NCBI GenBank assembly: GCA_965197525.1
Contig: OZ240211.1
Span: 160,001-224,000 of the forward strand
Length of the DNA: 64,000 bases
Source: Nitrosopumilus sp.
Lineage (GTDB): Archaea; Thermoproteota; Nitrososphaeria; Nitrososphaerales; Nitrosopumilaceae
Direction of reading: 5' to 3'
Shown: positions 1 to 64,000 of the stretch, in pieces
Numbering within the stretch: position 1 is the stretch's first letter
Layout: each line of letters begins with the position of its first letter
Position numbers and translations under genes: made by a program
Notes under the pieces: generated by a model
Seen by the model: only the letters and a program-made list of their open reading frames with translations
The model's database searches: none
Told to the model about the DNA's origin: nothing

Positions 1-17
1 AAGATTAGGACAACGCC
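1..17. mobile_element. Probable right terminal repeat of an IS5-like element lying mostly upstream of the window
   Basis: AAGATTAGGACAACGCC (1-17) matches AAGATTTGGACAACGCC (3988-4004), the end of the IS5-like remnant, at 16/17. Confidence 0.5.
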
Positions 18-95
18 ACTGATTTGAATATACTTAAGTATGTAGCCCATGAACTGTTAATTGAAACTTTTATACATTAGAAATGCGTATGGTAT

Positions 96-175
96 CTGTA
101 GACAAGTAAGTCCCGACAAATACCGTGCCATCTGGCGTAGGATTTATCTGAAGGTTCTAAGGGGTTTGTCTACAG
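96..175 (-). ncRNA. Candidate structured RNA directly 3' of the DUF3800-like gene
   Basis: Perfect 10-bp stem CTGTAGACAA(96-105)/TTGTCTACAG(166-175) starts right after a TGA-TGA double stop. It encloses a nested hairpin GAUAAAU-CC..GCC-AGAU-GGC..GG-U-AUUUGUC on the minus strand. Confidence 0.45.
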
Positions 176-178
176 TCA

Positions 179-616
179 TCAAAACCATAATCTTCTTACG
201 CCGTTTCCGATGAATTTAGGCTTTAGAATATCCACATAGGTACGATCATCATAAAGGTATGCGTGTCTGAATGATCCTGCAATAAAATCTGCCGCCCAAA
301 TTCCAGAATCAGAGTATGAATCAATGTCTTGAAATCGATCTATTGTTCCCGAATATTTTTTTGATCCTGTAAACGCTCGATAAGATTCCGTGTCTGCCAT
401 ATATTGGTTAAAATTTTGAGTTCTTTTTGAGTCAAGCCTGCCTTTGTCATAGATCACTGTGAGATTGTTAAAATCTTCGATGTTCGGCACAATGTTATCA
501 TACAGTGATCTGTTGAATAGAAAATTTCCTATTTCCTCAGAACTCCACGTCTGTCTTTTTATTGTGCGTTTATCAAGAACGCCGGCAAAGACGCCATCGG
601 CAGCACTTACTATCAA
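179..616 (-). pseudogene. DUF3800-like (RNase H-like fold) protein, N-terminally truncated
   Basis: C-terminal DSYSDSGIWAADFIAGS resembles the DUF3800 DS...Q(L/A)ADxxA motif. No N-terminal DES motif; in-frame stops lie just upstream of the ORF. Confidence 0.5.
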
Positions 617-832
617 TGAATTGACCTGCTTGCGTATAAAGTCGAAATGAGGCTGATCTGTTTACATATCTGTACAGATCTCCTTCGAAGATCCTAACGA
701 ACTTTATCTCGTAGCTATAGCATTGCATAGTATTCTATACATAATTTTTCTATTATTATGAATATAATACCTAAAATAACGTAAACGGTTACAAATTGTA
801 TACAGTCAAAAGTGGGATCAAGGAATACTAAA

Positions 833-1279
833 TTAACCAGTACTTTCTATTTTTTCAATATTGGTTATTGCTTGGAGAGTTAGACTGTATGCAGGTTCTC
901 CATAATTATTGTATTTGTTATACTTGAACATTTTTGTGACAATGGGTTTTACAGTAATCTTAAATCCATCAGGAGTCATGTATTCTTGAATTTCAATTTT
1001 CTGTTCTTCAAACTTTATTTCTTCGCCCTTATCTTTTTGCGGATTCATTTGTTCTTTTGAAGGTTTACGTTTTAGAGAAAGAGGCACTATGGCAGATATG
1101 GCATTTAATGTGTCTACAGCTATTCCTGCAGGATATCCTTCAGGGGTCTTTTGAGGATTGAAGAAAATTTTCTTGACTACAATTTTTGCTTTGATACAGG
1201 TTCCATCATGTACTAAAAACCTACTATAATCTTCTTTTAAAACTACAAAATCAACTTCTTTTGAATCTATAACTGACAT
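833..1279 (-). CDS. Hypothetical protein with internal two-fold repeat, co-oriented with hicBA
   Basis: 148-aa ORF; EVDFVVLKEDYSRFLVHDGTCIKAKIVVKKIF aligns with EIKFEEQKIEIQEYMTPDGFKITVKPIVTKMF. Confidence 0.7.
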   Translation of the reverse strand: MSVIDSKEVDFVVLKEDYSRFLVHDGTCIKAKIVVKKIFFNPQKTPEGYPAGIAVDTLNAISAIVPLSLKRKPSKEQMNPQKDKGEEIKFEEQKIEIQEYMTPDGFKITVKPIVTKMFKYNKYNNYGEPAYSLTLQAITNIEKIESTG

Positions 1280-1292
1280 GTTACTTTATGTC

Positions 1293-1505
1293 TCATATCT
1301 GTTCTATAAAGTGTTCTAATTCGTTTACCTGAATTAATATACCTCTCAAAGTACCGCGATCTAACTCATTGTGAAGCGGAACACTTGTTATTCTTTTGTC
1401 TAAATGTTTTAAAATTACATGACTTCCCTTTCGGCGTTTAATTACAAATCCTTGCTTAACAAGGAATCGTACTAGTTTACCACCAAAAGTTACAGGAAGA
1501 GACAC
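1293..1505 (-). CDS. hicA: HicA-family toxin (mRNA interferase)
   Basis: 70 aa with RRKGSHVILKH...VPLHNELDRGTLRGIL, including the conserved GSH histidine. Confidence 0.85.
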   Translation of the reverse strand: MSLPVTFGGKLVRFLVKQGFVIKRRKGSHVILKHLDKRITSVPLHNELDRGTLRGILIQVNELEHFIEQI

Positions 1506-1786
1506 TAAAGGATTCTTCTTAATGAGATGCTAAATTCTTTGTCTTTTCCTAACTCTTCTCTCATGAGACTAACTGCTTCTACAACATTTTTTTCTGTATC
1601 ATCCATGGACTTGCCTTGTGTGATAACATTAATTTCTGCACATTTTGCAATAATCATTCCATCCTCACCCTCTTCCAAGGTAACTATATGATGATCTCTA
1701 AGATTATGTTTCTCTTCAGTGCTTCTCTGAGACTTAAAAATATTTTCCAAGGAACGATGATCTAGATAATCTAATTGAGTTTTCAT
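1505..1786 (-). CDS. hicB: HicB-family antitoxin (likely start at internal Met 1786; ORF track extends to 1852)
   Basis: IVTLEEGEDGMIIAKCAEINVITQGKSMDDTEKNVVEAVSL is the HicB partial RNase H fold; overlaps hicA by 1 nt. Confidence 0.8.
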   Translation of the reverse strand: MKTQLDYLDHRSLENIFKSQRSTEEKHNLRDHHIVTLEEGEDGMIIAKCAEINVITQGKSMDDTEKNVVEAVSLMREELGKDKEFSISLRRIL

Positions 1787-2016
1787 GTTAGTTTTACTAC
1801 TCGATATTATTATAACTTTTCGAGTTTTAACGTTGAATGCGTGTAAAAACATCCTCGTCGTAGTTCAGATGATGGATCGACCCCTACGCAAATCTGTGCT
1901 TAGCACACTTTATCCTGAATGGATCAACCCGATCTACTGTGTTCTCGTGCCGCTCATACTGAAAGACAATTACATCTTACGATTCGTCAAAAGCAATTAG
2001 CAGAGGTAGTAAAAGG

Positions 2017-2181
2017 ATGAGAGATATTGGAATAGACATCAGCAGGAAGAAGTGTACAGTATGCGTAATGGACAACGTGATGCCACAGAACAAATTCCAT
2101 GATTTGATACGTTCTTTCCTGTCTACTGATAGACCGCACTATAAAATTAACTGTTGCTTAACAGCGTGGAACGTTTTATGA
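2017..2181 (+). pseudogene. IS110-family transposase N-terminal fragment
   Basis: Manual translation MRDIGIDISRKKCTVCVMD... matches the IS110 DEDD RuvC-like first strand (GID motif); similarity is lost after about 19 codons. Confidence 0.55.
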
Positions 2182-2442
2182 GACGGTTTGCCAGACACCT
2201 GCTATCCTAGAAAGGATTGAAGCTGACTTGCGCAGCAATACACAACCTCATTTTTTATTTCTATAATAATGAAATTTGTAAAAAATAACAAGCCGTTTTA
2301 TGCGCCAAAATCTACGCAAGAGTAATAAGGTGTATGATTTTACATACATCCAGTATGAAACCCAGTCCAGAATTTCCCCTTAAACTAATAAAACAGCATG
2401 AAAAAGTAGTGTTAAATCATTTTATGACTCAATCAAATAATA

Positions 2443-2706
2443 ATGGCTATCTTTTTGAATAATTGTATGACTCTACTAAAAGTACGAATTCAAGGCATTT
2501 TAGACGATTTTGAACATGCATCAGTTGATGAGGTTGTTGGTGTTTTGAATCAGATAAAACCTCACTTTAAAAATACGTCAATCTCTGAATATCTTCAAGG
2601 AAAGATTCAAAAAATTAGTGACGTGACTGACGCCCAAGAAAAAAGAACCCAATGTAAGGTATTGATGCCTTATCTGGATTGGTATCTGCAGGGTCTTGAT
2701 GACTAG
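2443..2706 (+). CDS. Hypothetical protein (likely start at Met 2467)
   Basis: 87-aa ORF with normal composition, convergent with the next gene. Confidence 0.65.
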   Translation: MAIFLNNCMTLLKVRIQGILDDFEHASVDEVVGVLNQIKPHFKNTSISEYLQGKIQKISDVTDAQEKRTQCKVLMPYLDWYLQGLDD

Positions 2707-2713
2707 ATAATAA

Positions 2714-3136
2714 CTAACAGTACTGGTTTATCTTCTCTAATGCCGTCTTTATCTCTTCTAGATCTTCTCTTGCCTGTATTCCGTCCCCGACTAGTTCTAC
2801 AAAATACTCATGTCCCGTATCTTCAGCTTTGTGAATGTCTGACTGATAACACATGAGGGCTTTTTCCAAAAATTGTATATCTTCTTGAGTTTTGTTCATT
2901 GATTTGGTATCTGCTAGGTTATCTTGGATCTTTTTAATCATTACATCAATCTGAGGGACAACCTTTCTTGCCTGTTGATTTAGCACAGACGCAAACATTG
3001 CAGCAGAATCTTCAAGCTCCGGACTTTTATGAAGTTTTTTTAATCTGTCTTTATAGTGGTTCAATGATTTTAGAACTATCTTGTATCCTCCTTCATCCTT
3101 TAGATAGATTCCACCTAACCAAATTTTATCAGTCAT
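2714..3136 (-). CDS. Hypothetical helical protein
   Basis: 140-aa ORF with ATG start and normal composition. Confidence 0.75.
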   Translation of the reverse strand: MTDKIWLGGIYLKDEGGYKIVLKSLNHYKDRLKKLHKSPELEDSAAMFASVLNQQARKVVPQIDVMIKKIQDNLADTKSMNKTQEDIQFLEKALMCYQSDIHKAEDTGHEYFVELVGDGIQAREDLEEIKTALEKINQYC

Positions 3137-3180
3137 ATTTTATGTGGTTTGCATGTGTCATTATAATTTGTATGGATTAA

Positions 3181-4004
3181 AAACCGTTCCATCAAAATCC
3201 TGCCTGTACCACGTAGTCACCGTAATCGCAGATTTGGGTGACTGCACAAAATAATGGAATGGCAGACAGGATCCCACGCGCGCGGTTCCCTCCTGGGCGA
3301 CTCCACAGGGGTTGCCATAAACCAATACGCGGACTGGGAAGACACCAAGAGAGAGAGAGGGGACTTGTCTCCAGGTGCGAATTCGTCAAATTACACGTGA
3401 TCGTCGATGCCAAGGGAAGAAAGATCGTCTTCTGTGCAGTCATCAAAGGATGCGCGCACGACTCTCCAATATTCCGGGAAATGTTCGAGAATGTTCCAGA
3501 CGGCCTTGGGTGCGTGATGCTTGATGCCGGGTATGACGCAGTCAAGAACTACAAGATGATCCAAGACTCGGGCAGAAGACCTGTCATCTGCACCCTCAAG
3601 AACCACGTCGTAAGGGGATTTGGTCCGGAGGCGAGATGATCAGATGGTGGGAGAAGAACCCCAAAGAGTTTGAAGAGACGTACCATCCATGCAGCATAGT
3701 AGAGTCCGTGTTCTCGTAGTTCAAGTGTAGGTTCACTGCCGTGGTTCGCGCAAATACACTGCCGGCCCAAAGGTTGCAGCTGCTACTCAGGTGCATCTGC
3801 TACAACATGCTGTCGTGATGGAATGATGCAAAAATGCATGCCATGCACCTAGTATGTGTTGTGCGTCTTTGCGCGATTCTGGTACATGATGCATGATCTC
3901 ATGCTCCGATCACAGGAAATTCAGTCAGATGGATGGAATCAAAACCAATAAAACGCGTGTAAAAGAACATCATAGGTCTGTAGAACCAAGATTTGGACAA
4001 CGCC
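3181..4004 (+). mobile_element. Degenerate IS5/IS4-like (DDE_Tnp_1) element: 5'-truncated, frameshifted transposase plus right end
   Basis: GDSTG (first catalytic D, in a shifted frame, with the frameshift in a (GA)n run at ~3348-3358), then FVKLHVIVD, HDSP, LDAGYD, and frameshifted SIVESVFS*FK with an internal stop. GC is higher than the flanks; the end motif recurs at 1-17. Confidence 0.8.
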
Positions 4005-4152
4005 CTCGTTGTGTAATACATGATCCGTAATTTCTCAATTCTATCCATTTCAAGTTACAAATTTAAACAATATTCCGACAGGTTCTGTGAAGTTATCGGG
4101 GGTTATCTGTTAATCCCTAAATTGTATAAACCTCTAAACCGTAAGATATTCG

Positions 4153-5346
4153 TTGAAAGCGATAAAGTCAATATCACAGAAATATACGCCGAACTCTGAT
4201 CTAATGGATATGATGGCTATATTCACAAAGATGGTCAATCATTGCATCAAGACAGGATTGAAAGAAGACACTCACAATATGAAGAGGTTGTCCATGTTAT
4301 GTTATCATGAATTACGTAATTATGACATCCTGTCTTCATACAAACTAAATGCAATATCACGAGCTGCAGGCATGTTATCAAACAGAAAACAATCAATCAA
4401 ACGAGGTGTCAGAATAAGAGACCCAATAGTCAAAAATCCCTTTATGACAAACTGTTACGGTATACAACACAACGGTGCACTATTAACAATCCCATACAAG
4501 AAACATAACCCAATCAACATTTTACTCAACGATCACACCCAAAAAATCCTATCTGATCCCGCCTTGACGATGCGTTCGTTTTCATTGACTGCTCTGAACA
4601 TCAGTCTTTGTGTTTCAAAAACAGTACAAGAGATAGAGTGCACCAATCAAGTGGGAATAGACAGAAACCTAAGAAATGTGACGTGTGGGAACGAGAAAGA
4701 GGTGACAGTCTACAAGACAAACAAACTGTTATCCATAAAGGAGAACACAATACACGCTAGGGCAGGATTCCACAGAAATGATCGCAGAAAGAAAGGTCAA
4801 TTCTGGAAACAAAGACAGAGACGAATGAGCAATAGAACAAAGCAGTACATCCACAGAATCTCAAAGGATATAGTAGACAACGCAGTCAAAAACAAGACTG
4901 CAATCGTCATGGAAAACCTGAAAGGAATAAGAAAATTGTACCGAAAAGGAAACAGTCAAGGTAACAAGTACAGGCGTAGATTGAACGGGTGGCAATTCTA
5001 CGAGTTACAACGCCAAATAGAATACAAAGCCCAATGGGTCGGGTTGCCTCCAGTCGAGACAGTAGACCCAAGAAACACGAGCACGCAGTGTCCGAAATGC
5101 GGAAAGAGACTCCAAGAGGACATGCAACAACATCGTAAAATGTCGTGTAATAATTGCGGTTTGTTTATGGACAGGGATATTATCGCTGCCATGAACATAT
5201 CACGCAAGCTGCCCCCTAGGTTTAGGGGTAGTAGAGATGACATAGATGAAGCGCAGTCCGGCACTTTTGAGCAGGCGATGACGGAACCCGGCACACCATT
5301 GGTAATCCGAATAGTCGATATGTCAAAGTCAAGTTATAGGGGTTAA
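4153..5346 (+). CDS. tnpB: RNA-guided endonuclease TnpB
   Basis: RuvC-I GIDRN, RuvC-II IVMENL, zinc finger CPKC..CNNC and RuvC-III DRDIIAAMNI all intact; TTG start. Confidence 0.95.
   Translation: MKAIKSISQKYTPNSDLMDMMAIFTKMVNHCIKTGLKEDTHNMKRLSMLCYHELRNYDILSSYKLNAISRAAGMLSNRKQSIKRGVRIRDPIVKNPFMTNCYGIQHNGALLTIPYKKHNPINILLNDHTQKILSDPALTMRSFSLTALNISLCVSKTVQEIECTNQVGIDRNLRNVTCGNEKEVTVYKTNKLLSIKENTIHARAGFHRNDRRKKGQFWKQRQRRMSNRTKQYIHRISKDIVDNAVKNKTAIVMENLKGIRKLYRKGNSQGNKYRRRLNGWQFYELQRQIEYKAQWVGLPPVETVDPRNTSTQCPKCGKRLQEDMQQHRKMSCNNCGLFMDRDIIAAMNISRKLPPRFRGSRDDIDEAQSGTFEQAMTEPGTPLVIRIVDMSKSSYRG
5209..5330 (+). ncRNA. Predicted omega-RNA scaffold overlapping tnpB 3' end (copy 1)
   Basis: Three stems with compensatory changes among copies; conservation ends at GATATGTCAAAGTC. 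Confidence 0.7.
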
Positions 5347-5415
5347 CCCTCGATAACTTCACAGAACCTTCCGACACGATTATATTCATATGGGTAGTCA
5401 GTTATTCCGACCCCT

Positions 5416-8400
5416 ATGACGATCCCGGCGAAAAACACTCTTTTCATATCCGCCCTAGTTATAGCATTGCCCATTCTCATAGTGGCGTGCACTGCACCGC
5501 ATGCCTACGGGCAGGCAGACGAGCGACCTTTTGTTATGACATGGGCCGTGAGGCAGGGGGGGTTAGTTACGATTCCCGTCGACGATGAGAACGGCACCTA
5601 CGGGGCGACCGGAGAATACACTGTAGACTGGGGGGATGGGACTGTGGAGACCATCAGCGGAACCGCGGAGCACAGATACGCCCATGCAGGCAACTACGCC
5701 ATAAGCATAACAGGGAACTATGCGAAGATCTATCTTTACGGTAGCATACCCAACGGATCCATGTCGGTAGAAGAATATATGGGGTCTACCAGCACGGCCA
5801 TTGCAAGAGTCGGGAGCTCACCCAACGGACTCCTGTCGATAGATCAATGGGGCGACGTCAAATGGACCTCTATGGCGTACGCATTCTCGGGCGCAAGGAA
5901 TCTGGTGTACAATGCAACCGACGTTCCGGATCTTTCCTTGGTGACTGACATGAACCACATGTTCTATTTTGCCAAAAAGTTTAACGGCAATCTCTCCGCG
6001 TGGGACGTCTCGGGTGTGACTGATATGAGCTACATGTTCTATGAAGCCACGGCGTTTAACGGCGACGTCTCAGAGTGGGACGTCTCTGGCGTGACTGACA
6101 TGAGTCGCATGTTTTACGAGTCTGACACCTTTAATCAGGACGTCTCAGAGTGGGACGTCTCTGGCGTGACTGACATAAGCTGGATGTTCAGCAGGGCATT
6201 TAATTTCAATCAAGACATATCATCATGGAATGTGTCGGGCGTGACTGACATGAGACGCATGTTTGCCAACGCCATATCTTTCAATCAGGACATCTCCTCG
6301 TGGGACGTCTCGAACGTAACTGACATGAGCTACATGTTCTACGGTTCTTACTCCTTTAACCACGACATCTCCTCGTGGGATGTCTCAAACGTGACTGACA
6401 TGAGCCACATGTTCCAGTTTGCCTACAAGTTTAACCGTGACATCCACGAGTGGAACGTCTCAAACGTGACTGACATGAACCACATGTTCAAGTATGCCGA
6501 GACGTTTAACGGTAACATCTCCTCGTGGAACGTCTCAAACGTGACTGACATGAACCACATGTTCGAATTTGCCTATGAGTTTAACGGTAACATCTCCGGA
6601 TGGGATGTCTCGGGCGTGGCAGACATGCGCGATATGTTCGATTCTGCCACCTCTTTCAACCAAAACCTTGGAAGATGGTACGTCGTGCCGGAAGATACGT
6701 CTATCGTTGACGGCGACTCTTCCCTTGTAGTTACTACCATATCGGCACAGAACGCCCACTTGGACAAACAGAATCCAACGTACGCCATCATTGTGGGGCA
6801 TGACTCTTCTGCCTTTGAAATGGATCACAACGTGCTCAAACTCAAAGCCACACCTGTACAATCTGTCAAATCCACATACATGGTAGGTGTGACTGCCACA
6901 GGTACGTTCGGTTCAAATAATCAACGACTCGTTAACATTACGGTGGTAGAATATGTGCCTGACACCACCCCTCCCAGTGTCAGTACGATCTGGAGGGACA
7001 GTCCAAGCAATGCGATTACCCATGACACCACCCTGCAATTTGGCATCATGTTCAGTGAGGACGTGCAAAACGTGAACGCTACGGACTTTGTGCTAACAGG
7101 TACCGGCAATGCCTCCGTAACCCACGTGTCAGGCTCCAGCGACGAGTACGGCGTTACAGTCTCGGTCACCGCTGATGGTACTGTGACGTTGGGATTGGCC
7201 GCGGATAACGACATCAAAGATGTGAGCGACAACGAACTGACTGACACCGTTCTCACAGCCGGAACCGACCGCACCTACACTGTTGACACGACTGCCCCCA
7301 CAGTCACGTCAATCGAAAGATACAGTCCCACAGACCAGAACACGGACAACCAGACGCTGGTGTACCAGGTGACGTTCAGCGAGAACGTCACCGGTGTGGA
7401 TACAGGCGACTTTGCCCTCTCGCAAGACAGCACCGGGGCAGGCAGCATAACCGGTCTGACAGGCTCCGGCTACATATACAACATGACAGTCTCTGCTGTA
7501 CAGGACGGCACGTACAACCTTGATCTGGCGTCATCAGGGCACGGTATAACAGATGAGGCAAGCAATCCCCTTACTAACATTGCACCTACAGGAGTGGATC
7601 ACACCTACACAGTCAGTACTGTACCTGCTGACACCACTGCACCAACACTATCATCAATTGAGCGGTACAGTCCCGTTACAGAAAGCACCGACAGCCAGAC
7701 GCTAATCTACGAGGTAACCTTCAGTGAGGATGTGACAGGGGTGGATGCGGCAGACTTTGTTATCTCTCAGGACAGCACTGGGACAGGCAGTACAACCTTG
7801 ACTGGTTCTGATAGCGTGTATTACGTAACAGTTTCTGCAACTCAGGACGGCACATACAACCTTGATCTTGTACAAAACCACGGCATTGAGGATTCGGCAG
7901 ATAATCCTTTAACTGATACTGCCACCACCGGAGTAGACCAGACATATACTGTCAACACCGTACCTGCTGATACCACGGCACCGACACTCACATCAATTGA
8001 GAGATACAATCCTGCTGCCGCAACTACTGACACCCAGACGCTAATCTACGAGGTAACCTTTAGCGAGGATGTAACCGGTGTGACACAGTCTGACTTTGTT
8101 CTGTCTTCTGATAGCACGGGTACTGCTGCTAATGCTGTAACCTCCATATCCGGTTCTGGCAGCCAGTACTTTGTAACGGTCTCTGCATCAAGTGACGGGA
8201 CATACAACCTTGATCTTGTACAAAACCACGGCATCGAGGATTCGGCAGATAACCCTCTAACTGATACTGTCACCACCGGAGTAGACCAGACATATACTGT
8301 CAACACCGTACCTGCTGATACCACGGCACCGACACTCACATCAATTAAGAGATACAATCCTGCTGCCGCAACTACTGACACCCAGACACTAGTCTACGAG

Positions 8401-11400
8401 GTAACCTTTAGCGAGGATGTAACCGGTGTAACCCAGTCCGACTTTGTTCTGTCTTCTGATAGCACGGGCGGTTCCGACCCAGGTACTGGTACCGGCCAGT
8501 TCACTCAGACCGAATCGCCATCAACTGCCATAACAGGTGATCAAGACGTTACTGATACTATAACAGTGTCTAGTCTTGGAAATGCTACATCAGTTTCAGT
8601 TAACCTAAACATTACTCATACATACATTGGTGATCTAAAGGTAGATTTGGTTGCCCCCGACGATACAGCCAAAACGTTACACAACTATTCAGGCAGTAGT
8701 TCAGACGATATAGTAGCTACATACACACCAAACTTTAACGGCGCCTCAATATCGGGAACATGGACGCTGAAGATCAACGACAACTTTCCGTCTGCAGATG
8801 ACGGCGTTCTGAACAGCTGGACACTCACAATTAATTATGGTGATACCCCCGATGTCCCCAATCCTGTAACCTCCATATCCGGTTCTGGCAGCCAGTACTT
8901 TGTAACGGTCTCTGCATCAAGTGACGGGACATACAACCTTGATCTTGTACAAAACCACGGCATTGAGGATTCGGCAGATAACCCTCTAACTGATACTGCC
9001 ACCACCGGAGTAGACCAGACATATACTGTCAACACGGTACCTGCTGATACCACTGCACCGACACTCACATCAATTAAGAGATACAATCCTGCTGTTGCAA
9101 CTACTGACACCCAGACACTAGTATACAAGGTAACCTTTAGCGAGGATGTAACCGGTGTGACACAGTCTGACTTTGTTCTGTCTTCTGATAGCACGGGTAC
9201 TGCTGCTAATGCTGTAACCTCCATATCCGGTTCCGGCAGCCAGTACTTTGTAACGGTCTCTGCATCAAGTGACGGGACATACAACCTTGATCTTGTACAA
9301 AACCACGGCATCGAGGATTCGGCAGATAACCCTCTAACTGATACTGCCACCACCGGAGTAGACCAGACATATACTGTCAACACGGTACCTGCTGATACCA
9401 CTGCACCGACACTCACATCAATTAAGAGATACAATCCTGCTGCCGCAACTACTGACACCCAGACGCTAATCTACGAGGTAACCTTTAGCGAGGATGTAAC
9501 CGGTGTGACACAGTCCGACTTTGTTCTGTCTTCTGATAGCACGGGTACTGCTGCTAATGCTGTAACCTCCATATCCGGTTCCGGCAGCCAGTACTTTGTA
9601 ACGGTCTCTGCATCAAGTGACGGGACATACAACCTTGATCTTGTACAAAACCACGGCATTGAGGATTCGGCAGATAACCCTCTAACTGATACTGCCACCA
9701 CCGGAGTAGACCAGACATATACTGTCAACACGGTACCTGCCGACAACATGGCACCGACACTCACGTCAATTGAGAGATACAATCCTGCTGCCGCAACTAC
9801 TGACACCCAGACACTAGTCTACGAGGTAACCTTTAGCGAGGATGTGACTGAGGTGGATGCAACTGACTTTGCCCTGTCTTCTGATAGCACGGGCGGAGTC
9901 AGTTCCAGTCAGTTCACGCAGACACGTTCTCCTGCCATTGCCATAACTGCAGCTAACACCATAACAGATACCATTACAGTCCCAGGCTCTGGTACTGTTA
10001 CGTCAGTCTCTGTCGCAATAGATGTATCCCACACATACAAAGGCGACCTCAAGATAGATCTCATCGCCCCAGACGGCACGACCAAGACCGTCCACAACCG
10101 CTCTGGAGGCAGCGCAGATGACATAGACCAGACATACACACCAGACTTTGCAGGCGTTCCAATTGCAGGTATCTGGACGCTACAGATAAACGACAACTAT
10201 GCCACCGCAGACGACGGTACCCTGAACAGCTGGACGCTTACGATCAATTCTGGTAGCAGTAGTAGTATTGATACGTCAAACCCTGTAACATCAGTCTCAG
10301 GTTCTGGCGACACGTACCAAGTGACGGTTTTGGCCACACAGGACGGCACATACAACCTTGATCTGATATCGTCAGGACACGACATCGAAGACGAATCAAA
10401 CAATCCACTAACAGACGTGACTCCAACTACAGGTACTGACGAGACGTATACCGTCAATACCGTACCTGATGACACCACTGCACCAACACTATCATCAATT
10501 GAGCGGTCCAGTCCCGTTACAGAAAACACCGACAGCCAGACGCTGACCTACAAGGTGACCTTTAGCGAGGACGTCACCGGAGTGGACACGACTGACTTTG
10601 CCCTGTCTTCTGATAGCACGGGCGGATCAAGCTCTGCCCAGTTCACACAGACACGTTCTCCTGCCATTGCCATAACTGCAGCTAACACCATAACAGATAC
10701 CATTACAGTCCCAGGCTCTGGTACTGTTACGTCAGTCTCTGTCGCAATAGATGTATCCCACACATACAAAGGCGACCTCAAGATAGATCTCATCGCCCCA
10801 GACGGCACGACCAAGACCGTCCACAACCGCTCTGGAGGCAGCGCAGATGACATAGACCAGACATACACACCAGACTTTGCAGGCGTTCCAATTGCAGGTA
10901 TCTGGACGCTACAGATAAACGACAACTATGCCACCGCAGACGACGGTACCCTGAACAGCTGGACGCTTACGATCAATTCTGGTAGCAGTAGTAGTATTGA
11001 TACGTCAAACCCTGTAACATCAGTCTCAGGTTCTGGCGACACGTACCAAGTGACGGTTTTGGCCACACAGGACGGCACATACAACCTTGATCTGATATCG
11101 TCAGGACACGACATCGAAGACGAATCAAACAATCCACTAACAGACGTGACTCCAACTACAGGTACTGACGAGACGTATACCGTCAATACCGTACCTGATG
11201 ACACCACTGCACCAACACTATCATCAATTGAGCGGTCCAGTCCCGTTACAGAAAACACCGACAGCCGGACGCTGACCTACAAGGTGACCTTTAGCGAGGA
11301 CGTCACCGGAGTGGACACGACTGACTTTGCCCTGTCTTCTGATAGCACGGGCGGATCAAGCTCTGCCCAGTTCACACAGACACGTTCTCCTGCCATTGCC

Positions 11401-14400
11401 ATAACTGCAGCTAACACCATAACAGATACCATTACAGTCCCAGGCTCTGGTACTGTTACGTCAGTCTCTGTCGCAATAGATGTATCCCACACATACAAAG
11501 GCGACCTCAAGATAGATCTCATCGCCCCAGACGGCACGACCAAGACCGTCCACAACCGCTCTGGAGGCAGCGCAGATGACATAGACCAGACATACACACC
11601 AGACTTTGCAGGCGTTCCAATTGCAGGTATCTGGACGCTACAGATAAACGACAACTATGCCACCGCAGACGACGGTACCCTGAACAGCTGGACGCTTACG
11701 ATCAATTCTGGTAGCAGTAGTAGTATTGATACGTCAAACCCTGTAACATCAGTCTCAGGTTCTGGCGACACGTACCAAGTGACGGTTTTGGCCACACAGG
11801 ACGGCACATACAACCTTGATCTGATATCGTCAGGACACGACATCGAAGACGAATCAAACAATCCACTAACAGACGTGACTCCAACTACAGGTACTGACGA
11901 GACGTATACCGTCAATACCGTACCTGATGACACCACTGCACCAACACTATCATCAATTGAGCGGTCCAGTCCCGTTACAGAAAACACCGACAGCCAGACG
12001 CTGACCTACAAGGTGACCTTTAGCGAGGACGTCACCGGAGTGGACACGACTGACTTTGCCCTGTCTTCTGATAGCACGGGCGGATCAAGCTCTGCCCAGT
12101 TCACACAGACACGTTCTCCTGCCATTGCCATAACTGCAGCTAACACCATAACAGATACCATTACAGTCCCAGGCTCTGGTACTGTTACGTCAGTCTCTGT
12201 CGCAATAGATGTATCCCACACATACAAAGGCGACCTCAAGATAGATCTCATCGCCCCAGACGGCACGACCAAGACCGTCCACAACCGCTCTGGAGGCAGC
12301 GCAGATGACATAGACCAGACATACACACCAGACTTTGCAGGCGTTCCAATTGCAGGTATCTGGACGCTACAGATAAACGACAACTATGCCACCGCAGACG
12401 ACGGTACCCTGAACAGCTGGACGCTTACGATCAATTCTGGTAGCAGTAGTAGTATTGATACGTCAAACCCTGTAACATCAGTCTCAGGTTCTGGCGACAC
12501 GTACCAAGTGACGGTTTTGGCCACACAGGACGGCACATACAACCTTGATCTGATATCGTCAGGACACGACATCGAAGACGAATCAAACAATCCACTAACA
12601 GACGTGACTCCAACTACAGGTACTGACGAGACGTATACCGTCAATACCGTACCTGATGACACCACTGCACCAACACTATCATCAATTGAGCGGTCCAGTC
12701 CCGTTACAGAAAACACCGACAGCCGGACGCTGACCTACAAGGTGACCTTTAGCGAGGACGTCACCGGAGTGGACACGACTGACTTTGCCCTGTCTTCTGA
12801 TAGCACGGGCGGATCAAGCTCTGCCCAGTTCACACAGACACGTTCTCCTGCCATTGCCATAACTGCAGCTAACACCATAACAGATACCATTACAGTCCCA
12901 GGCTCTGGTACTGTTACGTCAGTCTCTGTCGCAATAGATGTATCCCACACATACAAAGGCGACCTCAAGATAGATCTCATCGCCCCAGACGGCACGACCA
13001 AGACCGTCCACAACCGCTCTGGAGGCAGCGCAGATGACATAGACCAGACATACACACCAGACTTTGCAGGCGTTCCAATTGCAGGTATCTGGACGCTACA
13101 GATAAACGACAACTATGCCACCGCAGACGACGGTACCCTGAACAGCTGGACGCTTACGATCAATTCTGGTAGCAGTAGTAGTATTGATACGTCAAACCCT
13201 GTAACATCAGTCTCAGGTTCTGGCGACACGTACCAAGTGACGGTTTTGGCCACACAGGACGGCACATACAACCTTGATCTGATATCGTCAGGACACGACA
13301 TCGAAGACGAATCAAACAATCCACTAACAGACGTGACTCCAACTACAGGTACTGACGAGACGTATACCGTCAATACCGTACCTGATGACACCACTGCACC
13401 AACACTATCATCAATTGAGCGGTCCAGTCCCGTTACAGAAAACACCGACAGCCAGACGCTGACCTACAAGGTGACCTTTAGCGAGGACGTCACCGGAGTG
13501 GACACGACTGACTTTGCCCTGTCTTCTGATAGCACGGGCGGTTCTGACACAGGTACTGGTACTGGTACTGGCCAGTTCACTCAGACCAACTCACCATCAA
13601 CTGCCATAACAGGTGCTCAAGATGTTACTGATACTATAGCAGTGTCTAGTTCTGGAAATGTTGCATCAGTTTCAGTTGACCTAAACATTACTCATACATA
13701 CATTAGTGATCTAAAGGTAGATTTGGTTGCCCCTGACGGTACAACCCAAACGTTACACAATCGTTCAGGCGGTAGTTCAGACGACATAGTAGCTACATAC
13801 ACACCAAGCTTTAATGGCACCTCAATATCAGGAACATGGACGCTGAAGATCAACGACGACTATCCGTCTGCTGATGACGGCATTCTGAACAGCTGGACAC
13901 TCACAATTAATTATGGCGATACTGCCGATGTCCCCAATCCTATAACCTCCATATCCGGTTCTGGCAGCCAGTACTTTGTGACAGTCTCTGCATCAAGTGA
14001 TGGGACATACAACCTTGATCTTGTACAAAACCACGGCATCGAGGATTCGGCAGATAATCCTCTAACTGATACTGCCACCACCGGAGTAGACCACACCTAC
14101 ACGGTCAACACAGTACCTGCTGATACCACAGCACCAACACTCACATCAATTGAGAGATACAATCCTGTTGCTGCAACTACTGACAGCCAGATACTAGTCT
14201 ACGAGGTAACCTTTAGCGAAGATATAACCGGTGTGACACAGTCTGACTTTACCCTGTCTTCTGATAGTACGGGCGGTCCTGACCCAGGTACTGGTACTGG
14301 TACTGGCCAGTTCACTCAGACCAACTCACCATCGACTGCCATAACAGGTGCTCAAGATGTTACTGATACTATAGCAGTGTCTAGTTCTGGAAATGTTGCA

Positions 14401-17313
14401 TCAGTTTCAGTTGACCTAAACATTACTCATACATACATTAGTGATCTAAAGGTAGATTTGGTTGCCCCCGACGGTACAACCCAAACGTTACACAATCGTT
14501 CAGGCGGTAGTTCAGACGACATAGTAGATACATACACACCGAACTTTAACGGCACCTCAATATCAGGAACATGGACGCTGAAGATCAACGACGACTATCC
14601 GTCTGCTGATGACGGCATTCTGAACAGCTGGACACTCACAATTAATCATGGTGATCCCACTGACATCCACAATCCTATAACCTCCATATCCGGTTCTGGC
14701 AGCCAGTACTTTGTGACAGTCTCTGCATCAAGTGATGGGACATACAACCTTGATCTTGTACAAAACCACGGCATCGAGGATTCGGCAGATAATCCTCTAA
14801 CTGATACTGCCACCACCGGAGTAGACCACACCTACACGGTCAGCACCACACCAGCAGACACGACATCCCCGACAGTCTCGTCAATCGAGCGGCACGATCC
14901 GACATCAGAAAACACGGACAGCCAGACGCTGGTGTACCGGGTGACGTTCAGCGAGAACGTGACCGGCGTGGATGTATCCGACTTTGCGCTCTCCACTGGC
15001 AGTACCGGGATCGGCAATGTGACAGGCCTGGCAGGCTCCGGTAGCGCATACAACGTCACCGTCGCAGTTACCACCGACGGGACGTTCAACCTAGACATTG
15101 CAGCCGGCCACGGCATCATAGACTCGTCCGGCACGGGACTTGTCGATACGGCACCCTTGACTGACCACACCTACACAGTGAACCGCACCGCCTCAACATT
15201 CACGCCGATCGAGATGATCTACCAGGCAAACGAGATCAACTACAGCAATGACTGTAGCACTGGGCTTAACGGTACACATACCATCACCCTCTCCGAATCA
15301 GATGACACTATCAACTCGACAGTAGCCGTGTATCCACGGACAGTGATCCGTATAGATGACAGCACCGTCAATGGGCCCTCGCTGTCAAACGGTGACGGTT
15401 TCGGCTCATCTGTTGCAAACATCGGAGACCTGGACGGCGACGGCACCGTCGACATCGCAGTCGGCGCTTGGACGAGTAATGGTCCAGAAGTCCAGAGCGG
15501 CGCCTTGCATGTCATATTCATGAACGCCGACGGCACCCTCAAGGGCACGGCTGAGATAAACAGCACTGCTACCTACGCGCCCTACCTGTCAAACGGTGAC
15601 ACTTTCGGAACCTCCGTAGCGGGCATCGGAGACTTGGACGGCGACGGCACCGTCGACATCGTAGTCGGAGCCCATAATGACGACACAAGCGGCACCGACA
15701 ACGGCACCGTTTACGTCATCTTTTTGAACGCCGACGGCATCCCCAAGAGCGGGACTACTGCGATAGACGGCGATACTGCCAACGGGCCCGATCTGTCAAG
15801 GGGTGACAATTTCGGACGTTCTGTCGCAAACATCGGAGACCTGGACGGCGACGGCACCGTAGACATCGCAGTAGGCGCCCATCATGTTGACGATCCAAGT
15901 GGCACTGGCAGCGGCGCCTTGCATGTCATATTCATGAATGCCGACGGTACCCCCAAGGGCACGATCGAGATAAACGGCGATACAGCCAACGGGCCCTCGC
16001 TATCAGCCGGCGACCGTTTCGGAGCCTCTGTCGCAAACATCGGAGACCTGGACGGCGACGGCACCGTCGACATCGCAGTCGGTGCTACTCGTGATGACGC
16101 AGACAACGACGTTGACAGCGGCGCCTTGCATGTCATATTCATGAATGCCGACGGCACCCCAAAGGGCACGATCGAGATAGACGGCGATACTGCCAACGGG
16201 CCCTCGCTATCAGGTGGTGACCATTTCGGGCGTTCCGTCGCAAACATCGGAGACCTGGACGGCGACGGCACCGTCGACATCGCAGTCGGCGCTTATCGTG
16301 ACGACGAAAACGGTACTGACAGCGGCGCCTTGCATGTCATATTCATGAATGCCGACGGCACCCCAAAGGGCACGATCGAGATAAACGGCAATACTGCCAA
16401 CGGGCCCTCACTGTCAGCCGGCGACTTGTTCGGATCCTCAATTGCAAACATCGGAGACCTGGACGGCGACGGCACCGTCGACATCGCAGTCGGTGCCCAT
16501 AGAGACGACACAGACGATAGCACCGACAGCGGCGCCTTGCATGTGATATTCCTTGATGCGATCGCTACAAACGGTAACTGTTTCATGGGCCCCCTCGACC
16601 AGGACATCGCTGCCCCGACAGTCATGTCGATTACGAGAAGCGACCCTGCAGTCGAGGTTACTAACAGCACATCTCTGATCTTCCAAGTCATATTCAGCGA
16701 GGACGTGACCGGTGTGGACGCCGGCGACTTTGTGCTCTCTCCTGACAGCGCCGGGGCAGACGACGCCGCCGGACAGTTCGCGCATACCAGCGAGCCTTCA
16801 ATCCCCATAACCGACAGCAATACCATACAGGATACCATCGCAGTCGACCAGTCCGGGACGGCCACGTCAGTCTCAGTCACCGTGGACATCACCCATTCCT
16901 ACATAGGTGATCTTAAGATCGATCTCATCGCCCCCGACGGCACAACCAAGACACTGCACGACCGCACAGGTTATGATACAGACGACATCGACAAGACGTA
17001 CGCGCCTGACTTTGGTGGCGTTGGGATCGCAGAAGACTGGACGCTGCGCGTACGCGACGGTGCGGGGGGAGACACCGGCACCCTGAACGGCTGGATGCTT
17101 ACGATCAACCACGACAGTGCCACCAGTCCCGTCACGTCAGTCTCAGGCTCCGGCTCCACGTACTACACGACAGTCTCTGCAACTCAGGACGGCACGTACA
17201 ACCTTGATCTAGTGTCATCAGGGCACGATATCGCAGATGAATCAGGCAACCCCTTGACCTATGCTGTCTCCACCGGAGCAGACGAGACTTACACCGTCAG
17301 CACCAACGACTGA
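5416..17313 (+). CDS. Giant (3965 aa) secreted/surface protein: signal peptide, PKD-like, BspA/DUF285 repeats, cadherin-like, many Ig-like modules, nine proprotein-convertase P-domains, six FG-GAP repeats
   Basis: N-terminal hydrophobic helix ending AYGQ; WDVSNVTDMSYMF repeats; DTTAPT..TF(S)EDVTGV Ig modules; DITHTYIGDLKVDLVAPDG P-domain motifs; FG..VANIGDLDGDGTVDIAVGA repeats. Confidence 0.93.
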   Translation: MTIPAKNTLFISALVIALPILIVACTAPHAYGQADERPFVMTWAVRQGGLVTIPVDDENGTYGATGEYTVDWGDGTVETISGTAEHRYAHAGNYAISITGNYAKIYLYGSIPNGSMSVEEYMGSTSTAIARVGSSPNGLLSIDQWGDVKWTSMAYAFSGARNLVYNATDVPDLSLVTDMNHMFYFAKKFNGNLSAWDVSGVTDMSYMFYEATAFNGDVSEWDVSGVTDMSRMFYESDTFNQDVSEWDVSGVTDISWMFSRAFNFNQDISSWNVSGVTDMRRMFANAISFNQDISSWDVSNVTDMSYMFYGSYSFNHDISSWDVSNVTDMSHMFQFAYKFNRDIHEWNVSNVTDMNHMFKYAETFNGNISSWNVSNVTDMNHMFEFAYEFNGNISGWDVSGVADMRDMFDSATSFNQNLGRWYVVPEDTSIVDGDSSLVVTTISAQNAHLDKQNPTYAIIVGHDSSAFEMDHNVLKLKATPVQSVKSTYMVGVTATGTFGSNNQRLVNITVVEYVPDTTPPSVSTIWRDSPSNAITHDTTLQFGIMFSEDVQNVNATDFVLTGTGNASVTHVSGSSDEYGVTVSVTADGTVTLGLAADNDIKDVSDNELTDTVLTAGTDRTYTVDTTAPTVTSIERYSPTDQNTDNQTLVYQVTFSENVTGVDTGDFALSQDSTGAGSITGLTGSGYIYNMTVSAVQDGTYNLDLASSGHGITDEASNPLTNIAPTGVDHTYTVSTVPADTTAPTLSSIERYSPVTESTDSQTLIYEVTFSEDVTGVDAADFVISQDSTGTGSTTLTGSDSVYYVTVSATQDGTYNLDLVQNHGIEDSADNPLTDTATTGVDQTYTVNTVPADTTAPTLTSIERYNPAAATTDTQTLIYEVTFSEDVTGVTQSDFVLSSDSTGTAANAVTSISGSGSQYFVTVSASSDGTYNLDLVQNHGIEDSADNPLTDTVTTGVDQTYTVNTVPADTTAPTLTSIKRYNPAAATTDTQTLVYEVTFSEDVTGVTQSDFVLSSDSTGGSDPGTGTGQFTQTESPSTAITGDQDVTDTITVSSLGNATSVSVNLNITHTYIGDLKVDLVAPDDTAKTLHNYSGSSSDDIVATYTPNFNGASISGTWTLKINDNFPSADDGVLNSWTLTINYGDTPDVPNPVTSISGSGSQYFVTVSASSDGTYNLDLVQNHGIEDSADNPLTDTATTGVDQTYTVNTVPADTTAPTLTSIKRYNPAVATTDTQTLVYKVTFSEDVTGVTQSDFVLSSDSTGTAANAVTSISGSGSQYFVTVSASSDGTYNLDLVQNHGIEDSADNPLTDTATTGVDQTYTVNTVPADTTAPTLTSIKRYNPAAATTDTQTLIYEVTFSEDVTGVTQSDFVLSSDSTGTAANAVTSISGSGSQYFVTVSASSDGTYNLDLVQNHGIEDSADNPLTDTATTGVDQTYTVNTVPADNMAPTLTSIERYNPAAATTDTQTLVYEVTFSEDVTEVDATDFALSSDSTGGVSSSQFTQTRSPAIAITAANTITDTITVPGSGTVTSVSVAIDVSHTYKGDLKIDLIAPDGTTKTVHNRSGGSADDIDQTYTPDFAGVPIAGIWTLQINDNYATADDGTLNSWTLTINSGSSSSIDTSNPVTSVSGSGDTYQVTVLATQDGTYNLDLISSGHDIEDESNNPLTDVTPTTGTDETYTVNTVPDDTTAPTLSSIERSSPVTENTDSQTLTYKVTFSEDVTGVDTTDFALSSDSTGGSSSAQFTQTRSPAIAITAANTITDTITVPGSGTVTSVSVAIDVSHTYKGDLKIDLIAPDGTTKTVHNRSGGSADDIDQTYTPDFAGVPIAGIWTLQINDNYATADDGTLNSWTLTINSGSSSSIDTSNPVTSVSGSGDTYQVTVLATQDGTYNLDLISSGHDIEDESNNPLTDVTPTTGTDETYTVNTVPDDTTAPTLSSIERSSPVTENTDSRTLTYKVTFSEDVTGVDTTDFALSSDSTGGSSSAQFTQTRSPAIAITAANTITDTITVPGSGTVTSVSVAIDVSHTYKGDLKIDLIAPDGTTKTVHNRSGGSADDIDQTYTPDFAGVPIAGIWTLQINDNYATADDGTLNSWTLTINSGSSSSIDTSNPVTSVSGSGDTYQVTVLATQDGTYNLDLISSGHDIEDESNNPLTDVTPTTGTDETYTVNTVPDDTTAPTLSSIERSSPVTENTDSQTLTYKVTFSEDVTGVDTTDFALSSDSTGGSSSAQFTQTRSPAIAITAANTITDTITVPGSGTVTSVSVAIDVSHTYKGDLKIDLIAPDGTTKTVHNRSGGSADDIDQTYTPDFAGVPIAGIWTLQINDNYATADDGTLNSWTLTINSGSSSSIDTSNPVTSVSGSGDTYQVTVLATQDGTYNLDLISSGHDIEDESNNPLTDVTPTTGTDETYTVNTVPDDTTAPTLSSIERSSPVTENTDSRTLTYKVTFSEDVTGVDTTDFALSSDSTGGSSSAQFTQTRSPAIAITAANTITDTITVPGSGTVTSVSVAIDVSHTYKGDLKIDLIAPDGTTKTVHNRSGGSADDIDQTYTPDFAGVPIAGIWTLQINDNYATADDGTLNSWTLTINSGSSSSIDTSNPVTSVSGSGDTYQVTVLATQDGTYNLDLISSGHDIEDESNNPLTDVTPTTGTDETYTVNTVPDDTTAPTLSSIERSSPVTENTDSQTLTYKVTFSEDVTGVDTTDFALSSDSTGGSDTGTGTGTGQFTQTNSPSTAITGAQDVTDTIAVSSSGNVASVSVDLNITHTYISDLKVDLVAPDGTTQTLHNRSGGSSDDIVATYTPSFNGTSISGTWTLKINDDYPSADDGILNSWTLTINYGDTADVPNPITSISGSGSQYFVTVSASSDGTYNLDLVQNHGIEDSADNPLTDTATTGVDHTYTVNTVPADTTAPTLTSIERYNPVAATTDSQILVYEVTFSEDITGVTQSDFTLSSDSTGGPDPGTGTGTGQFTQTNSPSTAITGAQDVTDTIAVSSSGNVASVSVDLNITHTYISDLKVDLVAPDGTTQTLHNRSGGSSDDIVDTYTPNFNGTSISGTWTLKINDDYPSADDGILNSWTLTINHGDPTDIHNPITSISGSGSQYFVTVSASSDGTYNLDLVQNHGIEDSADNPLTDTATTGVDHTYTVSTTPADTTSPTVSSIERHDPTSENTDSQTLVYRVTFSENVTGVDVSDFALSTGSTGIGNVTGLAGSGSAYNVTVAVTTDGTFNLDIAAGHGIIDSSGTGLVDTAPLTDHTYTVNRTASTFTPIEMIYQANEINYSNDCSTGLNGTHTITLSESDDTINSTVAVYPRTVIRIDDSTVNGPSLSNGDGFGSSVANIGDLDGDGTVDIAVGAWTSNGPEVQSGALHVIFMNADGTLKGTAEINSTATYAPYLSNGDTFGTSVAGIGDLDGDGTVDIVVGAHNDDTSGTDNGTVYVIFLNADGIPKSGTTAIDGDTANGPDLSRGDNFGRSVANIGDLDGDGTVDIAVGAHHVDDPSGTGSGALHVIFMNADGTPKGTIEINGDTANGPSLSAGDRFGASVANIGDLDGDGTVDIAVGATRDDADNDVDSGALHVIFMNADGTPKGTIEIDGDTANGPSLSGGDHFGRSVANIGDLDGDGTVDIAVGAYRDDENGTDSGALHVIFMNADGTPKGTIEINGNTANGPSLSAGDLFGSSIANIGDLDGDGTVDIAVGAHRDDTDDSTDSGALHVIFLDAIATNGNCFMGPLDQDIAAPTVMSITRSDPAVEVTNSTSLIFQVIFSEDVTGVDAGDFVLSPDSAGADDAAGQFAHTSEPSIPITDSNTIQDTIAVDQSGTATSVSVTVDITHSYIGDLKIDLIAPDGTTKTLHDRTGYDTDDIDKTYAPDFGGVGIAEDWTLRVRDGAGGDTGTLNGWMLTINHDSATSPVTSVSGSGSTYYTTVSATQDGTYNLDLVSSGHDIADESGNPLTYAVSTGADETYTVSTND
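5950..6660 (+). repeat. BspA/DUF285 25-aa (75-bp) coding repeats
   Basis: About ten F-N-x-D-(I/V)-S-x-W-(D/N)-V-S-x-V-T-D-M units. Confidence 0.85.
7969..9741 (+). repeat. 348-bp Ig-module repeats (7969, 9046, 9394) with one 729-bp P-domain-containing unit (8317-9045)
   Basis: Near-identical units each beginning GATACCAC(G/T)GCACCGACACTCAC. Confidence 0.85.
9862..13506 (+). repeat. Five near-identical 729-bp tandem repeats (Ig module plus P-domain, 243 aa)
   Basis: ACTGACTTTGCCCTG recurs at 9862, 10591, 11320, 12049, 12778 and 13507. Confidence 0.95.
13387..14856 (+). repeat. Two similar 735-bp Ig plus P-domain units
   Basis: Module starts at 13387, 14122 and 14857; shared GTGTGTGQFTQTNSPS P-domain variant. 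Confidence 0.8.
15400..16560 (+). repeat. Six FG-GAP (integrin-alpha-like beta-propeller) repeats
   Basis: ATCGGAGAC(C/T)TGGACGGCGACGGCACCGT recurs six times at ~200-bp spacing. Confidence 0.88.
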
Positions 17314-17383
17314 AACTAGGCGCGCCGGTCCGGATTCTTTTTCAAATTCGAGACAACCGGTATTGCCACACTTTATCTTGATA

Positions 17384-17620
17384 TTATATGTCGAATCTAT
17401 CTTGTATGGGTGGTTCATTTCTGTTAAACAAATACAGCATAATTCCTGCTAGTGTGACTCCTATTCCCACAAGACCAATAAATGTACCACTATTTTTAAC
17501 AGAACGTAATAATGAATCCGTCTCGCCTAATTCTATGGAATAGTACATGACTAGTCCTGTTACAAACATGACTATTCCAACAATTATTATGGCTACTCCC
17601 ATTCTCATACATAAAATCAT
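17384..17620 (-). CDS. Small two-TM membrane protein
   Basis: Two hydrophobic helices; likely start at MRMGV. Confidence 0.7.
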   Translation of the reverse strand: MILCMRMGVAIIIVGIVMFVTGLVMYYSIELGETDSLLRSVKNSGTFIGLVGIGVTLAGIMLYLFNRNEPPIQDRFDI

Positions 17621-17701
17621 TCTTTATGGTTAATAAATAACCGTCATTTATCAGTTGACTATGTTAGGTAGACTCATTAGCCGTATTGTCTTGGAATTGG
17701 C

Positions 17702-18613
17702 GTGAACAACTTATTCTTTTTTTTGACTGTTGTTATTTTGTTTACTATTACTGCGTCAACTAGTAGTACAATCGCCGTTGCTCAATCTAGCTATAACGTG
17801 ATCATTCCTGATGGTGCTGCAAATTCTTACGCTCCATTTTTTTGGCAAAATGAGTTTGACGGTTCAACTACGGGTATAGTTGAGATCTTACCCGGTGATA
17901 CGATTACTTGGAAGAACGTTGACTCTGCAGTACACACAGTCACGTCTGGTACTGATTCTGACGGGTATGATGGTATGTTTGATAGTGGATTATTTGGTCC
18001 CGGGAAATCTTTTTCGCATATCTTTGAGCAGCCTGGGGTTTATCCTTACTACTGCTTGCCTCATCCTTGGATGGAAGGTACAGTTTTTGTTGTTGCAGCA
18101 GTTGATGATGGTGACGCTACTGATATATTTAACAACTATTCTGTCATCCCGGATGTTGGCAAACAAGTGGGCGATGGTTCTGCATTCTTTGATGTAGAGT
18201 ATGATTTTGATCGTATCATTATTCTATCTGCAATCCGTGAAGAAGAAAAATCGATAACTTTTGAGATAACAGATAACTACAGCAACAATAGTAATAGTGA
18301 TAATAACGATAACAACAACAACCGTATCAAACCTCTAAACCATGATTTAACACTACGTTTTCCTTCTGCATTAATTGACGGCGACTTTGTAATCTTTGTT
18401 GACGGTGACAAACTCTTGGACTATGATCAAAAATATGACGGCACTCACCACACTTTACATATTGTATTATCTGCAGACTCTGAATTCCTTACAATTATGG
18501 GCACATCCATTGTTCCAGAATTTGGCAGTAGTGCTATATTGATATTATTTGGTGTATCGATTGTCACTATGACTATTTTGTGTCAGCGTCTAAAATTAAG
18601 ATTACAATATTGA
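17702..18613 (+). CDS. Cupredoxin (plastocyanin/azurin-like) surface protein with PEFG-CTERM anchor
   Basis: HTVTSG and YYCLPHPWM type-1 copper ligands; C-terminal VPEFG plus TM helix plus basic tail. Confidence 0.88.
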   Translation: MNNLFFFLTVVILFTITASTSSTIAVAQSSYNVIIPDGAANSYAPFFWQNEFDGSTTGIVEILPGDTITWKNVDSAVHTVTSGTDSDGYDGMFDSGLFGPGKSFSHIFEQPGVYPYYCLPHPWMEGTVFVVAAVDDGDATDIFNNYSVIPDVGKQVGDGSAFFDVEYDFDRIIILSAIREEEKSITFEITDNYSNNSNSDNNDNNNNRIKPLNHDLTLRFPSALIDGDFVIFVDGDKLLDYDQKYDGTHHTLHIVLSADSEFLTIMGTSIVPEFGSSAILILFGVSIVTMTILCQRLKLRLQY

Positions 18614-18776
18614 AATTTTTGCAGCTACACACTTTACATGTTGCTCACTCTGTGGCATGATCATACGTCAAAACAATTTTATGGTATATTTGATTATAAT
18701 ATACATCTATATCATGTAGCTGTTTATCTACAAACAGCACGACCTATTTTTTTTAAAGTTGATCAAACACAAAAAC

Positions 18777-18789
18777 AAAAAAAAAAAAA
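18777..18789 (-). terminator. Oligo-T archaeal terminator candidate downstream of the O-methyltransferase gene
   Basis: 13-nt A run on + (T run on -) about 60 nt past the stop. Confidence 0.35.
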
Positions 18790-18850
18790 TACTTTGTTAT
18801 CAATGAAATTGATATTTGATTCTCAGAGCTCTTAAATGACATCTTTGATA

Positions 18851-19471
18851 TTATTTCTTTATCTTTGTTGTAATCTCTATTCCATTACCTATAGGCACTG
18901 TTACTGTTCTGAGTTTGCAGTTCTTGTTCAGATGTGTTGAGAGTTTCTCCATATCCTGTCTGTATTTCTGAGGGTACAACATGTTATCGGTGACCACTAT
19001 TCCGCCTACTGATACCATTGGCAAAACCAAGTCAAAATACTTTATGACATTCTCTTTATCTGCATCAATTAAAACGAAATCAAAAAACTCTCTATTCTCT
19101 TTTTCTGCGTTTAACTGTGATAGTATATCCATTGCTAGGCCTCTCTTAATTATGATGTTGTTTTTTATACCTGCCTTGCGAAAATTCTTCTCTGCACGCC
19201 TGATCTTCTCTGCATCTTGCTCTATTGCGATGACCTTGCCTGACTGCTTCAAGACGGCTTCTGCACACCATATTGTTGAATATCCAACTGACATTCCAAT
19301 CTCCAGCGCATTCTTGGCATGTATAAGATGCATCATCATGTTTATCAGTCTTCCAGTGTCTTCAGTTATTGCAAGCATTCTCTCTTTTGGGGCCACATCT
19401 ACCTTTCTTGTTTTCTCAAGGTTTGATCGTTCTTCTAATGCTTCTAGTATGTCTAAGATAGATTTTTTCAT
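18851..19471 (-). CDS. SAM-dependent O-methyltransferase (Methyltransf_3 type)
   Basis: ALEIGMSVGYSTIW, FDFVLIDADK and VVTDN motifs. Confidence 0.9.
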   Translation of the reverse strand: MKKSILDILEALEERSNLEKTRKVDVAPKERMLAITEDTGRLINMMMHLIHAKNALEIGMSVGYSTIWCAEAVLKQSGKVIAIEQDAEKIRRAEKNFRKAGIKNNIIIKRGLAMDILSQLNAEKENREFFDFVLIDADKENVIKYFDLVLPMVSVGGIVVTDNMLYPQKYRQDMEKLSTHLNKNCKLRTVTVPIGNGIEITTKIKK

Positions 19472-19626
19472 TCTACTTGGATTGGTTTAGTTTTTAGAGA
19501 AATTTAAAGCGTTGTCTAAAAAATTTAATAGATTATATGGCTCTGTCGCATTCACGAGTGGTAAAATAAAACCAAATAAATAAAAAAACACCTTTATTAA
19601 AAACAAGCCTTGTAATTTATAATAAC

Positions 19627-20826
19627 ATGCAAGCCATAAAATCAATAACACAAAAGCATACGCCAAACTCTGAACTAAAAGAGTTGATGGATACATTCAT
19701 AGAAATGGTAAACCTTTCCATTAGAATAGGACTAAAAGAAGATGTATACAATATGAAACGGTTGTCTTATCTATGTTATCATGAGTTAAATCAATATGAT
19801 ATCTTATCATCATACAAGCTCAATGCAATATCAAGGGCTGCTGGCATACTATCAAACAGAAGGCAATCAATAAAACGTGGCGTCAAAGTTAAATATCCAA
19901 AAATAAAAAAGCCATTTATCACTAATTGTTACGGTATAAAACACAATGGTGCACTACTAACAATACCATTCAAGAACAGGCAACCTATCAATATACTGTT
20001 AAATGATCACACTCAAAATATTCTGTCTGACCCTGAATTAACTATACGTTCATTTTCATTAAATGATGGCACCATTAGTATTTGTGTCTCAAAACAAATA
20101 GAAGAGATAGAGTGCTCCAATGTAGTAGGTATAGACAGAAACCTTAGAAATATCACATGTGGGAATGATGAAAAAGTAATGTTCTATAAAACTAACAAAC
20201 TGTTATCTATCAAAGAGAACACAATACATGCAAGAGCTGGTTTTCACAGAAATGATCGAAGAAAGAAAGGTCGATTCTGGAAGGTAAAACAGCAAAGAAT
20301 GGCCAATAGAACAAAACAATACATACACAAAATATCAAAAGATATTGTGGATAATGCCGTTAGTAAAAAGGCTGTAATTGTGTTAGAAAACTTGAAAGGA
20401 ATAAGAAAATTGTACAAGAAAGGAAATGGTCAAGGAAACAAGTATAGACGTAGATTGAATGGCTGGCAATTCTACGAGTTACAACGCCAAATAGAATACA
20501 AAGCCCAATGGGCTGGACTCCCAGTCAAATTTGTAGACCCAAAACGCACGAGCACGCAATGTCCAAGATGCGGAAAGAAACTCCAAGAGGACATGCAACA
20601 ACATCGTAAAATGTCGTGTAATAATTGTGGATTATTCATGGACAGAGACATCATAGCTGCCATGAACATATCACGCAAACTGTCCCCTAGGTTTAGGGAT
20701 AGTAGAGATGGCATAAGTGAAGCGCAGTCTGACGTTTTTGAATCAGCGATGATGGAACCCTGCAGACAGGTAATCCAGATAGTCGATATGTCAAAGTCCA
20801 GTGTTCTGAGTAATTGTTATTGTTAA
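19627..20826 (+). CDS. tnpB: RNA-guided endonuclease TnpB
   Basis: GIDRN / IVLENL / CPRC..CNNC / DRDIIAAMNI intact. Confidence 0.95.
   Translation: MQAIKSITQKHTPNSELKELMDTFIEMVNLSIRIGLKEDVYNMKRLSYLCYHELNQYDILSSYKLNAISRAAGILSNRRQSIKRGVKVKYPKIKKPFITNCYGIKHNGALLTIPFKNRQPINILLNDHTQNILSDPELTIRSFSLNDGTISICVSKQIEEIECSNVVGIDRNLRNITCGNDEKVMFYKTNKLLSIKENTIHARAGFHRNDRRKKGRFWKVKQQRMANRTKQYIHKISKDIVDNAVSKKAVIVLENLKGIRKLYKKGNGQGNKYRRRLNGWQFYELQRQIEYKAQWAGLPVKFVDPKRTSTQCPRCGKKLQEDMQQHRKMSCNNCGLFMDRDIIAAMNISRKLSPRFRDSRDGISEAQSDVFESAMMEPCRQVIQIVDMSKSSVLSNCYC
20680..20798 (+). ncRNA. Predicted omega-RNA scaffold (copy 2)
   Basis: Same stems as copy 1 with compensatory changes. Confidence 0.7.
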
Positions 20827-20886
20827 TAACACCACTCGTGAATGCAACAGAACCGATTATATTTAGCAAATAAATTTTCAAATCAT

Positions 20887-21264
20887 ATGGCAAGTCCAAA
20901 AATGGATCTCAAAGACATTATCTGCCAAATTCTGGAATTGGATTCTAAGATGAGATTTGCGGCAATAATTAACAAGAAAGGCGTGATCAGAGAGGCCATA
21001 ATAAAGGTTGACAAAACTGTGCTGAAAACTCAGCAAGAAGAGGAACATTTCTGTTATCAGGTTGCACAGAGACGAACTATGAGACATGAGTTTGATAAAT
21101 CTCTTGGAAAGGTACGATATGTTCATGTTGAACGCGAAAAGGTCTCTCAGATGGTCATATATACAAAAAAGAACACCATCTACTTTACCATGGAACCTGA
21201 GATGCCAATTAACACAAAAATCCAGATTGTCAACAAAGTTAAAAACATCACTACCAACATTTAA
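20887..21264 (+). CDS. Thaumarchaeal hypothetical protein (roadblock/longin-like sensor-type family)
   Basis: ICQILELDSKMRFAAIINKKG...RYVHVEREKV; the ORF-track start 20842 is an ATG inside the TIR. Confidence 0.7.
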   Translation: MASPKMDLKDIICQILELDSKMRFAAIINKKGVIREAIIKVDKTVLKTQQEEEHFCYQVAQRRTMRHEFDKSLGKVRYVHVEREKVSQMVIYTKKNTIYFTMEPEMPINTKIQIVNKVKNITTNI

Positions 21265-21297
21265 GATCTTTAAATCACTGTTTAGTTTTAGACTGTT

Positions 21298-21654
21298 ATG
21301 TCATCTCTCAAGTATATCGGTGACTCAAAGATGTTCGAGTATGACAAGTATTATCATATGTGTAAAGAACAGATGAAGCCGTTTATCAAGGCAAAGAAGA
21401 GTTCAATACATGGAAATTATTTTGTTCAAATTGATCTGATGACTTGTGGGTACACTATGTCAAAACTAGAGCAGCGTCTTGTACAGGAATTGATCGAAGA
21501 TGAGATACAGTATGTAGAGTCTGAGTCACGGTATGCATTTCGTGGATTTAATATTGACAAAGAGCTTGCATGGTTTGATGGTGTGTCAGTTGAGCACGTT
21601 GATAGTTTTTGTAACAGTCTTTATGATATAGCTCAAAAACATCACAGCAACTAG
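21298..21654 (+). CDS. Hypothetical protein
   Basis: 118-aa ORF, ATG start. Confidence 0.65.
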   Translation: MSSLKYIGDSKMFEYDKYYHMCKEQMKPFIKAKKSSIHGNYFVQIDLMTCGYTMSKLEQRLVQELIEDEIQYVESESRYAFRGFNIDKELAWFDGVSVEHVDSFCNSLYDIAQKHHSN

Positions 21655-21938
21655 TGACTATCTGGCAGAATTTGGTGTTTATCTGATTGTTTGATTTTCA
21701 AACGGACAATCTGCTTTTTTAATCTGTCCTCATCATCCTCATCCTCATCCTCATCATCAATCCAAAAACTTATCTCTAGCTGAATTCATATCATGTTGTT
21801 AATTGGCTAGATTGAGAAATATGTTGAATACTCTACATTCTGTCTCAAATAATTAAACGGTTTGATGTTTGAGCCAGTATTGCTGGATGCCAATTAACAA
21901 TCAAAACTCTTTTGTGGAAGACTCTGTTTCATGCTTTT

Positions 21939-22202
21939 ATGACACGAACGATATTCATCAAAGAGATAATTACCATACTAAAAGAGCCTAAACTCTGTCC
22001 GACTTGTCAACGTGGTGATAGATTGGAGGCTAGTATCATAAAAGAAGAGAGGTCAAATGGCAAAACCATCTTGTGTTCTAGATGTGAGGCATTGATCGTA
22101 ATCACAAACTATAAGCTATCTTGCGTGGAACTATCCTCAATTAGAGATGACCATACCATTATGCTCAAAGAACCACATCTGATTAGGATGGTAAGATACT
22201 AG
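21939..22202 (+). CDS. Small zinc-finger protein
   Basis: CPTC and CSRC pairs; ATG at 21939 in frame with the listed ORF. Confidence 0.7.
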   Translation: MTRTIFIKEIITILKEPKLCPTCQRGDRLEASIIKEERSNGKTILCSRCEALIVITNYKLSCVELSSIRDDHTIMLKEPHLIRMVRY

Positions 22203-22389
22203 CTAGATTTTTTACAATCTGTCTCTAGTTTGTTCACTAGTAATCCTGCATATGTCTTGTCATCTTGAATTGTGATTTTTTTAGTTTGTTTGGGTATAAT
22301 TATACGATAAGGTTCTGTTGGGTTAACGGGTGTTGATCAGAAATTATACTCATAACACTAAATATAGATAACCTTAAACCGTACAATAC

Positions 22390-23601
22390 TTGTTGAGAGC
22401 AATAAAGTCAATAGCACAAAAACATACACCAAACTCTGACCTAATGGACATGATGATCACGTTCACAGACATGGTTAACCGTTGTATCAAGATAGGGCTA
22501 AAGGAAGATACCCACAACATGAAACGGTTGTCTATGTTATGCTATCCCGAATTACGTCACTACGACATCCTATCTTCATACAAGCTCAATGCAATATCAC
22601 GAGCTGCTGGCATCCTGGCAAACAGAGATCAGTCAGTCAAACGTGGCCTCAAAGTAAAAGATCCAATTATCAAAAATCCGTTTATCACTAATTGTTACCG
22701 TATAAAACACAACGGCGCCTTACTCACAATTCCATACAAGCCAAGAAATCCAATTAACATCCTACTCGACGAACATACTCAAAAAATACTGTCTGATCCC
22801 GCCTTGGCAGTGCGCTCGTTTTCATTGACTGCTCTCAACATCAGTCTTTGTATTTCAAAAAAAGTACAGGAGATAGAGTGCACCAAGACAGTGGGAGTAG
22901 ACAGAAACCTTAGAAACGTCACATGCGGAAATGAAGAAGAGGTAACATTCTACAAAACCAACAAGTTACTCTCAATCAAAGAGAACACAATACATGCCAG
23001 ATCTGGTTTCCGTAGAAACGACAAAAGAAAGAAAGGTCAATTCTACAAAGAAAAACAGAGAAGAATGTCAAACAGGACAAAACAGTACATACACAGAATC
23101 TCAAAAAACATAGTAGACAATGCAGTCAAGAAAAAGGCTGTCATTGTTCTAGAAAATCTAAAGGGAATTAGAAAACTGTACAGAAAAGGAAACAATCAAG
23201 GCAACAAATACAGACGTAGATTGAACGGATGGCAATTCTTTGAACTACAAAGACAAATAGAATACAAAGCCCAATGGGTCGGGCTACCTGTAAAAACAGT
23301 AGACCCAAAAAACACGAGCACGCAGTGTCCGCAATGCGGAAAGAGACTCCAAGAGGACATGCAACAACATCGTAAATCATCGTGTAATAATTGCGGTTTG
23401 TTTATGGACAGGGATATCATCGCTGCCATGAACATATCACGCAAACTGTCTCCTAGGTTTAGAGATAGTAGAGATGGCATACATGAAGCGCAGTCCGGTG
23501 TTTTTGAACCGGCGATGGCGGAACCCTGCAGACCGGTAATCCGAATAGTCGATATGTCAAAGTCGAGTAGTCAATGTGTTGTTGATGGTTGTGGAATCTG
23601 A
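22390..23601 (+). CDS. tnpB: RNA-guided endonuclease TnpB
   Basis: GVDRN / IVLENL / CPQC..CNNC / DRDIIAAMNI intact. Confidence 0.95.
   Translation: MLRAIKSIAQKHTPNSDLMDMMITFTDMVNRCIKIGLKEDTHNMKRLSMLCYPELRHYDILSSYKLNAISRAAGILANRDQSVKRGLKVKDPIIKNPFITNCYRIKHNGALLTIPYKPRNPINILLDEHTQKILSDPALAVRSFSLTALNISLCISKKVQEIECTKTVGVDRNLRNVTCGNEEEVTFYKTNKLLSIKENTIHARSGFRRNDKRKKGQFYKEKQRRMSNRTKQYIHRISKNIVDNAVKKKAVIVLENLKGIRKLYRKGNNQGNKYRRRLNGWQFFELQRQIEYKAQWVGLPVKTVDPKNTSTQCPQCGKRLQEDMQQHRKSSCNNCGLFMDRDIIAAMNISRKLSPRFRDSRDGIHEAQSGVFEPAMAEPCRPVIRIVDMSKSSSQCVVDGCGI
23446..23564 (+). ncRNA. Predicted omega-RNA scaffold (copy 3)
   Basis: Covarying stems, e.g. CTGTCTCCTA/TAGAGATAG and CCGGT/ACCGG. Confidence 0.7.
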
Positions 23602-23672
23602 CATGATCCTCAGCAGTCAACACCCGTTAACCCAACAGAACCATAATATAGTCATAGTTTGTAATACAAACA

Positions 23673-23738
23673 GCTGCTGATGATTAATCCACCTTCTAAG
23701 CTATGCTGAACTATGATGAGTTTGCCGAATTATGAAGC
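23673..23738 (+). ncRNA. Candidate box C/D guide sRNA
   Basis: C box CTGATGA 23677-83, D' CTGA 23706-09, C' ATGATGA 23713-19, variant D ATGA 23732-35, terminal stem GCT/AGC. Guides CTTCTAAGCT and TTTGCCGAATT are antisense to recalled conserved 23S rRNA motifs. Confidence 0.5.
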
Positions 23739-23996
23739 GCGTTTTCTAAAATATACGTTTATACATTTTTAAAAATTTATCCGGACATTAAATGTAAATA
23801 GCTGTACCATATATGTCAAAATAACACTGACAGTTTCGTACGTGTTGTAAACTGGAATAATTTTTATCTTACATGATAAAATTTTGTATGTATTTTAATT
23901 CAGTTTTCTGATTTACTGTTTGGTTATCTCCATTTAGAATTTGTAATAATATACACTTTAACGCATATTTTCATTATAACATATTGCAGATATTAA

Positions 23997-24437
23997 CTAA
24001 ATATCCTGATTCTCCTTTAGTAGATTCTTTCTGACAAGTATTGGAATGTTATAAAACACTCCTAGCGCTATGGCATCTGATGCGCGATAGTTCTTTAATA
24101 CTAGATCTTTTTTGCCTGTAAAATACAAGTTTGCGCGTAACACTTGACCGCTCTCGTAAACTTTTACTTTGACTAGAACCATCTCATTTTCTTCGCATAT
24201 CTCTTCGAGCATCTGGTATATTGATGGCGGTGCATCCATGTCATCATTTTGCTGTTTTGTTTGACTAAAACCTATGATCTGCCGCGCTACCTCGCCTGAA
24301 AACGCTCTCATGTGGAACTCTTTATGGTTGCCATTCTTCAGTATGACCATTCCTTCAATCCCGTATGGGTCAACAAACCCAATATAGCCAATATGAACAG
24401 AATCATAATCAATCTCTTGGGCTTGATCAATTTTCAT
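23997..24437 (-). CDS. Bifunctional nuclease (DUF151) family protein
   Basis: PPSIYQMLEEI..., RASDAIAL...PILV motif. Confidence 0.85.
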   Translation of the reverse strand: MKIDQAQEIDYDSVHIGYIGFVDPYGIEGMVILKNGNHKEFHMRAFSGEVARQIIGFSQTKQQNDDMDAPPSIYQMLEEICEENEMVLVKVKVYESGQVLRANLYFTGKKDLVLKNYRASDAIALGVFYNIPILVRKNLLKENQDI

Positions 24438-24568
24438 AGTATCTAAAAATTTGATTTACTATTTATAAAGATACTAAAACAGTAAAGGATTCAAAGAAAG
24501 AAATATCACTAAACAGTCAAACATACGCAGTCAATAATTATTTAAAATCAATAATAAAGTATACCGTA

Positions 24569-26389
24569 ATGTCAGAGAATCCTCGCAAGTCTACATCTTA
24601 TGCTCTAAATAAATCTGTGACAAACTACATGAACAAAGATGTATTGACACTCAATCTTAATACCAAAACTAGAGTAGCTGCTAGGATGCTCCATCGCAAT
24701 GAAGCAGACGACATTGTGGTAGTCGATGAGAATAAACTTCCTGTGGGAATAGTCACTGATGAGGACATTCTAAGTAAGGTAAGTGACGTTACTGTTTATG
24801 CAGAGACCACTCTATTAAAGGACATTATGAGCACTCCCTTAATTACAATAGGTGAGAAATCAACCCTCAAAGAAGCTTTACGTGTAATGAAAGACCATAA
24901 GATTAGAAAGCTTCCGGTAATAACAAAGAAGAATGAGCTAGTTGGTATCATACTTCAATCAGTCATCGCAAATGTTATCAGGAATGCCACGTATACCACG
25001 CCTCGTCTCTTGAGTCCACCTGTAAAGGCCATATTGGGTAATCTGGGGTTTGTATTACAGTTTGCAGGGGTGTTACTACTGGTACCTGCAATACTTGCCA
25101 CGGTACTCGAAGATACTACCACGGCTACCGGCATATATCTTACCACTGTACTGTTACTGGTTACGGGATTCTTTCTGAACTCGTATGGTGAAAAGTCCAA
25201 CCTCAACTTGCAGCAGGCATCCATACTTGTCTTTTCAAGCTTGTTTTTACTGTCGCTGTTTGGCACCATACCTTATCTGTATGTATTTCCAAACGATGCA
25301 ACTGACATTGACGTGTTTAGTAACGCATTCTTTTCAAGTGCTGCCGGATTTACGACAGGAGGCATATCACTGTTTGACCAACCCGAGGAACTCTCTCAGA
25401 GTTTTACATTCTTTCGTAGCTATACCCAGCTTGTAGGAGGAATGAGTTTCATCTACCTTGTGATTACGGCATTTTATCCTGAATCCAAACTTCAAGCCAT
25501 GCGTAGTTTTATCTCTGGGCGAACGCTTCACATGAAAGAGCTTTTCATAACCATTACAGTAATCTTTGCAATCTATATTGCGATTGTAGCTGTTTTGCTG
25601 TATCTTTTTGGTGAGCGAAATATTATTGATAACTTTTCGCTTGCTATGAGTACACTTGCCACAGGCGGATTTACACCTACATCTACCATTTTTGACGGGT
25701 TTGTATGGCAGGAATATGTTATACTGATGGGTGCAATGATACTCGGAGCTCTTCCGTTTACATTTCATTACGGATTTGTGAGAAAAAAGTTCCTCTCACC
25801 AAAACTTGGCAAAGAGGTGCTAACATATTTTGCAATACTGGGTGGTGCAATCGTATTGTTTATGGGAGTTAGTGGATTGGATCCTTTACAAAGCGCGTTT
25901 TATTCTGTATCAGCTAGTACCACTGCCGGACTCCAACAAGAGAGTCTTGCAGGGTTGAGTGGTAGTGCGCATACCATCTTGATAATATTGATGTTTGTTG
26001 GGGGATGTGGATTCTCGACTGCTGGCGGTTTGAAGATCTTCCGCCTGTTTCATTTAAAGGATCTTCGTGCATTTCTAACAAAAGCCAAAAGATCGCAACT
26101 CTCTGATCAGACAAAAAAAGAGTTGATATCGACCCTCGTTATTATTATGCTGTTTCCGATTATAGCTTCAATTGCAGGACTACATCTTGCAGTAATTGAG
26201 GATGTCTCATATCAGGATGCATTTTTTGAGGCAGTGGGAGTTATTACTACTGGTGGACTGTCTGCAGGGGTAATTGATGTGGATACAGATTCTGCTACAA
26301 AGATAGTCTTGGGATTTTTGATGATATTTGGAAGATTGGAGATAATTGCAATAATTTACATCTTTGTTCCCAAGCTTAGTTCTACATGA
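24569..26389 (+). CDS. trkH: CBS-domain-fused TrkH potassium uptake protein
   Basis: N-terminal CBS pair (VGIVTDEDI, IRKLPV), then TrkH pore loops AGFTTGG, LATGGF, STTAGL and ITTGGL. Confidence 0.9.
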   Translation: MSENPRKSTSYALNKSVTNYMNKDVLTLNLNTKTRVAARMLHRNEADDIVVVDENKLPVGIVTDEDILSKVSDVTVYAETTLLKDIMSTPLITIGEKSTLKEALRVMKDHKIRKLPVITKKNELVGIILQSVIANVIRNATYTTPRLLSPPVKAILGNLGFVLQFAGVLLLVPAILATVLEDTTTATGIYLTTVLLLVTGFFLNSYGEKSNLNLQQASILVFSSLFLLSLFGTIPYLYVFPNDATDIDVFSNAFFSSAAGFTTGGISLFDQPEELSQSFTFFRSYTQLVGGMSFIYLVITAFYPESKLQAMRSFISGRTLHMKELFITITVIFAIYIAIVAVLLYLFGERNIIDNFSLAMSTLATGGFTPTSTIFDGFVWQEYVILMGAMILGALPFTFHYGFVRKKFLSPKLGKEVLTYFAILGGAIVLFMGVSGLDPLQSAFYSVSASTTAGLQQESLAGLSGSAHTILIILMFVGGCGFSTAGGLKIFRLFHLKDLRAFLTKAKRSQLSDQTKKELISTLVIIMLFPIIASIAGLHLAVIEDVSYQDAFFEAVGVITTGGLSAGVIDVDTDSATKIVLGFLMIFGRLEIIAIIYIFVPKLSST

Positions 26390-26443
26390 GGCGTTATATC
26401 CGTACTTGATATAGTAGTTTGAGATAAAATTTAATTTGACAAG

Positions 26444-27304
26444 GTGGCACATCAAATTATGAGTAATGAACGCGTCAATACAAACAAAGGAAAGCGACTC
26501 ATTATTCTGGGATTTGTAACTATTGCAATCTTGTTCATAGTTTATGGAAGGTATCAAAACTCTGAGCTTTTAACGCCTAGTGCAATTGATTCTATACAGA
26601 GAATCGCATACGGATTTTATATCACACTGATAGCATCGTTTGGCGCTATTGCATTTGGAATGTATACATATCACAAAGAAAAAATAAAAGAGCAGCAAGG
26701 CAAACTAGCACTAGTAAATACATTTGGCATCATTGCACTGGTAACGCAAACCAGTCGTGCCCGCAACGTGTTTGTTCTAACCTTTATCATATATGGGGCA
26801 TTCTTCTCCCTAGCATCAGGAACACTTGTGTATCAACCAGAGGTTAATTTTGTCACTCATTACGGGGCTACAATTCCGTCTGGATTTGTTGCACCGTGCT
26901 GTGATGAACCAGGATACATGCCAAAGATTATTCTATATGTAACTGAGCATGTAGGGCTGCAGATCATTCCAATTAATCTGGTACTGCAACTTGTTGTATC
27001 ATATTTAGTTGGGTTAAATGCGGCAGTTGCTGTAACTGCATACAGGATATCAAAGAGAGATAGTGGCGCAAGTACGATAGGGGCTGCTGCTGGTCTGTTT
27101 ATTGCATGTCCTACATGTGCTGGTACGTTCTTGTCTGTATTTGTAGGTACGGCAAGTGGTATTGCATTCTCTGTTGCAATAGCTCAACTACAGACATTGT
27201 TTATCGCAATATCTATTCCTGTACTAGTAGTCATACCTTATATCATGGCAAAAAAGTTGCAAAATCCTGATGATGGCAGCTGTAAGATAGATTTTACAAA
27301 ATAG
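26444..27304 (+). CDS. Multi-pass membrane protein with Cys motifs
   Basis: About seven hydrophobic segments; PCCDEPG and FIACPTCAG motifs. Confidence 0.75.
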
Positions 27305-27365
27305 ACTTTGTGCATCAAACCAGATTATAGTACATTTAAATAAAACAATTTTTGACTCGTATTAT

Positions 27366-29141
27366 ATGACAGCAGCAGGTAGAATTATTTGGGTGAGTGG
27401 CCCTGCTGTTAAAGCAGATGGCATGTCTTCTGCAAAGATGTACGAGACCGTTACTGTCGGTGACTCGAAGCTTATAGGTGAGGTCATCAGATTAACTGGC
27501 GATGTAGCATTTATCCAAGTTTACGAATCAACAAGCGGACTAAAACCAGGTGAGCCTGTAATCGGTACTGGAAATCCTCTTAGCGTTTTGTTAGGGCCTG
27601 GAATTATAGGGCAGATTTATGACGGTATTCAAAGACCGCTTCGAGATTTATCAAAGGTCTCAGGCTCATTTATCGGAAGAGGTATTACAACTAGTGCAGT
27701 TGATATGACAAAAAAACATCATTTTGTCCCAACTGTAAGTAATGGAGACAAAGTCTCTGCAGGCAATATAGTCGGAACTGTTCAAGAGACTGATCTTCTA
27801 GACCACTCCATTATGCTTCCACCGGATCACAAGGGTGGAAAGATTGCTAATCTGGTATCTGAGGGCGATTATGATTTAGAGACAGTTATTGCTACCATTG
27901 AGCGAGACGGTCATGAACCCACTCCACTTAAAATGTATCATAAATGGCCTGTTAGAAAACCACGTCCATATCAAAATAGATACGATCCTACAGTTCCGCT
28001 GTTAACTGGACAGCGTATTATAGATACATTCTTCCCAATAGCAAAAGGTGGTACTGGTTCAATTCCTGGAGCATTTGGAACAGGAAAGACTGTGACACTA
28101 CATCAGATTGCTAAATGGGCTGACTCCCAAGTTGTTGTTTACATTGGTTGCGGTGAGAGAGGAAACGAGATGACTGAAGTGCTAGTAGAGTTTCCACACT
28201 TAAAGGATCCACGTAGTGGAAAACCATTAATGGATAGGACTGTTCTTGTTGCAAATACCAGTAATATGCCGGTAGCTGCAAGAGAAGCAAGTATCTATAC
28301 CGGTGTAACTATTGCAGAATATTATCGAGATATGGGCAAAGATGTTGTTCTAGTAGCAGATTCCACTAGCCGATGGGCTGAATCATTAAGAGAGATGAGT
28401 GGAAGATTAGAGGAGATGCCTGCAGAAGAAGGCTATCCGTCGTATCTTGCATCACGATTAGCAGAATTTTATGAGAGAGCAGGACGTGTTAAAGCAGTAG
28501 GAAGTCCTGACAGAGACGGTTCAGTCACCCTTGTTGGTGCTGTATCCCCATCAGGTGGTGATTTTACGGAACCAGTAACTACACACACCATGAGATTTAT
28601 CAAGACTTTTTGGGCATTAGATGCAAAACTTGCATATTCTAGGCATTATCCATCCATTAACTGGATGGGTAGTTATTCAGGATATCTTAATGATGTATCA
28701 GAATGGTGGCACAAAAACGTCAACGAATCATGGTATAACATCCGACAGGAAATATATGTTATCCTGCAAAAAGAGGATACATTAAAAGAGATAGTCAAAC
28801 TTTTAGGACCTGATTCACTACCTGATGAAGAAAAACTCATACTTGAAGTTGCTAGAATGATCAAACTTGGAGTGCTACAACAAAACTCTTTTGATGACAT
28901 TGACACATATTGTAGCCCAGAAAAACAATTCAAACTTTTGGAGGTGTTAATGTCATTTTATAACCATGGGTTACAAGCGCTAAAACAAGGCGCACAACTC
29001 AAAGATATCACATCATTAGATATCGTTCCAACAATAACAAAGGCAAAAATGAGTATACCAGACAATGATTTGGACCAATTTGAAAAAATAAAATCCGACA
29101 TAGACAAACAATTTGGAACTTTAAAGTGTGTTGCCAAATAA
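27366..29141 (+). CDS. atpA: A/V-type ATP synthase subunit A (no other atp genes adjacent)
   Basis: Walker [39 protein letters not shown]; no intein. Confidence 0.96.
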
Positions 29142-29296
29142 TTTTAAGCACATAACAAACCATACCAGATAATCCAAAGCAATCTAGTTTATCATTTGGG
29201 AATCGATACCTATATTTGAAATTCAGTATATTTGCCCAAACTTCTCTGAAAATAACTGATTAAATCCTTTTAAATGAATTCTTAATTGTTAGCCCT

Positions 29297-29542
29297 ATGG
29301 CAATAAGTTCAGCAGCAGAATATGTGGATTTTTTTGTTAATCTGAATATGCCTGATGTCAGTTTGCTCAGTTTTGCTAATAATGAGAGAATGACTCTAAA
29401 ACATAGGCTAAAGTACAAGAATCAAGATGTCGAATCAATCAAGCTAGGAATATCTATTCTTGAAGGATTAATAAAGGATATTTCTATCATAGGTGAAAGG
29501 CAGATTATAGAGAGGTATGTAAATAAGGGTCTGTTGGATTAA
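29297..29542 (+). CDS. Hypothetical protein; C-terminus altered by TnpB-element insertion
   Basis: Last codons (GLLD*) come from the left TIR; removing the element restores ...YVNKK*. Confidence 0.7.
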   Translation: MAISSAAEYVDFFVNLNMPDVSLLSFANNERMTLKHRLKYKNQDVESIKLGISILEGLIKDISIIGERQIIERYVNKGLLD

Positions 29543-29605
29543 CGGGTGTTGATCAGAAATTACACCCATAACACTAAATATAGAAACCTTAAACCGTAAT
29601 ACTTA

Positions 29606-30814
29606 TTGAGAGCAATAAAGTCAATAGCACAAAAACATGCACCAAACTCTGACCTAATGGATATGATGATCACGTTCACAGACATGGTTAACCGTTGTAT
29701 CAAGATAGGGCTAAAGGAAGATACCCACAACATGAAACGGTTGTCTATGTTATGTTATCACGAATTACGTCACTACGACATCCTATCTTCATACAAACTC
29801 AATGCAATATCACGAGCGGCTGGCATCCTGGCAAACAGAGATCAGTCAGTCAAACGCGGTGTCAAAGTAAAAGATCCAATTATCAAAAATCCGTTTATCA
29901 CTAATTGTTACCGTATAAAACACAACGGCGCCTTACTCACAATTCCATACAAGCCAAGAAATCCAATTAACATCCTACTCAACGAACATACTCAAAAAAT
30001 ACTGTCGGATCCAGCCTTGAGAGTTCGCTCGTTTTCATTGACTGCTCTTAACATCAGTCTTTGTATTTCAAAAGAAGTACAGGAGATAGAGTGCACCAAA
30101 ACAGTAGGAGTAGACAGAAACCTTCGAAACGTCACATGCGGAAATGAAGAAGAGGTAACAGTCTACAAAACCAACAAGTTACTATCAATCAAAGAGAACA
30201 CAATACATGCCAGATCTGGTTTCCGTAGAAACGACAAAAGAAAGAAAGGTCAATTCTACAAAGAAAAACAGAGAAGAATGTCAAACAGAACAAAACAGTA
30301 CATACACAGAATCTCAAAAAACATAGTAGACAATGCAGTTAAGAAAAAAGCTGTCATTGTTCTAGAAAATCTAAAGGGAATTAGAAAACTGTACAGAAAA
30401 GGAAACGGTCAAGGCGACAAATACAGACGTAGATTGAACGGATGGCAATTCTTTGAACTACAAAGACAAATAGAGTACAAAGCCCAATGGGTCGGGCTAC
30501 CTGTAAAAACAGTAGACCCAAAAAACACGAGCACGCAGTGTCCAAGATGCGGAAAGAGACTCCAAGAGGACATGCAACAACATCGTAAATCATCGTGTAA
30601 TAATTGCGGTTTATTTATGGACAGGGATATCATCGCTGCCATGAACATATCACGCAAACTGTCTCCTAGGTTTAGAGATAGTAGAGATGGCATACATGAA
30701 GCGCAGTCCGGTGTTTTTGAACCGGCGATGGCGGAATCCTGCAGACCGGTAATCCGAATAGTCGATATGTCAAAGTCGAGTAGTCAATGTGTTGTTGATG
30801 GTTGTGGAATCTGA
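29606..30814 (+). CDS. tnpB: RNA-guided endonuclease TnpB
   Basis: Nearly identical to copy 3; catalytic D-E-D intact. Confidence 0.95.
   Translation: MRAIKSIAQKHAPNSDLMDMMITFTDMVNRCIKIGLKEDTHNMKRLSMLCYHELRHYDILSSYKLNAISRAAGILANRDQSVKRGVKVKDPIIKNPFITNCYRIKHNGALLTIPYKPRNPINILLNEHTQKILSDPALRVRSFSLTALNISLCISKEVQEIECTKTVGVDRNLRNVTCGNEEEVTVYKTNKLLSIKENTIHARSGFRRNDKRKKGQFYKEKQRRMSNRTKQYIHRISKNIVDNAVKKKAVIVLENLKGIRKLYRKGNGQGDKYRRRLNGWQFFELQRQIEYKAQWVGLPVKTVDPKNTSTQCPRCGKRLQEDMQQHRKSSCNNCGLFMDRDIIAAMNISRKLSPRFRDSRDGIHEAQSGVFEPAMAESCRPVIRIVDMSKSSSQCVVDGCGI
30659..30777 (+). ncRNA. Predicted omega-RNA scaffold (copy 4)
   Basis: Near-identical to the copy 3 scaffold. Confidence 0.68.
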
Positions 30815-30865
30815 CATGATCCTCAGCAGTCAACACCCGTTAACCCAACAGAACCTACATAAGAA

Positions 30866-31432
30866 ATGAATAACAATTCTGACGTAATCAAAACTGAGAT
30901 AATCAGAATACTCAATGAGAATGGAACTCTACGTGATATTGATCTTGTCAGACAAGTGGTCAAAAGAGTAGGCAATGAAAAAACTGTGTACAAAGAGATC
31001 GGTGCACTAGTTCAAGCAGGTGAGATCGAACGACGCGTTAACAGCAAAACATACATTGAATACGAGCTAGTTAATTTGTCCAAGGTAATAAGTAGCCAAT
31101 TAAAGGATCTATATCAAGATATTGAGATGATTTATACTAAGATCGATAATTTTCTAACCATATCTGATGAAGAGAGCTTTACCTTTTATGAGCGATTACG
31201 ATCTGTTATTCATCAAATACATATCGTACAGTCCACTGACGGAATTATGAGATTGCTTTCTTATTATCCTGCATTTAAAAAAGATCAAATGTATTCTCAG
31301 ATTACTAGAAAAATTACTGACTGTTGGGAGGCAATTATGGATAATATTGACCGCCAACCCGAAGACCGTTTTCTAAATGACGTTCTTGTAAATCTGAGAG
31401 TATCTCGACTTGACTCTAGAAATGAAAACTAG
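30866..31432 (+). CDS. Hypothetical protein with N-terminal winged-helix-like domain
   Basis: EIIRILNENGTLRDIDLVRQV...VYKEIGALVQAGEIER wHTH-like pattern. Confidence 0.7.
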   Translation: MNNNSDVIKTEIIRILNENGTLRDIDLVRQVVKRVGNEKTVYKEIGALVQAGEIERRVNSKTYIEYELVNLSKVISSQLKDLYQDIEMIYTKIDNFLTISDEESFTFYERLRSVIHQIHIVQSTDGIMRLLSYYPAFKKDQMYSQITRKITDCWEAIMDNIDRQPEDRFLNDVLVNLRVSRLDSRNEN

Positions 31433-31460
31433 ATGATGCTGATATGATTTTTAAGTATAG

Positions 31461-31715
31461 GTGACTGCGGTTAGTCATATGGATGTCAAAGACGGTGATA
31501 CCTCAGACGAATCAAAAAAGAACCATATTTTGTATTATCGCTCTCTTGTGAAAATAATCTCTGATATTGAATTTGAGATGAGTCAGGAAGGTGAACCTGC
31601 CATCAAAAGCCATCTAGGTGATAGGATAGACGCTATGGAGAAAGACAAAAAACGAATAAGGGAGATGTTCCCAGACGTTACTGAGGAACAGTGGGAGGAT
31701 GGCAACATCAGCTGA
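31461..31715 (+). CDS. Small hypothetical protein
   Basis: 84-aa ORF overlapping the next gene. Confidence 0.65.
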   Translation: MTAVSHMDVKDGDTSDESKKNHILYYRSLVKIISDIEFEMSQEGEPAIKSHLGDRIDAMEKDKKRIREMFPDVTEEQWEDGNIS

Positions 31716-31908
31716 AAAAAAGCACAACAAATACTTGGATCTACTTCATGACTACAAAATTCACCTAATAAAGTATATCGAGCACTTGGAGAAGCTCGAT
31801 AGAGAGTCACAGTTTGCAAAGGAGTGGAATAAATCAATTATTCAAGAGAGGCGAGATGAGGTACGAATTATAGACAGGATTTTAAAGAATCTTATACGTT
31901 TTTCCTAA
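31699..31908 (+). CDS. Small helical hypothetical protein
   Basis: 69-aa ORF, ATG start, overlaps the upstream gene. Confidence 0.65.
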   Translation: MATSAEKKHNKYLDLLHDYKIHLIKYIEHLEKLDRESQFAKEWNKSIIQERRDEVRIIDRILKNLIRFS

Positions 31909-32047
31909 TACGTTTTTGGTTATTATTGTATCATCATCATCATCATCATTATCATTATCAGTTGTTGTCTAGATGCAGTAAAGAAAAATATAATGATCGT
32001 AGTTAGGGAAATAAATCCATCCAGTTGGGCAACAAACCCAGTTATTG

Positions 32048-32263
32048 TTATGGATTCAGATTCTTAAACTCTAAGCATTTTTCATCAAATTCATTTAGAT
32101 ACTGCTTGGCATTGATCTTTGGATCTATGATGTATATCTCACAGGTCTCAGAATCAATAACTGGCATACCGGCTTTTTCACTATTACTGATAACTTGAAA
32201 GGTGAGAATTCCCACAAGTATGATTATTATCATGGTTGCAAATTTGGCAGAATACACATCCAT
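32048..32263 (-). CDS. Small membrane-anchored protein
   Basis: N-terminal TM helix, two Cys. Confidence 0.65.
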   Translation of the reverse strand: MDVYSAKFATMIIIILVGILTFQVISNSEKAGMPVIDSETCEIYIIDPKINAKQYLNEFDEKCLEFKNLNP

Positions 32264-32397
32264 AAACTATCTGAAAATTGCTTCAAACATAAGTGTAATC
32301 ATTGGATACGGCGTGCTGTATGTAACATGCAACAAGTCTTATAATTAGATGTGTCTGAAATCTTTTTGCTATTTTTCTTTTTGATACTTTGGAAATT

Positions 32398-34071
32398 TTA
32401 CGGCTTGGACCCGGTAGTTGCACCATGTGCTGCTGAACCCACCAGTGTTGCATACTTTGCAAGTGCACCTGTAGTGTAGTTAGGTTTGGGCTTGTGCCAC
32501 TGCTGTCTCCTGTTCTCTATCTCCTCTCCTGATACGTGAAGATCGATTATGCCTGTCCTGACATCGATTGTTATTTTGTCGCCATCTTTGACTAGGGCTA
32601 TGGGGCCGCCTACATATGCTTCAGGCGCAACATGACCTACCATGAATCCGCGCGTACCTCCTGAGAATCTTCCATCAGTTACCATTGCAACTTGTTTCCC
32701 TAATCCCTGACCTACAAGTGCTGCAGTAGTTGCCAACATCTCCCTCATTCCTGGACCTCCTTTTGGTCCTTCGTATCTGATTACCACTACGTCTCCAGGC
32801 TCAATCTCGCCTTTTGATACTGCATCAAATGCGTATTCTTCCCTATCAAACACGCGAGCTCTGCCTGTAAATTCTACCCTCTCGACTCCTGCTGTTTTAA
32901 TTACAGCACCTTCTGGCGCAAGACTTCCCTTGAGAATTACTGCAGTTCCTACCGCGTGTAGTGGTTCGTCTACTGTCTTTACTATGTGCTGTTCTACCTC
33001 TGGAATCTTTATCAGGTTGAGATTATCCTTGATTGTCTTGCCAGTAACTGTGACGCAACCCTCGTTTAGCAATTTCTTATCTAGCAATCTCTTTAACACA
33101 AATGGAATTCCGCCAATCTTGTCAAGCGAGTTCATGACATAGTTTCCACCAGGCTTCATATCTGCTAGATGGGGTGTTTTCTTTCTTATTCTTTCAAAAT
33201 CGTCATATGTCAAGTCGATGTTTACCTCATTTGCCAGTGCAAGTAAATGTAGTATTCCATTAGTTGATCCTCCGACGGAGTTTAACATTGTTATTGCGTT
33301 TTCAAATGCTTCAAATGTAAAGATCTCTTTTGGTCTAATATTATTCTCTAGCAGTGTTGTACATGCAACCCCCGTATCGTATACCATCTTGTCTCGCCTT
33401 GCATCTTCAGCTGGAGGGCTTGCACTTCCTGGCAATGCTATGCCTATCGCTTCTGATATTGATGCCATGGTATTTGCAGTAAACATCCCTCCGCAAGAAC
33501 CGGCGTTTGGGCATGCGGTATTTTCAATGTTTGTCAATGCCTCAAGTGATATCTCTCCTGCATCGTATGCACCAACTGCCTCGTATACATCAACTACTGT
33601 TAGCTCTCTTCCGTCTAACATTCCTGGCATGATGGTTCCACCATACACAAATACTGACGGAATGTTCAGTCTTGCCATTGCCATCATTGTTCCAGGCAGG
33701 CTCTTATCGCATCCTGCAATACCTACTAGAGCATCGTATTGATGTGCTCTTACCATTAGTTCAATAGAGTCTGCAATGACTTCACGAGAGACAAGCGATG
33801 ACTTCATTCCTTCGTGCCCCATTGCAATCCCGTCACTTACTGCAATCGTAGAGAATTCTCTTGGTGTTGCACCAGCATCTGTTATTCCTGCCTTGGCTTG
33901 TAGTGCCAATCTGGGAAGGTGAATGTTACATGGAGTGGCCTCATTTCCTGTATGGCACACCCCGATAAACTGTTTTGATAGGTCGTCATCATTTAGACCC
34001 ATAGCCTTGTACATTGCTCTGTGTGGCGCTCTGGCAGTGCCCTCTACTACGTTTCTGCTGGAGATTTCCAT
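32398..34071 (-). CDS. ilvD: Dihydroxy-acid dehydratase
   Basis: [48 protein letters not shown]. Confidence 0.97.
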
Positions 34072-34158
34072 GGTGTCGTTTTGATAGCGGCATAATTTAG
34101 ACTTTGATATTACTAATGATTAGTTGACTTTAAATTTGCATGTATTTTTGACCGGTTA

Positions 34159-34362
34159 GTGGAGCAAAAAGCATTAGAGTGTCCTGTATGTAAAGGTAAT
34201 AAAGCAGAGATTGCAGGTAAGGATATAAAACTTGGCGGCAGGTTTGAGGATAAAGAGTTTCTGACAGCTCCATTAACTGTGCTCCGTTGTTCTACATGTG
34301 GTTATTACATGTTCTTTGATAAAATGGCTCAATTTACAACTAGGAACTCATCTTCTGACTAG
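34159..34362 (+). CDS. Small zinc-ribbon protein
   Basis: CPVC and CSTC pairs; GTG start. Confidence 0.6.
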   Translation: MEQKALECPVCKGNKAEIAGKDIKLGGRFEDKEFLTAPLTVLRCSTCGYYMFFDKMAQFTTRNSSSD

Positions 34363-34641
34363 TTGGCCGTCTTATCGGTTTTGTGTTTTGTTCTTGTTAT
34401 TGTGTTTGTATGATCTTTTTTAACTACTCTTGTATGTGTAAAAATATTTTGATATTGATTAACTACATCTGTTAAACCATATTGAATTGTCGTAGGCGTA
34501 ACTACAATCAAAACAGTCATCATCTCAAACACACATAATAATAATTATATTACATCCAAACGAATCAGTAATTGAGAAAAAACATTCTAACAGTATGCTA
34601 TATCTTGTAGACTATATTACTGGCCATGTTTTTTTCTTCGT

Positions 34642-35238
34642 TTATTTGACTAGTGGCTGATTATCCAGCTGTACAAGGTTATCTTCTATCTCTTCTGGAG
34701 TCTCGCCGCCAAATAGAATTAGTATTCTGTCTTCTTCTTCTATTTCGTACTCTCTTATGTCATCTACCTTTTCTCTATTTATGAAAAAGTGCAACGTATA
34801 GTCTTCATCTGTACAAAACTGTTTTCCATCTGGAAATATGTAACATTGATCATCAATACCTATCCCTAACGTCTCAAACAGGTATCCCAATGTTACCCCT
34901 GTCGCATGCTTGTGAACTGTGGTGCCGTCTCTGCCTTCAAAGTGAATCCAACTTGACTTGATTTGAAATGCTGGACTGGAAAAATCAAACGTATCGCCAA
35001 ATATCTTTACAAGCATTGCTGCATGTGAGTGCTCACTGCCCAATGCCCCAAAATCATCAGGTATTCCGGGGGCTGAGTTATCTAGATTTACAAACAGAAA
35101 TGACGCATATCCTACAATAACTCCGATAACTGCCAACACTCCAATAGCTATGAGTGTCTGTTTTCTTTTTTCAGCCGAGTGTTTAGTAGCATAATTTTCA
35201 CGTTTTGCCTCACGTTCTCGTCTCTCTTTTCTGCCCAT
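34642..35238 (-). CDS. Membrane-anchored hypothetical protein
   Basis: Basic N-terminus, one TM helix, HSHA / IHFEG / VHKH histidine motifs. Confidence 0.75.
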   Translation of the reverse strand: MGRKERREREAKRENYATKHSAEKRKQTLIAIGVLAVIGVIVGYASFLFVNLDNSAPGIPDDFGALGSEHSHAAMLVKIFGDTFDFSSPAFQIKSSWIHFEGRDGTTVHKHATGVTLGYLFETLGIGIDDQCYIFPDGKQFCTDEDYTLHFFINREKVDDIREYEIEEEDRILILFGGETPEEIEDNLVQLDNQPLVK

Positions 35239-35598
35239 TGGTCGTTCTCGCTATGAAATTTACCCTAATAAACCATACAAAATGAGATTCCAGTAAATCT
35301 AGATGGTTTGCTGTGACACTGCGCAAAAACGACGTTTTTCGCCTTTTTCTGAATTTGGCCTTGCGTTATTGAAATAAATGTTGTCAGTTGCTACACTGTG
35401 ATCTGTATTTTATCTATACCTACAAGTACTTTGAATCATTTTGCAGATCTTTTTGTAAATTTAGCTAGTCATCAGCTGCACATCTCTTCTGGATGATTGT
35501 ATACCATCTTTTTGCAGTTTTAATTAGAGGGACACAGTTGATTAATCAAAATACAAACTATCCATAAATGTTTTTAACTAGCTGTTTGAAATGATTAC

Positions 35599-36345
35599 AT
35601 GAATAATCTGTATCTTGTGCTTGTGATTGTACTAGTTGGAGGCATTACTGCAACGACTGCAACTTTTGCTCAAAGTGACTTGTCAATACCCGAATGGGTA
35701 CGAAATACTGCTGTGTGGTGGGGTCAAGGCGATATAGGTGATTCAGAGTTTGTCAATCTTTTACAGTTTCTAATTGACAAAAATATAATCATTATACCTA
35801 CCGCTACTGACAATCAATCCCAAATTCAGGAATTGGAAGATAAGATAGAACAGTTGCAGAGTTCTAATACAGTATCAATCAAGAATGCCTATGACAGAGG
35901 ATATGCAGATGGAAAGAATGCAGCCTCCTCATCCTCTTTCACATCACCACCACCACCAAGTCATACTGCTGACTCTTCAACTCTTGGAATAGTCCATGGT
36001 ATAGTTACCAAAAACATTGATGGCAATACAATAGATATATCCGGAGAGCGCATAAGATCTCCATTTGTATGGGTTGCGGACTCAGGCAACAAGACCGCTG
36101 AGCATGCCATGTATGCAAGAGAGTTGTGTCCTGAAGGATCTGCTGCACATTATGACATTGACGACAACCAACCAGTTGGCAAATACGGCAGAACCATTGC
36201 GATGGTATGGTGTGAGGGGCAGACAAAATCCCTTGATCAGCTTATGGTGGAATCCGGATTGGGATGGATAAAACAGTACTATTGCCAAAAGTCAGAGTTC
36301 CGAGATTTGGATTGGGTCAATAACTGCCAAGACAGCTTACCGTAA
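35599..36345 (+). CDS. Secreted protein: thaumarchaeal IPxW..WW domain plus staphylococcal-nuclease-like domain (degenerate active site)
   Basis: Signal peptide; IPEWVRNTAVWWGQGDIGDSEFVNLLQFLI; IDGNT..RIR..GKYGRTIA..LMVESGLG. Confidence 0.7.
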   Translation: MNNLYLVLVIVLVGGITATTATFAQSDLSIPEWVRNTAVWWGQGDIGDSEFVNLLQFLIDKNIIIIPTATDNQSQIQELEDKIEQLQSSNTVSIKNAYDRGYADGKNAASSSSFTSPPPPSHTADSSTLGIVHGIVTKNIDGNTIDISGERIRSPFVWVADSGNKTAEHAMYARELCPEGSAAHYDIDDNQPVGKYGRTIAMVWCEGQTKSLDQLMVESGLGWIKQYYCQKSEFRDLDWVNNCQDSLP

Positions 36346-36393
36346 CGCTACAGAGTCTTAAAACAATAAATAAAATCAAACGGTCATCTCTTT

Positions 36394-36804
36394 ATGACTT
36401 GTATTTTTTGTGATATTTTAGATGACAGACGCGATGCACACTTTATCTACAAAGACAAGTCACATGTAGCCTTTTTAGACAAATATCCAATTGATGTTGG
36501 ACATGCCTTGATCATTCCAAGAGAACATCATGAACGAATCACTGATATGAGTCATGACGATGTTGGGAATCTCTTCTCCATTGTGCCCAAGGTAGCAGAG
36601 GCGGTATTATCTGCGACACATGCTGATGCGTTTAGTATTGGACAAAACAACGGACGGGCAGCCAAGCAGATAATCCCTCATGTTCATGTACATATAATTC
36701 CTAGATACAACAGTAAGGGATCCATATGGACCAAACGCCAGATTACCAGCGATGGTGATTTGGCAGAACTTGCATCAAAGATTCGTGCTATACTTGTTAC
36801 TTAG
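36394..36804 (+). CDS. HIT family hydrolase
   Basis: CIFC start and IPHVHVHIIPR histidine triad. Confidence 0.93.
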   Translation: MTCIFCDILDDRRDAHFIYKDKSHVAFLDKYPIDVGHALIIPREHHERITDMSHDDVGNLFSIVPKVAEAVLSATHADAFSIGQNNGRAAKQIIPHVHVHIIPRYNSKGSIWTKRQITSDGDLAELASKIRAILVT

Positions 36805-38080
36805 AAGAATGACCTGGATTATATCTCAAGATTGCACCAACCTTACCGAGGCTTCCAAGATTATTCCCGTATTCTGTGCTACCTGATATGACTTCTAAAT
36901 GTGTACCTGTCTTTGCTGCTAGTATCTCTAGATAGTCTACAATATCTTGCTCGTTGACATCTACCTCCATTGCGTTACAGTTAGGGCATGGATTGTTAGA
37001 GTACTCTGTCTTTTTTGGAATGACTAACTTTCGTTCTACTATGTCTTCTTGTATGTGCTCGCATCGTTTACATTTTGCATTGATTTTATACAAGTTTGTA
37101 TTATCTGTGATTATCAAAGTTTGCACTACATTGTTTTTTAGATACTCTATTACTTCTTGTAATCCGTATGAGCCTTTTCCGGTGTTTGAGTTGATCTCTC
37201 TGAACAGATCTTCTACTAGTTTCTTCTCTTCTACCATTCTGAAGTTGCCTAAAATGTCTGAGGATTTTGTGAATGCTTCTCTTATACCTTCTGGACCCGA
37301 GTATGATGCATCAATTGTTGATATGATGTTGTTTTGTAATCTGTACTCTAGGTAATTCCCATTGATAAAATCCTCTTTTGTAGGTCCGGGACCTGAAATT
37401 ATCAATCCCTTGACTGGATAGATATCAATAAAGTACTCTCTTGTAGTTTGTGCGACTCTGTTATAGTAGTATGTTAATTCCATCTCTCTGAGTTTTTGAA
37501 ATCTCTTTGCAGACTGCCCTCCCTGTCTGTGCTTTCCTGCAACTCCTGAACCTGTATGATCCAAAACCTCAATCTTGTCTCCTTGGAGCAGTCCCCATCC
37601 TGCATCCTTTGCATCAATTGCAAGAAATCCTATCAGATTGTCATCTTTTAGCATATCTTTTAGTATATCTACATGAAAATGATCATCACATCTGTACAGA
37701 TATTGCTTCAAATCTTTTGGGGGATCAATCTCCCATACTTTTACTACCTCGCTACCTAACGGACCTCCTTCTTCGGGGGGTAATGCACCACAAAACATCA
37801 CTAGTCCTCTCTCAGGCGTCTTTTTGTACATCTTTAGCCTCTGCACAACTTTACCTAGTGAATCCACTACGTGGCTTCTTGTAAGATCTGACTTTATGTT
37901 GTCAGCTGTTCCCTGTTCTTGTTGAAGTGTGTTGATAATCTCGTGTAACTGCTTTCCTTTTGGAATGTATACTGTGATGAGTTCTGTTCCTCTACCTGAT
38001 TTGTTTGATAACTCTTCTAGTGTCTTTCTGATCTTGTAGAGTTTTACCGAATCTTGTTTTTCGATGTTAATTTTTGGCAT
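36797..38080 (-). CDS. prf1: Archaeal peptide chain release factor 1 (aRF1)
   Basis: NIKS, YRCDDHF and GGQSAKRF motifs. Confidence 0.97.
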   Translation of the reverse strand: MPKINIEKQDSVKLYKIRKTLEELSNKSGRGTELITVYIPKGKQLHEIINTLQQEQGTADNIKSDLTRSHVVDSLGKVVQRLKMYKKTPERGLVMFCGALPPEEGGPLGSEVVKVWEIDPPKDLKQYLYRCDDHFHVDILKDMLKDDNLIGFLAIDAKDAGWGLLQGDKIEVLDHTGSGVAGKHRQGGQSAKRFQKLREMELTYYYNRVAQTTREYFIDIYPVKGLIISGPGPTKEDFINGNYLEYRLQNNIISTIDASYSGPEGIREAFTKSSDILGNFRMVEEKKLVEDLFREINSNTGKGSYGLQEVIEYLKNNVVQTLIITDNTNLYKINAKCKRCEHIQEDIVERKLVIPKKTEYSNNPCPNCNAMEVDVNEQDIVDYLEILAAKTGTHLEVISGSTEYGNNLGSLGKVGAILRYNPGHSSK

Positions 38081-38333
38081 GTATTATCCCCTGTCTTTTA
38101 TCTGTAAATATTTACTGTTGTTCACGTATGTTTTAGGCTACCTTTTATACTGAATGTAGTTCGTTGGATGTGCATGTAAAGAGGATGATGAAGAAGAATA
38201 AACAGAATGACTGTCTGTATACGCACATTTTTGTCAGTTGATATTAACTATGGTATTGTATCTTTCTCATATCTGTTCATCTATGTTTTTACATTGTCTG
38301 ATTACACGTTGACTGATTGATACTATCTATTCA

Positions 38334-38981
38334 CTATTCCACTGCATCAAACGTTCTCAAAAATGTCTCTAATGGTTGATTCCCTCTGATTTTTATGGTT
38401 TTTTGTTCATCAAATACTAAAAATGACGGTGTTGCATCAATTCCTATCTCTTGTCCATGCTCGTACTGGGAAATTACCATATCTTGATATGCATGATCAC
38501 CAAGACAAGCATTAAACTCGTCTATATTCAAGTTTATAGTCTCTGCAAATCTGTTCAGTGACTCTATGGTTATCCACCCTGTCCTTTCTCCGCCCCAGTT
38601 CTTGTACAACTCGTCGTGATACTGCCAGTACTTGTCTTGGTTATTGGCACAGTGCGTTGCTTCTGCTGCAAGTAGTGAATCAGGCCCATTTAATGGATAG
38701 TCTCTGAAGACCAGTTTTACTTTACCCGTGTCTATAAAATCCTCCTTGATTGTATTTAGCGTACTTTGGTGAAACTTGTAGCAAAAGGTACATTGATAGT
38801 CGCCCCATTCCACAATTGTGATTGGGGCATCTCTGTCACCTAAAATCGGTGAGGCGTTATTTATCAACTTTGCAGCAGTTAAACTGTTATCTGAATCTGT
38901 TTCAGAGTACAATGATGCTAGGAACATGCCTGTGACTATTCCAACGACTATTGGTATGGCAAGAAAAATTAGCGTTGACAT
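38334..38981 (-). CDS. DsbA-like thioredoxin-domain membrane protein
   Basis: EWGDYQCTFC active site; GIDATPSF cis-Pro loop. Confidence 0.9.
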   Translation of the reverse strand: MSTLIFLAIPIVVGIVTGMFLASLYSETDSDNSLTAAKLINNASPILGDRDAPITIVEWGDYQCTFCYKFHQSTLNTIKEDFIDTGKVKLVFRDYPLNGPDSLLAAEATHCANNQDKYWQYHDELYKNWGGERTGWITIESLNRFAETINLNIDEFNACLGDHAYQDMVISQYEHGQEIGIDATPSFLVFDEQKTIKIRGNQPLETFLRTFDAVE

Positions 38982-39238
38982 GATACATTAAAAATTATTT
39001 TAGGATGGTATTTTTAGATGCAGTTTTAAGATAACTTTTTTTTTAAATGATATTGAATTATGTATAGATTGTTTCATAGTATGGTTTACGTGTAGTTCCT
39101 TTTAAATGATATCAAAGTAGCTTTGATATGTGATCTTCGTTATAATTGATATTTAATATACATTGGAATGATTTTTCTTGTACAAGTTTCTGACCAGAAG
39201 CAAAAATAACATTCGAAACTATTGCAATTTAGTTTTTA

Positions 39239-40771
39239 GAGATTATGGGTAATCGATTATAATATATGTGTATTACATTTTTTAATAACATATGTGTAAA
39301 CAATAAAACGATTCCCGATAAAAAGTCTACATATATGCATATAGAAATGAAAAAAGCCAAAACAACATGCGCAGGCATACAGCACGTCAGGTGCGCGGTA
39401 ATTATTGTGTCATTGGTATGGCGACATCACTGCCGCCCTTGCGTTAGCCACAGAATCTCTTGCGCATCCTTGGACTTCCCCTGCGAAGTGTCATCATCAG
39501 GTGCAAGTTTACCAAGCCTGCAACGATATTCATCTCGCAGTTGAGCTCATCTTCTGTGCCCTCATACGGATCACTCATCTGGGCATACTGTTTTAGCCTG
39601 CCGATGCTATTCTCTACTGTAACCCTGATGCTGCTGACTTTTTTGTTGTGCTTTTTTTGTTCAGCTGTCAGCTGACCCCTCTTCTTTTCTCCTTTTCTCC
39701 TGCGCGGTCTCTTGTGAGGCATGATTACGTTTGCACCGGGAATGTCATTTTGTATCCCAAGATATCCCAGATCCATATACACTGTGAATCTCTCTTTTGT
39801 GGGAGTGTCCCCGTCATGCATCTTTTTAGCCCATCTGCCAAACGGAAGCGGATCTTCTTTGAGCAGTGTCAGGTCGTGTGTCTTGCCTACTATGGTATCA
39901 CTTAGCCCCAGTATGATGTTGTTTGTGGTAGTTGTTATGGTGGTGTTTAATGTGTGCCTCTTCTTCTTCTTGCCTGAATACGTCTCTTTTCTTCTATCCC
40001 TGTCGCCTGAAACGACGTACTGGTATGTGAGTGCCATCTACTAGTATTACCCCTGCACCATTTCCAGGAATGAACTCCTTTAGATCACTTGCAGTCTTGC
40101 ATTTTGATATCTCCTTTGAGATCCTGTGTGGTGTCGGAAGTATAGTACCGAGTATCTTTTTGCAGAACTTGAGATAATCGCATACGCTGGACTGGTCTAT
40201 CCCAAAGAATGCCGCTAGGTCTTTCTGTGTCCGATTACCCTTGAAGTGTATCAGACACATGAGAAGTGCATGTCTAGGATAGGGTTTACAACGGTTGCCG
40301 GGATCTTCTGCTCTTGACTCGTTGTTACGAAATAACGGTGCATCTTTGGACCTTTTGATTCCCTTCTCAAAATTATCTAGTACATATTCAAACTCTTCTT
40401 TTTTAAGCGATGCTATTCTACAAAGCCGTTTCTCGCTACTTGTTATTCCATCTAGTGTCTCGAGTCTGTGCAACAGCGCAGCATTTTCTGGGGTTGCTTG
40501 TATGTTGGTATTATGTCTGGTTTTCCACAAACTGTACTCAAAGCTCAACTCTTTGTCCTTTTGCCCTACAACCCTCTCTAATCTTTTGCTCTCGTTTTTG
40601 GACTGCGCAAGGGCATCTTGCAACATCTTGATCTCAGATGGATTTGACATGCACTAACGTTAGTTTAGTATGATATAGAACTAAATGATCATCAGTATTT
40701 GTGCTAGTACTAAAATTGATCAATTGTTAGGTTTGGATAGATTATGCATAATCTAGATTACCCATAATCTC
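39239..40771 (-). mobile_element. IS5-family (ISL2/Harbinger-like, DDE_Tnp_4) insertion sequence
   Basis: Perfect 16-bp TIR GAGATTATGGGTAATC (39239-54; reverse complement 40756-71), flanked by TA on both sides. Confidence 0.85.
39444..40650 (-). pseudogene. DDE_Tnp_4 transposase split by a +1 frameshift near 40012
   Basis: ORF1 has the HTH (TQKDLAAFFGIDQSSVC) and VDGTHIP; ORF2 continues with YSGKKKKRH, HD, MDLGY and RVTVENSIGRLK. Confidence 0.85.
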
Positions 40772-41038
40772 TATTGTTGTCGGTATTACTTTTGAAAAAC
40801 ACAAGATAATATTATATGACATCTATATAAAACCAAAGGCTAACGTTGTTAGTCTTGTACTCTTTTTCTTTTATTCAATTTTAGTATGTTTTTGCAATTT
40901 GCATTTCTAAAAAAATCCAAATTTCTTACGGATAAACATATTTGCGAATACTGTTCACACGTATCAACTCATTTAGTCAATAATATTTTGGTTGGTATTC
41001 TAATTACAAATTGTTATTCAAAAAATAAGTGAAAAAAA

Positions 41039-44000
41039 TTGGTTAAGAATATTTTTGCTTTTTGCATAGGTGGATTCAGCAGTCATACTGGTTATCAAAA
41101 ATTGCAGTTACACTGGCTTTTGTTCCTCTCTGTGGTACTGGTGTCTGGGATGCTTGTATTGCATCCTGGTGTGTATGACATTTCAGTATCTAGTTGGGAG
41201 GAGACAGGGGATGTATTTGATGTGTTGCCAATAAAAGACGATGCGTTATCTTTGCAGTCATTCCAAGACGTCATTGTATCTGCAACATCTGCAAACAAAG
41301 AAGAAGGTGATATCACACTGCCTATGGATTCCATATTCCCTGCATCTTGGACTGATCTGATGGATTCAGCGACACATTCAATATTGCCCATACTTGCATA
41401 CGCTCAAACATCTAACTCTGATGCATTTATAACTACGTGGGATACTACCGGGGAAAAGACTACTACCCCCAACCTATCTATCGCCTCTGTTAAATTTCAT
41501 ATAGATGTCAAACCCGGCAGCCAAGTAACAGTTGATTGGGGGAACGGTCAATCAAATACGTACAATGCATCACAAGGCGTGTCTCATAACTATCAAAACA
41601 GTCAACCCGATGTGTCCAAAACCAACACTATTTCAATCACAGGTGATTTGGAGCGCTTTTATTTTTATTATGTTGAATCTTTCAAAACTCACGATTCCCC
41701 GCAGTTACTCATGTCACTAGACCAATGGGGTGATGCCAAATGGACTGACATGACAAATATGTTCAGAGGTGCTACAAACATGCAGTATAATGTAACTGAT
41801 GTGCCTGATCTCTCTTCTGGTCCTGATGTAGATTACATGTTCAGATACGTCAATTCGTTTAACGGTGATCTGTCTGACTGGGATGTATCTGAAATGACTG
41901 ATTTGGGATACATGTTTGCCGATACGCCATCTTTTAACTCTGACATCTCAGGTTGGGATGTATCTAAAGTGACTAGTATGGCTTACATGTTTGCGAATTC
42001 CCCCTCTTTTAACGCCGATATCTCAGGTTGGGATGTATCATCTGTGGAATACATGTATTATATGTTCGGCTCTGCATCCTCTTTTAACGCCGATATCTCA
42101 GGTTGGGATGTATCATCTGTGGAATACATGTATAATATGTTCGGTGCCGCATCCTCTTTTAACGCCGATATCTCAGGTTGGGATGTCTCATCTATGTATA
42201 GTGTGAGTCTGATGTCTGAGATGTTCTATGACGCATCCTCATTTGACCAGAATTTGGGACCTTGGTTTATTGTACTAGAAGATACGGTTGTAGGCCATGA
42301 CAAGACACAGGTTACCCCCATATCCTCACAGGTTACCTCCCTATCCTCATTTGTTGAGTTTGATGCAAATACTGACAACTATGACATTACAGGCGCTGAT
42401 GCCAATTATTTTACAATCACAGACGGGCATCTTGTCCTCAACTCCCCATCTGACTATAACTCTAAATCCCAATATGACATAACAATAACTGCCAACAACG
42501 CAGTTGTGGACAAACTGTATCTTGATGTGGCACCTTCCATTTCTGTTACTATTACAGTCAAACAACCCTCTGAAACAACTGTCACATCCATTGCAAGACA
42601 CAATCCCTTGACACCAACTACTGATAGTAGTACACTTCAATTCAAGGTACTGTTCAGTGATGATGTAACCAACGTAAACTCTGAGGACTTTGAGCTGTCT
42701 TCGAGCAGTCCTACAAATACTATACCACATACGTACACCAGTACCCCCTCACTATTCATACCATATGATACTGTCAAGACAGATACAATTACTGTATCTG
42801 ACTCTGACACTGTCTCTGCAGTATCCGTTTCAGTAGACATTACCCACGCATGGATAGGCGATCTCCTAGTCGAACTCATCTCGCCTGACAATCAAGTAGT
42901 AACACTGCACAACTATGCCGGTGACTCTGCAGACGACATCGTAAAAACATACATACTTGAATACGACGATGACGTCTCAATTAACGGCGATTGGCAGTTG
43001 CGCATGTATGATAACTATAATGCTGATAGCGGGACCTTGAACAACTGGTCAATTGCATTCGGTGATGACTCTGCATTCAATTCTATCACGTCAGTGACAG
43101 GTTCTGGTAACTTGTACTATGTTACAGTCGCATCATCCCAGGCAGGTACATACAACCTGGATATTGCAGAAGACAACGACATTGTAGACGCTTCAAGTAA
43201 TTCACTGGCCAGCCGTACACCCACAGGCGGTGATCAGTCATACACCGTTACTGCAACAGATGTTACTACAACAACTGATACCACACCTCCGGCACTCACA
43301 CTTGTAGGGTCACCTACCGTAACTATGGGTGTGGGCACCACATATACTGAGGACGGCGCCACCTGTATCGACAACAATGACGGCGATATCTCGTCGCAGA
43401 TTGGCATGACAGGTTCAGTGAATACAGGAACAGCTGGAACATACGTTATAACCTATACATGCACAGATGCTGCCAATAATCCTGCTACGCCGATAACTAG
43501 AACAGTCAGCGTTGTGGACTCGCCACCAACTGTTACATCCATCACAAGGCACAGTCCTGCAGAACAAAACACGAGTAACAGCACGCTTCAGTTCAGTGTA
43601 CTGTTCAGTGAGGCTGTAACTGGTGTAAGTCAGGACGATTTTGAGCTGTCCTCAGACAGTCCAACAGATGCTACTCCTCAGACATTTACATATTCTAGTG
43701 AGCCATCCCTCTTTGTACCATATGGTGTAACCAAGACAGATACAATCACCGTATCTGACTCTGCCACTGTTACATCAGTGTCAGTATCAGTGGATATCAC
43801 ACATACCTACATTGGCGATCTAAAGGTAGAACTCGTTGCACCTGACAATACAGCCCATACACTTCATAATCATATCGGCGGGTCAGATGATGATATTGTT
43901 AAAACTTACACACTTGAATACGACGATGACGTCTCAATTAACGGTGATTGGCAGTTGCGCCTGTATGATAACTATGACGCAGATGAGGGAACCTTGAACA

Positions 44001-46117
44001 GCTGGTCAATTACGTTTGGTGATGACTCTACGCCTAATCCCATCACAGCAGTGACAGGTTCTGGTACTCTATACTACGTTACAGTCGCATCACCACAAAC
44101 AGGCACATACAACTTGGATATTGCAGAAGACAACGACATTGTAGACGCTTCAAGTAATTCACTGGCCAGCCGTACACCCACAGGCGGTGATCAGTCATAC
44201 ACCGTTACTGCAACAGATGTTACTACAACAACTGATACCACACCTCCGGCACTCACACTTGTAGGGTCACCTACCGTAACTATGGGTGTGGGCACCACAT
44301 ATACTGAGGACGGCGCCACCTGTATCGACAACAATGACGGCGATATCTCGTCGCAGATTGGCATGACAGGTTCAGTGAATACAGGAACAGCTGGAACATA
44401 CGTTATAACCTATACATGCACAGATGCTGCCAATAATCCTGCTACGCCGATAACTAGAACAGTCAGCGTTGTGGACTCGCCACCAACCGTTACAACCATC
44501 ACAAGGCACAGTCCTGCAGAACAAAACACGAGTAACAGCACGCTTCAGTTCAGTGTACTGTTCAGTGAGGCTGTAACCGGTGTAGGCCAGGACGATTTTG
44601 AGCTGTCCTCAGACAGTCCAACAGATGCTACTCCTCAGACATTTACATATTCTAGTGAGCCATCCCTCTTTGTACCATATGGTGTAACCAAGACAGATAC
44701 AATCACCGTATCTGACTCTGCCACTGTTACATCAGTGTCAGTATCAGTGGATATCACACATACCTACATCGGCGATCTAAAGGTGGAACTCGTTGCACCT
44801 GACAATACAGTCCGTATACTTCATAATCATATCGGCGGGTCAGATGATGATATTGTTAAAACTTACACACTTGAATACGACGATGACGTCTCAATTAACG
44901 GTGATTGGCAGTTGCGCCTGTATGATAACTATGACGCAGATGAGGGAACATTGAACAGCTGGTCAATTACGTTTGGTGATGGCTCTACGCCTAATCCCAT
45001 CACAGCAGTGACAGGTTCTGACAACCAGTACTATGTTACAGTCGCATCATCCCAGGCAGGCACATACAACCTGGATATTGCAGAAGACAACGACATTGTA
45101 GATTCTTCAAATAATTCATTGTCCAGCCGTACACCCACAGGCGATGATCAGTCATACACAGTTACTGTGTCAGCTGATGCCACACCTCCGGCACTCACAC
45201 TTGTAGGGTCACCTACCGTAACTATGGGTGTGGGCACCACATATACTGAGGACGGCGCCACCTGTATCGACAACAATGACGGCGATATCTCGTCGCAGAT
45301 TGGCATGACAGGTTCAGTGAATACAGGAACAGCTGGAACATACGTTATAACCTATACATGCACAGATGCTGCCAATAATCCTGCTACGCCGATAACTAGA
45401 ACAGTCAGCGTTGTGGACTCGCCACCAACCGTTACAACCATCACAAGGCACAGTCCTGCAGAACAAAACACGAGTAACAGCACGCTTCAGTTCAGTGTAC
45501 TGTTCAGTGAGGCTGTAACCGGTGTAGGCCAGGACGATTTTGAGCTGTCCTCAGACAGTCCAACAGATGCTACTCCTCAGACATTTACATATTCTAGTGA
45601 GCCATCCCTCTTTGTACCATATGGTGTAACCAAGACAGATACAATCACCGTATCTGACTCTGCCACTGTTACATCAGTGTCAGTATCAGTGGATATCACA
45701 CATACCTACATCGGCGATCTAAAGGTGGAACTCGTTGCACCTGACAATACAGTCCGTATACTTCATAATCATATCGGCGGGTCAGATGATGATATTGTCA
45801 AAACATACACACCTGACTTTGGAAGTGTCTCAATTAACGGTGATTGGCAGTTGCGCCTGTATGATAACTATGACGCAGATGAGGGAACATTGAACAGCTG
45901 GTCAATTACGTTTGGTGATGGCTCTACGCCTAATCCCATCACAGCAGTGACAGGTTCTGACAACCAGTACTATGTTACAGTCGCATCATCCCAGGCAGGC
46001 ACATACAACTTGGATATTGCAGAAGACAACGACATTGTAGATTCTTCAAATAATTCATTGTCCAGCCGTACACCCACAGGCGATGATCAGTCATACACCG
46101 TTACTGCAACTAGTTAG
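41039..46117 (+). CDS. Large (1692 aa) surface protein: DUF285 repeats, cadherin-like, Ig modules with four P-domains, three DUF5011-like Ig domains
   Basis: FNADISGWDVSSV repeats; DITHTYIGDLKVELVAPD; DTTPPALTLVGSPTVTMGVGTTYTEDGATCIDNNDG; exact start uncertain. Confidence 0.9.
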   Translation: MVKNIFAFCIGGFSSHTGYQKLQLHWLLFLSVVLVSGMLVLHPGVYDISVSSWEETGDVFDVLPIKDDALSLQSFQDVIVSATSANKEEGDITLPMDSIFPASWTDLMDSATHSILPILAYAQTSNSDAFITTWDTTGEKTTTPNLSIASVKFHIDVKPGSQVTVDWGNGQSNTYNASQGVSHNYQNSQPDVSKTNTISITGDLERFYFYYVESFKTHDSPQLLMSLDQWGDAKWTDMTNMFRGATNMQYNVTDVPDLSSGPDVDYMFRYVNSFNGDLSDWDVSEMTDLGYMFADTPSFNSDISGWDVSKVTSMAYMFANSPSFNADISGWDVSSVEYMYYMFGSASSFNADISGWDVSSVEYMYNMFGAASSFNADISGWDVSSMYSVSLMSEMFYDASSFDQNLGPWFIVLEDTVVGHDKTQVTPISSQVTSLSSFVEFDANTDNYDITGADANYFTITDGHLVLNSPSDYNSKSQYDITITANNAVVDKLYLDVAPSISVTITVKQPSETTVTSIARHNPLTPTTDSSTLQFKVLFSDDVTNVNSEDFELSSSSPTNTIPHTYTSTPSLFIPYDTVKTDTITVSDSDTVSAVSVSVDITHAWIGDLLVELISPDNQVVTLHNYAGDSADDIVKTYILEYDDDVSINGDWQLRMYDNYNADSGTLNNWSIAFGDDSAFNSITSVTGSGNLYYVTVASSQAGTYNLDIAEDNDIVDASSNSLASRTPTGGDQSYTVTATDVTTTTDTTPPALTLVGSPTVTMGVGTTYTEDGATCIDNNDGDISSQIGMTGSVNTGTAGTYVITYTCTDAANNPATPITRTVSVVDSPPTVTSITRHSPAEQNTSNSTLQFSVLFSEAVTGVSQDDFELSSDSPTDATPQTFTYSSEPSLFVPYGVTKTDTITVSDSATVTSVSVSVDITHTYIGDLKVELVAPDNTAHTLHNHIGGSDDDIVKTYTLEYDDDVSINGDWQLRLYDNYDADEGTLNSWSITFGDDSTPNPITAVTGSGTLYYVTVASPQTGTYNLDIAEDNDIVDASSNSLASRTPTGGDQSYTVTATDVTTTTDTTPPALTLVGSPTVTMGVGTTYTEDGATCIDNNDGDISSQIGMTGSVNTGTAGTYVITYTCTDAANNPATPITRTVSVVDSPPTVTTITRHSPAEQNTSNSTLQFSVLFSEAVTGVGQDDFELSSDSPTDATPQTFTYSSEPSLFVPYGVTKTDTITVSDSATVTSVSVSVDITHTYIGDLKVELVAPDNTVRILHNHIGGSDDDIVKTYTLEYDDDVSINGDWQLRLYDNYDADEGTLNSWSITFGDGSTPNPITAVTGSDNQYYVTVASSQAGTYNLDIAEDNDIVDSSNNSLSSRTPTGDDQSYTVTVSADATPPALTLVGSPTVTMGVGTTYTEDGATCIDNNDGDISSQIGMTGSVNTGTAGTYVITYTCTDAANNPATPITRTVSVVDSPPTVTTITRHSPAEQNTSNSTLQFSVLFSEAVTGVGQDDFELSSDSPTDATPQTFTYSSEPSLFVPYGVTKTDTITVSDSATVTSVSVSVDITHTYIGDLKVELVAPDNTVRILHNHIGGSDDDIVKTYTPDFGSVSINGDWQLRLYDNYDADEGTLNSWSITFGDGSTPNPITAVTGSDNQYYVTVASSQAGTYNLDIAEDNDIVDSSNNSLSSRTPTGDDQSYTVTATS
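43277..46110 (+). repeat. Three near-identical tandem units (957, 942 and ~935 bp) of DUF5011-like plus Ig/P-domain
   Basis: GGCGCCACCTGTATCG at 43355, 44312 and 45254. Confidence 0.9.
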
Positions 46118-46181
46118 TTACATAACTCACAACAGTTATCATTCAGATTGCCAAATTCTTCTAGCTACTACTGACTATGCT

Positions 46182-46898
46182 CAGTAGTCGGAAATTTGCC
46201 CCTTAGGCAGGTTCCACGACATCATACGGTTGACCTACAATCATACATGATTCCAATGCAGTCATTGCCGTAGCATATGCGACAAGTGCCAGAGTCACCC
46301 GATCATAACTCGAATCTGCACGGTACTGCTCCCTGCCCATGTGTTGTACATGAGCAGCGAGGTGTAAAACATATTGCCATAAACGATGCATTGCGGCTTG
46401 CTGTCCTCAGACGCACCTGCTCGACCTGCTTGTATCCTGTCTCTATCCTCAACCCCTGTACCGGCATGTATTCTTGGCAAGCCTTGCGGTACGTGTGAGC
46501 ATGTCCATACAGAGTTTGTCTGCATCGTCTGATTCCAGCGAGTTTATCATGTTACGAAACCACTTGGGCGACGGCATCTTCTTTTCGGCGTGCTTGAGTA
46601 GCCGGATTGCCTCCTCGGAGGATGTTGGATTCAGACATCTTCATCAGTATGGCTGCAAACTCGCTCACTCCATATTGGGCATTCTTCCTCGTAGAGAATC
46701 CCATAGATACGGATTCTAGTATTCCTGACAGGTATCAAGTATCCTTTCTCCGATCTTATTACGGTGTACCTGCCCACCTTTTTGCGTTAACACTAAGGTG
46801 GATAAGGGCATCGTGGATAATAGATTCGTATGTTCAAAAATGTTAACATAATTGAGAACGTCTGTTGGCTAGCTTAGGGGGTACATTTCCGACTACTG
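46182..46898 (-). mobile_element. Internally deleted ISH3-family (IS4-like) element
   Basis: 26-bp TIRs starting CAGTAGTCGGAAAT (22/26); minus-strand fragments RIETGYKQVEQVRLRTASRN and FYTSLLMYNTW resemble the ISH3 transposase C-terminus; only 717 bp. Confidence 0.72.
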
Positions 46899-47540
46899 AA
46901 AACTAACAAACTGTTATCTATCAAAGAGAACACAATACATGCAAAAGCTGGTTTTCACAGAAATGACCGTAGAAAAAAAGGTCAATTCTGGAAGGTAAAA
47001 CAGCAAAGAATGGCCAATAGAACAAAACAATACATACACAAAATATCAAAAGATATTGTGGATAATGCCGTTAGTAAAAAGGCTGTAATTGTGTTAGAAA
47101 ACTTGAAAGGAATAAGAAAATTGTACAAGAAAGGAAATGGTCAAGGCAACAAATACAGACGTAGATTGAATGGCTGGCAATTCTACGAGTTACAACGCCA
47201 AATAGAATACAAAGCCCAATGGGCCGGGCTCCCACCAGTAAGATATGTAGACCCAAAAAACACGAGCACGCAATGTCCAAGATGCGGAAAGGGACTCCAA
47301 GAGGACATGCAACACAGACGTAAAATGTCGTGTAATAATTGTGGATTATACATGGATAGAGACATTGTAGCTTCCATGAATATATCTCGCAAACTGTCCC
47401 CTAGGTTTAGGGATAGTAGAGTTGGCATAAGTGAAGCGCAGTCTGACGTTTTTGAGTCAGCGATGATGGAACCCTGTATACCGGTAATCCAGATAGTCGA
47501 TATGTCAAAGTCCAGTGTTCTGAGTGATTGTTATTGTTAA
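46899..47540 (+). pseudogene. tnpB: Truncated tnpB (lacks the N-terminal half including RuvC-I)
   Basis: Retains IVLENL, zinc finger and DRDIVASMNI. Confidence 0.9.
47394..47512 (+). ncRNA. Predicted omega-RNA scaffold (copy 6)
   Basis: Near-identical to the copy 2 scaffold. Confidence 0.62.
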
Positions 47541-47612
47541 TAATACCACTCGTGAATGCAACAGAACCGCCTAATCCAAGAGCTTAAATATATTCAGAGA
47601 ATGTTGTTTTTT

Positions 47613-47828
47613 ATGCCAGAGTTACGACAAGTTGGTACCTCAAAGAAAGATGTCTCAAAGCTAGCAATATTTGTACTATCAGTCGCGTTTCTTGTAGGCA
47701 TGTTTGTTGCAGCTTTTGATCAAGGTCATATCTTTAGTCTAGTGTATGGTCAGGAAGCATTTCTTGATCCCTATCTTCATGAGCTCTTTCACGATACAAG
47801 ACATGCAGCAGGTTTCCCCTGTCACTAG
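47613..47828 (+). CDS. cbtB: CbtB-like cobalt transporter small subunit
   Basis: TM helix then FDQGH...LHELFHDTRHAAGFPCH; the ORF-track start 47556 lies in the TIR. Confidence 0.85.
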   Translation: MPELRQVGTSKKDVSKLAIFVLSVAFLVGMFVAAFDQGHIFSLVYGQEAFLDPYLHELFHDTRHAAGFPCH

Positions 47829-47840
47829 GAATTTTACATA

Positions 47841-48554
47841 ATGAAAACACATATTTTTCTAATTATTGTCATACTTTCAGGCGCTGCATCTGGTCTGATT
47901 TACGGGGCTGTCAACTATGTAATTGTAGAACCATACCTTGATCAGGCAATCGGACTTGAAAATCAAAACCTGTTTGATTTAGGCATAGAGGAGAATACCC
48001 TTGCATTTCAAGCAAATCATGAAGAGTATAGAACATGGCAAAAGAGCGGACAGATTCTTGCAAGTGTAATTTTGGGAATTTCGATTGGCTCATTGTTTGG
48101 AATTGTGTTTGCATTGTCTAGAAATTCGTTACCTGGCAGTCATCATGTACATCGTTCTCTTTTATTATCCGTAGTAATGTGGTTTGCCATATATTTAATA
48201 CCATTTCTAAAATATCCTGCAAACCCTCCTACAGTTGGAGAGACTGAGACTATATTTTTGCGTACCATCTTGTACATATCGTTTGTTGCTATATCCGGCG
48301 CCGGGATAATTATTTTTTATAAACTATCCAAAAAGATTAATAAAAAATTTTTGGCAGTATGTGGTTATGCGGCATTAATAATCGCAGCATTCATCCTTAT
48401 GCCTGAAAACCCTGATGCCATATCTGCTCCCATGACCCTTGTAAACGAGTTTAGGCTAATGTCTCTCCTTGGAATTTCATCACTTTGGGTATCTCTTGGA
48501 GTAATATTTGGTCTTTTGTGGAATCGACTGGAATCTCCTAATGTGAGTATCTAA
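47841..48554 (+). CDS. cbtA: CbtA-like cobalt transporter subunit
   Basis: EPYLDQAIGLE, PFLKYPANPPTVG, EFRLMSL; five TM segments. Confidence 0.85.
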   Translation: MKTHIFLIIVILSGAASGLIYGAVNYVIVEPYLDQAIGLENQNLFDLGIEENTLAFQANHEEYRTWQKSGQILASVILGISIGSLFGIVFALSRNSLPGSHHVHRSLLLSVVMWFAIYLIPFLKYPANPPTVGETETIFLRTILYISFVAISGAGIIIFYKLSKKINKKFLAVCGYAALIIAAFILMPENPDAISAPMTLVNEFRLMSLLGISSLWVSLGVIFGLLWNRLESPNVSI

Positions 48555-48601
48555 TAGTGTTCTAACTCTCTAGAATGAGAACACTAATTAAATAGGCGTT
48601 A

Positions 48602-48946
48602 ATGTATTGTGGATACATGTCAAGAAAGTTAACTCTACCTCAACTAAAAAAATACGATATTACTCAAAAAGTAATTGAAGCTCTCGCTGATCCTGAATCT
48701 CGTGCAATTCTTTTCACTATTGTTAAGAAAGGTAGTACTGCAGCAGAACTCTCATACAAACTTAACATACCATTAAGCTCTGTATATAAAAAATTAACCG
48801 ATCTCCAAGAGCTAACATTAATCGAGGTTGAAAAATGGATGTTGTCTGATAAAGGCAGAAAATACAAGATTTATCGCAGTAGAATCAGCAAAGCTGATGT
48901 CTCAATTCGAAAGCCAGAACCTGTTCTTACGCTAGTTCCGAACTAA
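48602..48946 (+). CDS. ArsR-like winged-helix transcription regulator
   Basis: ALADPESRAIL...AELSYKLNIPLSSVYKKLTDL. Confidence 0.85.
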   Translation: MYCGYMSRKLTLPQLKKYDITQKVIEALADPESRAILFTIVKKGSTAAELSYKLNIPLSSVYKKLTDLQELTLIEVEKWMLSDKGRKYKIYRSRISKADVSIRKPEPVLTLVPN

Positions 48947-48948
48947 GT

Positions 48949-49308
48949 GTGGTTTTGTTGCAAAAACCTTCCATTATTCAGTTATCTGAGTTTGACGTTA
49001 CACAAAAAATTATCGAATCTATTAGTAATGTTTGTACACGTTCGGTATTGTTTTCCATTAAAACCCAATCAAAGGATGCAACAAATATTGCCGACGAGTT
49101 AAACCTCTCCCTTTCCACCGTCTACAAAACTCTCTCCAATCTTGAGACTCTTGCATTAATTGAGATAGATAAATTTACCATATCTGACGAGGGCAAAAAG
49201 ATCAAACTTTACCGTAGTAGGATAAGAAAGGTCGAGATAACTCTGGATGCATTTGAGCCCGTCTTAAACCTGTACACTAACACCATAAATCCAAAATCCG
49301 ATCCTTGA
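48949..49308 (+). CDS. ArsR-like winged-helix transcription regulator (tandem paralog)
   Basis: IADELNLSLSTVYKTLSNL...GKKIKLYRSRI. Confidence 0.85.
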   Translation: MVLLQKPSIIQLSEFDVTQKIIESISNVCTRSVLFSIKTQSKDATNIADELNLSLSTVYKTLSNLETLALIEIDKFTISDEGKKIKLYRSRIRKVEITLDAFEPVLNLYTNTINPKSDP

Positions 49309-49407
49309 TTACTTTTGTTTGCATTATCAACTGGAACAGTGCCTGGTAAACTCAAAACCGAATTTTCTATTTCTGTATTTTAGTTGCGTGTTATTTAAAA
49401 ATCCCAG

Positions 49408-50436
49408 TTACGTTGTAATCTCTTTTAATTGCCCGGTTTGCATGGCGCAGTTTATCTCTCTTGCCATTCTTCTTCCCATGCTCATGGGTTCATTATACAA
49501 CAATGCATAGTAGGGCGATGAACCGTCCATGTAGATGTTTGTTCCTGCAACAATTCTTGCTGAGAATTCAAACGATGTGAATTTTGCATCTTCATCATAT
49601 ACACCTTCTATGCAGAACGGCCCATTCATACCGGGTGGTACTATACGCTTTGCGGCCTCTACAAAGTTCTCTCCCATAGAGTACACCTCATCTAGCAGAG
49701 ATTCTCTTAGAATCAGCGGACTGTTTCCAATAACGTTAAAGGATGGAACTTTGTCTGTTTTTAGCTGTTGCTCTGCTGGAATCCTTGCTAGTCCTTCGAT
49801 ATCTGACTCGTGTCTCTGATCACATCCGAAAAACTCCAACTCGTCTTTTAGCGGTGAATAAAAGAACTGTAGATATGCTAGTACACCTGCTGAGTATTCT
49901 TGAATGTATAATGGTTCATCCCTTGATATTATTCCTTTGGATATTAGCTGATCTCTTTTTGTATTGTAATCGTTTTTACTAGAGGCCATAAAATATCCTT
50001 TTCCTCCTGCAGCGCCCTGTCTTTTGACTATGACTAGTCTGTCAATGTTGTCGGGACCGTCTATCTGTTTTGGAACAGGCAACCGTGCTTTTTTCATGAG
50101 TTCTTCTTTCTTGCCTCTGTCTGCCTCCCAACGCAGAATCCATCTGTTACCGAAGATGGGCGTCTTTATGGATTCTATCTCTTCTGAATCCATCTGTGCA
50201 ATCAGCGTACCGTGTGGGATGAGAACTGCATCTCTCTCTTTGAGTACTGACTGGCACTTTTTGTCTAGTATCTCTCTGAACGAGTCTACAAGGATTAATT
50301 CGTCAATAAATGGAAATCTTTTATATAATTTTTCACGCTTTTTCTCGCATACTAGGATGGTGTTTAACCCTTCATCTTTTGCTCCTTTTAGAACCTGTAA
50401 AGCACAATGGGAGCCTAACGTTGCGACTGATGTCAT
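49408..50436 (-). CDS. purP: AICAR formyltransferase/ligase PurP (ATP-grasp)
   Basis: VATLGSHCALQV, PHGT, FEFSARIVAGTN, MSMGRRMAREI. Confidence 0.93.
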   Translation of the reverse strand: MTSVATLGSHCALQVLKGAKDEGLNTILVCEKKREKLYKRFPFIDELILVDSFREILDKKCQSVLKERDAVLIPHGTLIAQMDSEEIESIKTPIFGNRWILRWEADRGKKEELMKKARLPVPKQIDGPDNIDRLVIVKRQGAAGGKGYFMASSKNDYNTKRDQLISKGIISRDEPLYIQEYSAGVLAYLQFFYSPLKDELEFFGCDQRHESDIEGLARIPAEQQLKTDKVPSFNVIGNSPLILRESLLDEVYSMGENFVEAAKRIVPPGMNGPFCIEGVYDEDAKFTSFEFSARIVAGTNIYMDGSSPYYALLYNEPMSMGRRMAREINCAMQTGQLKEITT

Positions 50437-50468
50437 ATCTTGTTAATTTGAACTCGGTTATTTTGTAC

Positions 50469-50678
50469 TTATGAACTATGTGCAGATGTTACATATTGGA
50501 ATATCTCGTCAATTAGTTCCACGCTCAGCTCTGACTTTATGTCCTCTGGAATCACTTTTAGCACAAAACTGTACATTGTTGTATCTTTGGGGATTTGGTT
50601 GTTCTCATTTAGTAATGAAAATACTGCAATACCGTTTGCAATTATTGCTATTATTTTATCTCTGTCAGATAGGGCCAT
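50469..50678 (-). CDS. Small hypothetical protein
   Basis: 69-aa ORF upstream of purP, same strand. Confidence 0.7.
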   Translation of the reverse strand: MALSDRDKIIAIIANGIAVFSLLNENNQIPKDTTMYSFVLKVIPEDIKSELSVELIDEIFQYVTSAHSS

Positions 50679-50811
50679 GATGATGAATGCTAATTATTAT
50701 GTTATTTTCTTGTTTTTATATAAATTTGATTTGACGTCAATACATCATATGATGGTATCTTGATGTGGAAGGTTCTGTTGGGCTAACGGGTGTTGACTGC
50801 TGAGGATCATG

Positions 50812-52023
50812 TCAGATTCCACAACCATCAACAACACATTGACTACTCGACTTTGACATATCGACTATTCGGATTACCGGTCTGCAGGGTTCCGCCATCG
50901 CCGGTTCAAAAACACCGGACTGCGCTTCATGTATGCCATCTCTACTATCTCTAAACCTAGGAGACAGTTTGCGTGATATGTTCATGGCAGCGATGATATC
51001 CCTGTCCATAAACAAACCGCAATTATTACACGATGATTTACGATGTTGTTGCATGTCCTCTTGGAGTCTCTTTCCGCATTGCGGACACTGCGTGCTCGTG
51101 TTTTTTGGGTCTACTGTTTTTACAGGTAGCCCGACCCATTGGGCTTTGTATTCTATTTGTCTTTGTAGTTCAAAGAATTGCCATCCGTTCAATCTACGTC
51201 TGTATTTGTCGCCTTGACCGTTTCCTTTTCCGTACAGTTTTCTAATTCCCTTTAGATTTTCTAGAACAATGACAGCCTTTTTCTTGACTGCATTGTCTAC
51301 TATGTTTTTTGAGATTCTGTGTATGTACTGTTTTGTTCTGTTTGACATTCTTCTCTGTTTTTCTTTGTAGAATTGACCTTTCTTTCTTTTGTCGTTTCTA
51401 CGGAAACTGGATCTGGCATGTATTGTGTTCTCTTTGATTGAGAGTAACTTGTTGGTTTTGTAGAATGTTACCTCTTCTTCATTTCCGCATGTGACGTTTC
51501 TAAGGTTTCTGTCTACTCCTACTGTCTTGGCGCACTCTATCTCCTGTACTTTTTTTGAAATACAAAGACTGATGTTGAGAGCAGTCAATGAAAACGAGCG
51601 CACTGCCAAGGCGGGATCCGACAGTATTTTTTGAGTATGTTCGTTGAGTAGGATGTTAATTGGATTTCTTGGCTTGTATGGAATTGTGAGTAAGGCGCCG
51701 TTGTGTTTTATACGGTAACAATTAGTGATAAACGGATTTTTGATAATTGGATCTTTTACTTTGAGGCCACGTTTGACTGACTGATCTCTGTTTGCCAGGA
51801 TGCCAGCAGCTCGTGATATTGCATTGAGTTTGTATGAAGATAGGATGTCGTAGTGACGTAATTCGTGATAGCATAACATAGACAACCGTTTCATGTTGTG
51901 GGTATCTTCCTTTAGCCCTATCTTGATACAACGGTTAACCATGTCTGTGAACGTGATCATCATGTCCATTAGGTCAGAGTTTGGTGTATGTTTTTGTGCT
52001 ATTGACTTTATTGCTCTCAACAA
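50812..52023 (-). CDS. tnpB: RNA-guided endonuclease TnpB
   Basis: Nearly identical to copies 3 and 4; catalytic D-E-D intact. Confidence 0.95.
   Translation of the reverse strand: MLRAIKSIAQKHTPNSDLMDMMITFTDMVNRCIKIGLKEDTHNMKRLSMLCYHELRHYDILSSYKLNAISRAAGILANRDQSVKRGLKVKDPIIKNPFITNCYRIKHNGALLTIPYKPRNPINILLNEHTQKILSDPALAVRSFSLTALNISLCISKKVQEIECAKTVGVDRNLRNVTCGNEEEVTFYKTNKLLSIKENTIHARSSFRRNDKRKKGQFYKEKQRRMSNRTKQYIHRISKNIVDNAVKKKAVIVLENLKGIRKLYGKGNGQGDKYRRRLNGWQFFELQRQIEYKAQWVGLPVKTVDPKNTSTQCPQCGKRLQEDMQQHRKSSCNNCGLFMDRDIIAAMNISRKLSPRFRDSRDGIHEAQSGVFEPAMAEPCRPVIRIVDMSKSSSQCVVDGCGI
50849..50967 (-). ncRNA. Predicted omega-RNA scaffold (copy 5)
   Basis: Matches the copy 3 scaffold. Confidence 0.68.
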
Positions 52024-52057
52024 GTATTATACGGTTTAAGGCTATCTATATTTAGTG

Positions 52058-52276
52058 TTATGAGTATAATTTCTGATCAACACCCGTTAACCCAACAGAA
52101 CCATATGGAATATACATTAAATATGCATCATTGCTCAATGTCTCTAACTCTATGATCGTCGATGAGTGTCCCTTTATTTCGTCTGTCTCTTGTGATTGTT
52201 CCAGTGATACATGGTATCCAACATATGCACCGGTGATGATAAACGTCGTAATCACAAGACCAATTAACAGATTCAT
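52058..52276 (-). CDS. Small membrane-anchored protein; C-terminus replaced by TIR sequence
   Basis: N-terminal TM; reads ...YIPY then GSVGLTGVDQ from the TIR; the empty site would give ...YIPYQDTII*. Confidence 0.55.
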   Translation of the reverse strand: MNLLIGLVITTFIITGAYVGYHVSLEQSQETDEIKGHSSTIIELETLSNDAYLMYIPYGSVGLTGVDQKLYS

Positions 52277-52436
52277 CGCTTTTGTGCAAGTTTGACTGCC
52301 TATAAATATTATGAAATTTTTTATAAAGTTCGATCAGTCGTATTACACTAGTGTATTGACATCTGAGTTACCACCTGCATTGTTGTTAGAGCAGTTATTA
52401 TGTCTGGTTTGTTAGATTTAATAATTACTTTTAACC

Positions 52437-55025
52437 TTGTTTTATAGGTTGAATTCCAAGATAGTTATCCCTGCTATAGTTATATCTATAGGCATTGCAA
52501 TCTTGATAGGTTTTACTTTAACACCTGATGATTCTGATGATATTGTTGATGTCATTCCTGTAGTTGCTCCTGTAGTAGATGATACAGATGATATCTTTGA
52601 GAGTTACGAGTCTCAAGTTCAGCAAATAGTTCAAGATACTGTTCTCCTGTATATGGAAGACCCAGAAAATGCGTTTGATATCATTACGGCACAATCAGCA
52701 ACACTTGATGGTCCAATTTATCCATTTGTTACAGCTGATGGCACATTTGAACTCGTAGCTCATGGTGCAAACCCTGACGCAGTTGGACTATACTCACCTG
52801 ATCTCATAACTACGATTCGTTCTCCTGATGAAATTATTGATGACTTGCACACTAATGGTAGCACTTGGATAGAATATGTGTTTTTGAATCCTTCTTCGAG
52901 TGAGGATGATCTTAAACGTGTGTGGTTAACATTGTACGACGGATACATCTTTGGAGCAGGCTATTATACTTATGATGAGGAGATCCGTCAGACAGTCAAG
53001 GATGCTATTTTACTGTATGTAGATGATAAAGACAATGCATTTGATACCATTACATCTCAAGCCGAAACACTTGATAGTCCTCTTTATCCATTTGTCCTAT
53101 CTGGCGATGGCACGTTTGAGATTCTTGCTCACGGCGCAAACACTGATCTCATAGGTGTGTCGGCCACTGATCTTATAACTCCTAATCTTTCATTTGATGA
53201 GATCTTGGTAAAATTAAATGATGATGATGATGATGGTTATAACAGTGACGGCGTGTGGGTAGAGTACGTATTTGAAAACCCTGAGACTGGAACAGACCAG
53301 TCAAAACATACATGGTGGTATCTTTATGACGGTTATATCTTTGTGTCAGGATACTATGATGGCGGTGACGATTATGATAGTGGTGTCCCATTTGTAGACT
53401 ATGAAACACGAGTCAAGGGTATAGTTGATGGTGTCATTGCTCTGTATATGGAAGATAAAGACAACGCATTTGATATCATTACAGCACAGTCAGCAACACT
53501 AGACGGTCCGCTTTATCCATTTGTATTATCTGGTGATGGTGCTTATACCGTTGTTGCCCATGGCGCAAACCCTGCTGCTCTAGGACGTGATATACCTCAT
53601 GTGCTAGCAGTTACTAGGACTAGTGATGCCATACTTGAAGACTTGCGTGCTAATGGCAGCACCTGGGTTAAGTATCCATACACAAATCCTGCATCTGGCG
53701 TAAAAGAGATAAAGAGTTCATGGCTGGTGTTGCATGATGGCTATATCTTTGGAATCGGTTACTATACCAGTGATAGGGAGACTCACAGAATAGTCAAAGA
53801 CGCTATCTTGATGTATATAGATGATAAAGAAGGCGCATTTGATACCATTACGGCACAGGCTGAAACACTAGATAGTTCCTTTTATCCATTTGTCTCATCT
53901 GGCGATGGCACGTTTGAGATTCTTGCTCATGGAGCAAATCCTAATCTTGTGGGCGTCTCTTCCCTTGATATCATAGATCCTACTCCTTCCTTTGATCAGA
54001 TTCTAGTAGAATTAAACGATGATGCAGATAATGACGGTTATAACAGTGAGGGTGCTCTAGTAGAGTACGTGTTTGAGAATCCCGAGACAGGTATGGATCA
54101 GACCAAGTACGTATGGATTTATCTTTATGATGGCTACATCTTTGGATCCGGGTATTATAGTGGTGACAGCGATGACGACGACTCGACTATGGGGAAAGAC
54201 ACTACTAAAACTAGTCCTGTGCGCAATGATGGCGATCGTCATGATGAGATCTTTGAGAGTTACGCATCCCAAGCCCAAAGAGTAGTCGAGGATGTTGTTG
54301 GCTTGTACAAGACAAATAGTGGTGGTGATGTATTTGATATAATTAATTCACAATCTGTAACATATGATAGTTCTCTGTACCCGGTTGTTCTATCTGGTGA
54401 TACGTTTGAGATTCTTGCCCATGGCGGAAACCCTGATCGTGTAGGGCCACGGGCATCAGACTCGATAGTTGCTAGCATAACTAGCGATGAGATCCTCGAT
54501 GACCTAAACGCCGACGGTACTGCCTGGTTGACATATGACTTTGTGAATCCTGCAACTGGAGCCGAAAGTACCAAACGTGTGTGGTTATCAGTATATGATG
54601 ACTATATCTTTCTGGTAAGTTATTCTGTTGTTGATGAGGAGATACGTCAAACAGTCAAAGATGCTATCTTGTTGTATATCGATGACAAAGACAATGCATT
54701 TTACGCCATTACATCACAGGCTACAACACTTGATAGTTCCGTCTTTCCATTTGTCCTATCTAATGATGACATGTTTGAAATTCTTACTAATGGCGCCTAC
54801 CCTGGCCTTGTTGGAGTATCTGCAACTGAGCTTATTACACCTAATCCCTCTTTTGATCAGATTTTAGAAGAATTGCACAACGATGTCCCTGGTAACCCGA
54901 CAGATGATGGTGCTTGGGTCGAATACATATACGAAAATCCTGAAACTGAAACAGACCAATCTAAACGTGCATGGTGGTATCTCTATGATGGTTATGTATT
55001 TGGTTCTGGATATTACTCTCCATGA
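52437..55025 (+). CDS. Membrane-anchored protein with six tandem single-Cache-like domains
   Basis: N-terminal TM; six repeats of YPFV..G.FE(I/L).AHG.NP...W(V/I)EY.F.NP....K..W..LYDGYIFG.GYY. Confidence 0.8.
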   Translation: MFYRLNSKIVIPAIVISIGIAILIGFTLTPDDSDDIVDVIPVVAPVVDDTDDIFESYESQVQQIVQDTVLLYMEDPENAFDIITAQSATLDGPIYPFVTADGTFELVAHGANPDAVGLYSPDLITTIRSPDEIIDDLHTNGSTWIEYVFLNPSSSEDDLKRVWLTLYDGYIFGAGYYTYDEEIRQTVKDAILLYVDDKDNAFDTITSQAETLDSPLYPFVLSGDGTFEILAHGANTDLIGVSATDLITPNLSFDEILVKLNDDDDDGYNSDGVWVEYVFENPETGTDQSKHTWWYLYDGYIFVSGYYDGGDDYDSGVPFVDYETRVKGIVDGVIALYMEDKDNAFDIITAQSATLDGPLYPFVLSGDGAYTVVAHGANPAALGRDIPHVLAVTRTSDAILEDLRANGSTWVKYPYTNPASGVKEIKSSWLVLHDGYIFGIGYYTSDRETHRIVKDAILMYIDDKEGAFDTITAQAETLDSSFYPFVSSGDGTFEILAHGANPNLVGVSSLDIIDPTPSFDQILVELNDDADNDGYNSEGALVEYVFENPETGMDQTKYVWIYLYDGYIFGSGYYSGDSDDDDSTMGKDTTKTSPVRNDGDRHDEIFESYASQAQRVVEDVVGLYKTNSGGDVFDIINSQSVTYDSSLYPVVLSGDTFEILAHGGNPDRVGPRASDSIVASITSDEILDDLNADGTAWLTYDFVNPATGAESTKRVWLSVYDDYIFLVSYSVVDEEIRQTVKDAILLYIDDKDNAFYAITSQATTLDSSVFPFVLSNDDMFEILTNGAYPGLVGVSATELITPNPSFDQILEELHNDVPGNPTDDGAWVEYIYENPETETDQSKRAWWYLYDGYVFGSGYYSP

Positions 55026-55235
55026 ACCTAACTTGACAACTAGTTGAAAACAGTTGTAGATTTAGTAGTGTAACAGGCACGTCCTTCTCTAATCGTGTCT
55101 CGAATTATCCCAAATCCCTCCAAACAATCGATAAACTATACCTGAAAACTATTTTACACGTCTAAATGCAGAGTATTTGCTAAAAATTTCTTCAAAAACA
55201 AAAGGATTAAACCATGATTACCAGTCAATTACACT

Positions 55236-56552
55236 ATGATTCAAACCGAACTAGGAACTTTACGTAGATCGCATTATTCAAGTGATATTGCCCCCTCAAT
55301 GGATGGCACCCTAGTCACTGTCATGGGATGGGTTCTGAGTATTCGTGGACATGGAAACATCAGCTTTGCCACCATTCGTGATAAAGACGGAGACATCTCA
55401 GTTGTAGCCAAGAAAGGCGATTGCCCAGATGATATACGTAACGCTATATCTTCTCTGAAATCACATTCCTCCATTGCAGTTACTGGTACTGTAAAATCAT
55501 CTGAGAAGGCGCCTAGCGGCTTTGAGATAATACCCACACAGTTACGAATATTCTCAAATGTTACCAAAATACCTCCATTTGAACCCACAGTAAAGACTGT
55601 AAAGAACATCGATACTAGATTGGAGGTCAGACCAATTGATCTTAGACGTGATACACTACAACACGTCTTTAAGATTAGAAGCCATGTTCTAAGAGATATT
55701 AGGGATTATTTTACTTCTCAAAACTTTGTAGAGATCAACACCCCCAAGATGATATCAACTGCCACTGAAGGCGGTGCTGCACTGTTTCCAATATTCTATT
55801 ATAACAAGTCGGCATTCCTTGCACAAAGTCCGCAATTATACAAAGAGCAGCTGACTATGAGTTTTGAGAAGGTATTTGAGATTGCCCCTATCTTTAGAGC
55901 AGAGCCATCTAGAACAAACCGTCATCTAGCTGAGGCAATATCCATTGATTTTGAAGAAGCATTTATCGATTATAACGATGTAATGAATAGAATAGAGGAG
56001 ATCATAAAAATTTCAATACACACAGTTCTAGATTATCTCAAAGAGAATCCCGAGATTGAATTCATGCGTCCTCCGTCAGTCATATCTGATGGCATTCCTA
56101 GATATTCATACAATGATCTAATAGAACAGATGCGGCAGGCAGACGTCAAGACGCAATGGGGCGATGATCTGTATCCGTCAAACCTCAAAAAGATAGGCCT
56201 GCAAGGATTCTATTTTATAAAAGATTGGCCACTTGGACCAAAACCGTTTTACGTAAAAGATAGCGCAAACGATCCAAAGATATCTGAATCATTTGATTTA
56301 ATGTACGGCGATCTAGAACTGTCTTCTGGTAGCACCAGAATTGAGAAACGTCATGAGTTGGCTCTGCGAATGAAGAACAAGGGAATGAACTCTGATGATT
56401 TCAAGTATCATTTGGATGCATTTGACTATGGTGTTCCTCCACACGCTGGCTGTGGCATAGGTCTTGAACGACTAATCATGGCACTTACAGGCACTGAAAA
56501 TATCCGTGATACTACTTTTTATCCTAGGGATATTGATAGGTTGACACCATAG
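55236..56552 (+). CDS. aspS: Aspartyl-tRNA synthetase, probably non-discriminating (tRNA-Asp/Asn)
   Basis: LAQSPQLYK, FRAE, PPHAGCGIGLERL; KAP proline in the anticodon-binding loop; cotranscribed with gatCAB. Confidence 0.96.
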   Translation: MIQTELGTLRRSHYSSDIAPSMDGTLVTVMGWVLSIRGHGNISFATIRDKDGDISVVAKKGDCPDDIRNAISSLKSHSSIAVTGTVKSSEKAPSGFEIIPTQLRIFSNVTKIPPFEPTVKTVKNIDTRLEVRPIDLRRDTLQHVFKIRSHVLRDIRDYFTSQNFVEINTPKMISTATEGGAALFPIFYYNKSAFLAQSPQLYKEQLTMSFEKVFEIAPIFRAEPSRTNRHLAEAISIDFEEAFIDYNDVMNRIEEIIKISIHTVLDYLKENPEIEFMRPPSVISDGIPRYSYNDLIEQMRQADVKTQWGDDLYPSNLKKIGLQGFYFIKDWPLGPKPFYVKDSANDPKISESFDLMYGDLELSSGSTRIEKRHELALRMKNKGMNSDDFKYHLDAFDYGVPPHAGCGIGLERLIMALTGTENIRDTTFYPRDIDRLTP

Positions 56553-56843
56553 GTGATGATGTATGAGATGACTGTTACTTTGGGCGAGATAGAGCATATA
56601 TGTAAATTGATGAAGATTGATATTAATGATGATCATATGCAGTATGTCAAGCAGATCGATGCAATGATTGATTATTTCAACATCTTGGATTCTGCAGGCG
56701 TTGATTCAGAAGACATTGTAATGCCTGAACTACCTTTGGTGAATTTACGCGATGATGTTCATGCGCCATTTAATGATAAATTGATTGAAAGACTAAAACA
56801 CTACAAAGGAACCAATATTCGTGCACCAAAGATGTCCTCATGA
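56553..56843 (+). CDS. gatC: Asp-tRNA(Asn)/Glu-tRNA(Gln) amidotransferase subunit C
   Basis: Position before gatA; LRDD...IRAPK pattern. Confidence 0.85.
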   Translation: MMMYEMTVTLGEIEHICKLMKIDINDDHMQYVKQIDAMIDYFNILDSAGVDSEDIVMPELPLVNLRDDVHAPFNDKLIERLKHYKGTNIRAPKMSS

Positions 56844-58318
56844 ACCTCAATGTATCTGCTCTTGAATTTGTCCAAGAAGCCAAGTTAGGAAACATATCAG
56901 TTGAGGATTTTGTTGCAGAAACGGTTCAGAGAATTCAGAATGTGGATGATACACTACATGCATTTTTGTCTCTGAATGACGACGCAATTAACCAAGCTCA
57001 AAGTATTGATAGAAAGATAAGATCTGGACAAAACGTAGGTGCTTGTTTTGGCATGCCTGTCTCCATTAAAGATAATATATGCATTAAAGATTCTAAAACT
57101 ACATGTGCCTCTCGTATGTTAGAGGATTTTGTTGCGCCATATGACGCTACAGTGATAACCAAGTTAAAAGACAATGACGCTGTATTTGTTGGCAAGACAA
57201 ACATGGACGAGTTTGCCATGGGAATAAGCACCGAGTTTAGCGCATTTGGTCCAAGCAAAAATCCTTGGAATCCAAAATACGTTCCTGGCGGTTCATCAGG
57301 CGGAAGTGCAGTATCTGTTGCTGCATTAGAGTGTGTTGCGTCATTGGGTTCTGATACCGGTGGTTCTGTTAGGAACCCTGCAAGTTTTTGCTCTGTGGTA
57401 GGATACAAACCAACATACGGCTTGATAAGCAGGTACGGGTTGATATCATACGCTAACAGCATTGAGCAGATAGGTCCCATTACTCGAACAGTAAAAGACG
57501 CTGCATTTTTGTTAAATATTATATCAGGTTTGGACTCTAATGACGATACCACTGCTGTGTGCCGTAGTCGTGATAAAGATGGTGGTACCGGTAATACGTC
57601 TCATGATTACCTGTCAGGAATTGACTATGATATTACAGGCACAAAAATAGGCATAATTTCTGATATGATGGGTGATGGAATAGACCCTTCAGTACTATCT
57701 GCAACACGAGATGCCATATCAGCGTTAGAAGGGCTGGGCGCTGTATGCCAAGAGATATCCTTTGATATGATAAAATACTCAGTAGCTGCTTACTATATCA
57801 TTACTTCAACTGAGGCCGGAAGCAACCTTGCTAGATACGACAATATTAGATACGGTTATGATCTGTCTCTAGAGGGCTACGAGTTTAACTCTTACATTAC
57901 AAAGGCTAGGGCAAAATTTGGAGACGAAGTTACAAGACGAATAATTCTTGGAGGATTTGTACCATCAGCAGGACATGCAGGAAGATATTTTTTAAAAGCA
58001 CTCAAGGTAAAACAAAAGCTTACAGAAGAGGTAAATCAAGCATTCAAGAATTTTGATATATTAATTGCACCAACTGTCCCTATACTGCCATTCCAACTAG
58101 GTGAAAAGATAGACGATCCACTATCCTTGTTTTTACTTGATATTAATACCGTAACTGCAAATCTTACCGGCAAGCCATCAATATCTGTGCCATATACACA
58201 TTCAAATGGTCTGCCAATAGGCATTCAATTGATTGCTGATTCTATGCAAGACAAGATGTTACTCCAAGTTGCAAATGCATTAGAGGGAACAACAAAATTA
58301 CCAGAGGTCCCGCTATGA
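56840..58318 (+). CDS. gatA: Amidotransferase subunit A
   Basis: SIKDN, GKTNMDEFAMG, PGGSSGGSA, GSDTGGSVR amidase signature. Confidence 0.96.
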   Translation: MNLNVSALEFVQEAKLGNISVEDFVAETVQRIQNVDDTLHAFLSLNDDAINQAQSIDRKIRSGQNVGACFGMPVSIKDNICIKDSKTTCASRMLEDFVAPYDATVITKLKDNDAVFVGKTNMDEFAMGISTEFSAFGPSKNPWNPKYVPGGSSGGSAVSVAALECVASLGSDTGGSVRNPASFCSVVGYKPTYGLISRYGLISYANSIEQIGPITRTVKDAAFLLNIISGLDSNDDTTAVCRSRDKDGGTGNTSHDYLSGIDYDITGTKIGIISDMMGDGIDPSVLSATRDAISALEGLGAVCQEISFDMIKYSVAAYYIITSTEAGSNLARYDNIRYGYDLSLEGYEFNSYITKARAKFGDEVTRRIILGGFVPSAGHAGRYFLKALKVKQKLTEEVNQAFKNFDILIAPTVPILPFQLGEKIDDPLSLFLLDINTVTANLTGKPSISVPYTHSNGLPIGIQLIADSMQDKMLLQVANALEGTTKLPEVPL

Positions 58319-59727
58319 CGATTATCGGTCTTGAGATTCACTGCCAGCTTACAAATTTGAACAGCAAGTTGTTCTGTTCTTGTAAGGCTAATTACCGAGG
58401 CATGGAAATCAACGAGAATGTATGTCCTGTGTGTATGGGATTGCCTGGAAGTCTGCCGCGATTAAATCAGCAGGCAGTAAAGAAGGCTATAATGATTGCA
58501 ATGGCACTGCGTTGTAAAGTCCCTGAAAAGACTGCATTTTTTAGAAAGAACTACTTTTATCCTGATCTGCCAAAGAACTTTCAGATAACTCAGTTGAATG
58601 TTTATGGGGATACAAGCATCGGCGGTCCGGGGCAAATCATGATAGGTGATAAAAAAATCAGGATTACGCGGGTTCAGCTGGAAGAGGACCCTGGGCGGTT
58701 GATATACCAGGGTGATTCATCTAAAAACAAGGTGACTTTGGTTGACTATAACCGTGCAGGCACGCCGCTAGTAGAGATTGTAACAGAACCTGACTTTGAG
58801 ACTCCTAAAGAGGTGCGAGGCTTTTTGAGCGTTCTATCTGACCTGCTTGCCAATCTTGGAGTGGCAGATCCCAGCCTAGAGGGTGCGATGAGAGCTGATG
58901 CAAACGTATCCATCAAGGGTGGAAAGAAGGTAGAGATAAAAAATATTGGCTCATTTCATGACTTGGAGAAAGCCGTCCAGTACGAGATTATCAGGCAGGA
59001 GAGTTTGCACTCGAGAGGAATAGAGATAGACCAAGAGACAAGACACTGGGATGACAAGCGCAAGGTTACTACTCCATCACGCTCAAAAGAAGAGGATCTG
59101 GATTATCGGTATTTCTTGGAGGGTGATATACCGTGGATTGCAATCAGTCCTGATATTAAAACAGCGTTGAAGACTGAGATGCCTGAGAGTATAGAGTCAA
59201 AGAAGGAGAGATACATATCTGAATACGGCATTTCGCCACAGGTAGCTGATGTGCTATCCTCTGACAAATTCTTCTCTGATCTGTTTGAGGATTCTTTTAG
59301 TGTCAGAAACGCAAAAGATGTAGCAAATATCATTACTACTGACTTGATGGGATTGATGGATACACGAGATCGCCAAGAGTCATCAAAGTTAACTGCCGTA
59401 CATCTAAAAGAGTTAGCTGACATGATACTGTCTGGAAAGGTGTCTAGAATATCATCAAAGAACGCATTGCACGAGATCGTAAAGACTGGAAAAGATACTT
59501 TACAGGTAGTATCTGAGTTGGATCTTGGAAATGTATCTGATGAGTCAGAGCTGCTATCAGTTGTAAGCCAAGTTGTATGTGAGGAATCAAAAGCGGTAAG
59601 TGAGGCACATGATAATCCGCAAGGTGTGATGCATTATTTGGTAGGTAAAGTAATGCAAAAGACAAAAGGGAAAGCAGATCCAAAACTGACCATCAGTTTA
59701 GTTAAACGAGAACTCGGTTTATCATAA
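58315..59727 (+). CDS. gatB: Amidotransferase subunit B
   Basis: IGLEIHCQL, RKNYFYPDLPKNFQITQ, DYNRAGTPLVEIVTEPD. Confidence 0.97.
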   Translation: MTIIGLEIHCQLTNLNSKLFCSCKANYRGMEINENVCPVCMGLPGSLPRLNQQAVKKAIMIAMALRCKVPEKTAFFRKNYFYPDLPKNFQITQLNVYGDTSIGGPGQIMIGDKKIRITRVQLEEDPGRLIYQGDSSKNKVTLVDYNRAGTPLVEIVTEPDFETPKEVRGFLSVLSDLLANLGVADPSLEGAMRADANVSIKGGKKVEIKNIGSFHDLEKAVQYEIIRQESLHSRGIEIDQETRHWDDKRKVTTPSRSKEEDLDYRYFLEGDIPWIAISPDIKTALKTEMPESIESKKERYISEYGISPQVADVLSSDKFFSDLFEDSFSVRNAKDVANIITTDLMGLMDTRDRQESSKLTAVHLKELADMILSGKVSRISSKNALHEIVKTGKDTLQVVSELDLGNVSDESELLSVVSQVVCEESKAVSEAHDNPQGVMHYLVGKVMQKTKGKADPKLTISLVKRELGLS

Positions 59728-59820
59728 TGGGTTATATGCACAGACAATGGCCCAAGTGATGACTAGCGTAATTCGGACACAAAAATCTTTTTAGACTGCT
59801 CGATTTTAGAAGAGGTAACA

Positions 59821-61749
59821 TTGTCCGAATTTGCCTTTATTCCAACTAAAAAACAAGTTCAAGAGTCAAACATCTTTAAATTCATGCAGAGACACAACGT
59901 AAACTCGTTAGAAGAGTTAACTGCAAAAGCTAAAGAGAATTTAGAGTGGTTTTGGGAGTCCATGGATAAGGACATTGGAATCATCTGGGATAAACCCTAT
60001 ACCAAGACACTTGACATGTCAGACGGTATTGCATGGTCCAAGTGGTTTGTTGGCGGTAAAACAAACATCTATAGATCATCAGTTGAAAAGTTTGCTCAAG
60101 AGAGTCCTGATAGGGCCGCATATTATTTTGAATCAGAAGATGGGACGTCATCACACATGTCCTATCTAGAACTTGACTTGCAGGTATCACAGCTTGCAAA
60201 TGGGTTAAAGTCAATCGGTGTACAAAGGGGTGATGTTGTTGCAATTTACTTGCCAATGATTAAAGAGGCAGTTGTTGCAATACTTGCCGCAGCCAAGATT
60301 GGCGCAGTACAGACTGTGATCTTTTCAGGGTACGGTTCAGAGTCCTTACGTCTAAGATTACAAGACTGTAATGCTAAGATCCTGATAGCCTCTGACGGAT
60401 TCTATAGAAAAGGCAAACCATTGTCCCAAAGACCGTCAATTGATGCTGCAGTAAAGGATACGCCAATTCAAAAAGTTGTTCTAGTCAGATACAAAAATGT
60501 AGACAGGTACGACGAATCAGACAAAATCCTGTTTTATGACAAATTGGTATCTGAGCAGAGTACCCGATGTGATACAGCAGTAATGGACTCTGAGGATCCG
60601 TTGTTTATTTTGTATACCTCAGGAACCACCGGCAGACCCAAAGGGGTCGTTGAACCTCATGGAGGATTCTCAGTCTTTGCAGGATACCAGTCAGCGCACC
60701 TGACTGATACCAAAAAAAATGATGTTGTTTTGTGGCCTGCTGATATCGGATGGATTACAGGGCTGGTATGGAATGTTTATGGTCTTTTGTTGACTGGGGC
60801 TAGTGCAGTAATCTATGATGGTGCAATCGACTACCCATCACACGACAGAATATGGAGCATGCTATCAAAATATCAGGCAACAATATTTGGAATATCGCCT
60901 ACTGCTGTACGATCGTTTAAAAAAAATCGCATAGAACCATTAAAGACATTCTCACTTGATAGTATCAAGAATATTCCTACCACAGGCGAGCCGCTTGACG
61001 CAGACTCGTGGTGGTGGCTATACGAAAAGGTAGGCAACAAAAAGATCCCTATCATGAATCTGTCGGGAGGAACTGAGATCGGAGGTGCAATGCTCTCAGT
61101 ATTTCCGGTTATGAAGCTAAAACCGTCAACTGTCGGTGTCCCGATACCTGGAATGAGTCTTGATGTATGGGATGATAAACGCCATTCTGTCAGAGGCGCC
61201 AACGGTTATTTGGTTGTTCTGTCCTCATGGCCTGCTATGACCCGCGGTCTGTTAAACGACAACTCACGATATCTCAAAACTTATTGGTCTAGATTCGATG
61301 GCGATGCATGGTTTCATGGAGATTATGTATACGTTGATGAAGACAACCTTTGGTATATGCATGGAAGAACCGACGATGTCATTAATGTATCAGGACATAG
61401 GATGAGTACAGCAGAGATAGAACACGTGGTGATGTCGCATCCGGGAATATCTGATGCAGCAACAGTCGCAGTTCCTGATGAGATTACCGGTGAGGCAATA
61501 ATCGTCTTTTTTGTAACTAATGACAAGTCTCACACTATCGACGAATCTGCAATATCTGAGTATATCATACACAGGATTGGCAAACTAGCACGTCCCAAAC
61601 ACATATTTCAATTATCTGATCTCCCAAAGACTAGTACAGGTAAAATTATGCGTAGATTGTTACGTTCAAAATTATTGGGACACAGTTTAGGTGATCTTTC
61701 ATCGCTTGAGAACTCGTATGTCTTAGATCAGGTATGTGCACTAGATTAA
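59821..61749 (+). CDS. AMP-forming acyl-CoA synthetase (acetate--CoA ligase family)
   Basis: LYTSGTTGRPKG, GTEIGG, GRTDDVINVSGHR, LPKTSTGKIMRR. Confidence 0.92.
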   Translation: MSEFAFIPTKKQVQESNIFKFMQRHNVNSLEELTAKAKENLEWFWESMDKDIGIIWDKPYTKTLDMSDGIAWSKWFVGGKTNIYRSSVEKFAQESPDRAAYYFESEDGTSSHMSYLELDLQVSQLANGLKSIGVQRGDVVAIYLPMIKEAVVAILAAAKIGAVQTVIFSGYGSESLRLRLQDCNAKILIASDGFYRKGKPLSQRPSIDAAVKDTPIQKVVLVRYKNVDRYDESDKILFYDKLVSEQSTRCDTAVMDSEDPLFILYTSGTTGRPKGVVEPHGGFSVFAGYQSAHLTDTKKNDVVLWPADIGWITGLVWNVYGLLLTGASAVIYDGAIDYPSHDRIWSMLSKYQATIFGISPTAVRSFKKNRIEPLKTFSLDSIKNIPTTGEPLDADSWWWLYEKVGNKKIPIMNLSGGTEIGGAMLSVFPVMKLKPSTVGVPIPGMSLDVWDDKRHSVRGANGYLVVLSSWPAMTRGLLNDNSRYLKTYWSRFDGDAWFHGDYVYVDEDNLWYMHGRTDDVINVSGHRMSTAEIEHVVMSHPGISDAATVAVPDEITGEAIIVFFVTNDKSHTIDESAISEYIIHRIGKLARPKHIFQLSDLPKTSTGKIMRRLLRSKLLGHSLGDLSSLENSYVLDQVCALD

Positions 61750-61901
61750 ATTATGCTGTAATGTTGTGATAATCTCTAGTATCTGATATCTGTCTGTCCT
61801 TTTTTACATGTGTTAAGATCTATTTACCAGTTTCATAAACACGCACATTCCTCTTTTTTATTTAGGATCTTATTTATAGCACTAGTTACAACAGAATCGT
61901 T

Positions 61902-63266
61902 ATGAAAGAGTTTCTAGTTGATCAACACGTTGAGGATATAGAAGTCCCAGAGAATCTCAAGACCAATACTCTGTTTGATGGGTTCCATTCAAAATGCCCC
62001 CATCCTGAATGTTATTTTGGGTTTTATGGACTATCCTTTGGGCAGTCGCCATTCTCCACACCTAAACTAATCCAGGATGCGTTAATCTCTAATGTGGATA
62101 AAGGTCTATATGCTCCTGTCAGAGGAATCCCTCCGCTGATAGATGCAATCGTGCAGCATAACAAACATTACTTTAAGATGAACGTTAACCCTCAAAACGT
62201 CTATGTTGGACCCGGGACAAAAGAGCTTATCTTTAACCTCTTGGAGATTTTGCACGGTACCGTAATTTTGCCTACTCCTACATGGCTGGGTTATCTGCCA
62301 CAACTTCGTTTCTTGAATAAAAGTTTCCATATGTTGCCTACGGACTCGAGTAGAAAAATCTCCCCACACTCTTTGAGAAAGTTAGCATTGCAGCTGCGAG
62401 ATCGGCAGAAGATTCTGATACTGAATAATCCCAACAATCCTACGGGACTGCTTTATGACGTATTGGAGTTGCACGAGATTGCAGACGTATGTAGAGAACA
62501 GAATATCATGGTTATATCTGATGAGATTTATGCTCATAGCACATTTGATTTTACAAAATTTACTAGTATGGGTAGGATATATCCTGAAGGCACATTTACA
62601 ACAAATGGAATATCCAAATCTCATTCTGCAGGTGGCTATAGACTGGGTTATGTGATATTTCCCGACAATGCTCTGGATTTTAAGGCCCACTTTGAAAAGG
62701 TTCTGGCCATTGAACATACTGCTGTATGCACTCCAATCCAACATGCTGCTGTTGCAGGATTTGAAATTAATCTTGGGATTGATAAATACCTACAGATCAC
62801 GCGTAATATCAATCAGATTATGGGAGAGTATCTCTTTGATGTGCTCTCTGCAATTGAAGGTGTACGTGTAATTAAACCTCAAGGCACATTCTATCTTCTT
62901 GCTGATTTTAACGCATTTGCAGCCGAATTGACTAATGCTAACATTACTACCTCTCAACAGCTAACTGAATCCCTTATCAAACATCCTTATCACACCGATG
63001 TTGTTGGTGGGGATAGTTTTGTCTTAGAGCGCACTGATTATAGCGCCAGAATTGCGTATGTTGATTATGATGGAGACAAAGCATACGCAGGTTATATTGC
63101 CAATACTCCTCAAACCGATGCTGAAAAATTGGAATTTGTTAACAAATATGCACCAAGACTTGGCGCAGGTGCCAAGATGATTGAAAAATTCCTAAATGAT
63201 CTGAAAAATAACCAATTGTACGGTATTACAAAGTTGACCTCTGCAAATCAACATAAACTAGAATAA
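61902..63266 (+). CDS. PLP-dependent aminotransferase class I/II
   Basis: NNPNNPTG, ISDEIY, GISKSHSAGGYRLG (PLP lysine). Confidence 0.9.
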   Translation: MKEFLVDQHVEDIEVPENLKTNTLFDGFHSKCPHPECYFGFYGLSFGQSPFSTPKLIQDALISNVDKGLYAPVRGIPPLIDAIVQHNKHYFKMNVNPQNVYVGPGTKELIFNLLEILHGTVILPTPTWLGYLPQLRFLNKSFHMLPTDSSRKISPHSLRKLALQLRDRQKILILNNPNNPTGLLYDVLELHEIADVCREQNIMVISDEIYAHSTFDFTKFTSMGRIYPEGTFTTNGISKSHSAGGYRLGYVIFPDNALDFKAHFEKVLAIEHTAVCTPIQHAAVAGFEINLGIDKYLQITRNINQIMGEYLFDVLSAIEGVRVIKPQGTFYLLADFNAFAAELTNANITTSQQLTESLIKHPYHTDVVGGDSFVLERTDYSARIAYVDYDGDKAYAGYIANTPQTDAEKLEFVNKYAPRLGAGAKMIEKFLNDLKNNQLYGITKLTSANQHKLE

Positions 63267-63464
63267 GCATTTACATAACAAATCTGTAATATGGCACTTT
63301 TGTTATATATAATGTGTTTCATAACTCTAAACTGTATGCATGAAATACCTACTACATGGTACCCATCTAGGTGTGACTGAAAGGGTTATGAAACACACTA
63401 TATTATTAATCAGTATGCTTGAAAATCATTATAAGAAAGCAAGATTTACAAAGATGATAACAAA

Positions 63465-64000
63465 ATGAAACACAAAATGAATCAACAAGAAGAATTGATT
63501 TTGAAAGTTTTATCTTCTGTAGATGTAATTGAAGGCAAGACTAAATTTGTAAAAATACTTCATTTTACATGTAAATTGTTTGAACAAAACCAAAAAAAAT
63601 CACCGTTTATCTTTAAAGCAGATCGTTTTGGAGTTAATACTCAAGAATTAGAACCGCTATTGCAAGATATGAAAGTACAAGGAACTATCAATATAAGCAA
63701 ATTACCAGATTCACAAAAGGATATTTTGTTTGCCGTAAATAGAGACCATGCATTTAAAGATAAAGAGATTCAGGAGATGAGTCCAAAAATAGAAATGTTA
63801 GTTTCAGAGATAAACTTGCATACGTATGAAGAAGTGATCGCATCATCGTACTGTTTATTTCCAGAAACTACAACAAATAGCGAGATTAAACCGAAAATAA
63901 ATAAAAAAATTACAGAGTTGTACTCGAAATTATGCTTAAATTTTGAAGAAGATTCTGATGTAATGGTCAAGGACAATCCTGTAAGCCATGATACTAGACC
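63465..64000 (+). CDS. Partial ORF (runs off the window), Panacea/SocA (DUF4065)-like winged helix
   Basis: Manual translation, open to the window end: MKHKMNQQEELILKVLSSVDVIEGKTKFVKILHF...FIFKADRFGVNTQEL; absent from the ORF track because it has no stop. Confidence 0.55.
   Translation, partial: MKHKMNQQEELILKVLSSVDVIEGKTKFVKILHFTCKLFEQNQKKSPFIFKADRFGVNTQELEPLLQDMKVQGTINISKLPDSQKDILFAVNRDHAFKDKEIQEMSPKIEMLVSEINLHTYEEVIASSYCLFPETTTNSEIKPKINKKITELYSKLCLNFEEDSDVMVKDNPVSHDTR

Follow-up and report, generated by a model that had tools for sequence, protein, structure and literature searches.

In the genome of a sponge-associated ammonia-oxidising archaeon of the Nitrosopumilus type, about 40 copies of a 1.3-kb TnpB element lie between terminal inverted repeats (TIRs) like those of IS6 transposons, and a three-base motif, W-T-R (TTA, TTG, ATA or ATG), stands on one side only: it fills positions -11 to -9, counted from the left end, and abuts the left target-site duplication (TSD) on its 5' side. 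W-T-R looks like a TAM, the recognition motif of TnpB itself. We consider it probable that the elements are non-autonomous, each carrying tnpB and a 3'-embedded omega-RNA scaffold between archaeal IS6-like TIRs, and that they home or are retained by way of a WTR TAM.

The window, the whole 64-kb stretch of DNA that was analysed, contains five complete TnpB-only elements of 1288-1332 bp and one truncated copy. The original prediction had given the start positions of the complete elements, 24-26-nt TIRs and 8-bp TSDs at four of the five, and we found each of these statements to be correct; the TIRs run GGYTCTGT...ACAGAACC. The features are as follows.

4081-5368, + strand: element A, 1288 bp, with a TnpB ORF at 4153-5346 (397 aa)
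4070-4080, + strand: left flank of element A, TAM-like ATA (4070-4072) followed by the left TSD TTCCGACA (4073-4080)
5369-5376: right TSD of element A, TTCCGACA, identical to the left copy
5068-5368, + strand: candidate scaffold of the element A omega RNA, which overlaps tnpB at its 3' end and stops at the right TIR
19539-20854, + strand: element B, 1316 bp, with a TnpB ORF at 19627-20826 (399 aa)
19528-19530, 19531-19538 and 20855-20862: flanks of element B, TAM-like ATA and then the TSD GATTATAT, the same on both sides
22311-23642, + strand: element C1, 1332 bp, with a TnpB ORF at 22390-23601 (403 aa)
22300-22302: TAM-like TTA of element C1, whose flanks TACGATAA and ATAATATA do not match, leaving it without a TSD
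29528-30855, + strand: element C2, 1328 bp, with a TnpB ORF at 29606-30814 (402 aa)
29517-29519, 29520-29527 and 30856-30863: flanks of element C2, TAM-like ATG and then the TSD copies TAAATAAG and TACATAAG (7/8 identical)
46899-47568, + strand: B-type copy truncated at its 5' end, keeping the 3' half of tnpB (ORF fragment 47010-47540, 176 aa)
50771-52102, - strand: element C3, 1332 bp, with a TnpB ORF at 50812-52023 (403 aa)
52111-52113, 52103-52110 and 50763-50770: flanks of element C3 read on the tnpB strand, TAM-like ATA and then the TSD copies TTCCATAT and TTCCACAT (7/8 identical)

The boundaries of element A were independently confirmed, because 4081 and 5368 are exactly the points at which contigs of other samples part from the window sequence. 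Across the window elements, 22-41 nt separate the tnpB stop codon from the right end; in element A, at 22 nt, it falls within the right TIR itself. One T has been lost at the left end of C2, and the truncated copy retains an intact right end together with the omega-RNA region. All five ORFs scored above the cut-offs of NF040570 (129-151 bits; cut-off 100) and PF07282 (75-80 bits; cut-off 26.3), and alignment to solved TnpB/Cas12f chains showed intact RuvC D/E/D motifs (GIDRN, LENL, DRD) and a C4 zinc finger (CxxC, CPRCG...CNNCG), bearing out their reading as intact TnpB. Searches of the window gave no Rfam family match and no tRNA.

The strong expansion proposed from the window extends to the whole genome, where we counted about 37 full or near-full TnpB copies and about 10 short, MITE-like derivatives of 208-655 bp, which retain the two ends and the final 100-350 nt. 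Intact 8-bp TSDs (at most one mismatch) flank 26 elements, far above chance. Copies of the A family share 94-99% identity with the window copy, and the majority have perfect TSDs; dozens of such young copies point to recent activity. The family occupies ~2.5% of the 2.2-Mb symbiont genome, an indication that elements of this kind can expand massively. Its range takes in Nitrosopumilus, Bathyarchaeota and Thermoplasmatota, and within the genus the TnpB family is present in only 5 of 81 genomes and absent from most congeners.

The insertions had been thought to share no target motif; this holds for the 8-bp TSDs themselves and fails for the three bases 5' of the left TSD. W-T-R occupies that position at 35 of 40 elements (36 of 40 after a 1-nt boundary correction at C2) and at all 26 with intact TSDs, against a background of 8.8% (p about 1e-28); window elements A, B, C1, C2 and C3 carry ATA, ATA, TTA, ATG and ATA, respectively. 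An offset scan found enrichment at -11 only, and the mirror position on the right side has the motif at 6/40. Among 44 IS6-type ends without TnpB in the same genome it occurs at 8 (Fisher p = 1e-11), and, in relatives, at 2 of 14 sides of those autonomous IS6-like elements whose TSDs are perfect. The motif, whose information content is only ~2.8 bits, is kept across families A-H and Bathyarchaeota despite differing TIR interiors and always follows the orientation of tnpB; short derivatives without tnpB also carry it.

The same arrangement was replicated in another Nitrosopumilus genome (8/12 copies, and 6/7 of those with a TSD), recurs in a third and a fourth (as TTG) and is present in four of four Bathyarchaeota copies. 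Exceptions are one Thermoplasmatota copy (L023), with GAT, and one copy in genome G021, with CTA. A second TnpB lineage, at 33% identity, in a congener has TAT twice and TGA once, counts that come from few clean copies; its 30 further loci are mostly decayed or lack clean ends.

We looked for the enzyme that moves these elements in the host genome, a single contig that is 98.99% complete. Neither Y1 TnpA (PF01797) nor serine recombinase (PF00239) had a match in it, while control genomes score with both models. PF13610 (IS6/IS240 DDE) had seven matches above its cut-off of 27, at 42-61 bits, and several of the transposases are intact, among them those at genome positions 699969-701120, 746963-748099 and 2002343-2003476. 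They are proteins of 378-383 aa in which N-terminal SWIM-like and zinc-ribbon domains precede a PF13610 catalytic domain. Their best NCBIfam model is that of IS6 (NF033587; 103-121 bits over positions 1-200 of 202), and at 102.8 and 120.6 bits they narrowly miss its equivalog cut-off of 125; judged by these profiles, they are IS6-like rather than IS6 members at the curated threshold. ISL3, which the original prediction had offered as an alternative source of the ends, falls away because the transposases found between such ends reach only 19 bits with its model, compared with 103-121 bits for IS6.

The transposase elements have GGTTCTGT ends, share their terminal octamer with the TnpB elements and are flanked by 8-bp TSDs, the partner with matching ends that the original prediction had suggested looking for. 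They are 1970-3294 bp long, often with passenger ORFs aboard, and every TIR-bounded coding element with GGTTCTGT-type ends, TnpB copies aside, encodes an IS6-like transposase. The outer 18 nt of the TIR of one autonomous element (genome positions 746475-748444; TSD CTATTGTG) are identical to those of the TnpB subfamily at 724290, 838811 and 1567235, and the inner 11 nt of the B-type TIR are common to the autonomous element at 699962. No autonomous element resident in this genome has a TIR identical to that of the A family, the youngest and most abundant; agreement is limited to the first 9 nt and scattered inner positions, and the IS6-linked end closest to the A-type TIR (17/18) is in another genome. 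Two IS6-like genes, at 923186 and 1596824, are not bounded by GGTTCTGT ends and are parts of other elements.

Because Y1 and serine TnpAs gave no match in this genome and IS6-like transposases with the same ends and TSDs are present, mobilisation in trans by a DDE transposase, as first proposed from the window, is well supported by sequence comparison. TnpB and an IS6-like transposase were never found in one element among the ~60 copies examined in this genome, four other Nitrosopumilus genomes, Bathyarchaeota and Thermoplasmatota. Their co-occurrence across the genus (3/3 complete genomes, 3/5 overall) is not significant against a base rate of 33%.

The region that the short derivatives retain is exactly the 3' region that forms the candidate omega-RNA scaffold. 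Its core, GGTAATCC..AGTCGAT, is conserved down to Bathyarchaeota relatives whose TnpBs are at 37-44% amino acid identity; the candidate fold has a z-score of -2.8 and covariation in 13 of 43 pairs. RNA contigs from a sponge metatranscriptome cover element A with a higher summed depth over its 3' 200 nt, and one runs past 5368; this is a hint only, because contigs cannot show RNA ends or exclude DNA.

In the mechanism we propose, IS6-like transposases from 2-3-kb elements elsewhere in the genome would act in trans, each insertion creating an 8-bp TSD. Transcription would cross the right end, and the omega RNA would consequently end in a guide made of the right TSD copy and the downstream flank; in element A, the first base of the guide would be 5369. 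TnpB would require W-T-R, the motif observed, 5' of its target. An empty site, consisting of WTR, eight bases (N8) and the downstream flank, would then amount to a TAM plus a guide match, so that TnpB could cut empty alleles and have them repaired from the occupied copy, resulting in homing or retention. The left junction of an occupied site would be spared as its match stops after 8 nt, and the right junction as ACC, not a TAM, precedes the guide match. The benefit would be limited to insertions 8 bp downstream of a TAM, which would explain why the motif is near-universal, one-sided and offset by the length of the TSD.

In its accepted role, TnpB makes good the losses that IS605 and IS607 elements suffer when they excise without a scar. 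IS6-family elements in bacteria, such as IS26, move through cointegrates, replicatively or conservatively, and do not excise; a donor-restoring role of the IS605 type would therefore not apply, and only homing into empty alleles would be left. We put roughly even chances on the broader reading that TnpB has moved from a scarless IS605-type element onto a TSD-making IS6-like transposon, in an arrangement new to the literature in which the variable TSD would serve as the first 8 nt of guide and target, with the TAM one TSD-length upstream, and that TnpB activity (homing or TAM-directed target choice), not the transposase, decides which insertions persist. If true, RNA-guided 'drive' could here be read out in nature, in a transposon that is unlikely to excise.

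The motif might instead be set at the moment of insertion, if TnpB, with or without its RNA, docked on the TAM and passed the neighbouring DNA to the IS6-like transposase, placing the insertion 8 bp downstream; target choice would then be TAM-directed, in a primitive CAST-like manner, instead of arising by later selection. The fixed offset with enrichment at -11 alone, the presence of the motif at every intact-TSD copy, including those of the very young A family, and its absence around IS6-type ends without TnpB all agree with such targeting. We nevertheless regard it as unlikely: TnpB is not known to touch the transposase and the two are never co-encoded in the ~60 copies examined, the motif at tnpB-less derivatives means that TnpB would be needed in trans, and the MAG consensus displays only fixed insertions, for which selection after insertion explains the same data. 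We judge it quite improbable that the motif reflects a one-sided target preference of the IS6-like transposase in which TnpB plays no part. Some DDE transposases do have target preferences, and in relatives TTA or ATG precedes the transposase-proximal end of two among seven autonomous elements; however, a preference of the transposase should be symmetric, because the two ends are near-identical inverted repeats, and the mirror side is at background. Ends unlinked to TnpB or omega RNA carry the motif at 8/44 here and at 2/14 sides in relatives. The constancy of the motif across differing TIR interiors, and the way it tracks tnpB orientation, likewise speak against a transposase preference.

That the copies are immobile relics whose TnpB has been exapted for a host function, for example RNA-guided regulation, is an idea taken from published exapted, immobilised TnpBs, and nothing was found in its favour; intact catalytic residues, the many A-family copies that are almost identical and mostly have perfect TSDs, the different contexts of copies in other samples and the presence of the family in so few genomes of the genus make it very improbable. 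We find it scarcely credible that a Y1 TnpA moves these copies as ordinary elements of the IS1341 type (IS200/IS605), with incidental inverted ends and TSDs. They are indeed TnpB-only, and NCBIfam models of the IS200/IS605 type match the window TnpBs weakly (61-69 bits), but the nearly complete genome has no Y1 TnpA match, the ends are long TIRs with 26 exact or near-exact TSDs of variable sequence, and the target motif is parted from the left end by the TSD rather than abutting it.

Homing or retention of a non-autonomous element through a WTR TAM, the reading we prefer, can be set beside the known systems. IS200/IS605 elements (ISDra2, IS608 and the solo-tnpB IS1341 group) have subterminal hairpins and neither TIRs nor TSDs, excise scarlessly by means of a Y1 transposase and insert directly 3' of the TAM. 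The present family resembles them in its typical DRDxN TnpB, in a candidate omega RNA over the 3' end of tnpB with a guide predicted from the right flank, in a candidate TAM on the left-end side with an empty site predicted to equal TAM plus guide match, and in its standalone omega-RNA derivatives; it differs in its 24-26-nt TIRs and 8-bp TSDs, with the candidate TAM 8 bp from the left end and the TSD predicted to form the first 8 nt of the target. Unlike IS607, which has a serine-recombinase TnpA and neither TIR nor TSD, it has both TIRs and TSDs in a genome without a PF00239 match. With the IS6/IS26 family (IS26, IS257, IS1216, IS6100) it shares the 8-bp TSD and a partner transposase matching PF13610 and the NCBIfam IS6 model, and the ends of IS257 and IS26 presumably start GGYTCTGT(TG), like the present TIRs. 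Members of that family are 0.7-0.9 kb long with a single transposase gene, whereas the archaeal autonomous elements reach 2-3.3 kb, often with passengers, their transposase has ~130 extra N-terminal residues with two zinc-binding modules, and the TnpB elements themselves encode no transposase.

The original prediction called this a non-canonical vehicle for TnpB. TnpB does lie between DDE-transposon ends, but the novelty was overstated: DDE-associated TnpBs have been known in print since 2023, and the present family is a variant on IS6-like ends. The passages of Altae-Tran et al. 2023 (PNAS, PMC10691335) on this subject describe six DDE-associated TnpB branches, DDE-1 to DDE-6, with inverted terminal repeats and with no more than 250 bp between the TnpB 3' end and the end of the transposon, as well as solo TnpBs whose ends match transposase-bearing elements, from which the authors infer mobilisation in trans. 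As described there, these branches resemble our family in having TnpB inside DDE-transposon TIRs with its 3' end near one end, and differ in combining transposase and TnpB in one element, which the present family does in none of the ~60 copies examined. The partner named in those passages is IS630, with ISL2 and IS1031 named in a review (PMC13565253); an IS6-like partner is named in neither. Compared by description, our clade may still belong to one of these six branches. No description of the pairing came up in literature searches that combined TnpB with IS6 or Thaumarchaeota, nor did we meet any account of a TAM set off from the element end by the length of the TSD.

A parallel for the handling of the TSD is Fanzor1, a TnpB relative in eukaryotic TIR- and TSD-making DDE transposons, in which the TAM is taken to include the 5' TSD, and the RNA scaffold to have incorporated the 3' TSD (PMC10711439; PMC13565253). 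In both cases the RNA must cope with a TSD at the right end. In the present family the TSD is variable and the conserved motif lies upstream of it; because its sequence varies, the TSD cannot be TAM or scaffold, and the upstream motif implies that it is used as guide and target. Why TnpB rarely joins prokaryotic DDE transposons, and how TSDs are handled, are questions left open in reviews (PMC13565253). What is new here is the one-sided W-T-R directly 5' of the left TSD, in a natural case that combines dozens of young copies and standalone guide-RNA derivatives with a candidate partner transposase encoded in the same genome. This landing-site signature predicts the TAM (5'-TTR/ATR) and the start of the guide to the base, which opens the mechanism, and with it a set of compact archaeal TnpB nucleases, to direct testing.

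We also searched for empty alleles and for exchange between copies. The elements are missing from the 20 nearest genomes, which are only ~70% identical and whose intergenic DNA is unalignable to the base. Comparison of contigs from four public runs with positions 3300-6200 of the window gave none that bridges element A; three of the four runs contain only the element, in other contexts, with loose ends at both boundaries. Among the 13 TSD-less copies of this genome, no swap of flanks that would indicate recombination between copies was found; in another genome (L004/L005), a clear flank swap between copies was evident.

TnpB is encoded in the window by five open reading frames (ORFs), each 397-403 aa long, and by a fragment of 176 aa. 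The window TnpBs score 129-151 bits against NF040570 (cut-off 100 bits), also match PF07282, and retain the RuvC motifs GIDRN, LENL and DRD together with a CxxC...CxxC zinc finger. Each complete tnpB is the sole gene of a 1288-1332-bp unit ending in inverted repeats (TIRs) of 24-26 nt (GGYTCTGT...ACAGAACC). Profile matches and exact coordinates bear out the five complete elements and one truncated copy of the original prediction, as well as the 8-bp target-site duplications (TSDs) it had described for four of them:

4081-5368, element A, perfect 8-bp TSD
19539-20854, element B, perfect 8-bp TSD
22311-23642, element C1, no TSD
29528-30855, element C2, TSD 7/8
50771-52102, minus strand, element C3, TSD 7/8
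46899-47568, B-type copy, 5'-truncated

Identity among A, B and C is ~78-80%; the C copies agree with each other at 97-99%. Contigs from other samples that hold element A depart from the window precisely at 4081 and 5368, confirming its boundaries without repeat logic; one public run holding element A is labelled sponge metatranscriptome. Element A lies 48 bp upstream of a gene for a giant repeat protein of 3965 aa (5416-17313); this and a second giant protein of 1692 aa (41039-46117) contain nine and four P-domains (proprotein-convertase), respectively, and both have DUF285 (BspA-like) repeats with FG-GAP or Ig-like domains. Their domain content points to surface or adhesin-type proteins, a type frequent in sponge symbionts. 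An A/V-type ATP synthase subunit A gene (27366-29141) lies ~390 bp upstream of element C2 and an ORF (30866-31432) directly follows it; insertion of C2 may have split an operon in this region (27366-31432).

The host genome is a single contig of 2.21 Mb (39.6% GC) in which the window occupies 160001-224000; its nearest named relatives are Nitrosopumilus MAGs. Cataloguing copies and TSDs genome-wide, as had been proposed, gave 53 BLAST-matched loci, ~37 of them full or near-full copies belonging to at least eight subfamilies, with ~20 copies in the A family alone (94-99% identical to window A). Pairing GGNTCTGT ends with inverted partners yielded 26 elements with 8-bp TSDs (accepted at one mismatch or fewer), whose sequences are unrelated. 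A B-type element at 1394563-1396016 has both ends and a perfect TSD around a replaced or interrupted interior; its 133-aa ORF resembles, as judged by eye, the N-terminus of an IS1595-type transposase.

About ten short elements (208-655 bp) retain only the two ends of the parent and its final 100-350 nt. This final segment, which overlaps tnpB at its 3' end, holds a core, GGTAATCC..AGTCGAT.., whose nucleotide conservation reaches Bathyarchaeota relatives with TnpB identity of only 37-44%; 13 of 43 predicted pairs covary. We infer that this part is the scaffold of the omega RNA, the TnpB guide RNA, and that the short elements are probably standalone guide-RNA derivatives. No Rfam family matched in the window, and RNA ends cannot be read from the RNA contigs over element A.

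Searches for a Y1 TnpA (PF01797) or a serine recombinase (PF00239) found none in this 98.99%-complete genome, while control genomes score with the same search. Seven matches to PF13610 (IS6/IS240 DDE) exceed the cut-off. These IS6-like transposases are 378-383 aa long; residues ~130-335 align with the whole length of the NCBIfam IS6 model, scoring 103 and 121 bits, both below its equivalog cut-off of 125 bits, with IS1 the runner-up at 61 bits. ISL3, which the original prediction had offered as an alternative match to the ends, was rejected as partner family: its model reaches only 19 bits versus 103-121 for IS6. Within the N-terminal 130 residues lie a SWIM-like motif (CxC..CxH) and a zinc ribbon of the IS1/IS1595 type. 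The proposed search for an IS6 transposase bounded by such ends recovered these elements in the genome:

746475-748444, IS6-like transposase element of 1970 bp, TSD CTATTGTG
1956395-1960520, IS6-like transposase element, transposase broken, TSD TTTAATAG
699962-703151, IS6-like transposase element with methyltransferase-like passenger
583727-588872, IS6-like transposase element, ends of the same kind

The 746475-748444 TIR matches that of one TnpB subfamily (724290, 838811 and 1567235) exactly over its outer 18 nt, and an inner ACGAGTGGTAA is common to the B-type TIR and the 699962 element. For the A family, this genome offers no exact TIR partner; the closest IS6-linked end (17/18) is in another Nitrosopumilus genome, which hosts A-like copies. 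Among coding elements, only TnpB and IS6-like transposase elements use these ends, and none of ~60 copies (five Nitrosopumilus genomes, Bathyarchaeota, Thermoplasmatota) combines the two genes. Across 81 genomes of the genus, 27 have an IS6-like transposase and five this TnpB family; the transposase occurs in each of the three complete genomes with this TnpB, numbers too small to test. Given IS6-like elements with matching ends and no TnpA, the best-supported reading is that IS6-like transposases mobilise the TnpB elements in trans, which favours the DDE-driven mobilisation originally proposed.

For the flank count, we oriented 40 TnpB/omega-RNA elements of the genome by tnpB strand and scored the trinucleotide immediately 5' of the left TSD, at -11 to -9 relative to the left end:

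TTA, 15 elements
TTG, 12 elements
ATA, 5 elements
ATG, 3 elements

W-T-R is present in 35/40 elements (36/40 allowing for a 1-nt deletion at the C2 left end) and in 26/26 with intact TSDs, against a genomic frequency of 8.8% (p ~1e-28 to 1e-32). No other offset is enriched in the 40 elements, and the corresponding position past the right end stays at background (6/40). Control ends behaved differently: 8/44 IS6-type ends outside TnpB elements of the same genome carry W-T-R (Fisher p = 1e-11), as do 2/14 sides of seven autonomous IS6-like elements with perfect TSDs in relatives. The motif recurs in 8/12 copies of another Nitrosopumilus genome (6/7 of those with a TSD), as TTG in two further congeners, and in 4/4 Bathyarchaeota copies; exceptions are CTA in one copy and GAT in one Thermoplasmatota copy. 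The claim of no shared target motif thus holds for the TSDs themselves but not for the bases directly 5' of the left one.

In the Nitrosopumilus genome with the 12 copies, two A-like copies ~126 kb apart in opposite orientation on OZ245003.1 (loci L004 and L005) have exchanged TSDs (TAGAAACT/TTATGTTA versus TTATGTTA/TAGAAACT), a signature of inversion by recombination between them. A second TnpB lineage, 33-34% identical, has GGTYCTGTCAAGTTATAG-type ends and perfect 8-bp TSDs; its few clean copies read TAT, TAT (L144 and L145, genome G034) and TGA (L153, genome G291) at -11 to -9, possibly a different TAM, the short motif that TnpB needs 5' of its target.

W-T-R tracks tnpB, not TIR type, and near-identical inverted ends would let no transposase distinguish the sides; we therefore predict that W-T-R is the TAM of this TnpB. 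The right end would read out a guide beginning with the right TSD copy, and an empty site would consist of TAM, N8 and downstream flank. Once occupied, the left junction would be protected by a match of 8 nt only, the right by ACC in place of the TAM; the geometry of TAM, TSD and guide fits to the base. Surviving insertions would then be filtered by TnpB-driven homing, that is, by selection after insertion, or, less probably, by TAM-directed target choice at insertion. These readings and that of mobilisation in trans call for caution: the motif is short, the A family is without an exact partner, and no empty allele was found in relatives or in other-sample contigs. IS26-type transposition is not known to involve excision, so the classical 'restorative' role of TnpB would not apply.

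DDE-associated TnpBs are already known: the main text of Altae-Tran et al. 2023 (PMC10691335) describes six branches, all with inverted terminal repeats, as well as solo TnpBs whose ends resemble transposase-bearing elements, and compared with that text the present clade could be one of the six. A 2026 review (PMC13565253) names ISL2, IS630 and IS1031 as TnpB partners. In eukaryotic Fanzor1, the 5' duplication belongs to the TAM and the 3' duplication to the RNA scaffold. We found no literature description of an IS6-like TnpB partner, of the present archaeal family, or of a TAM set one duplication-length from the element end. The 'non-canonical vehicle' originally proposed may keep its novelty in the IS6-like pairing, to which the predicted offset TAM is added, but not in DDE association as such.

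Autonomous IS6-like elements carry varied passengers: the methyltransferase-like ORF at 699962-703151 (L064) is DNA-methyltransferase-like, L115 holds a SocA/Panacea antitoxin-domain protein, L136 a proteasome-subunit-like protein, and several further ORFs have no family. Another IS6-type end family, GGTTCTGTCNGGTTATAGAGAYCTAA, lacks TnpB homology and occurs as many solo or paired ends across the genome (for example 350234, 418805, 503825, 674703 and 2156065), which are remnants of other IS6-like elements or MITEs derived from them. Elements at 883991-884841 and 572469-573303 (835-851 bp) have TIRs of the same type (29-30/30), no TnpB/omega-RNA homology and no transposase, one having a 96-aa ORF; they appear to be MITE-like relatives of IS6-like elements. 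Autonomous IS6-like elements in three congeneric genomes (L135, L136 and L137) have the TSD TGTT(T/C)TAG in common, reflecting either an orthologous old insertion or site-specific insertion.

Follow-up and report, generated by a model that had tools for sequence, protein, structure and literature searches.

Positions 5205-5368 of the window (the whole 64-kb stretch of DNA that was analysed) most probably encode the scaffold of a TnpB omegaRNA whose sense-strand transcription would run through the final ~45 codons of tnpB; we put the probability of this reading at roughly 0.88. It rests on a covarying fold, read on the sense strand, in the 3'-terminal part of an intact tnpB gene, on the match between the end of this fold and the boundary of the element, and on a topology like that of the ISDra2 omegaRNA. 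Read in this way, the RNA is of a known kind, an omegaRNA lying over a dispensable coding tail, in a new clade without a published model. In a TnpB element, both an omegaRNA and an overlap of that RNA with the coding tail are to be expected. The unusual part is the carrier which, judged by its ends, is IS6-type and not IS605-type, and this would shift the positions of both the TAM and the guide.

The tnpB gene occupies 4153-5346 on the plus strand, opens with a TTG start and encodes 397 amino acids. Its product matches Cas12f1-like_TNB in Pfam (4.8e-21) and guided_TnpB in NCBIfam (129 bits, with a cut-off of 100), and the three RuvC motifs can be read intact in the ORF as GIDRN, VMENL and DRDIIAAMNI. 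The protein aligns to the RuvC/TNB regions of solved TnpB and Cas12f structures, and the matches stop near residue 351-353, at DRDIIAAMNI, which places the C-terminal tail outside the conserved core. The genome is a single contig of 2.21 Mb (39.6% G+C, 99% complete) and holds about 50 copies and fragments of the tnpB element, in subfamilies that are 76-99% identical. Six copies lie within the window. Besides the scaffold of copy 1 at 5205-5368, a right-end search and covariance-model alignment locate scaffolds on the plus strand at 20676-20854 (second subfamily), 23442-23642 (third subfamily), 30655-30855 (a further copy) and 47390-47568 (a 5'-truncated copy), and on the minus strand at 50771-50971. 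The public sequencing runs that contain this genome are sponge samples.

What kind of mobile element carries the gene? Copy 1 extends from 4081 to 5368 and is bounded by a 25-bp inverted repeat (GGTTCTGTGAAGTTATCG.GGGTTA), with the left terminal repeat at 4081-4105 (GGTTCTGTGAAGTTATCGGGGGTTA) and the right one at 5344-5368 (ending in ...ATAACTTCACAGAACC), both given on the plus strand. Comparison of the end pairs revealed an 8-bp target-site duplication, TTCCGACA, at 4073-4080 on the left and 5369-5376 on the right. Perfect or near-perfect 8-bp duplications flank 21 of the 38 copies with a recognisable left end, and 25 end pairs genome-wide. IS6-family ends begin with GGTTCTG and the duplications of that family are 8 bp long; the tnpB element has inverted repeats that start with GGTTCTG and 8-bp duplications, which we take to be IS6-family features. 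The tnpB elements have no transposase of their own. Another element of the genome, G000:C1:746475-748444, has the same ends and duplication and encodes a 378-aa DDE protein. This protein has an additional zinc-binding region at its N terminus, and in NCBIfam it is closest to transpos_IS6 (2e-29 over the full model, 102.8 bits where the cut-off is 125). Pfam PF13610 matches for the IS6-like transposase are weak.

The family that normally carries tnpB is IS200/IS605, whose members use subterminal DNA hairpins. An IS200/IS605 identity is ruled out here by the 25-bp inverted repeat, the 8-bp duplications and the lack of a Y1 TnpA, for which a PF01797 search of the 99%-complete genome returned no match. 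The initial annotation was correct that an IS605-type right end is absent; an IS6-type inverted repeat stands in its place. The left flank holds a further feature. Upstream of the 38 left ends, position -11 is T in 29, position -10 is T in 35 and position -9 is A or G in 37, giving a family consensus TTR at -11 to -9 that abuts the 8-bp duplication on its left side. This is the putative TAM position, which in copy 1 lies at 4070-4072 (plus strand) and reads ATA. The same end comparison gave no motif signal in the right flank, and the few IS6-like elements without tnpB, a very small sample, have no TTR at either end. To our knowledge, a one-sided target motif is not known in IS6 elements.

The scaffold itself begins with stem 1, in which 5208-5215 pair with 5225-5232 around the loop CTAGGTTTA at 5216-5224, and seven of its eight pairs show a change on both sides. 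The copy 1 arms, CTGCCCC/GGGGTAG, correspond to CTGTCCC/GGGATAG in the copy whose end is at 20854 and to CTGTCTC/GAGATAG in the one whose end is at 23642; in two other genomes, G004 and G021, the whole stem has been replaced by GCGTGG/CCATGC with the loop kept unchanged. Downstream of it lies the 5' strand (5238-5249) of a long-range helix, whose 3' strand (5315-5325) falls within the invariant block GTAATCC..ATAGTCGATATGTCAAAGTC. Here TGACATA at 5238-5244 pairs with TATGTCA at 5319-5325, and UGA at 5247-5249 pairs with 5315-5317. The GACATA/TATGTC pairing becomes GATACA/TGTATC in distant homologues, and in alignment A3, described below, each of six pairs of this helix occurs as three to five pair types. 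The stem 2 hairpin (5258-5262 with 5271-5275) carries a G-A mismatch at 5260/5273 in copy 1, occurs among the copies as CCGG/CCGG and as CTGA/TCAG, and changes to GTTCC/GGAAC or GTGA/TCAC in distant homologues. It is missing from most distant relatives in A3 and so is a lineage-specific insertion. In stem 3, 5282-5285 pair with 5306-5309 as CGGA/TCCG or TGGA/TCCA, with an inner pairing of 5288-5289 with 5301-5302. All these helices are read on the plus strand. Stems 1, 2 and 3 and the GACATA/TATGTC pairing had been proposed in the initial annotation; every one of them is present in the sequence, and RNAalifold recovers all four helices unprompted.

How strong is the evidence that these helices have been maintained? 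Alignment A1 comprises 37 tails, of which 32 come from the genome itself, across its subfamilies, and five from three further genomes, with TnpB identities of 61-65% and 40%. When RNAalifold was run on A1, it found the four helices unaided, with the long-range helix grown to 7 bp and accompanied by a UGA/UCG helix. Standard pairs occupy 97.1% of the cells of A1, as against 26-41% when the pairing partners are slid by one to three columns, both sides change in 20 of 34 pairs (4-8 when slid) and the covariation score is 0.306 (0.016-0.069 when slid). None of 500 shuffles, which ignore relatedness, reached any of the observed values. Many of the aligned sequences are copies within one genome and hence are not independent, but the slid control retains this relatedness and is exceeded by a wide margin. 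The scaffold core was also turned into a covariance model, R1, with 125 positions and 29 pairs. Among 150 genomes sampled from the order, R1 has full-length matches in nine other genomes (E values from 1e-8 to 7e-4), which are spread over four other families of the order. These matches were combined with closer relatives into alignment A3, which contains 31 distinct sequences from ten other genomes. In A3, which was fitted to the structure of R1 so that its counts lean towards the model, standard pairs make up 93.9% of cells (21-38% when slid), 206 cells are changed on both sides (13-40 when slid), 22 pairs show a both-side change and the covariation score is 0.54 (0.02-0.06 when slid). The compensatory mutations claimed for the omegaRNA scaffold are thus borne out by A1, and the covariation that had been looked for in a larger alignment holds in A3. 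The pairing is also kept where there is no protein to encode. Ten mini-elements without protein, 208-497 bp long, retain 275 of 286 pairs (96%); most of them have an inverted repeat at each end, and half are flanked by perfect duplications.

On which strand is the fold read? The G·U pairs outnumber the A·C pairs by 124 to 10 in A1 and by 80 to 10 in A3, and since a G·U pair would become a mismatch on the opposite strand, it is the sense strand of tnpB that carries the fold. That strand is also coding: the reading frame is open through the fold in every full-length copy, and indels within the fold region are multiples of three. In the gene body, diversity at codon positions 1, 2 and 3 is 0.117, 0.068 and 0.280, compared with 0.101, 0.121 and 0.119 in 41 codons of the tail, where the third-position excess of the body is gone. 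Between the body and these 41 codons pN/pS goes from 0.19 to 0.63, and pS from 0.565 to 0.196, about a third of the body value. The compensatory changes in stem 1 shift the amino acids on both sides, with Pro to Ser accompanied by Gly to Asp, and together with the codon-position and pN/pS pattern they indicate that constraint at the nucleotide level is dominant in the tail. The constraint in the coding tail is on nucleotides, rather than on protein. The initial annotation had described the ~50 codons after MNISRK as dual-coding. The dual coding stands, given the open frame and the flat codon-position diversity; the length does not, as the overlap spans ~45 codons. Its suggestion that the RNA structure is under selection finds support in the covariation, in the low pS of the tail and in the pairs kept by the mini-elements.

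The 3' limit of the scaffold had been set at 5330, which is too short. The scaffold continues to 5368, the boundary of the element, with a terminal hairpin and a probable pseudoknot. The terminal hairpin (5331-5359, plus strand) follows the block GTAATCC..ATAGTCGATATGTCAAAGTC, and its loop contains the TAA stop codon (5344-5346). The hairpin differs in length among subfamilies and folds in nearly all of them. The inner part of the right inverted repeat serves as its 3' arm, and the 5' arm varies in step with the repeat variant; the right repeat comprises both the 3' arm and the proposed 3' strand of the pseudoknot. The pseudoknot would join GGUUU in the stem-1 loop (5219-5223) to GAACC at 5364-5368, the final five bases of the element, both on the plus strand. 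When GGUU(U/C) is set against GAACC, all five positions pair in 26 of 29 sequences and the other three have a mismatch at an outer position. The fifth pair switches between C-G and U·G by clade, and a change on both sides (A-U for G-C) is seen in one sequence, L076, the left end of which was not located and the boundary of which is thus unconfirmed. The remaining motif is invariant. From these patterns the pseudoknot is probable, and the near-invariance of its strands could equally come from the transposase binding the inverted repeat. The boundary is well defined: the 49 right ends located in the genome all finish in ACAGAACC, after which the flanking sequences are unrelated, and in the other genomes inspected the elements end in ...AGAACC or a close variant (mostly ...ACAGAACC), 24-85 nt 3' of the core.

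Taken as a working model, the RNA would start with stem 1, whose loop is probably pseudoknotted with the last five bases of the element, pass through a long-range helix enclosing two internal stems, and close with a terminal hairpin formed with the right inverted repeat. This omegaRNA would be made and bound by TnpB, and it would continue into the flanking DNA, where the guide would consist of the 8-bp duplication and host sequence. If the guide is the flank that follows ACAGAACC, it would start with the target duplication. In copy 1 the predicted guide covers 5369-5388 on the plus strand, that is, the right copy of the duplication and host flank, with an assumed length. At an empty site, TTR would be followed by the duplication and then by the host flank, which is the order of a TAM followed by its target, with the TTR TAM preceding a TTCCGACACGATTATATTCA-type target. 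At a filled site, the match to the guide would be limited to its first 8 nt. Loaded TnpB would therefore be expected to recognise the same site when it is empty, beside the TTR motif, and presumably to cleave it. A scan of the genome for second targets of the putative guides (16 nt, up to two mismatches) gave chance-level matches only. One recent copy was compared, with both of its flanks, against 40 genomes of the genus and no clean empty site was found among them; in two of the genus genomes the guide-side flank is 98% identical up to the duplication and the other side diverges. Contigs from two sponge metatranscriptome runs cover the element, several of them beginning near 5178-5190, and their summed depth peaks over 5173-5325 and falls to zero past 5377. 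As assembled sequences they are blind to RNA ends, strand and level and may contain DNA, and the 3' part of the element is also its most repeated DNA; this coverage is a weak hint of expression and is not counted in favour of a processed RNA.

Could these observations be explained by something other than a guide RNA? One answer would be that the helices are hairpins used by single-stranded DNA transposition, in line with the subterminal DNA hairpins of IS200/IS605, the usual carrier family of tnpB; another would be that the covariation is a by-product of protein constraint. Both are hardly tenable. The genome has no Y1 transposase, the inverted repeats and 8-bp duplications mark double-strand DDE chemistry, the helices reach as far as 160 nt into the element, and abundant G·U pairs fit RNA. 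As for protein constraint, the paired changes alter the amino acid on both sides (Pro to Ser and Gly to Asp in stem 1) and the codon-position pattern is unlike that expected from it. The G·U abundance, the lack of a Y1 and the codon-position pattern led us to reject the two explanations. Could the fold be a cis-acting structure of the mRNA at the tnpB 3' end, controlling stability, termination or translation, and no guide scaffold? Its position inside and just past the ORF, with the stop codon in a hairpin loop, speaks for this, but we consider it very unlikely, as the fold is kept in mini-elements without a tnpB ORF, has the topology of the solved omegaRNA, always ends at the element boundary, and accompanies tnpB across TnpBs that are ~40% identical (G027 homologue).

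A different question is whether a genuine scaffold must serve homing. TnpB and its RNA might select or orient IS6-type insertion sites via the TAM, or regulate a neighbouring gene, with no homing involved. TTR occurs on one side only, at a distance of exactly 8 bp from the left end, which is unexpected from a symmetric DDE transposase, and the few IS6-like elements that lack tnpB have no TTR at either end (again, a very small sample). Moreover, IS6 transposition is thought to be copy-in, with no excision gap to repair, which puts the benefit of a homing nuclease in doubt; going by PMC13565253, copy-in transposition leaves homing nothing to restore. For a regulatory role, it can be added that copy 1 reads out towards the start of a gene for a 3965-aa surface protein, 47 nt away. 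Nevertheless, we regard such roles as unlikely. The intact RuvC motifs fit a cutting enzyme, a guide that derives from the donor flank cannot steer insertion to new sites, post-insertion selection for TAM-adjacent copies could also give the motif, and the putative guides have no second target in the genome scan. One version of a link to insertion, still rather unlikely in our judgement, is that a TAM-reading surface, or TnpB itself, biases the site and orientation of IS6-type insertion, so that each new copy is born with a usable TAM/guide pair. The one-sided TTR would in that case be no relic of selection. Within that proposal, the tip of the inverted repeat would be the pseudoknot strand and would physically tie the nuclease to the transposase, a step about which we are just as hesitant. 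If true, a TnpB nuclease and a DDE transposase would be linked here in a minimal way and without CRISPR.

The omegaRNA reading, which we prefer, has several consequences. It provides an omegaRNA model with annotated structure, spanning at least five families of ammonia-oxidising archaea, for a TnpB clade not represented in Rfam. Rfam 15 has no match at the gathering threshold in the window, and with E values up to 10 its sole match in 5100-5420 is a chance one to mir-196. The reading would describe how a DDE-type transposon can have a guide-RNA scaffold built into its inverted repeat: one stretch of bases would at once be the end used by the transposase, an arm of the last hairpin and a strand of the pseudoknot, with the guide then starting with the duplication. 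The resulting TAM/guide geometry would differ from those of IS605 TnpB and of Fanzor, and the role of a homing nuclease for a copy-in transposon becomes directly testable.

How does this element compare with known systems? It resembles IS6/IS26 in ends that start with GGTTCTG, in its 8-bp duplications, and in the same-ended element whose DDE transposase is nearest transpos_IS6; it differs from IS6/IS26 in that this transposase falls below the family cut-off and has the extra N-terminal zinc-binding region, and in that the tnpB elements are without a transposase. Altae-Tran et al. 2023 (PMC10691335) describe the TnpB branches DDE-1 to DDE-6, as well as solo TnpBs with ends that match. As in those DDE-associated TnpBs, tnpB lies here between inverted repeats with its 3' end <250 bp from the transposon end, and the solo tnpB elements have ends in common with elements that bear a transposase, pointing to mobilisation in trans. 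The carrier of DDE-6 is given there as IS630, and the carriers of DDE-associated TnpBs are given as ISL2, IS630 and IS1031 in PMC13565253. In the text available from these two papers, IS6 is not named as a TnpB carrier, and the omegaRNA structure, the use of the duplication as guide and a one-sided TAM are not described for the DDE branches. Fanzor proteins of eukaryotic DDE transposons, as reviewed in PMC13565253, share with the element an RNA-guided nuclease of the TnpB family, inverted repeats and target duplications. Their 5' duplication lies within the TAM and the 3' duplication within the scaffold; the duplication here, unlike in Fanzor, is variable and so must belong to the guide and target. 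Fanzor1 is reported to have no pseudoknot, whereas the RNA described here seems to keep one.

The closest parallel is ISDra2, the IS200/IS605 element of Deinococcus radiodurans. Its omegaRNA pairs the loop of stem 1 with the bases at -6 to -2 upstream of the guide; stem 3 lies within a long-range stem 2, after which comes a terminal stem 4. Those C-terminal residues of TnpB whose coding sequence overlaps the RNA are disordered, and the protein can do without them (PMC10097598). The RNA at 5205-5368 likewise lies on the sense strand, overlaps the 3' end of tnpB, and has a stem-1-loop pseudoknot (probable in this case), a long-range stem around an internal stem-loop and a terminal hairpin before the guide, which would similarly be taken from the DNA flanking the right end; the protein, too, has a C-terminal tail that overlaps the RNA and lies outside the folded core. 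Unlike this likeness in architecture, there is no detectable similarity of sequence or to Rfam models between the two, and the scaffold measures ~161 nt here and 116 nt in ISDra2. The right end is an IS6-type inverted repeat in the one and an IS605 subterminal hairpin in the other. The putative TAM is a short TTR, whereas in ISDra2 it is TTGAT and adjoins the left end. Finally, the variable 8-bp duplication stands here between the TAM and the left end, so that, in contrast to ISDra2, the guide must start with the duplication.

What mobilises the tnpB elements? Their likely mobiliser in trans is a 1970-bp element on the contig of the source genome (G000:C1:746475-748444; positions 413-2382 of extracted locus L036), whose ends, GGTTCTGT...ACAGAACC, are as in the tnpB elements and which is flanked by an 8-bp duplication, CTATTGTG. 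Its product is a DDE protein of 378 aa that has a zinc-binding region at its N-terminus; the top match of this protein is the IS6 transposase. Similar ends also bound elements of 4.1 kb and 5.1 kb and one of 851 bp.

Within the window, copy 1 of the tnpB element (4081-5368, forward strand) has ORFs on either side. Directly to its left, short overlapping ORFs at 3238-3800 are putative remnants of a DDE transposase, apparently one from a different IS type. On the other side, a 3965-aa ORF (5416-17313) starts 47 nt past the right end of the element, and its upstream region contains the putative guide of copy 1. This ORF is rich in tandem repeats, including BspA/DUF285-like leucine-rich repeats and P-domain-like and FG-GAP-like units.

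In the omegaRNA scaffold of copy 1, stem 2 has a G-A mismatch at 5260/5273; the pair is restored by a C at 5273 in most of the sister copies, as well as in several contigs from metatranscriptomes and metagenomes. Upstream of stem 1, third-codon-position diversity among tnpB copies falls to 0.05-0.15 at 5056-5160, compared with approximately 0.3 in the gene body, and returns to 0.23-0.31 at 5146-5190, between this stretch and the scaffold. The sequence from approximately 5068 onward is retained in the protein-less mini-elements. The low-diversity stretch could be an internal promoter or an omegaRNA 5' leader. Alternatively, gene conversion between tnpB copies could have produced it.

Loci L100 and L101, from two genomes of the same genus (G018 and G002), match one flank of a recent insertion (locus L010) at 98%; the match extends through the 8-bp duplication and is followed by unrelated sequence. 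The insertion point in L010 coincides with a breakpoint between genomes. A matching 8-bp duplication is missing at 17 of the 38 left ends in G000:C1, among them many full-length copies in which the inverted repeats are intact and the TTR motif (the putative TAM) is present. Such a pattern would be expected if copies had recombined with one another or had undergone intramolecular events like those of IS26.
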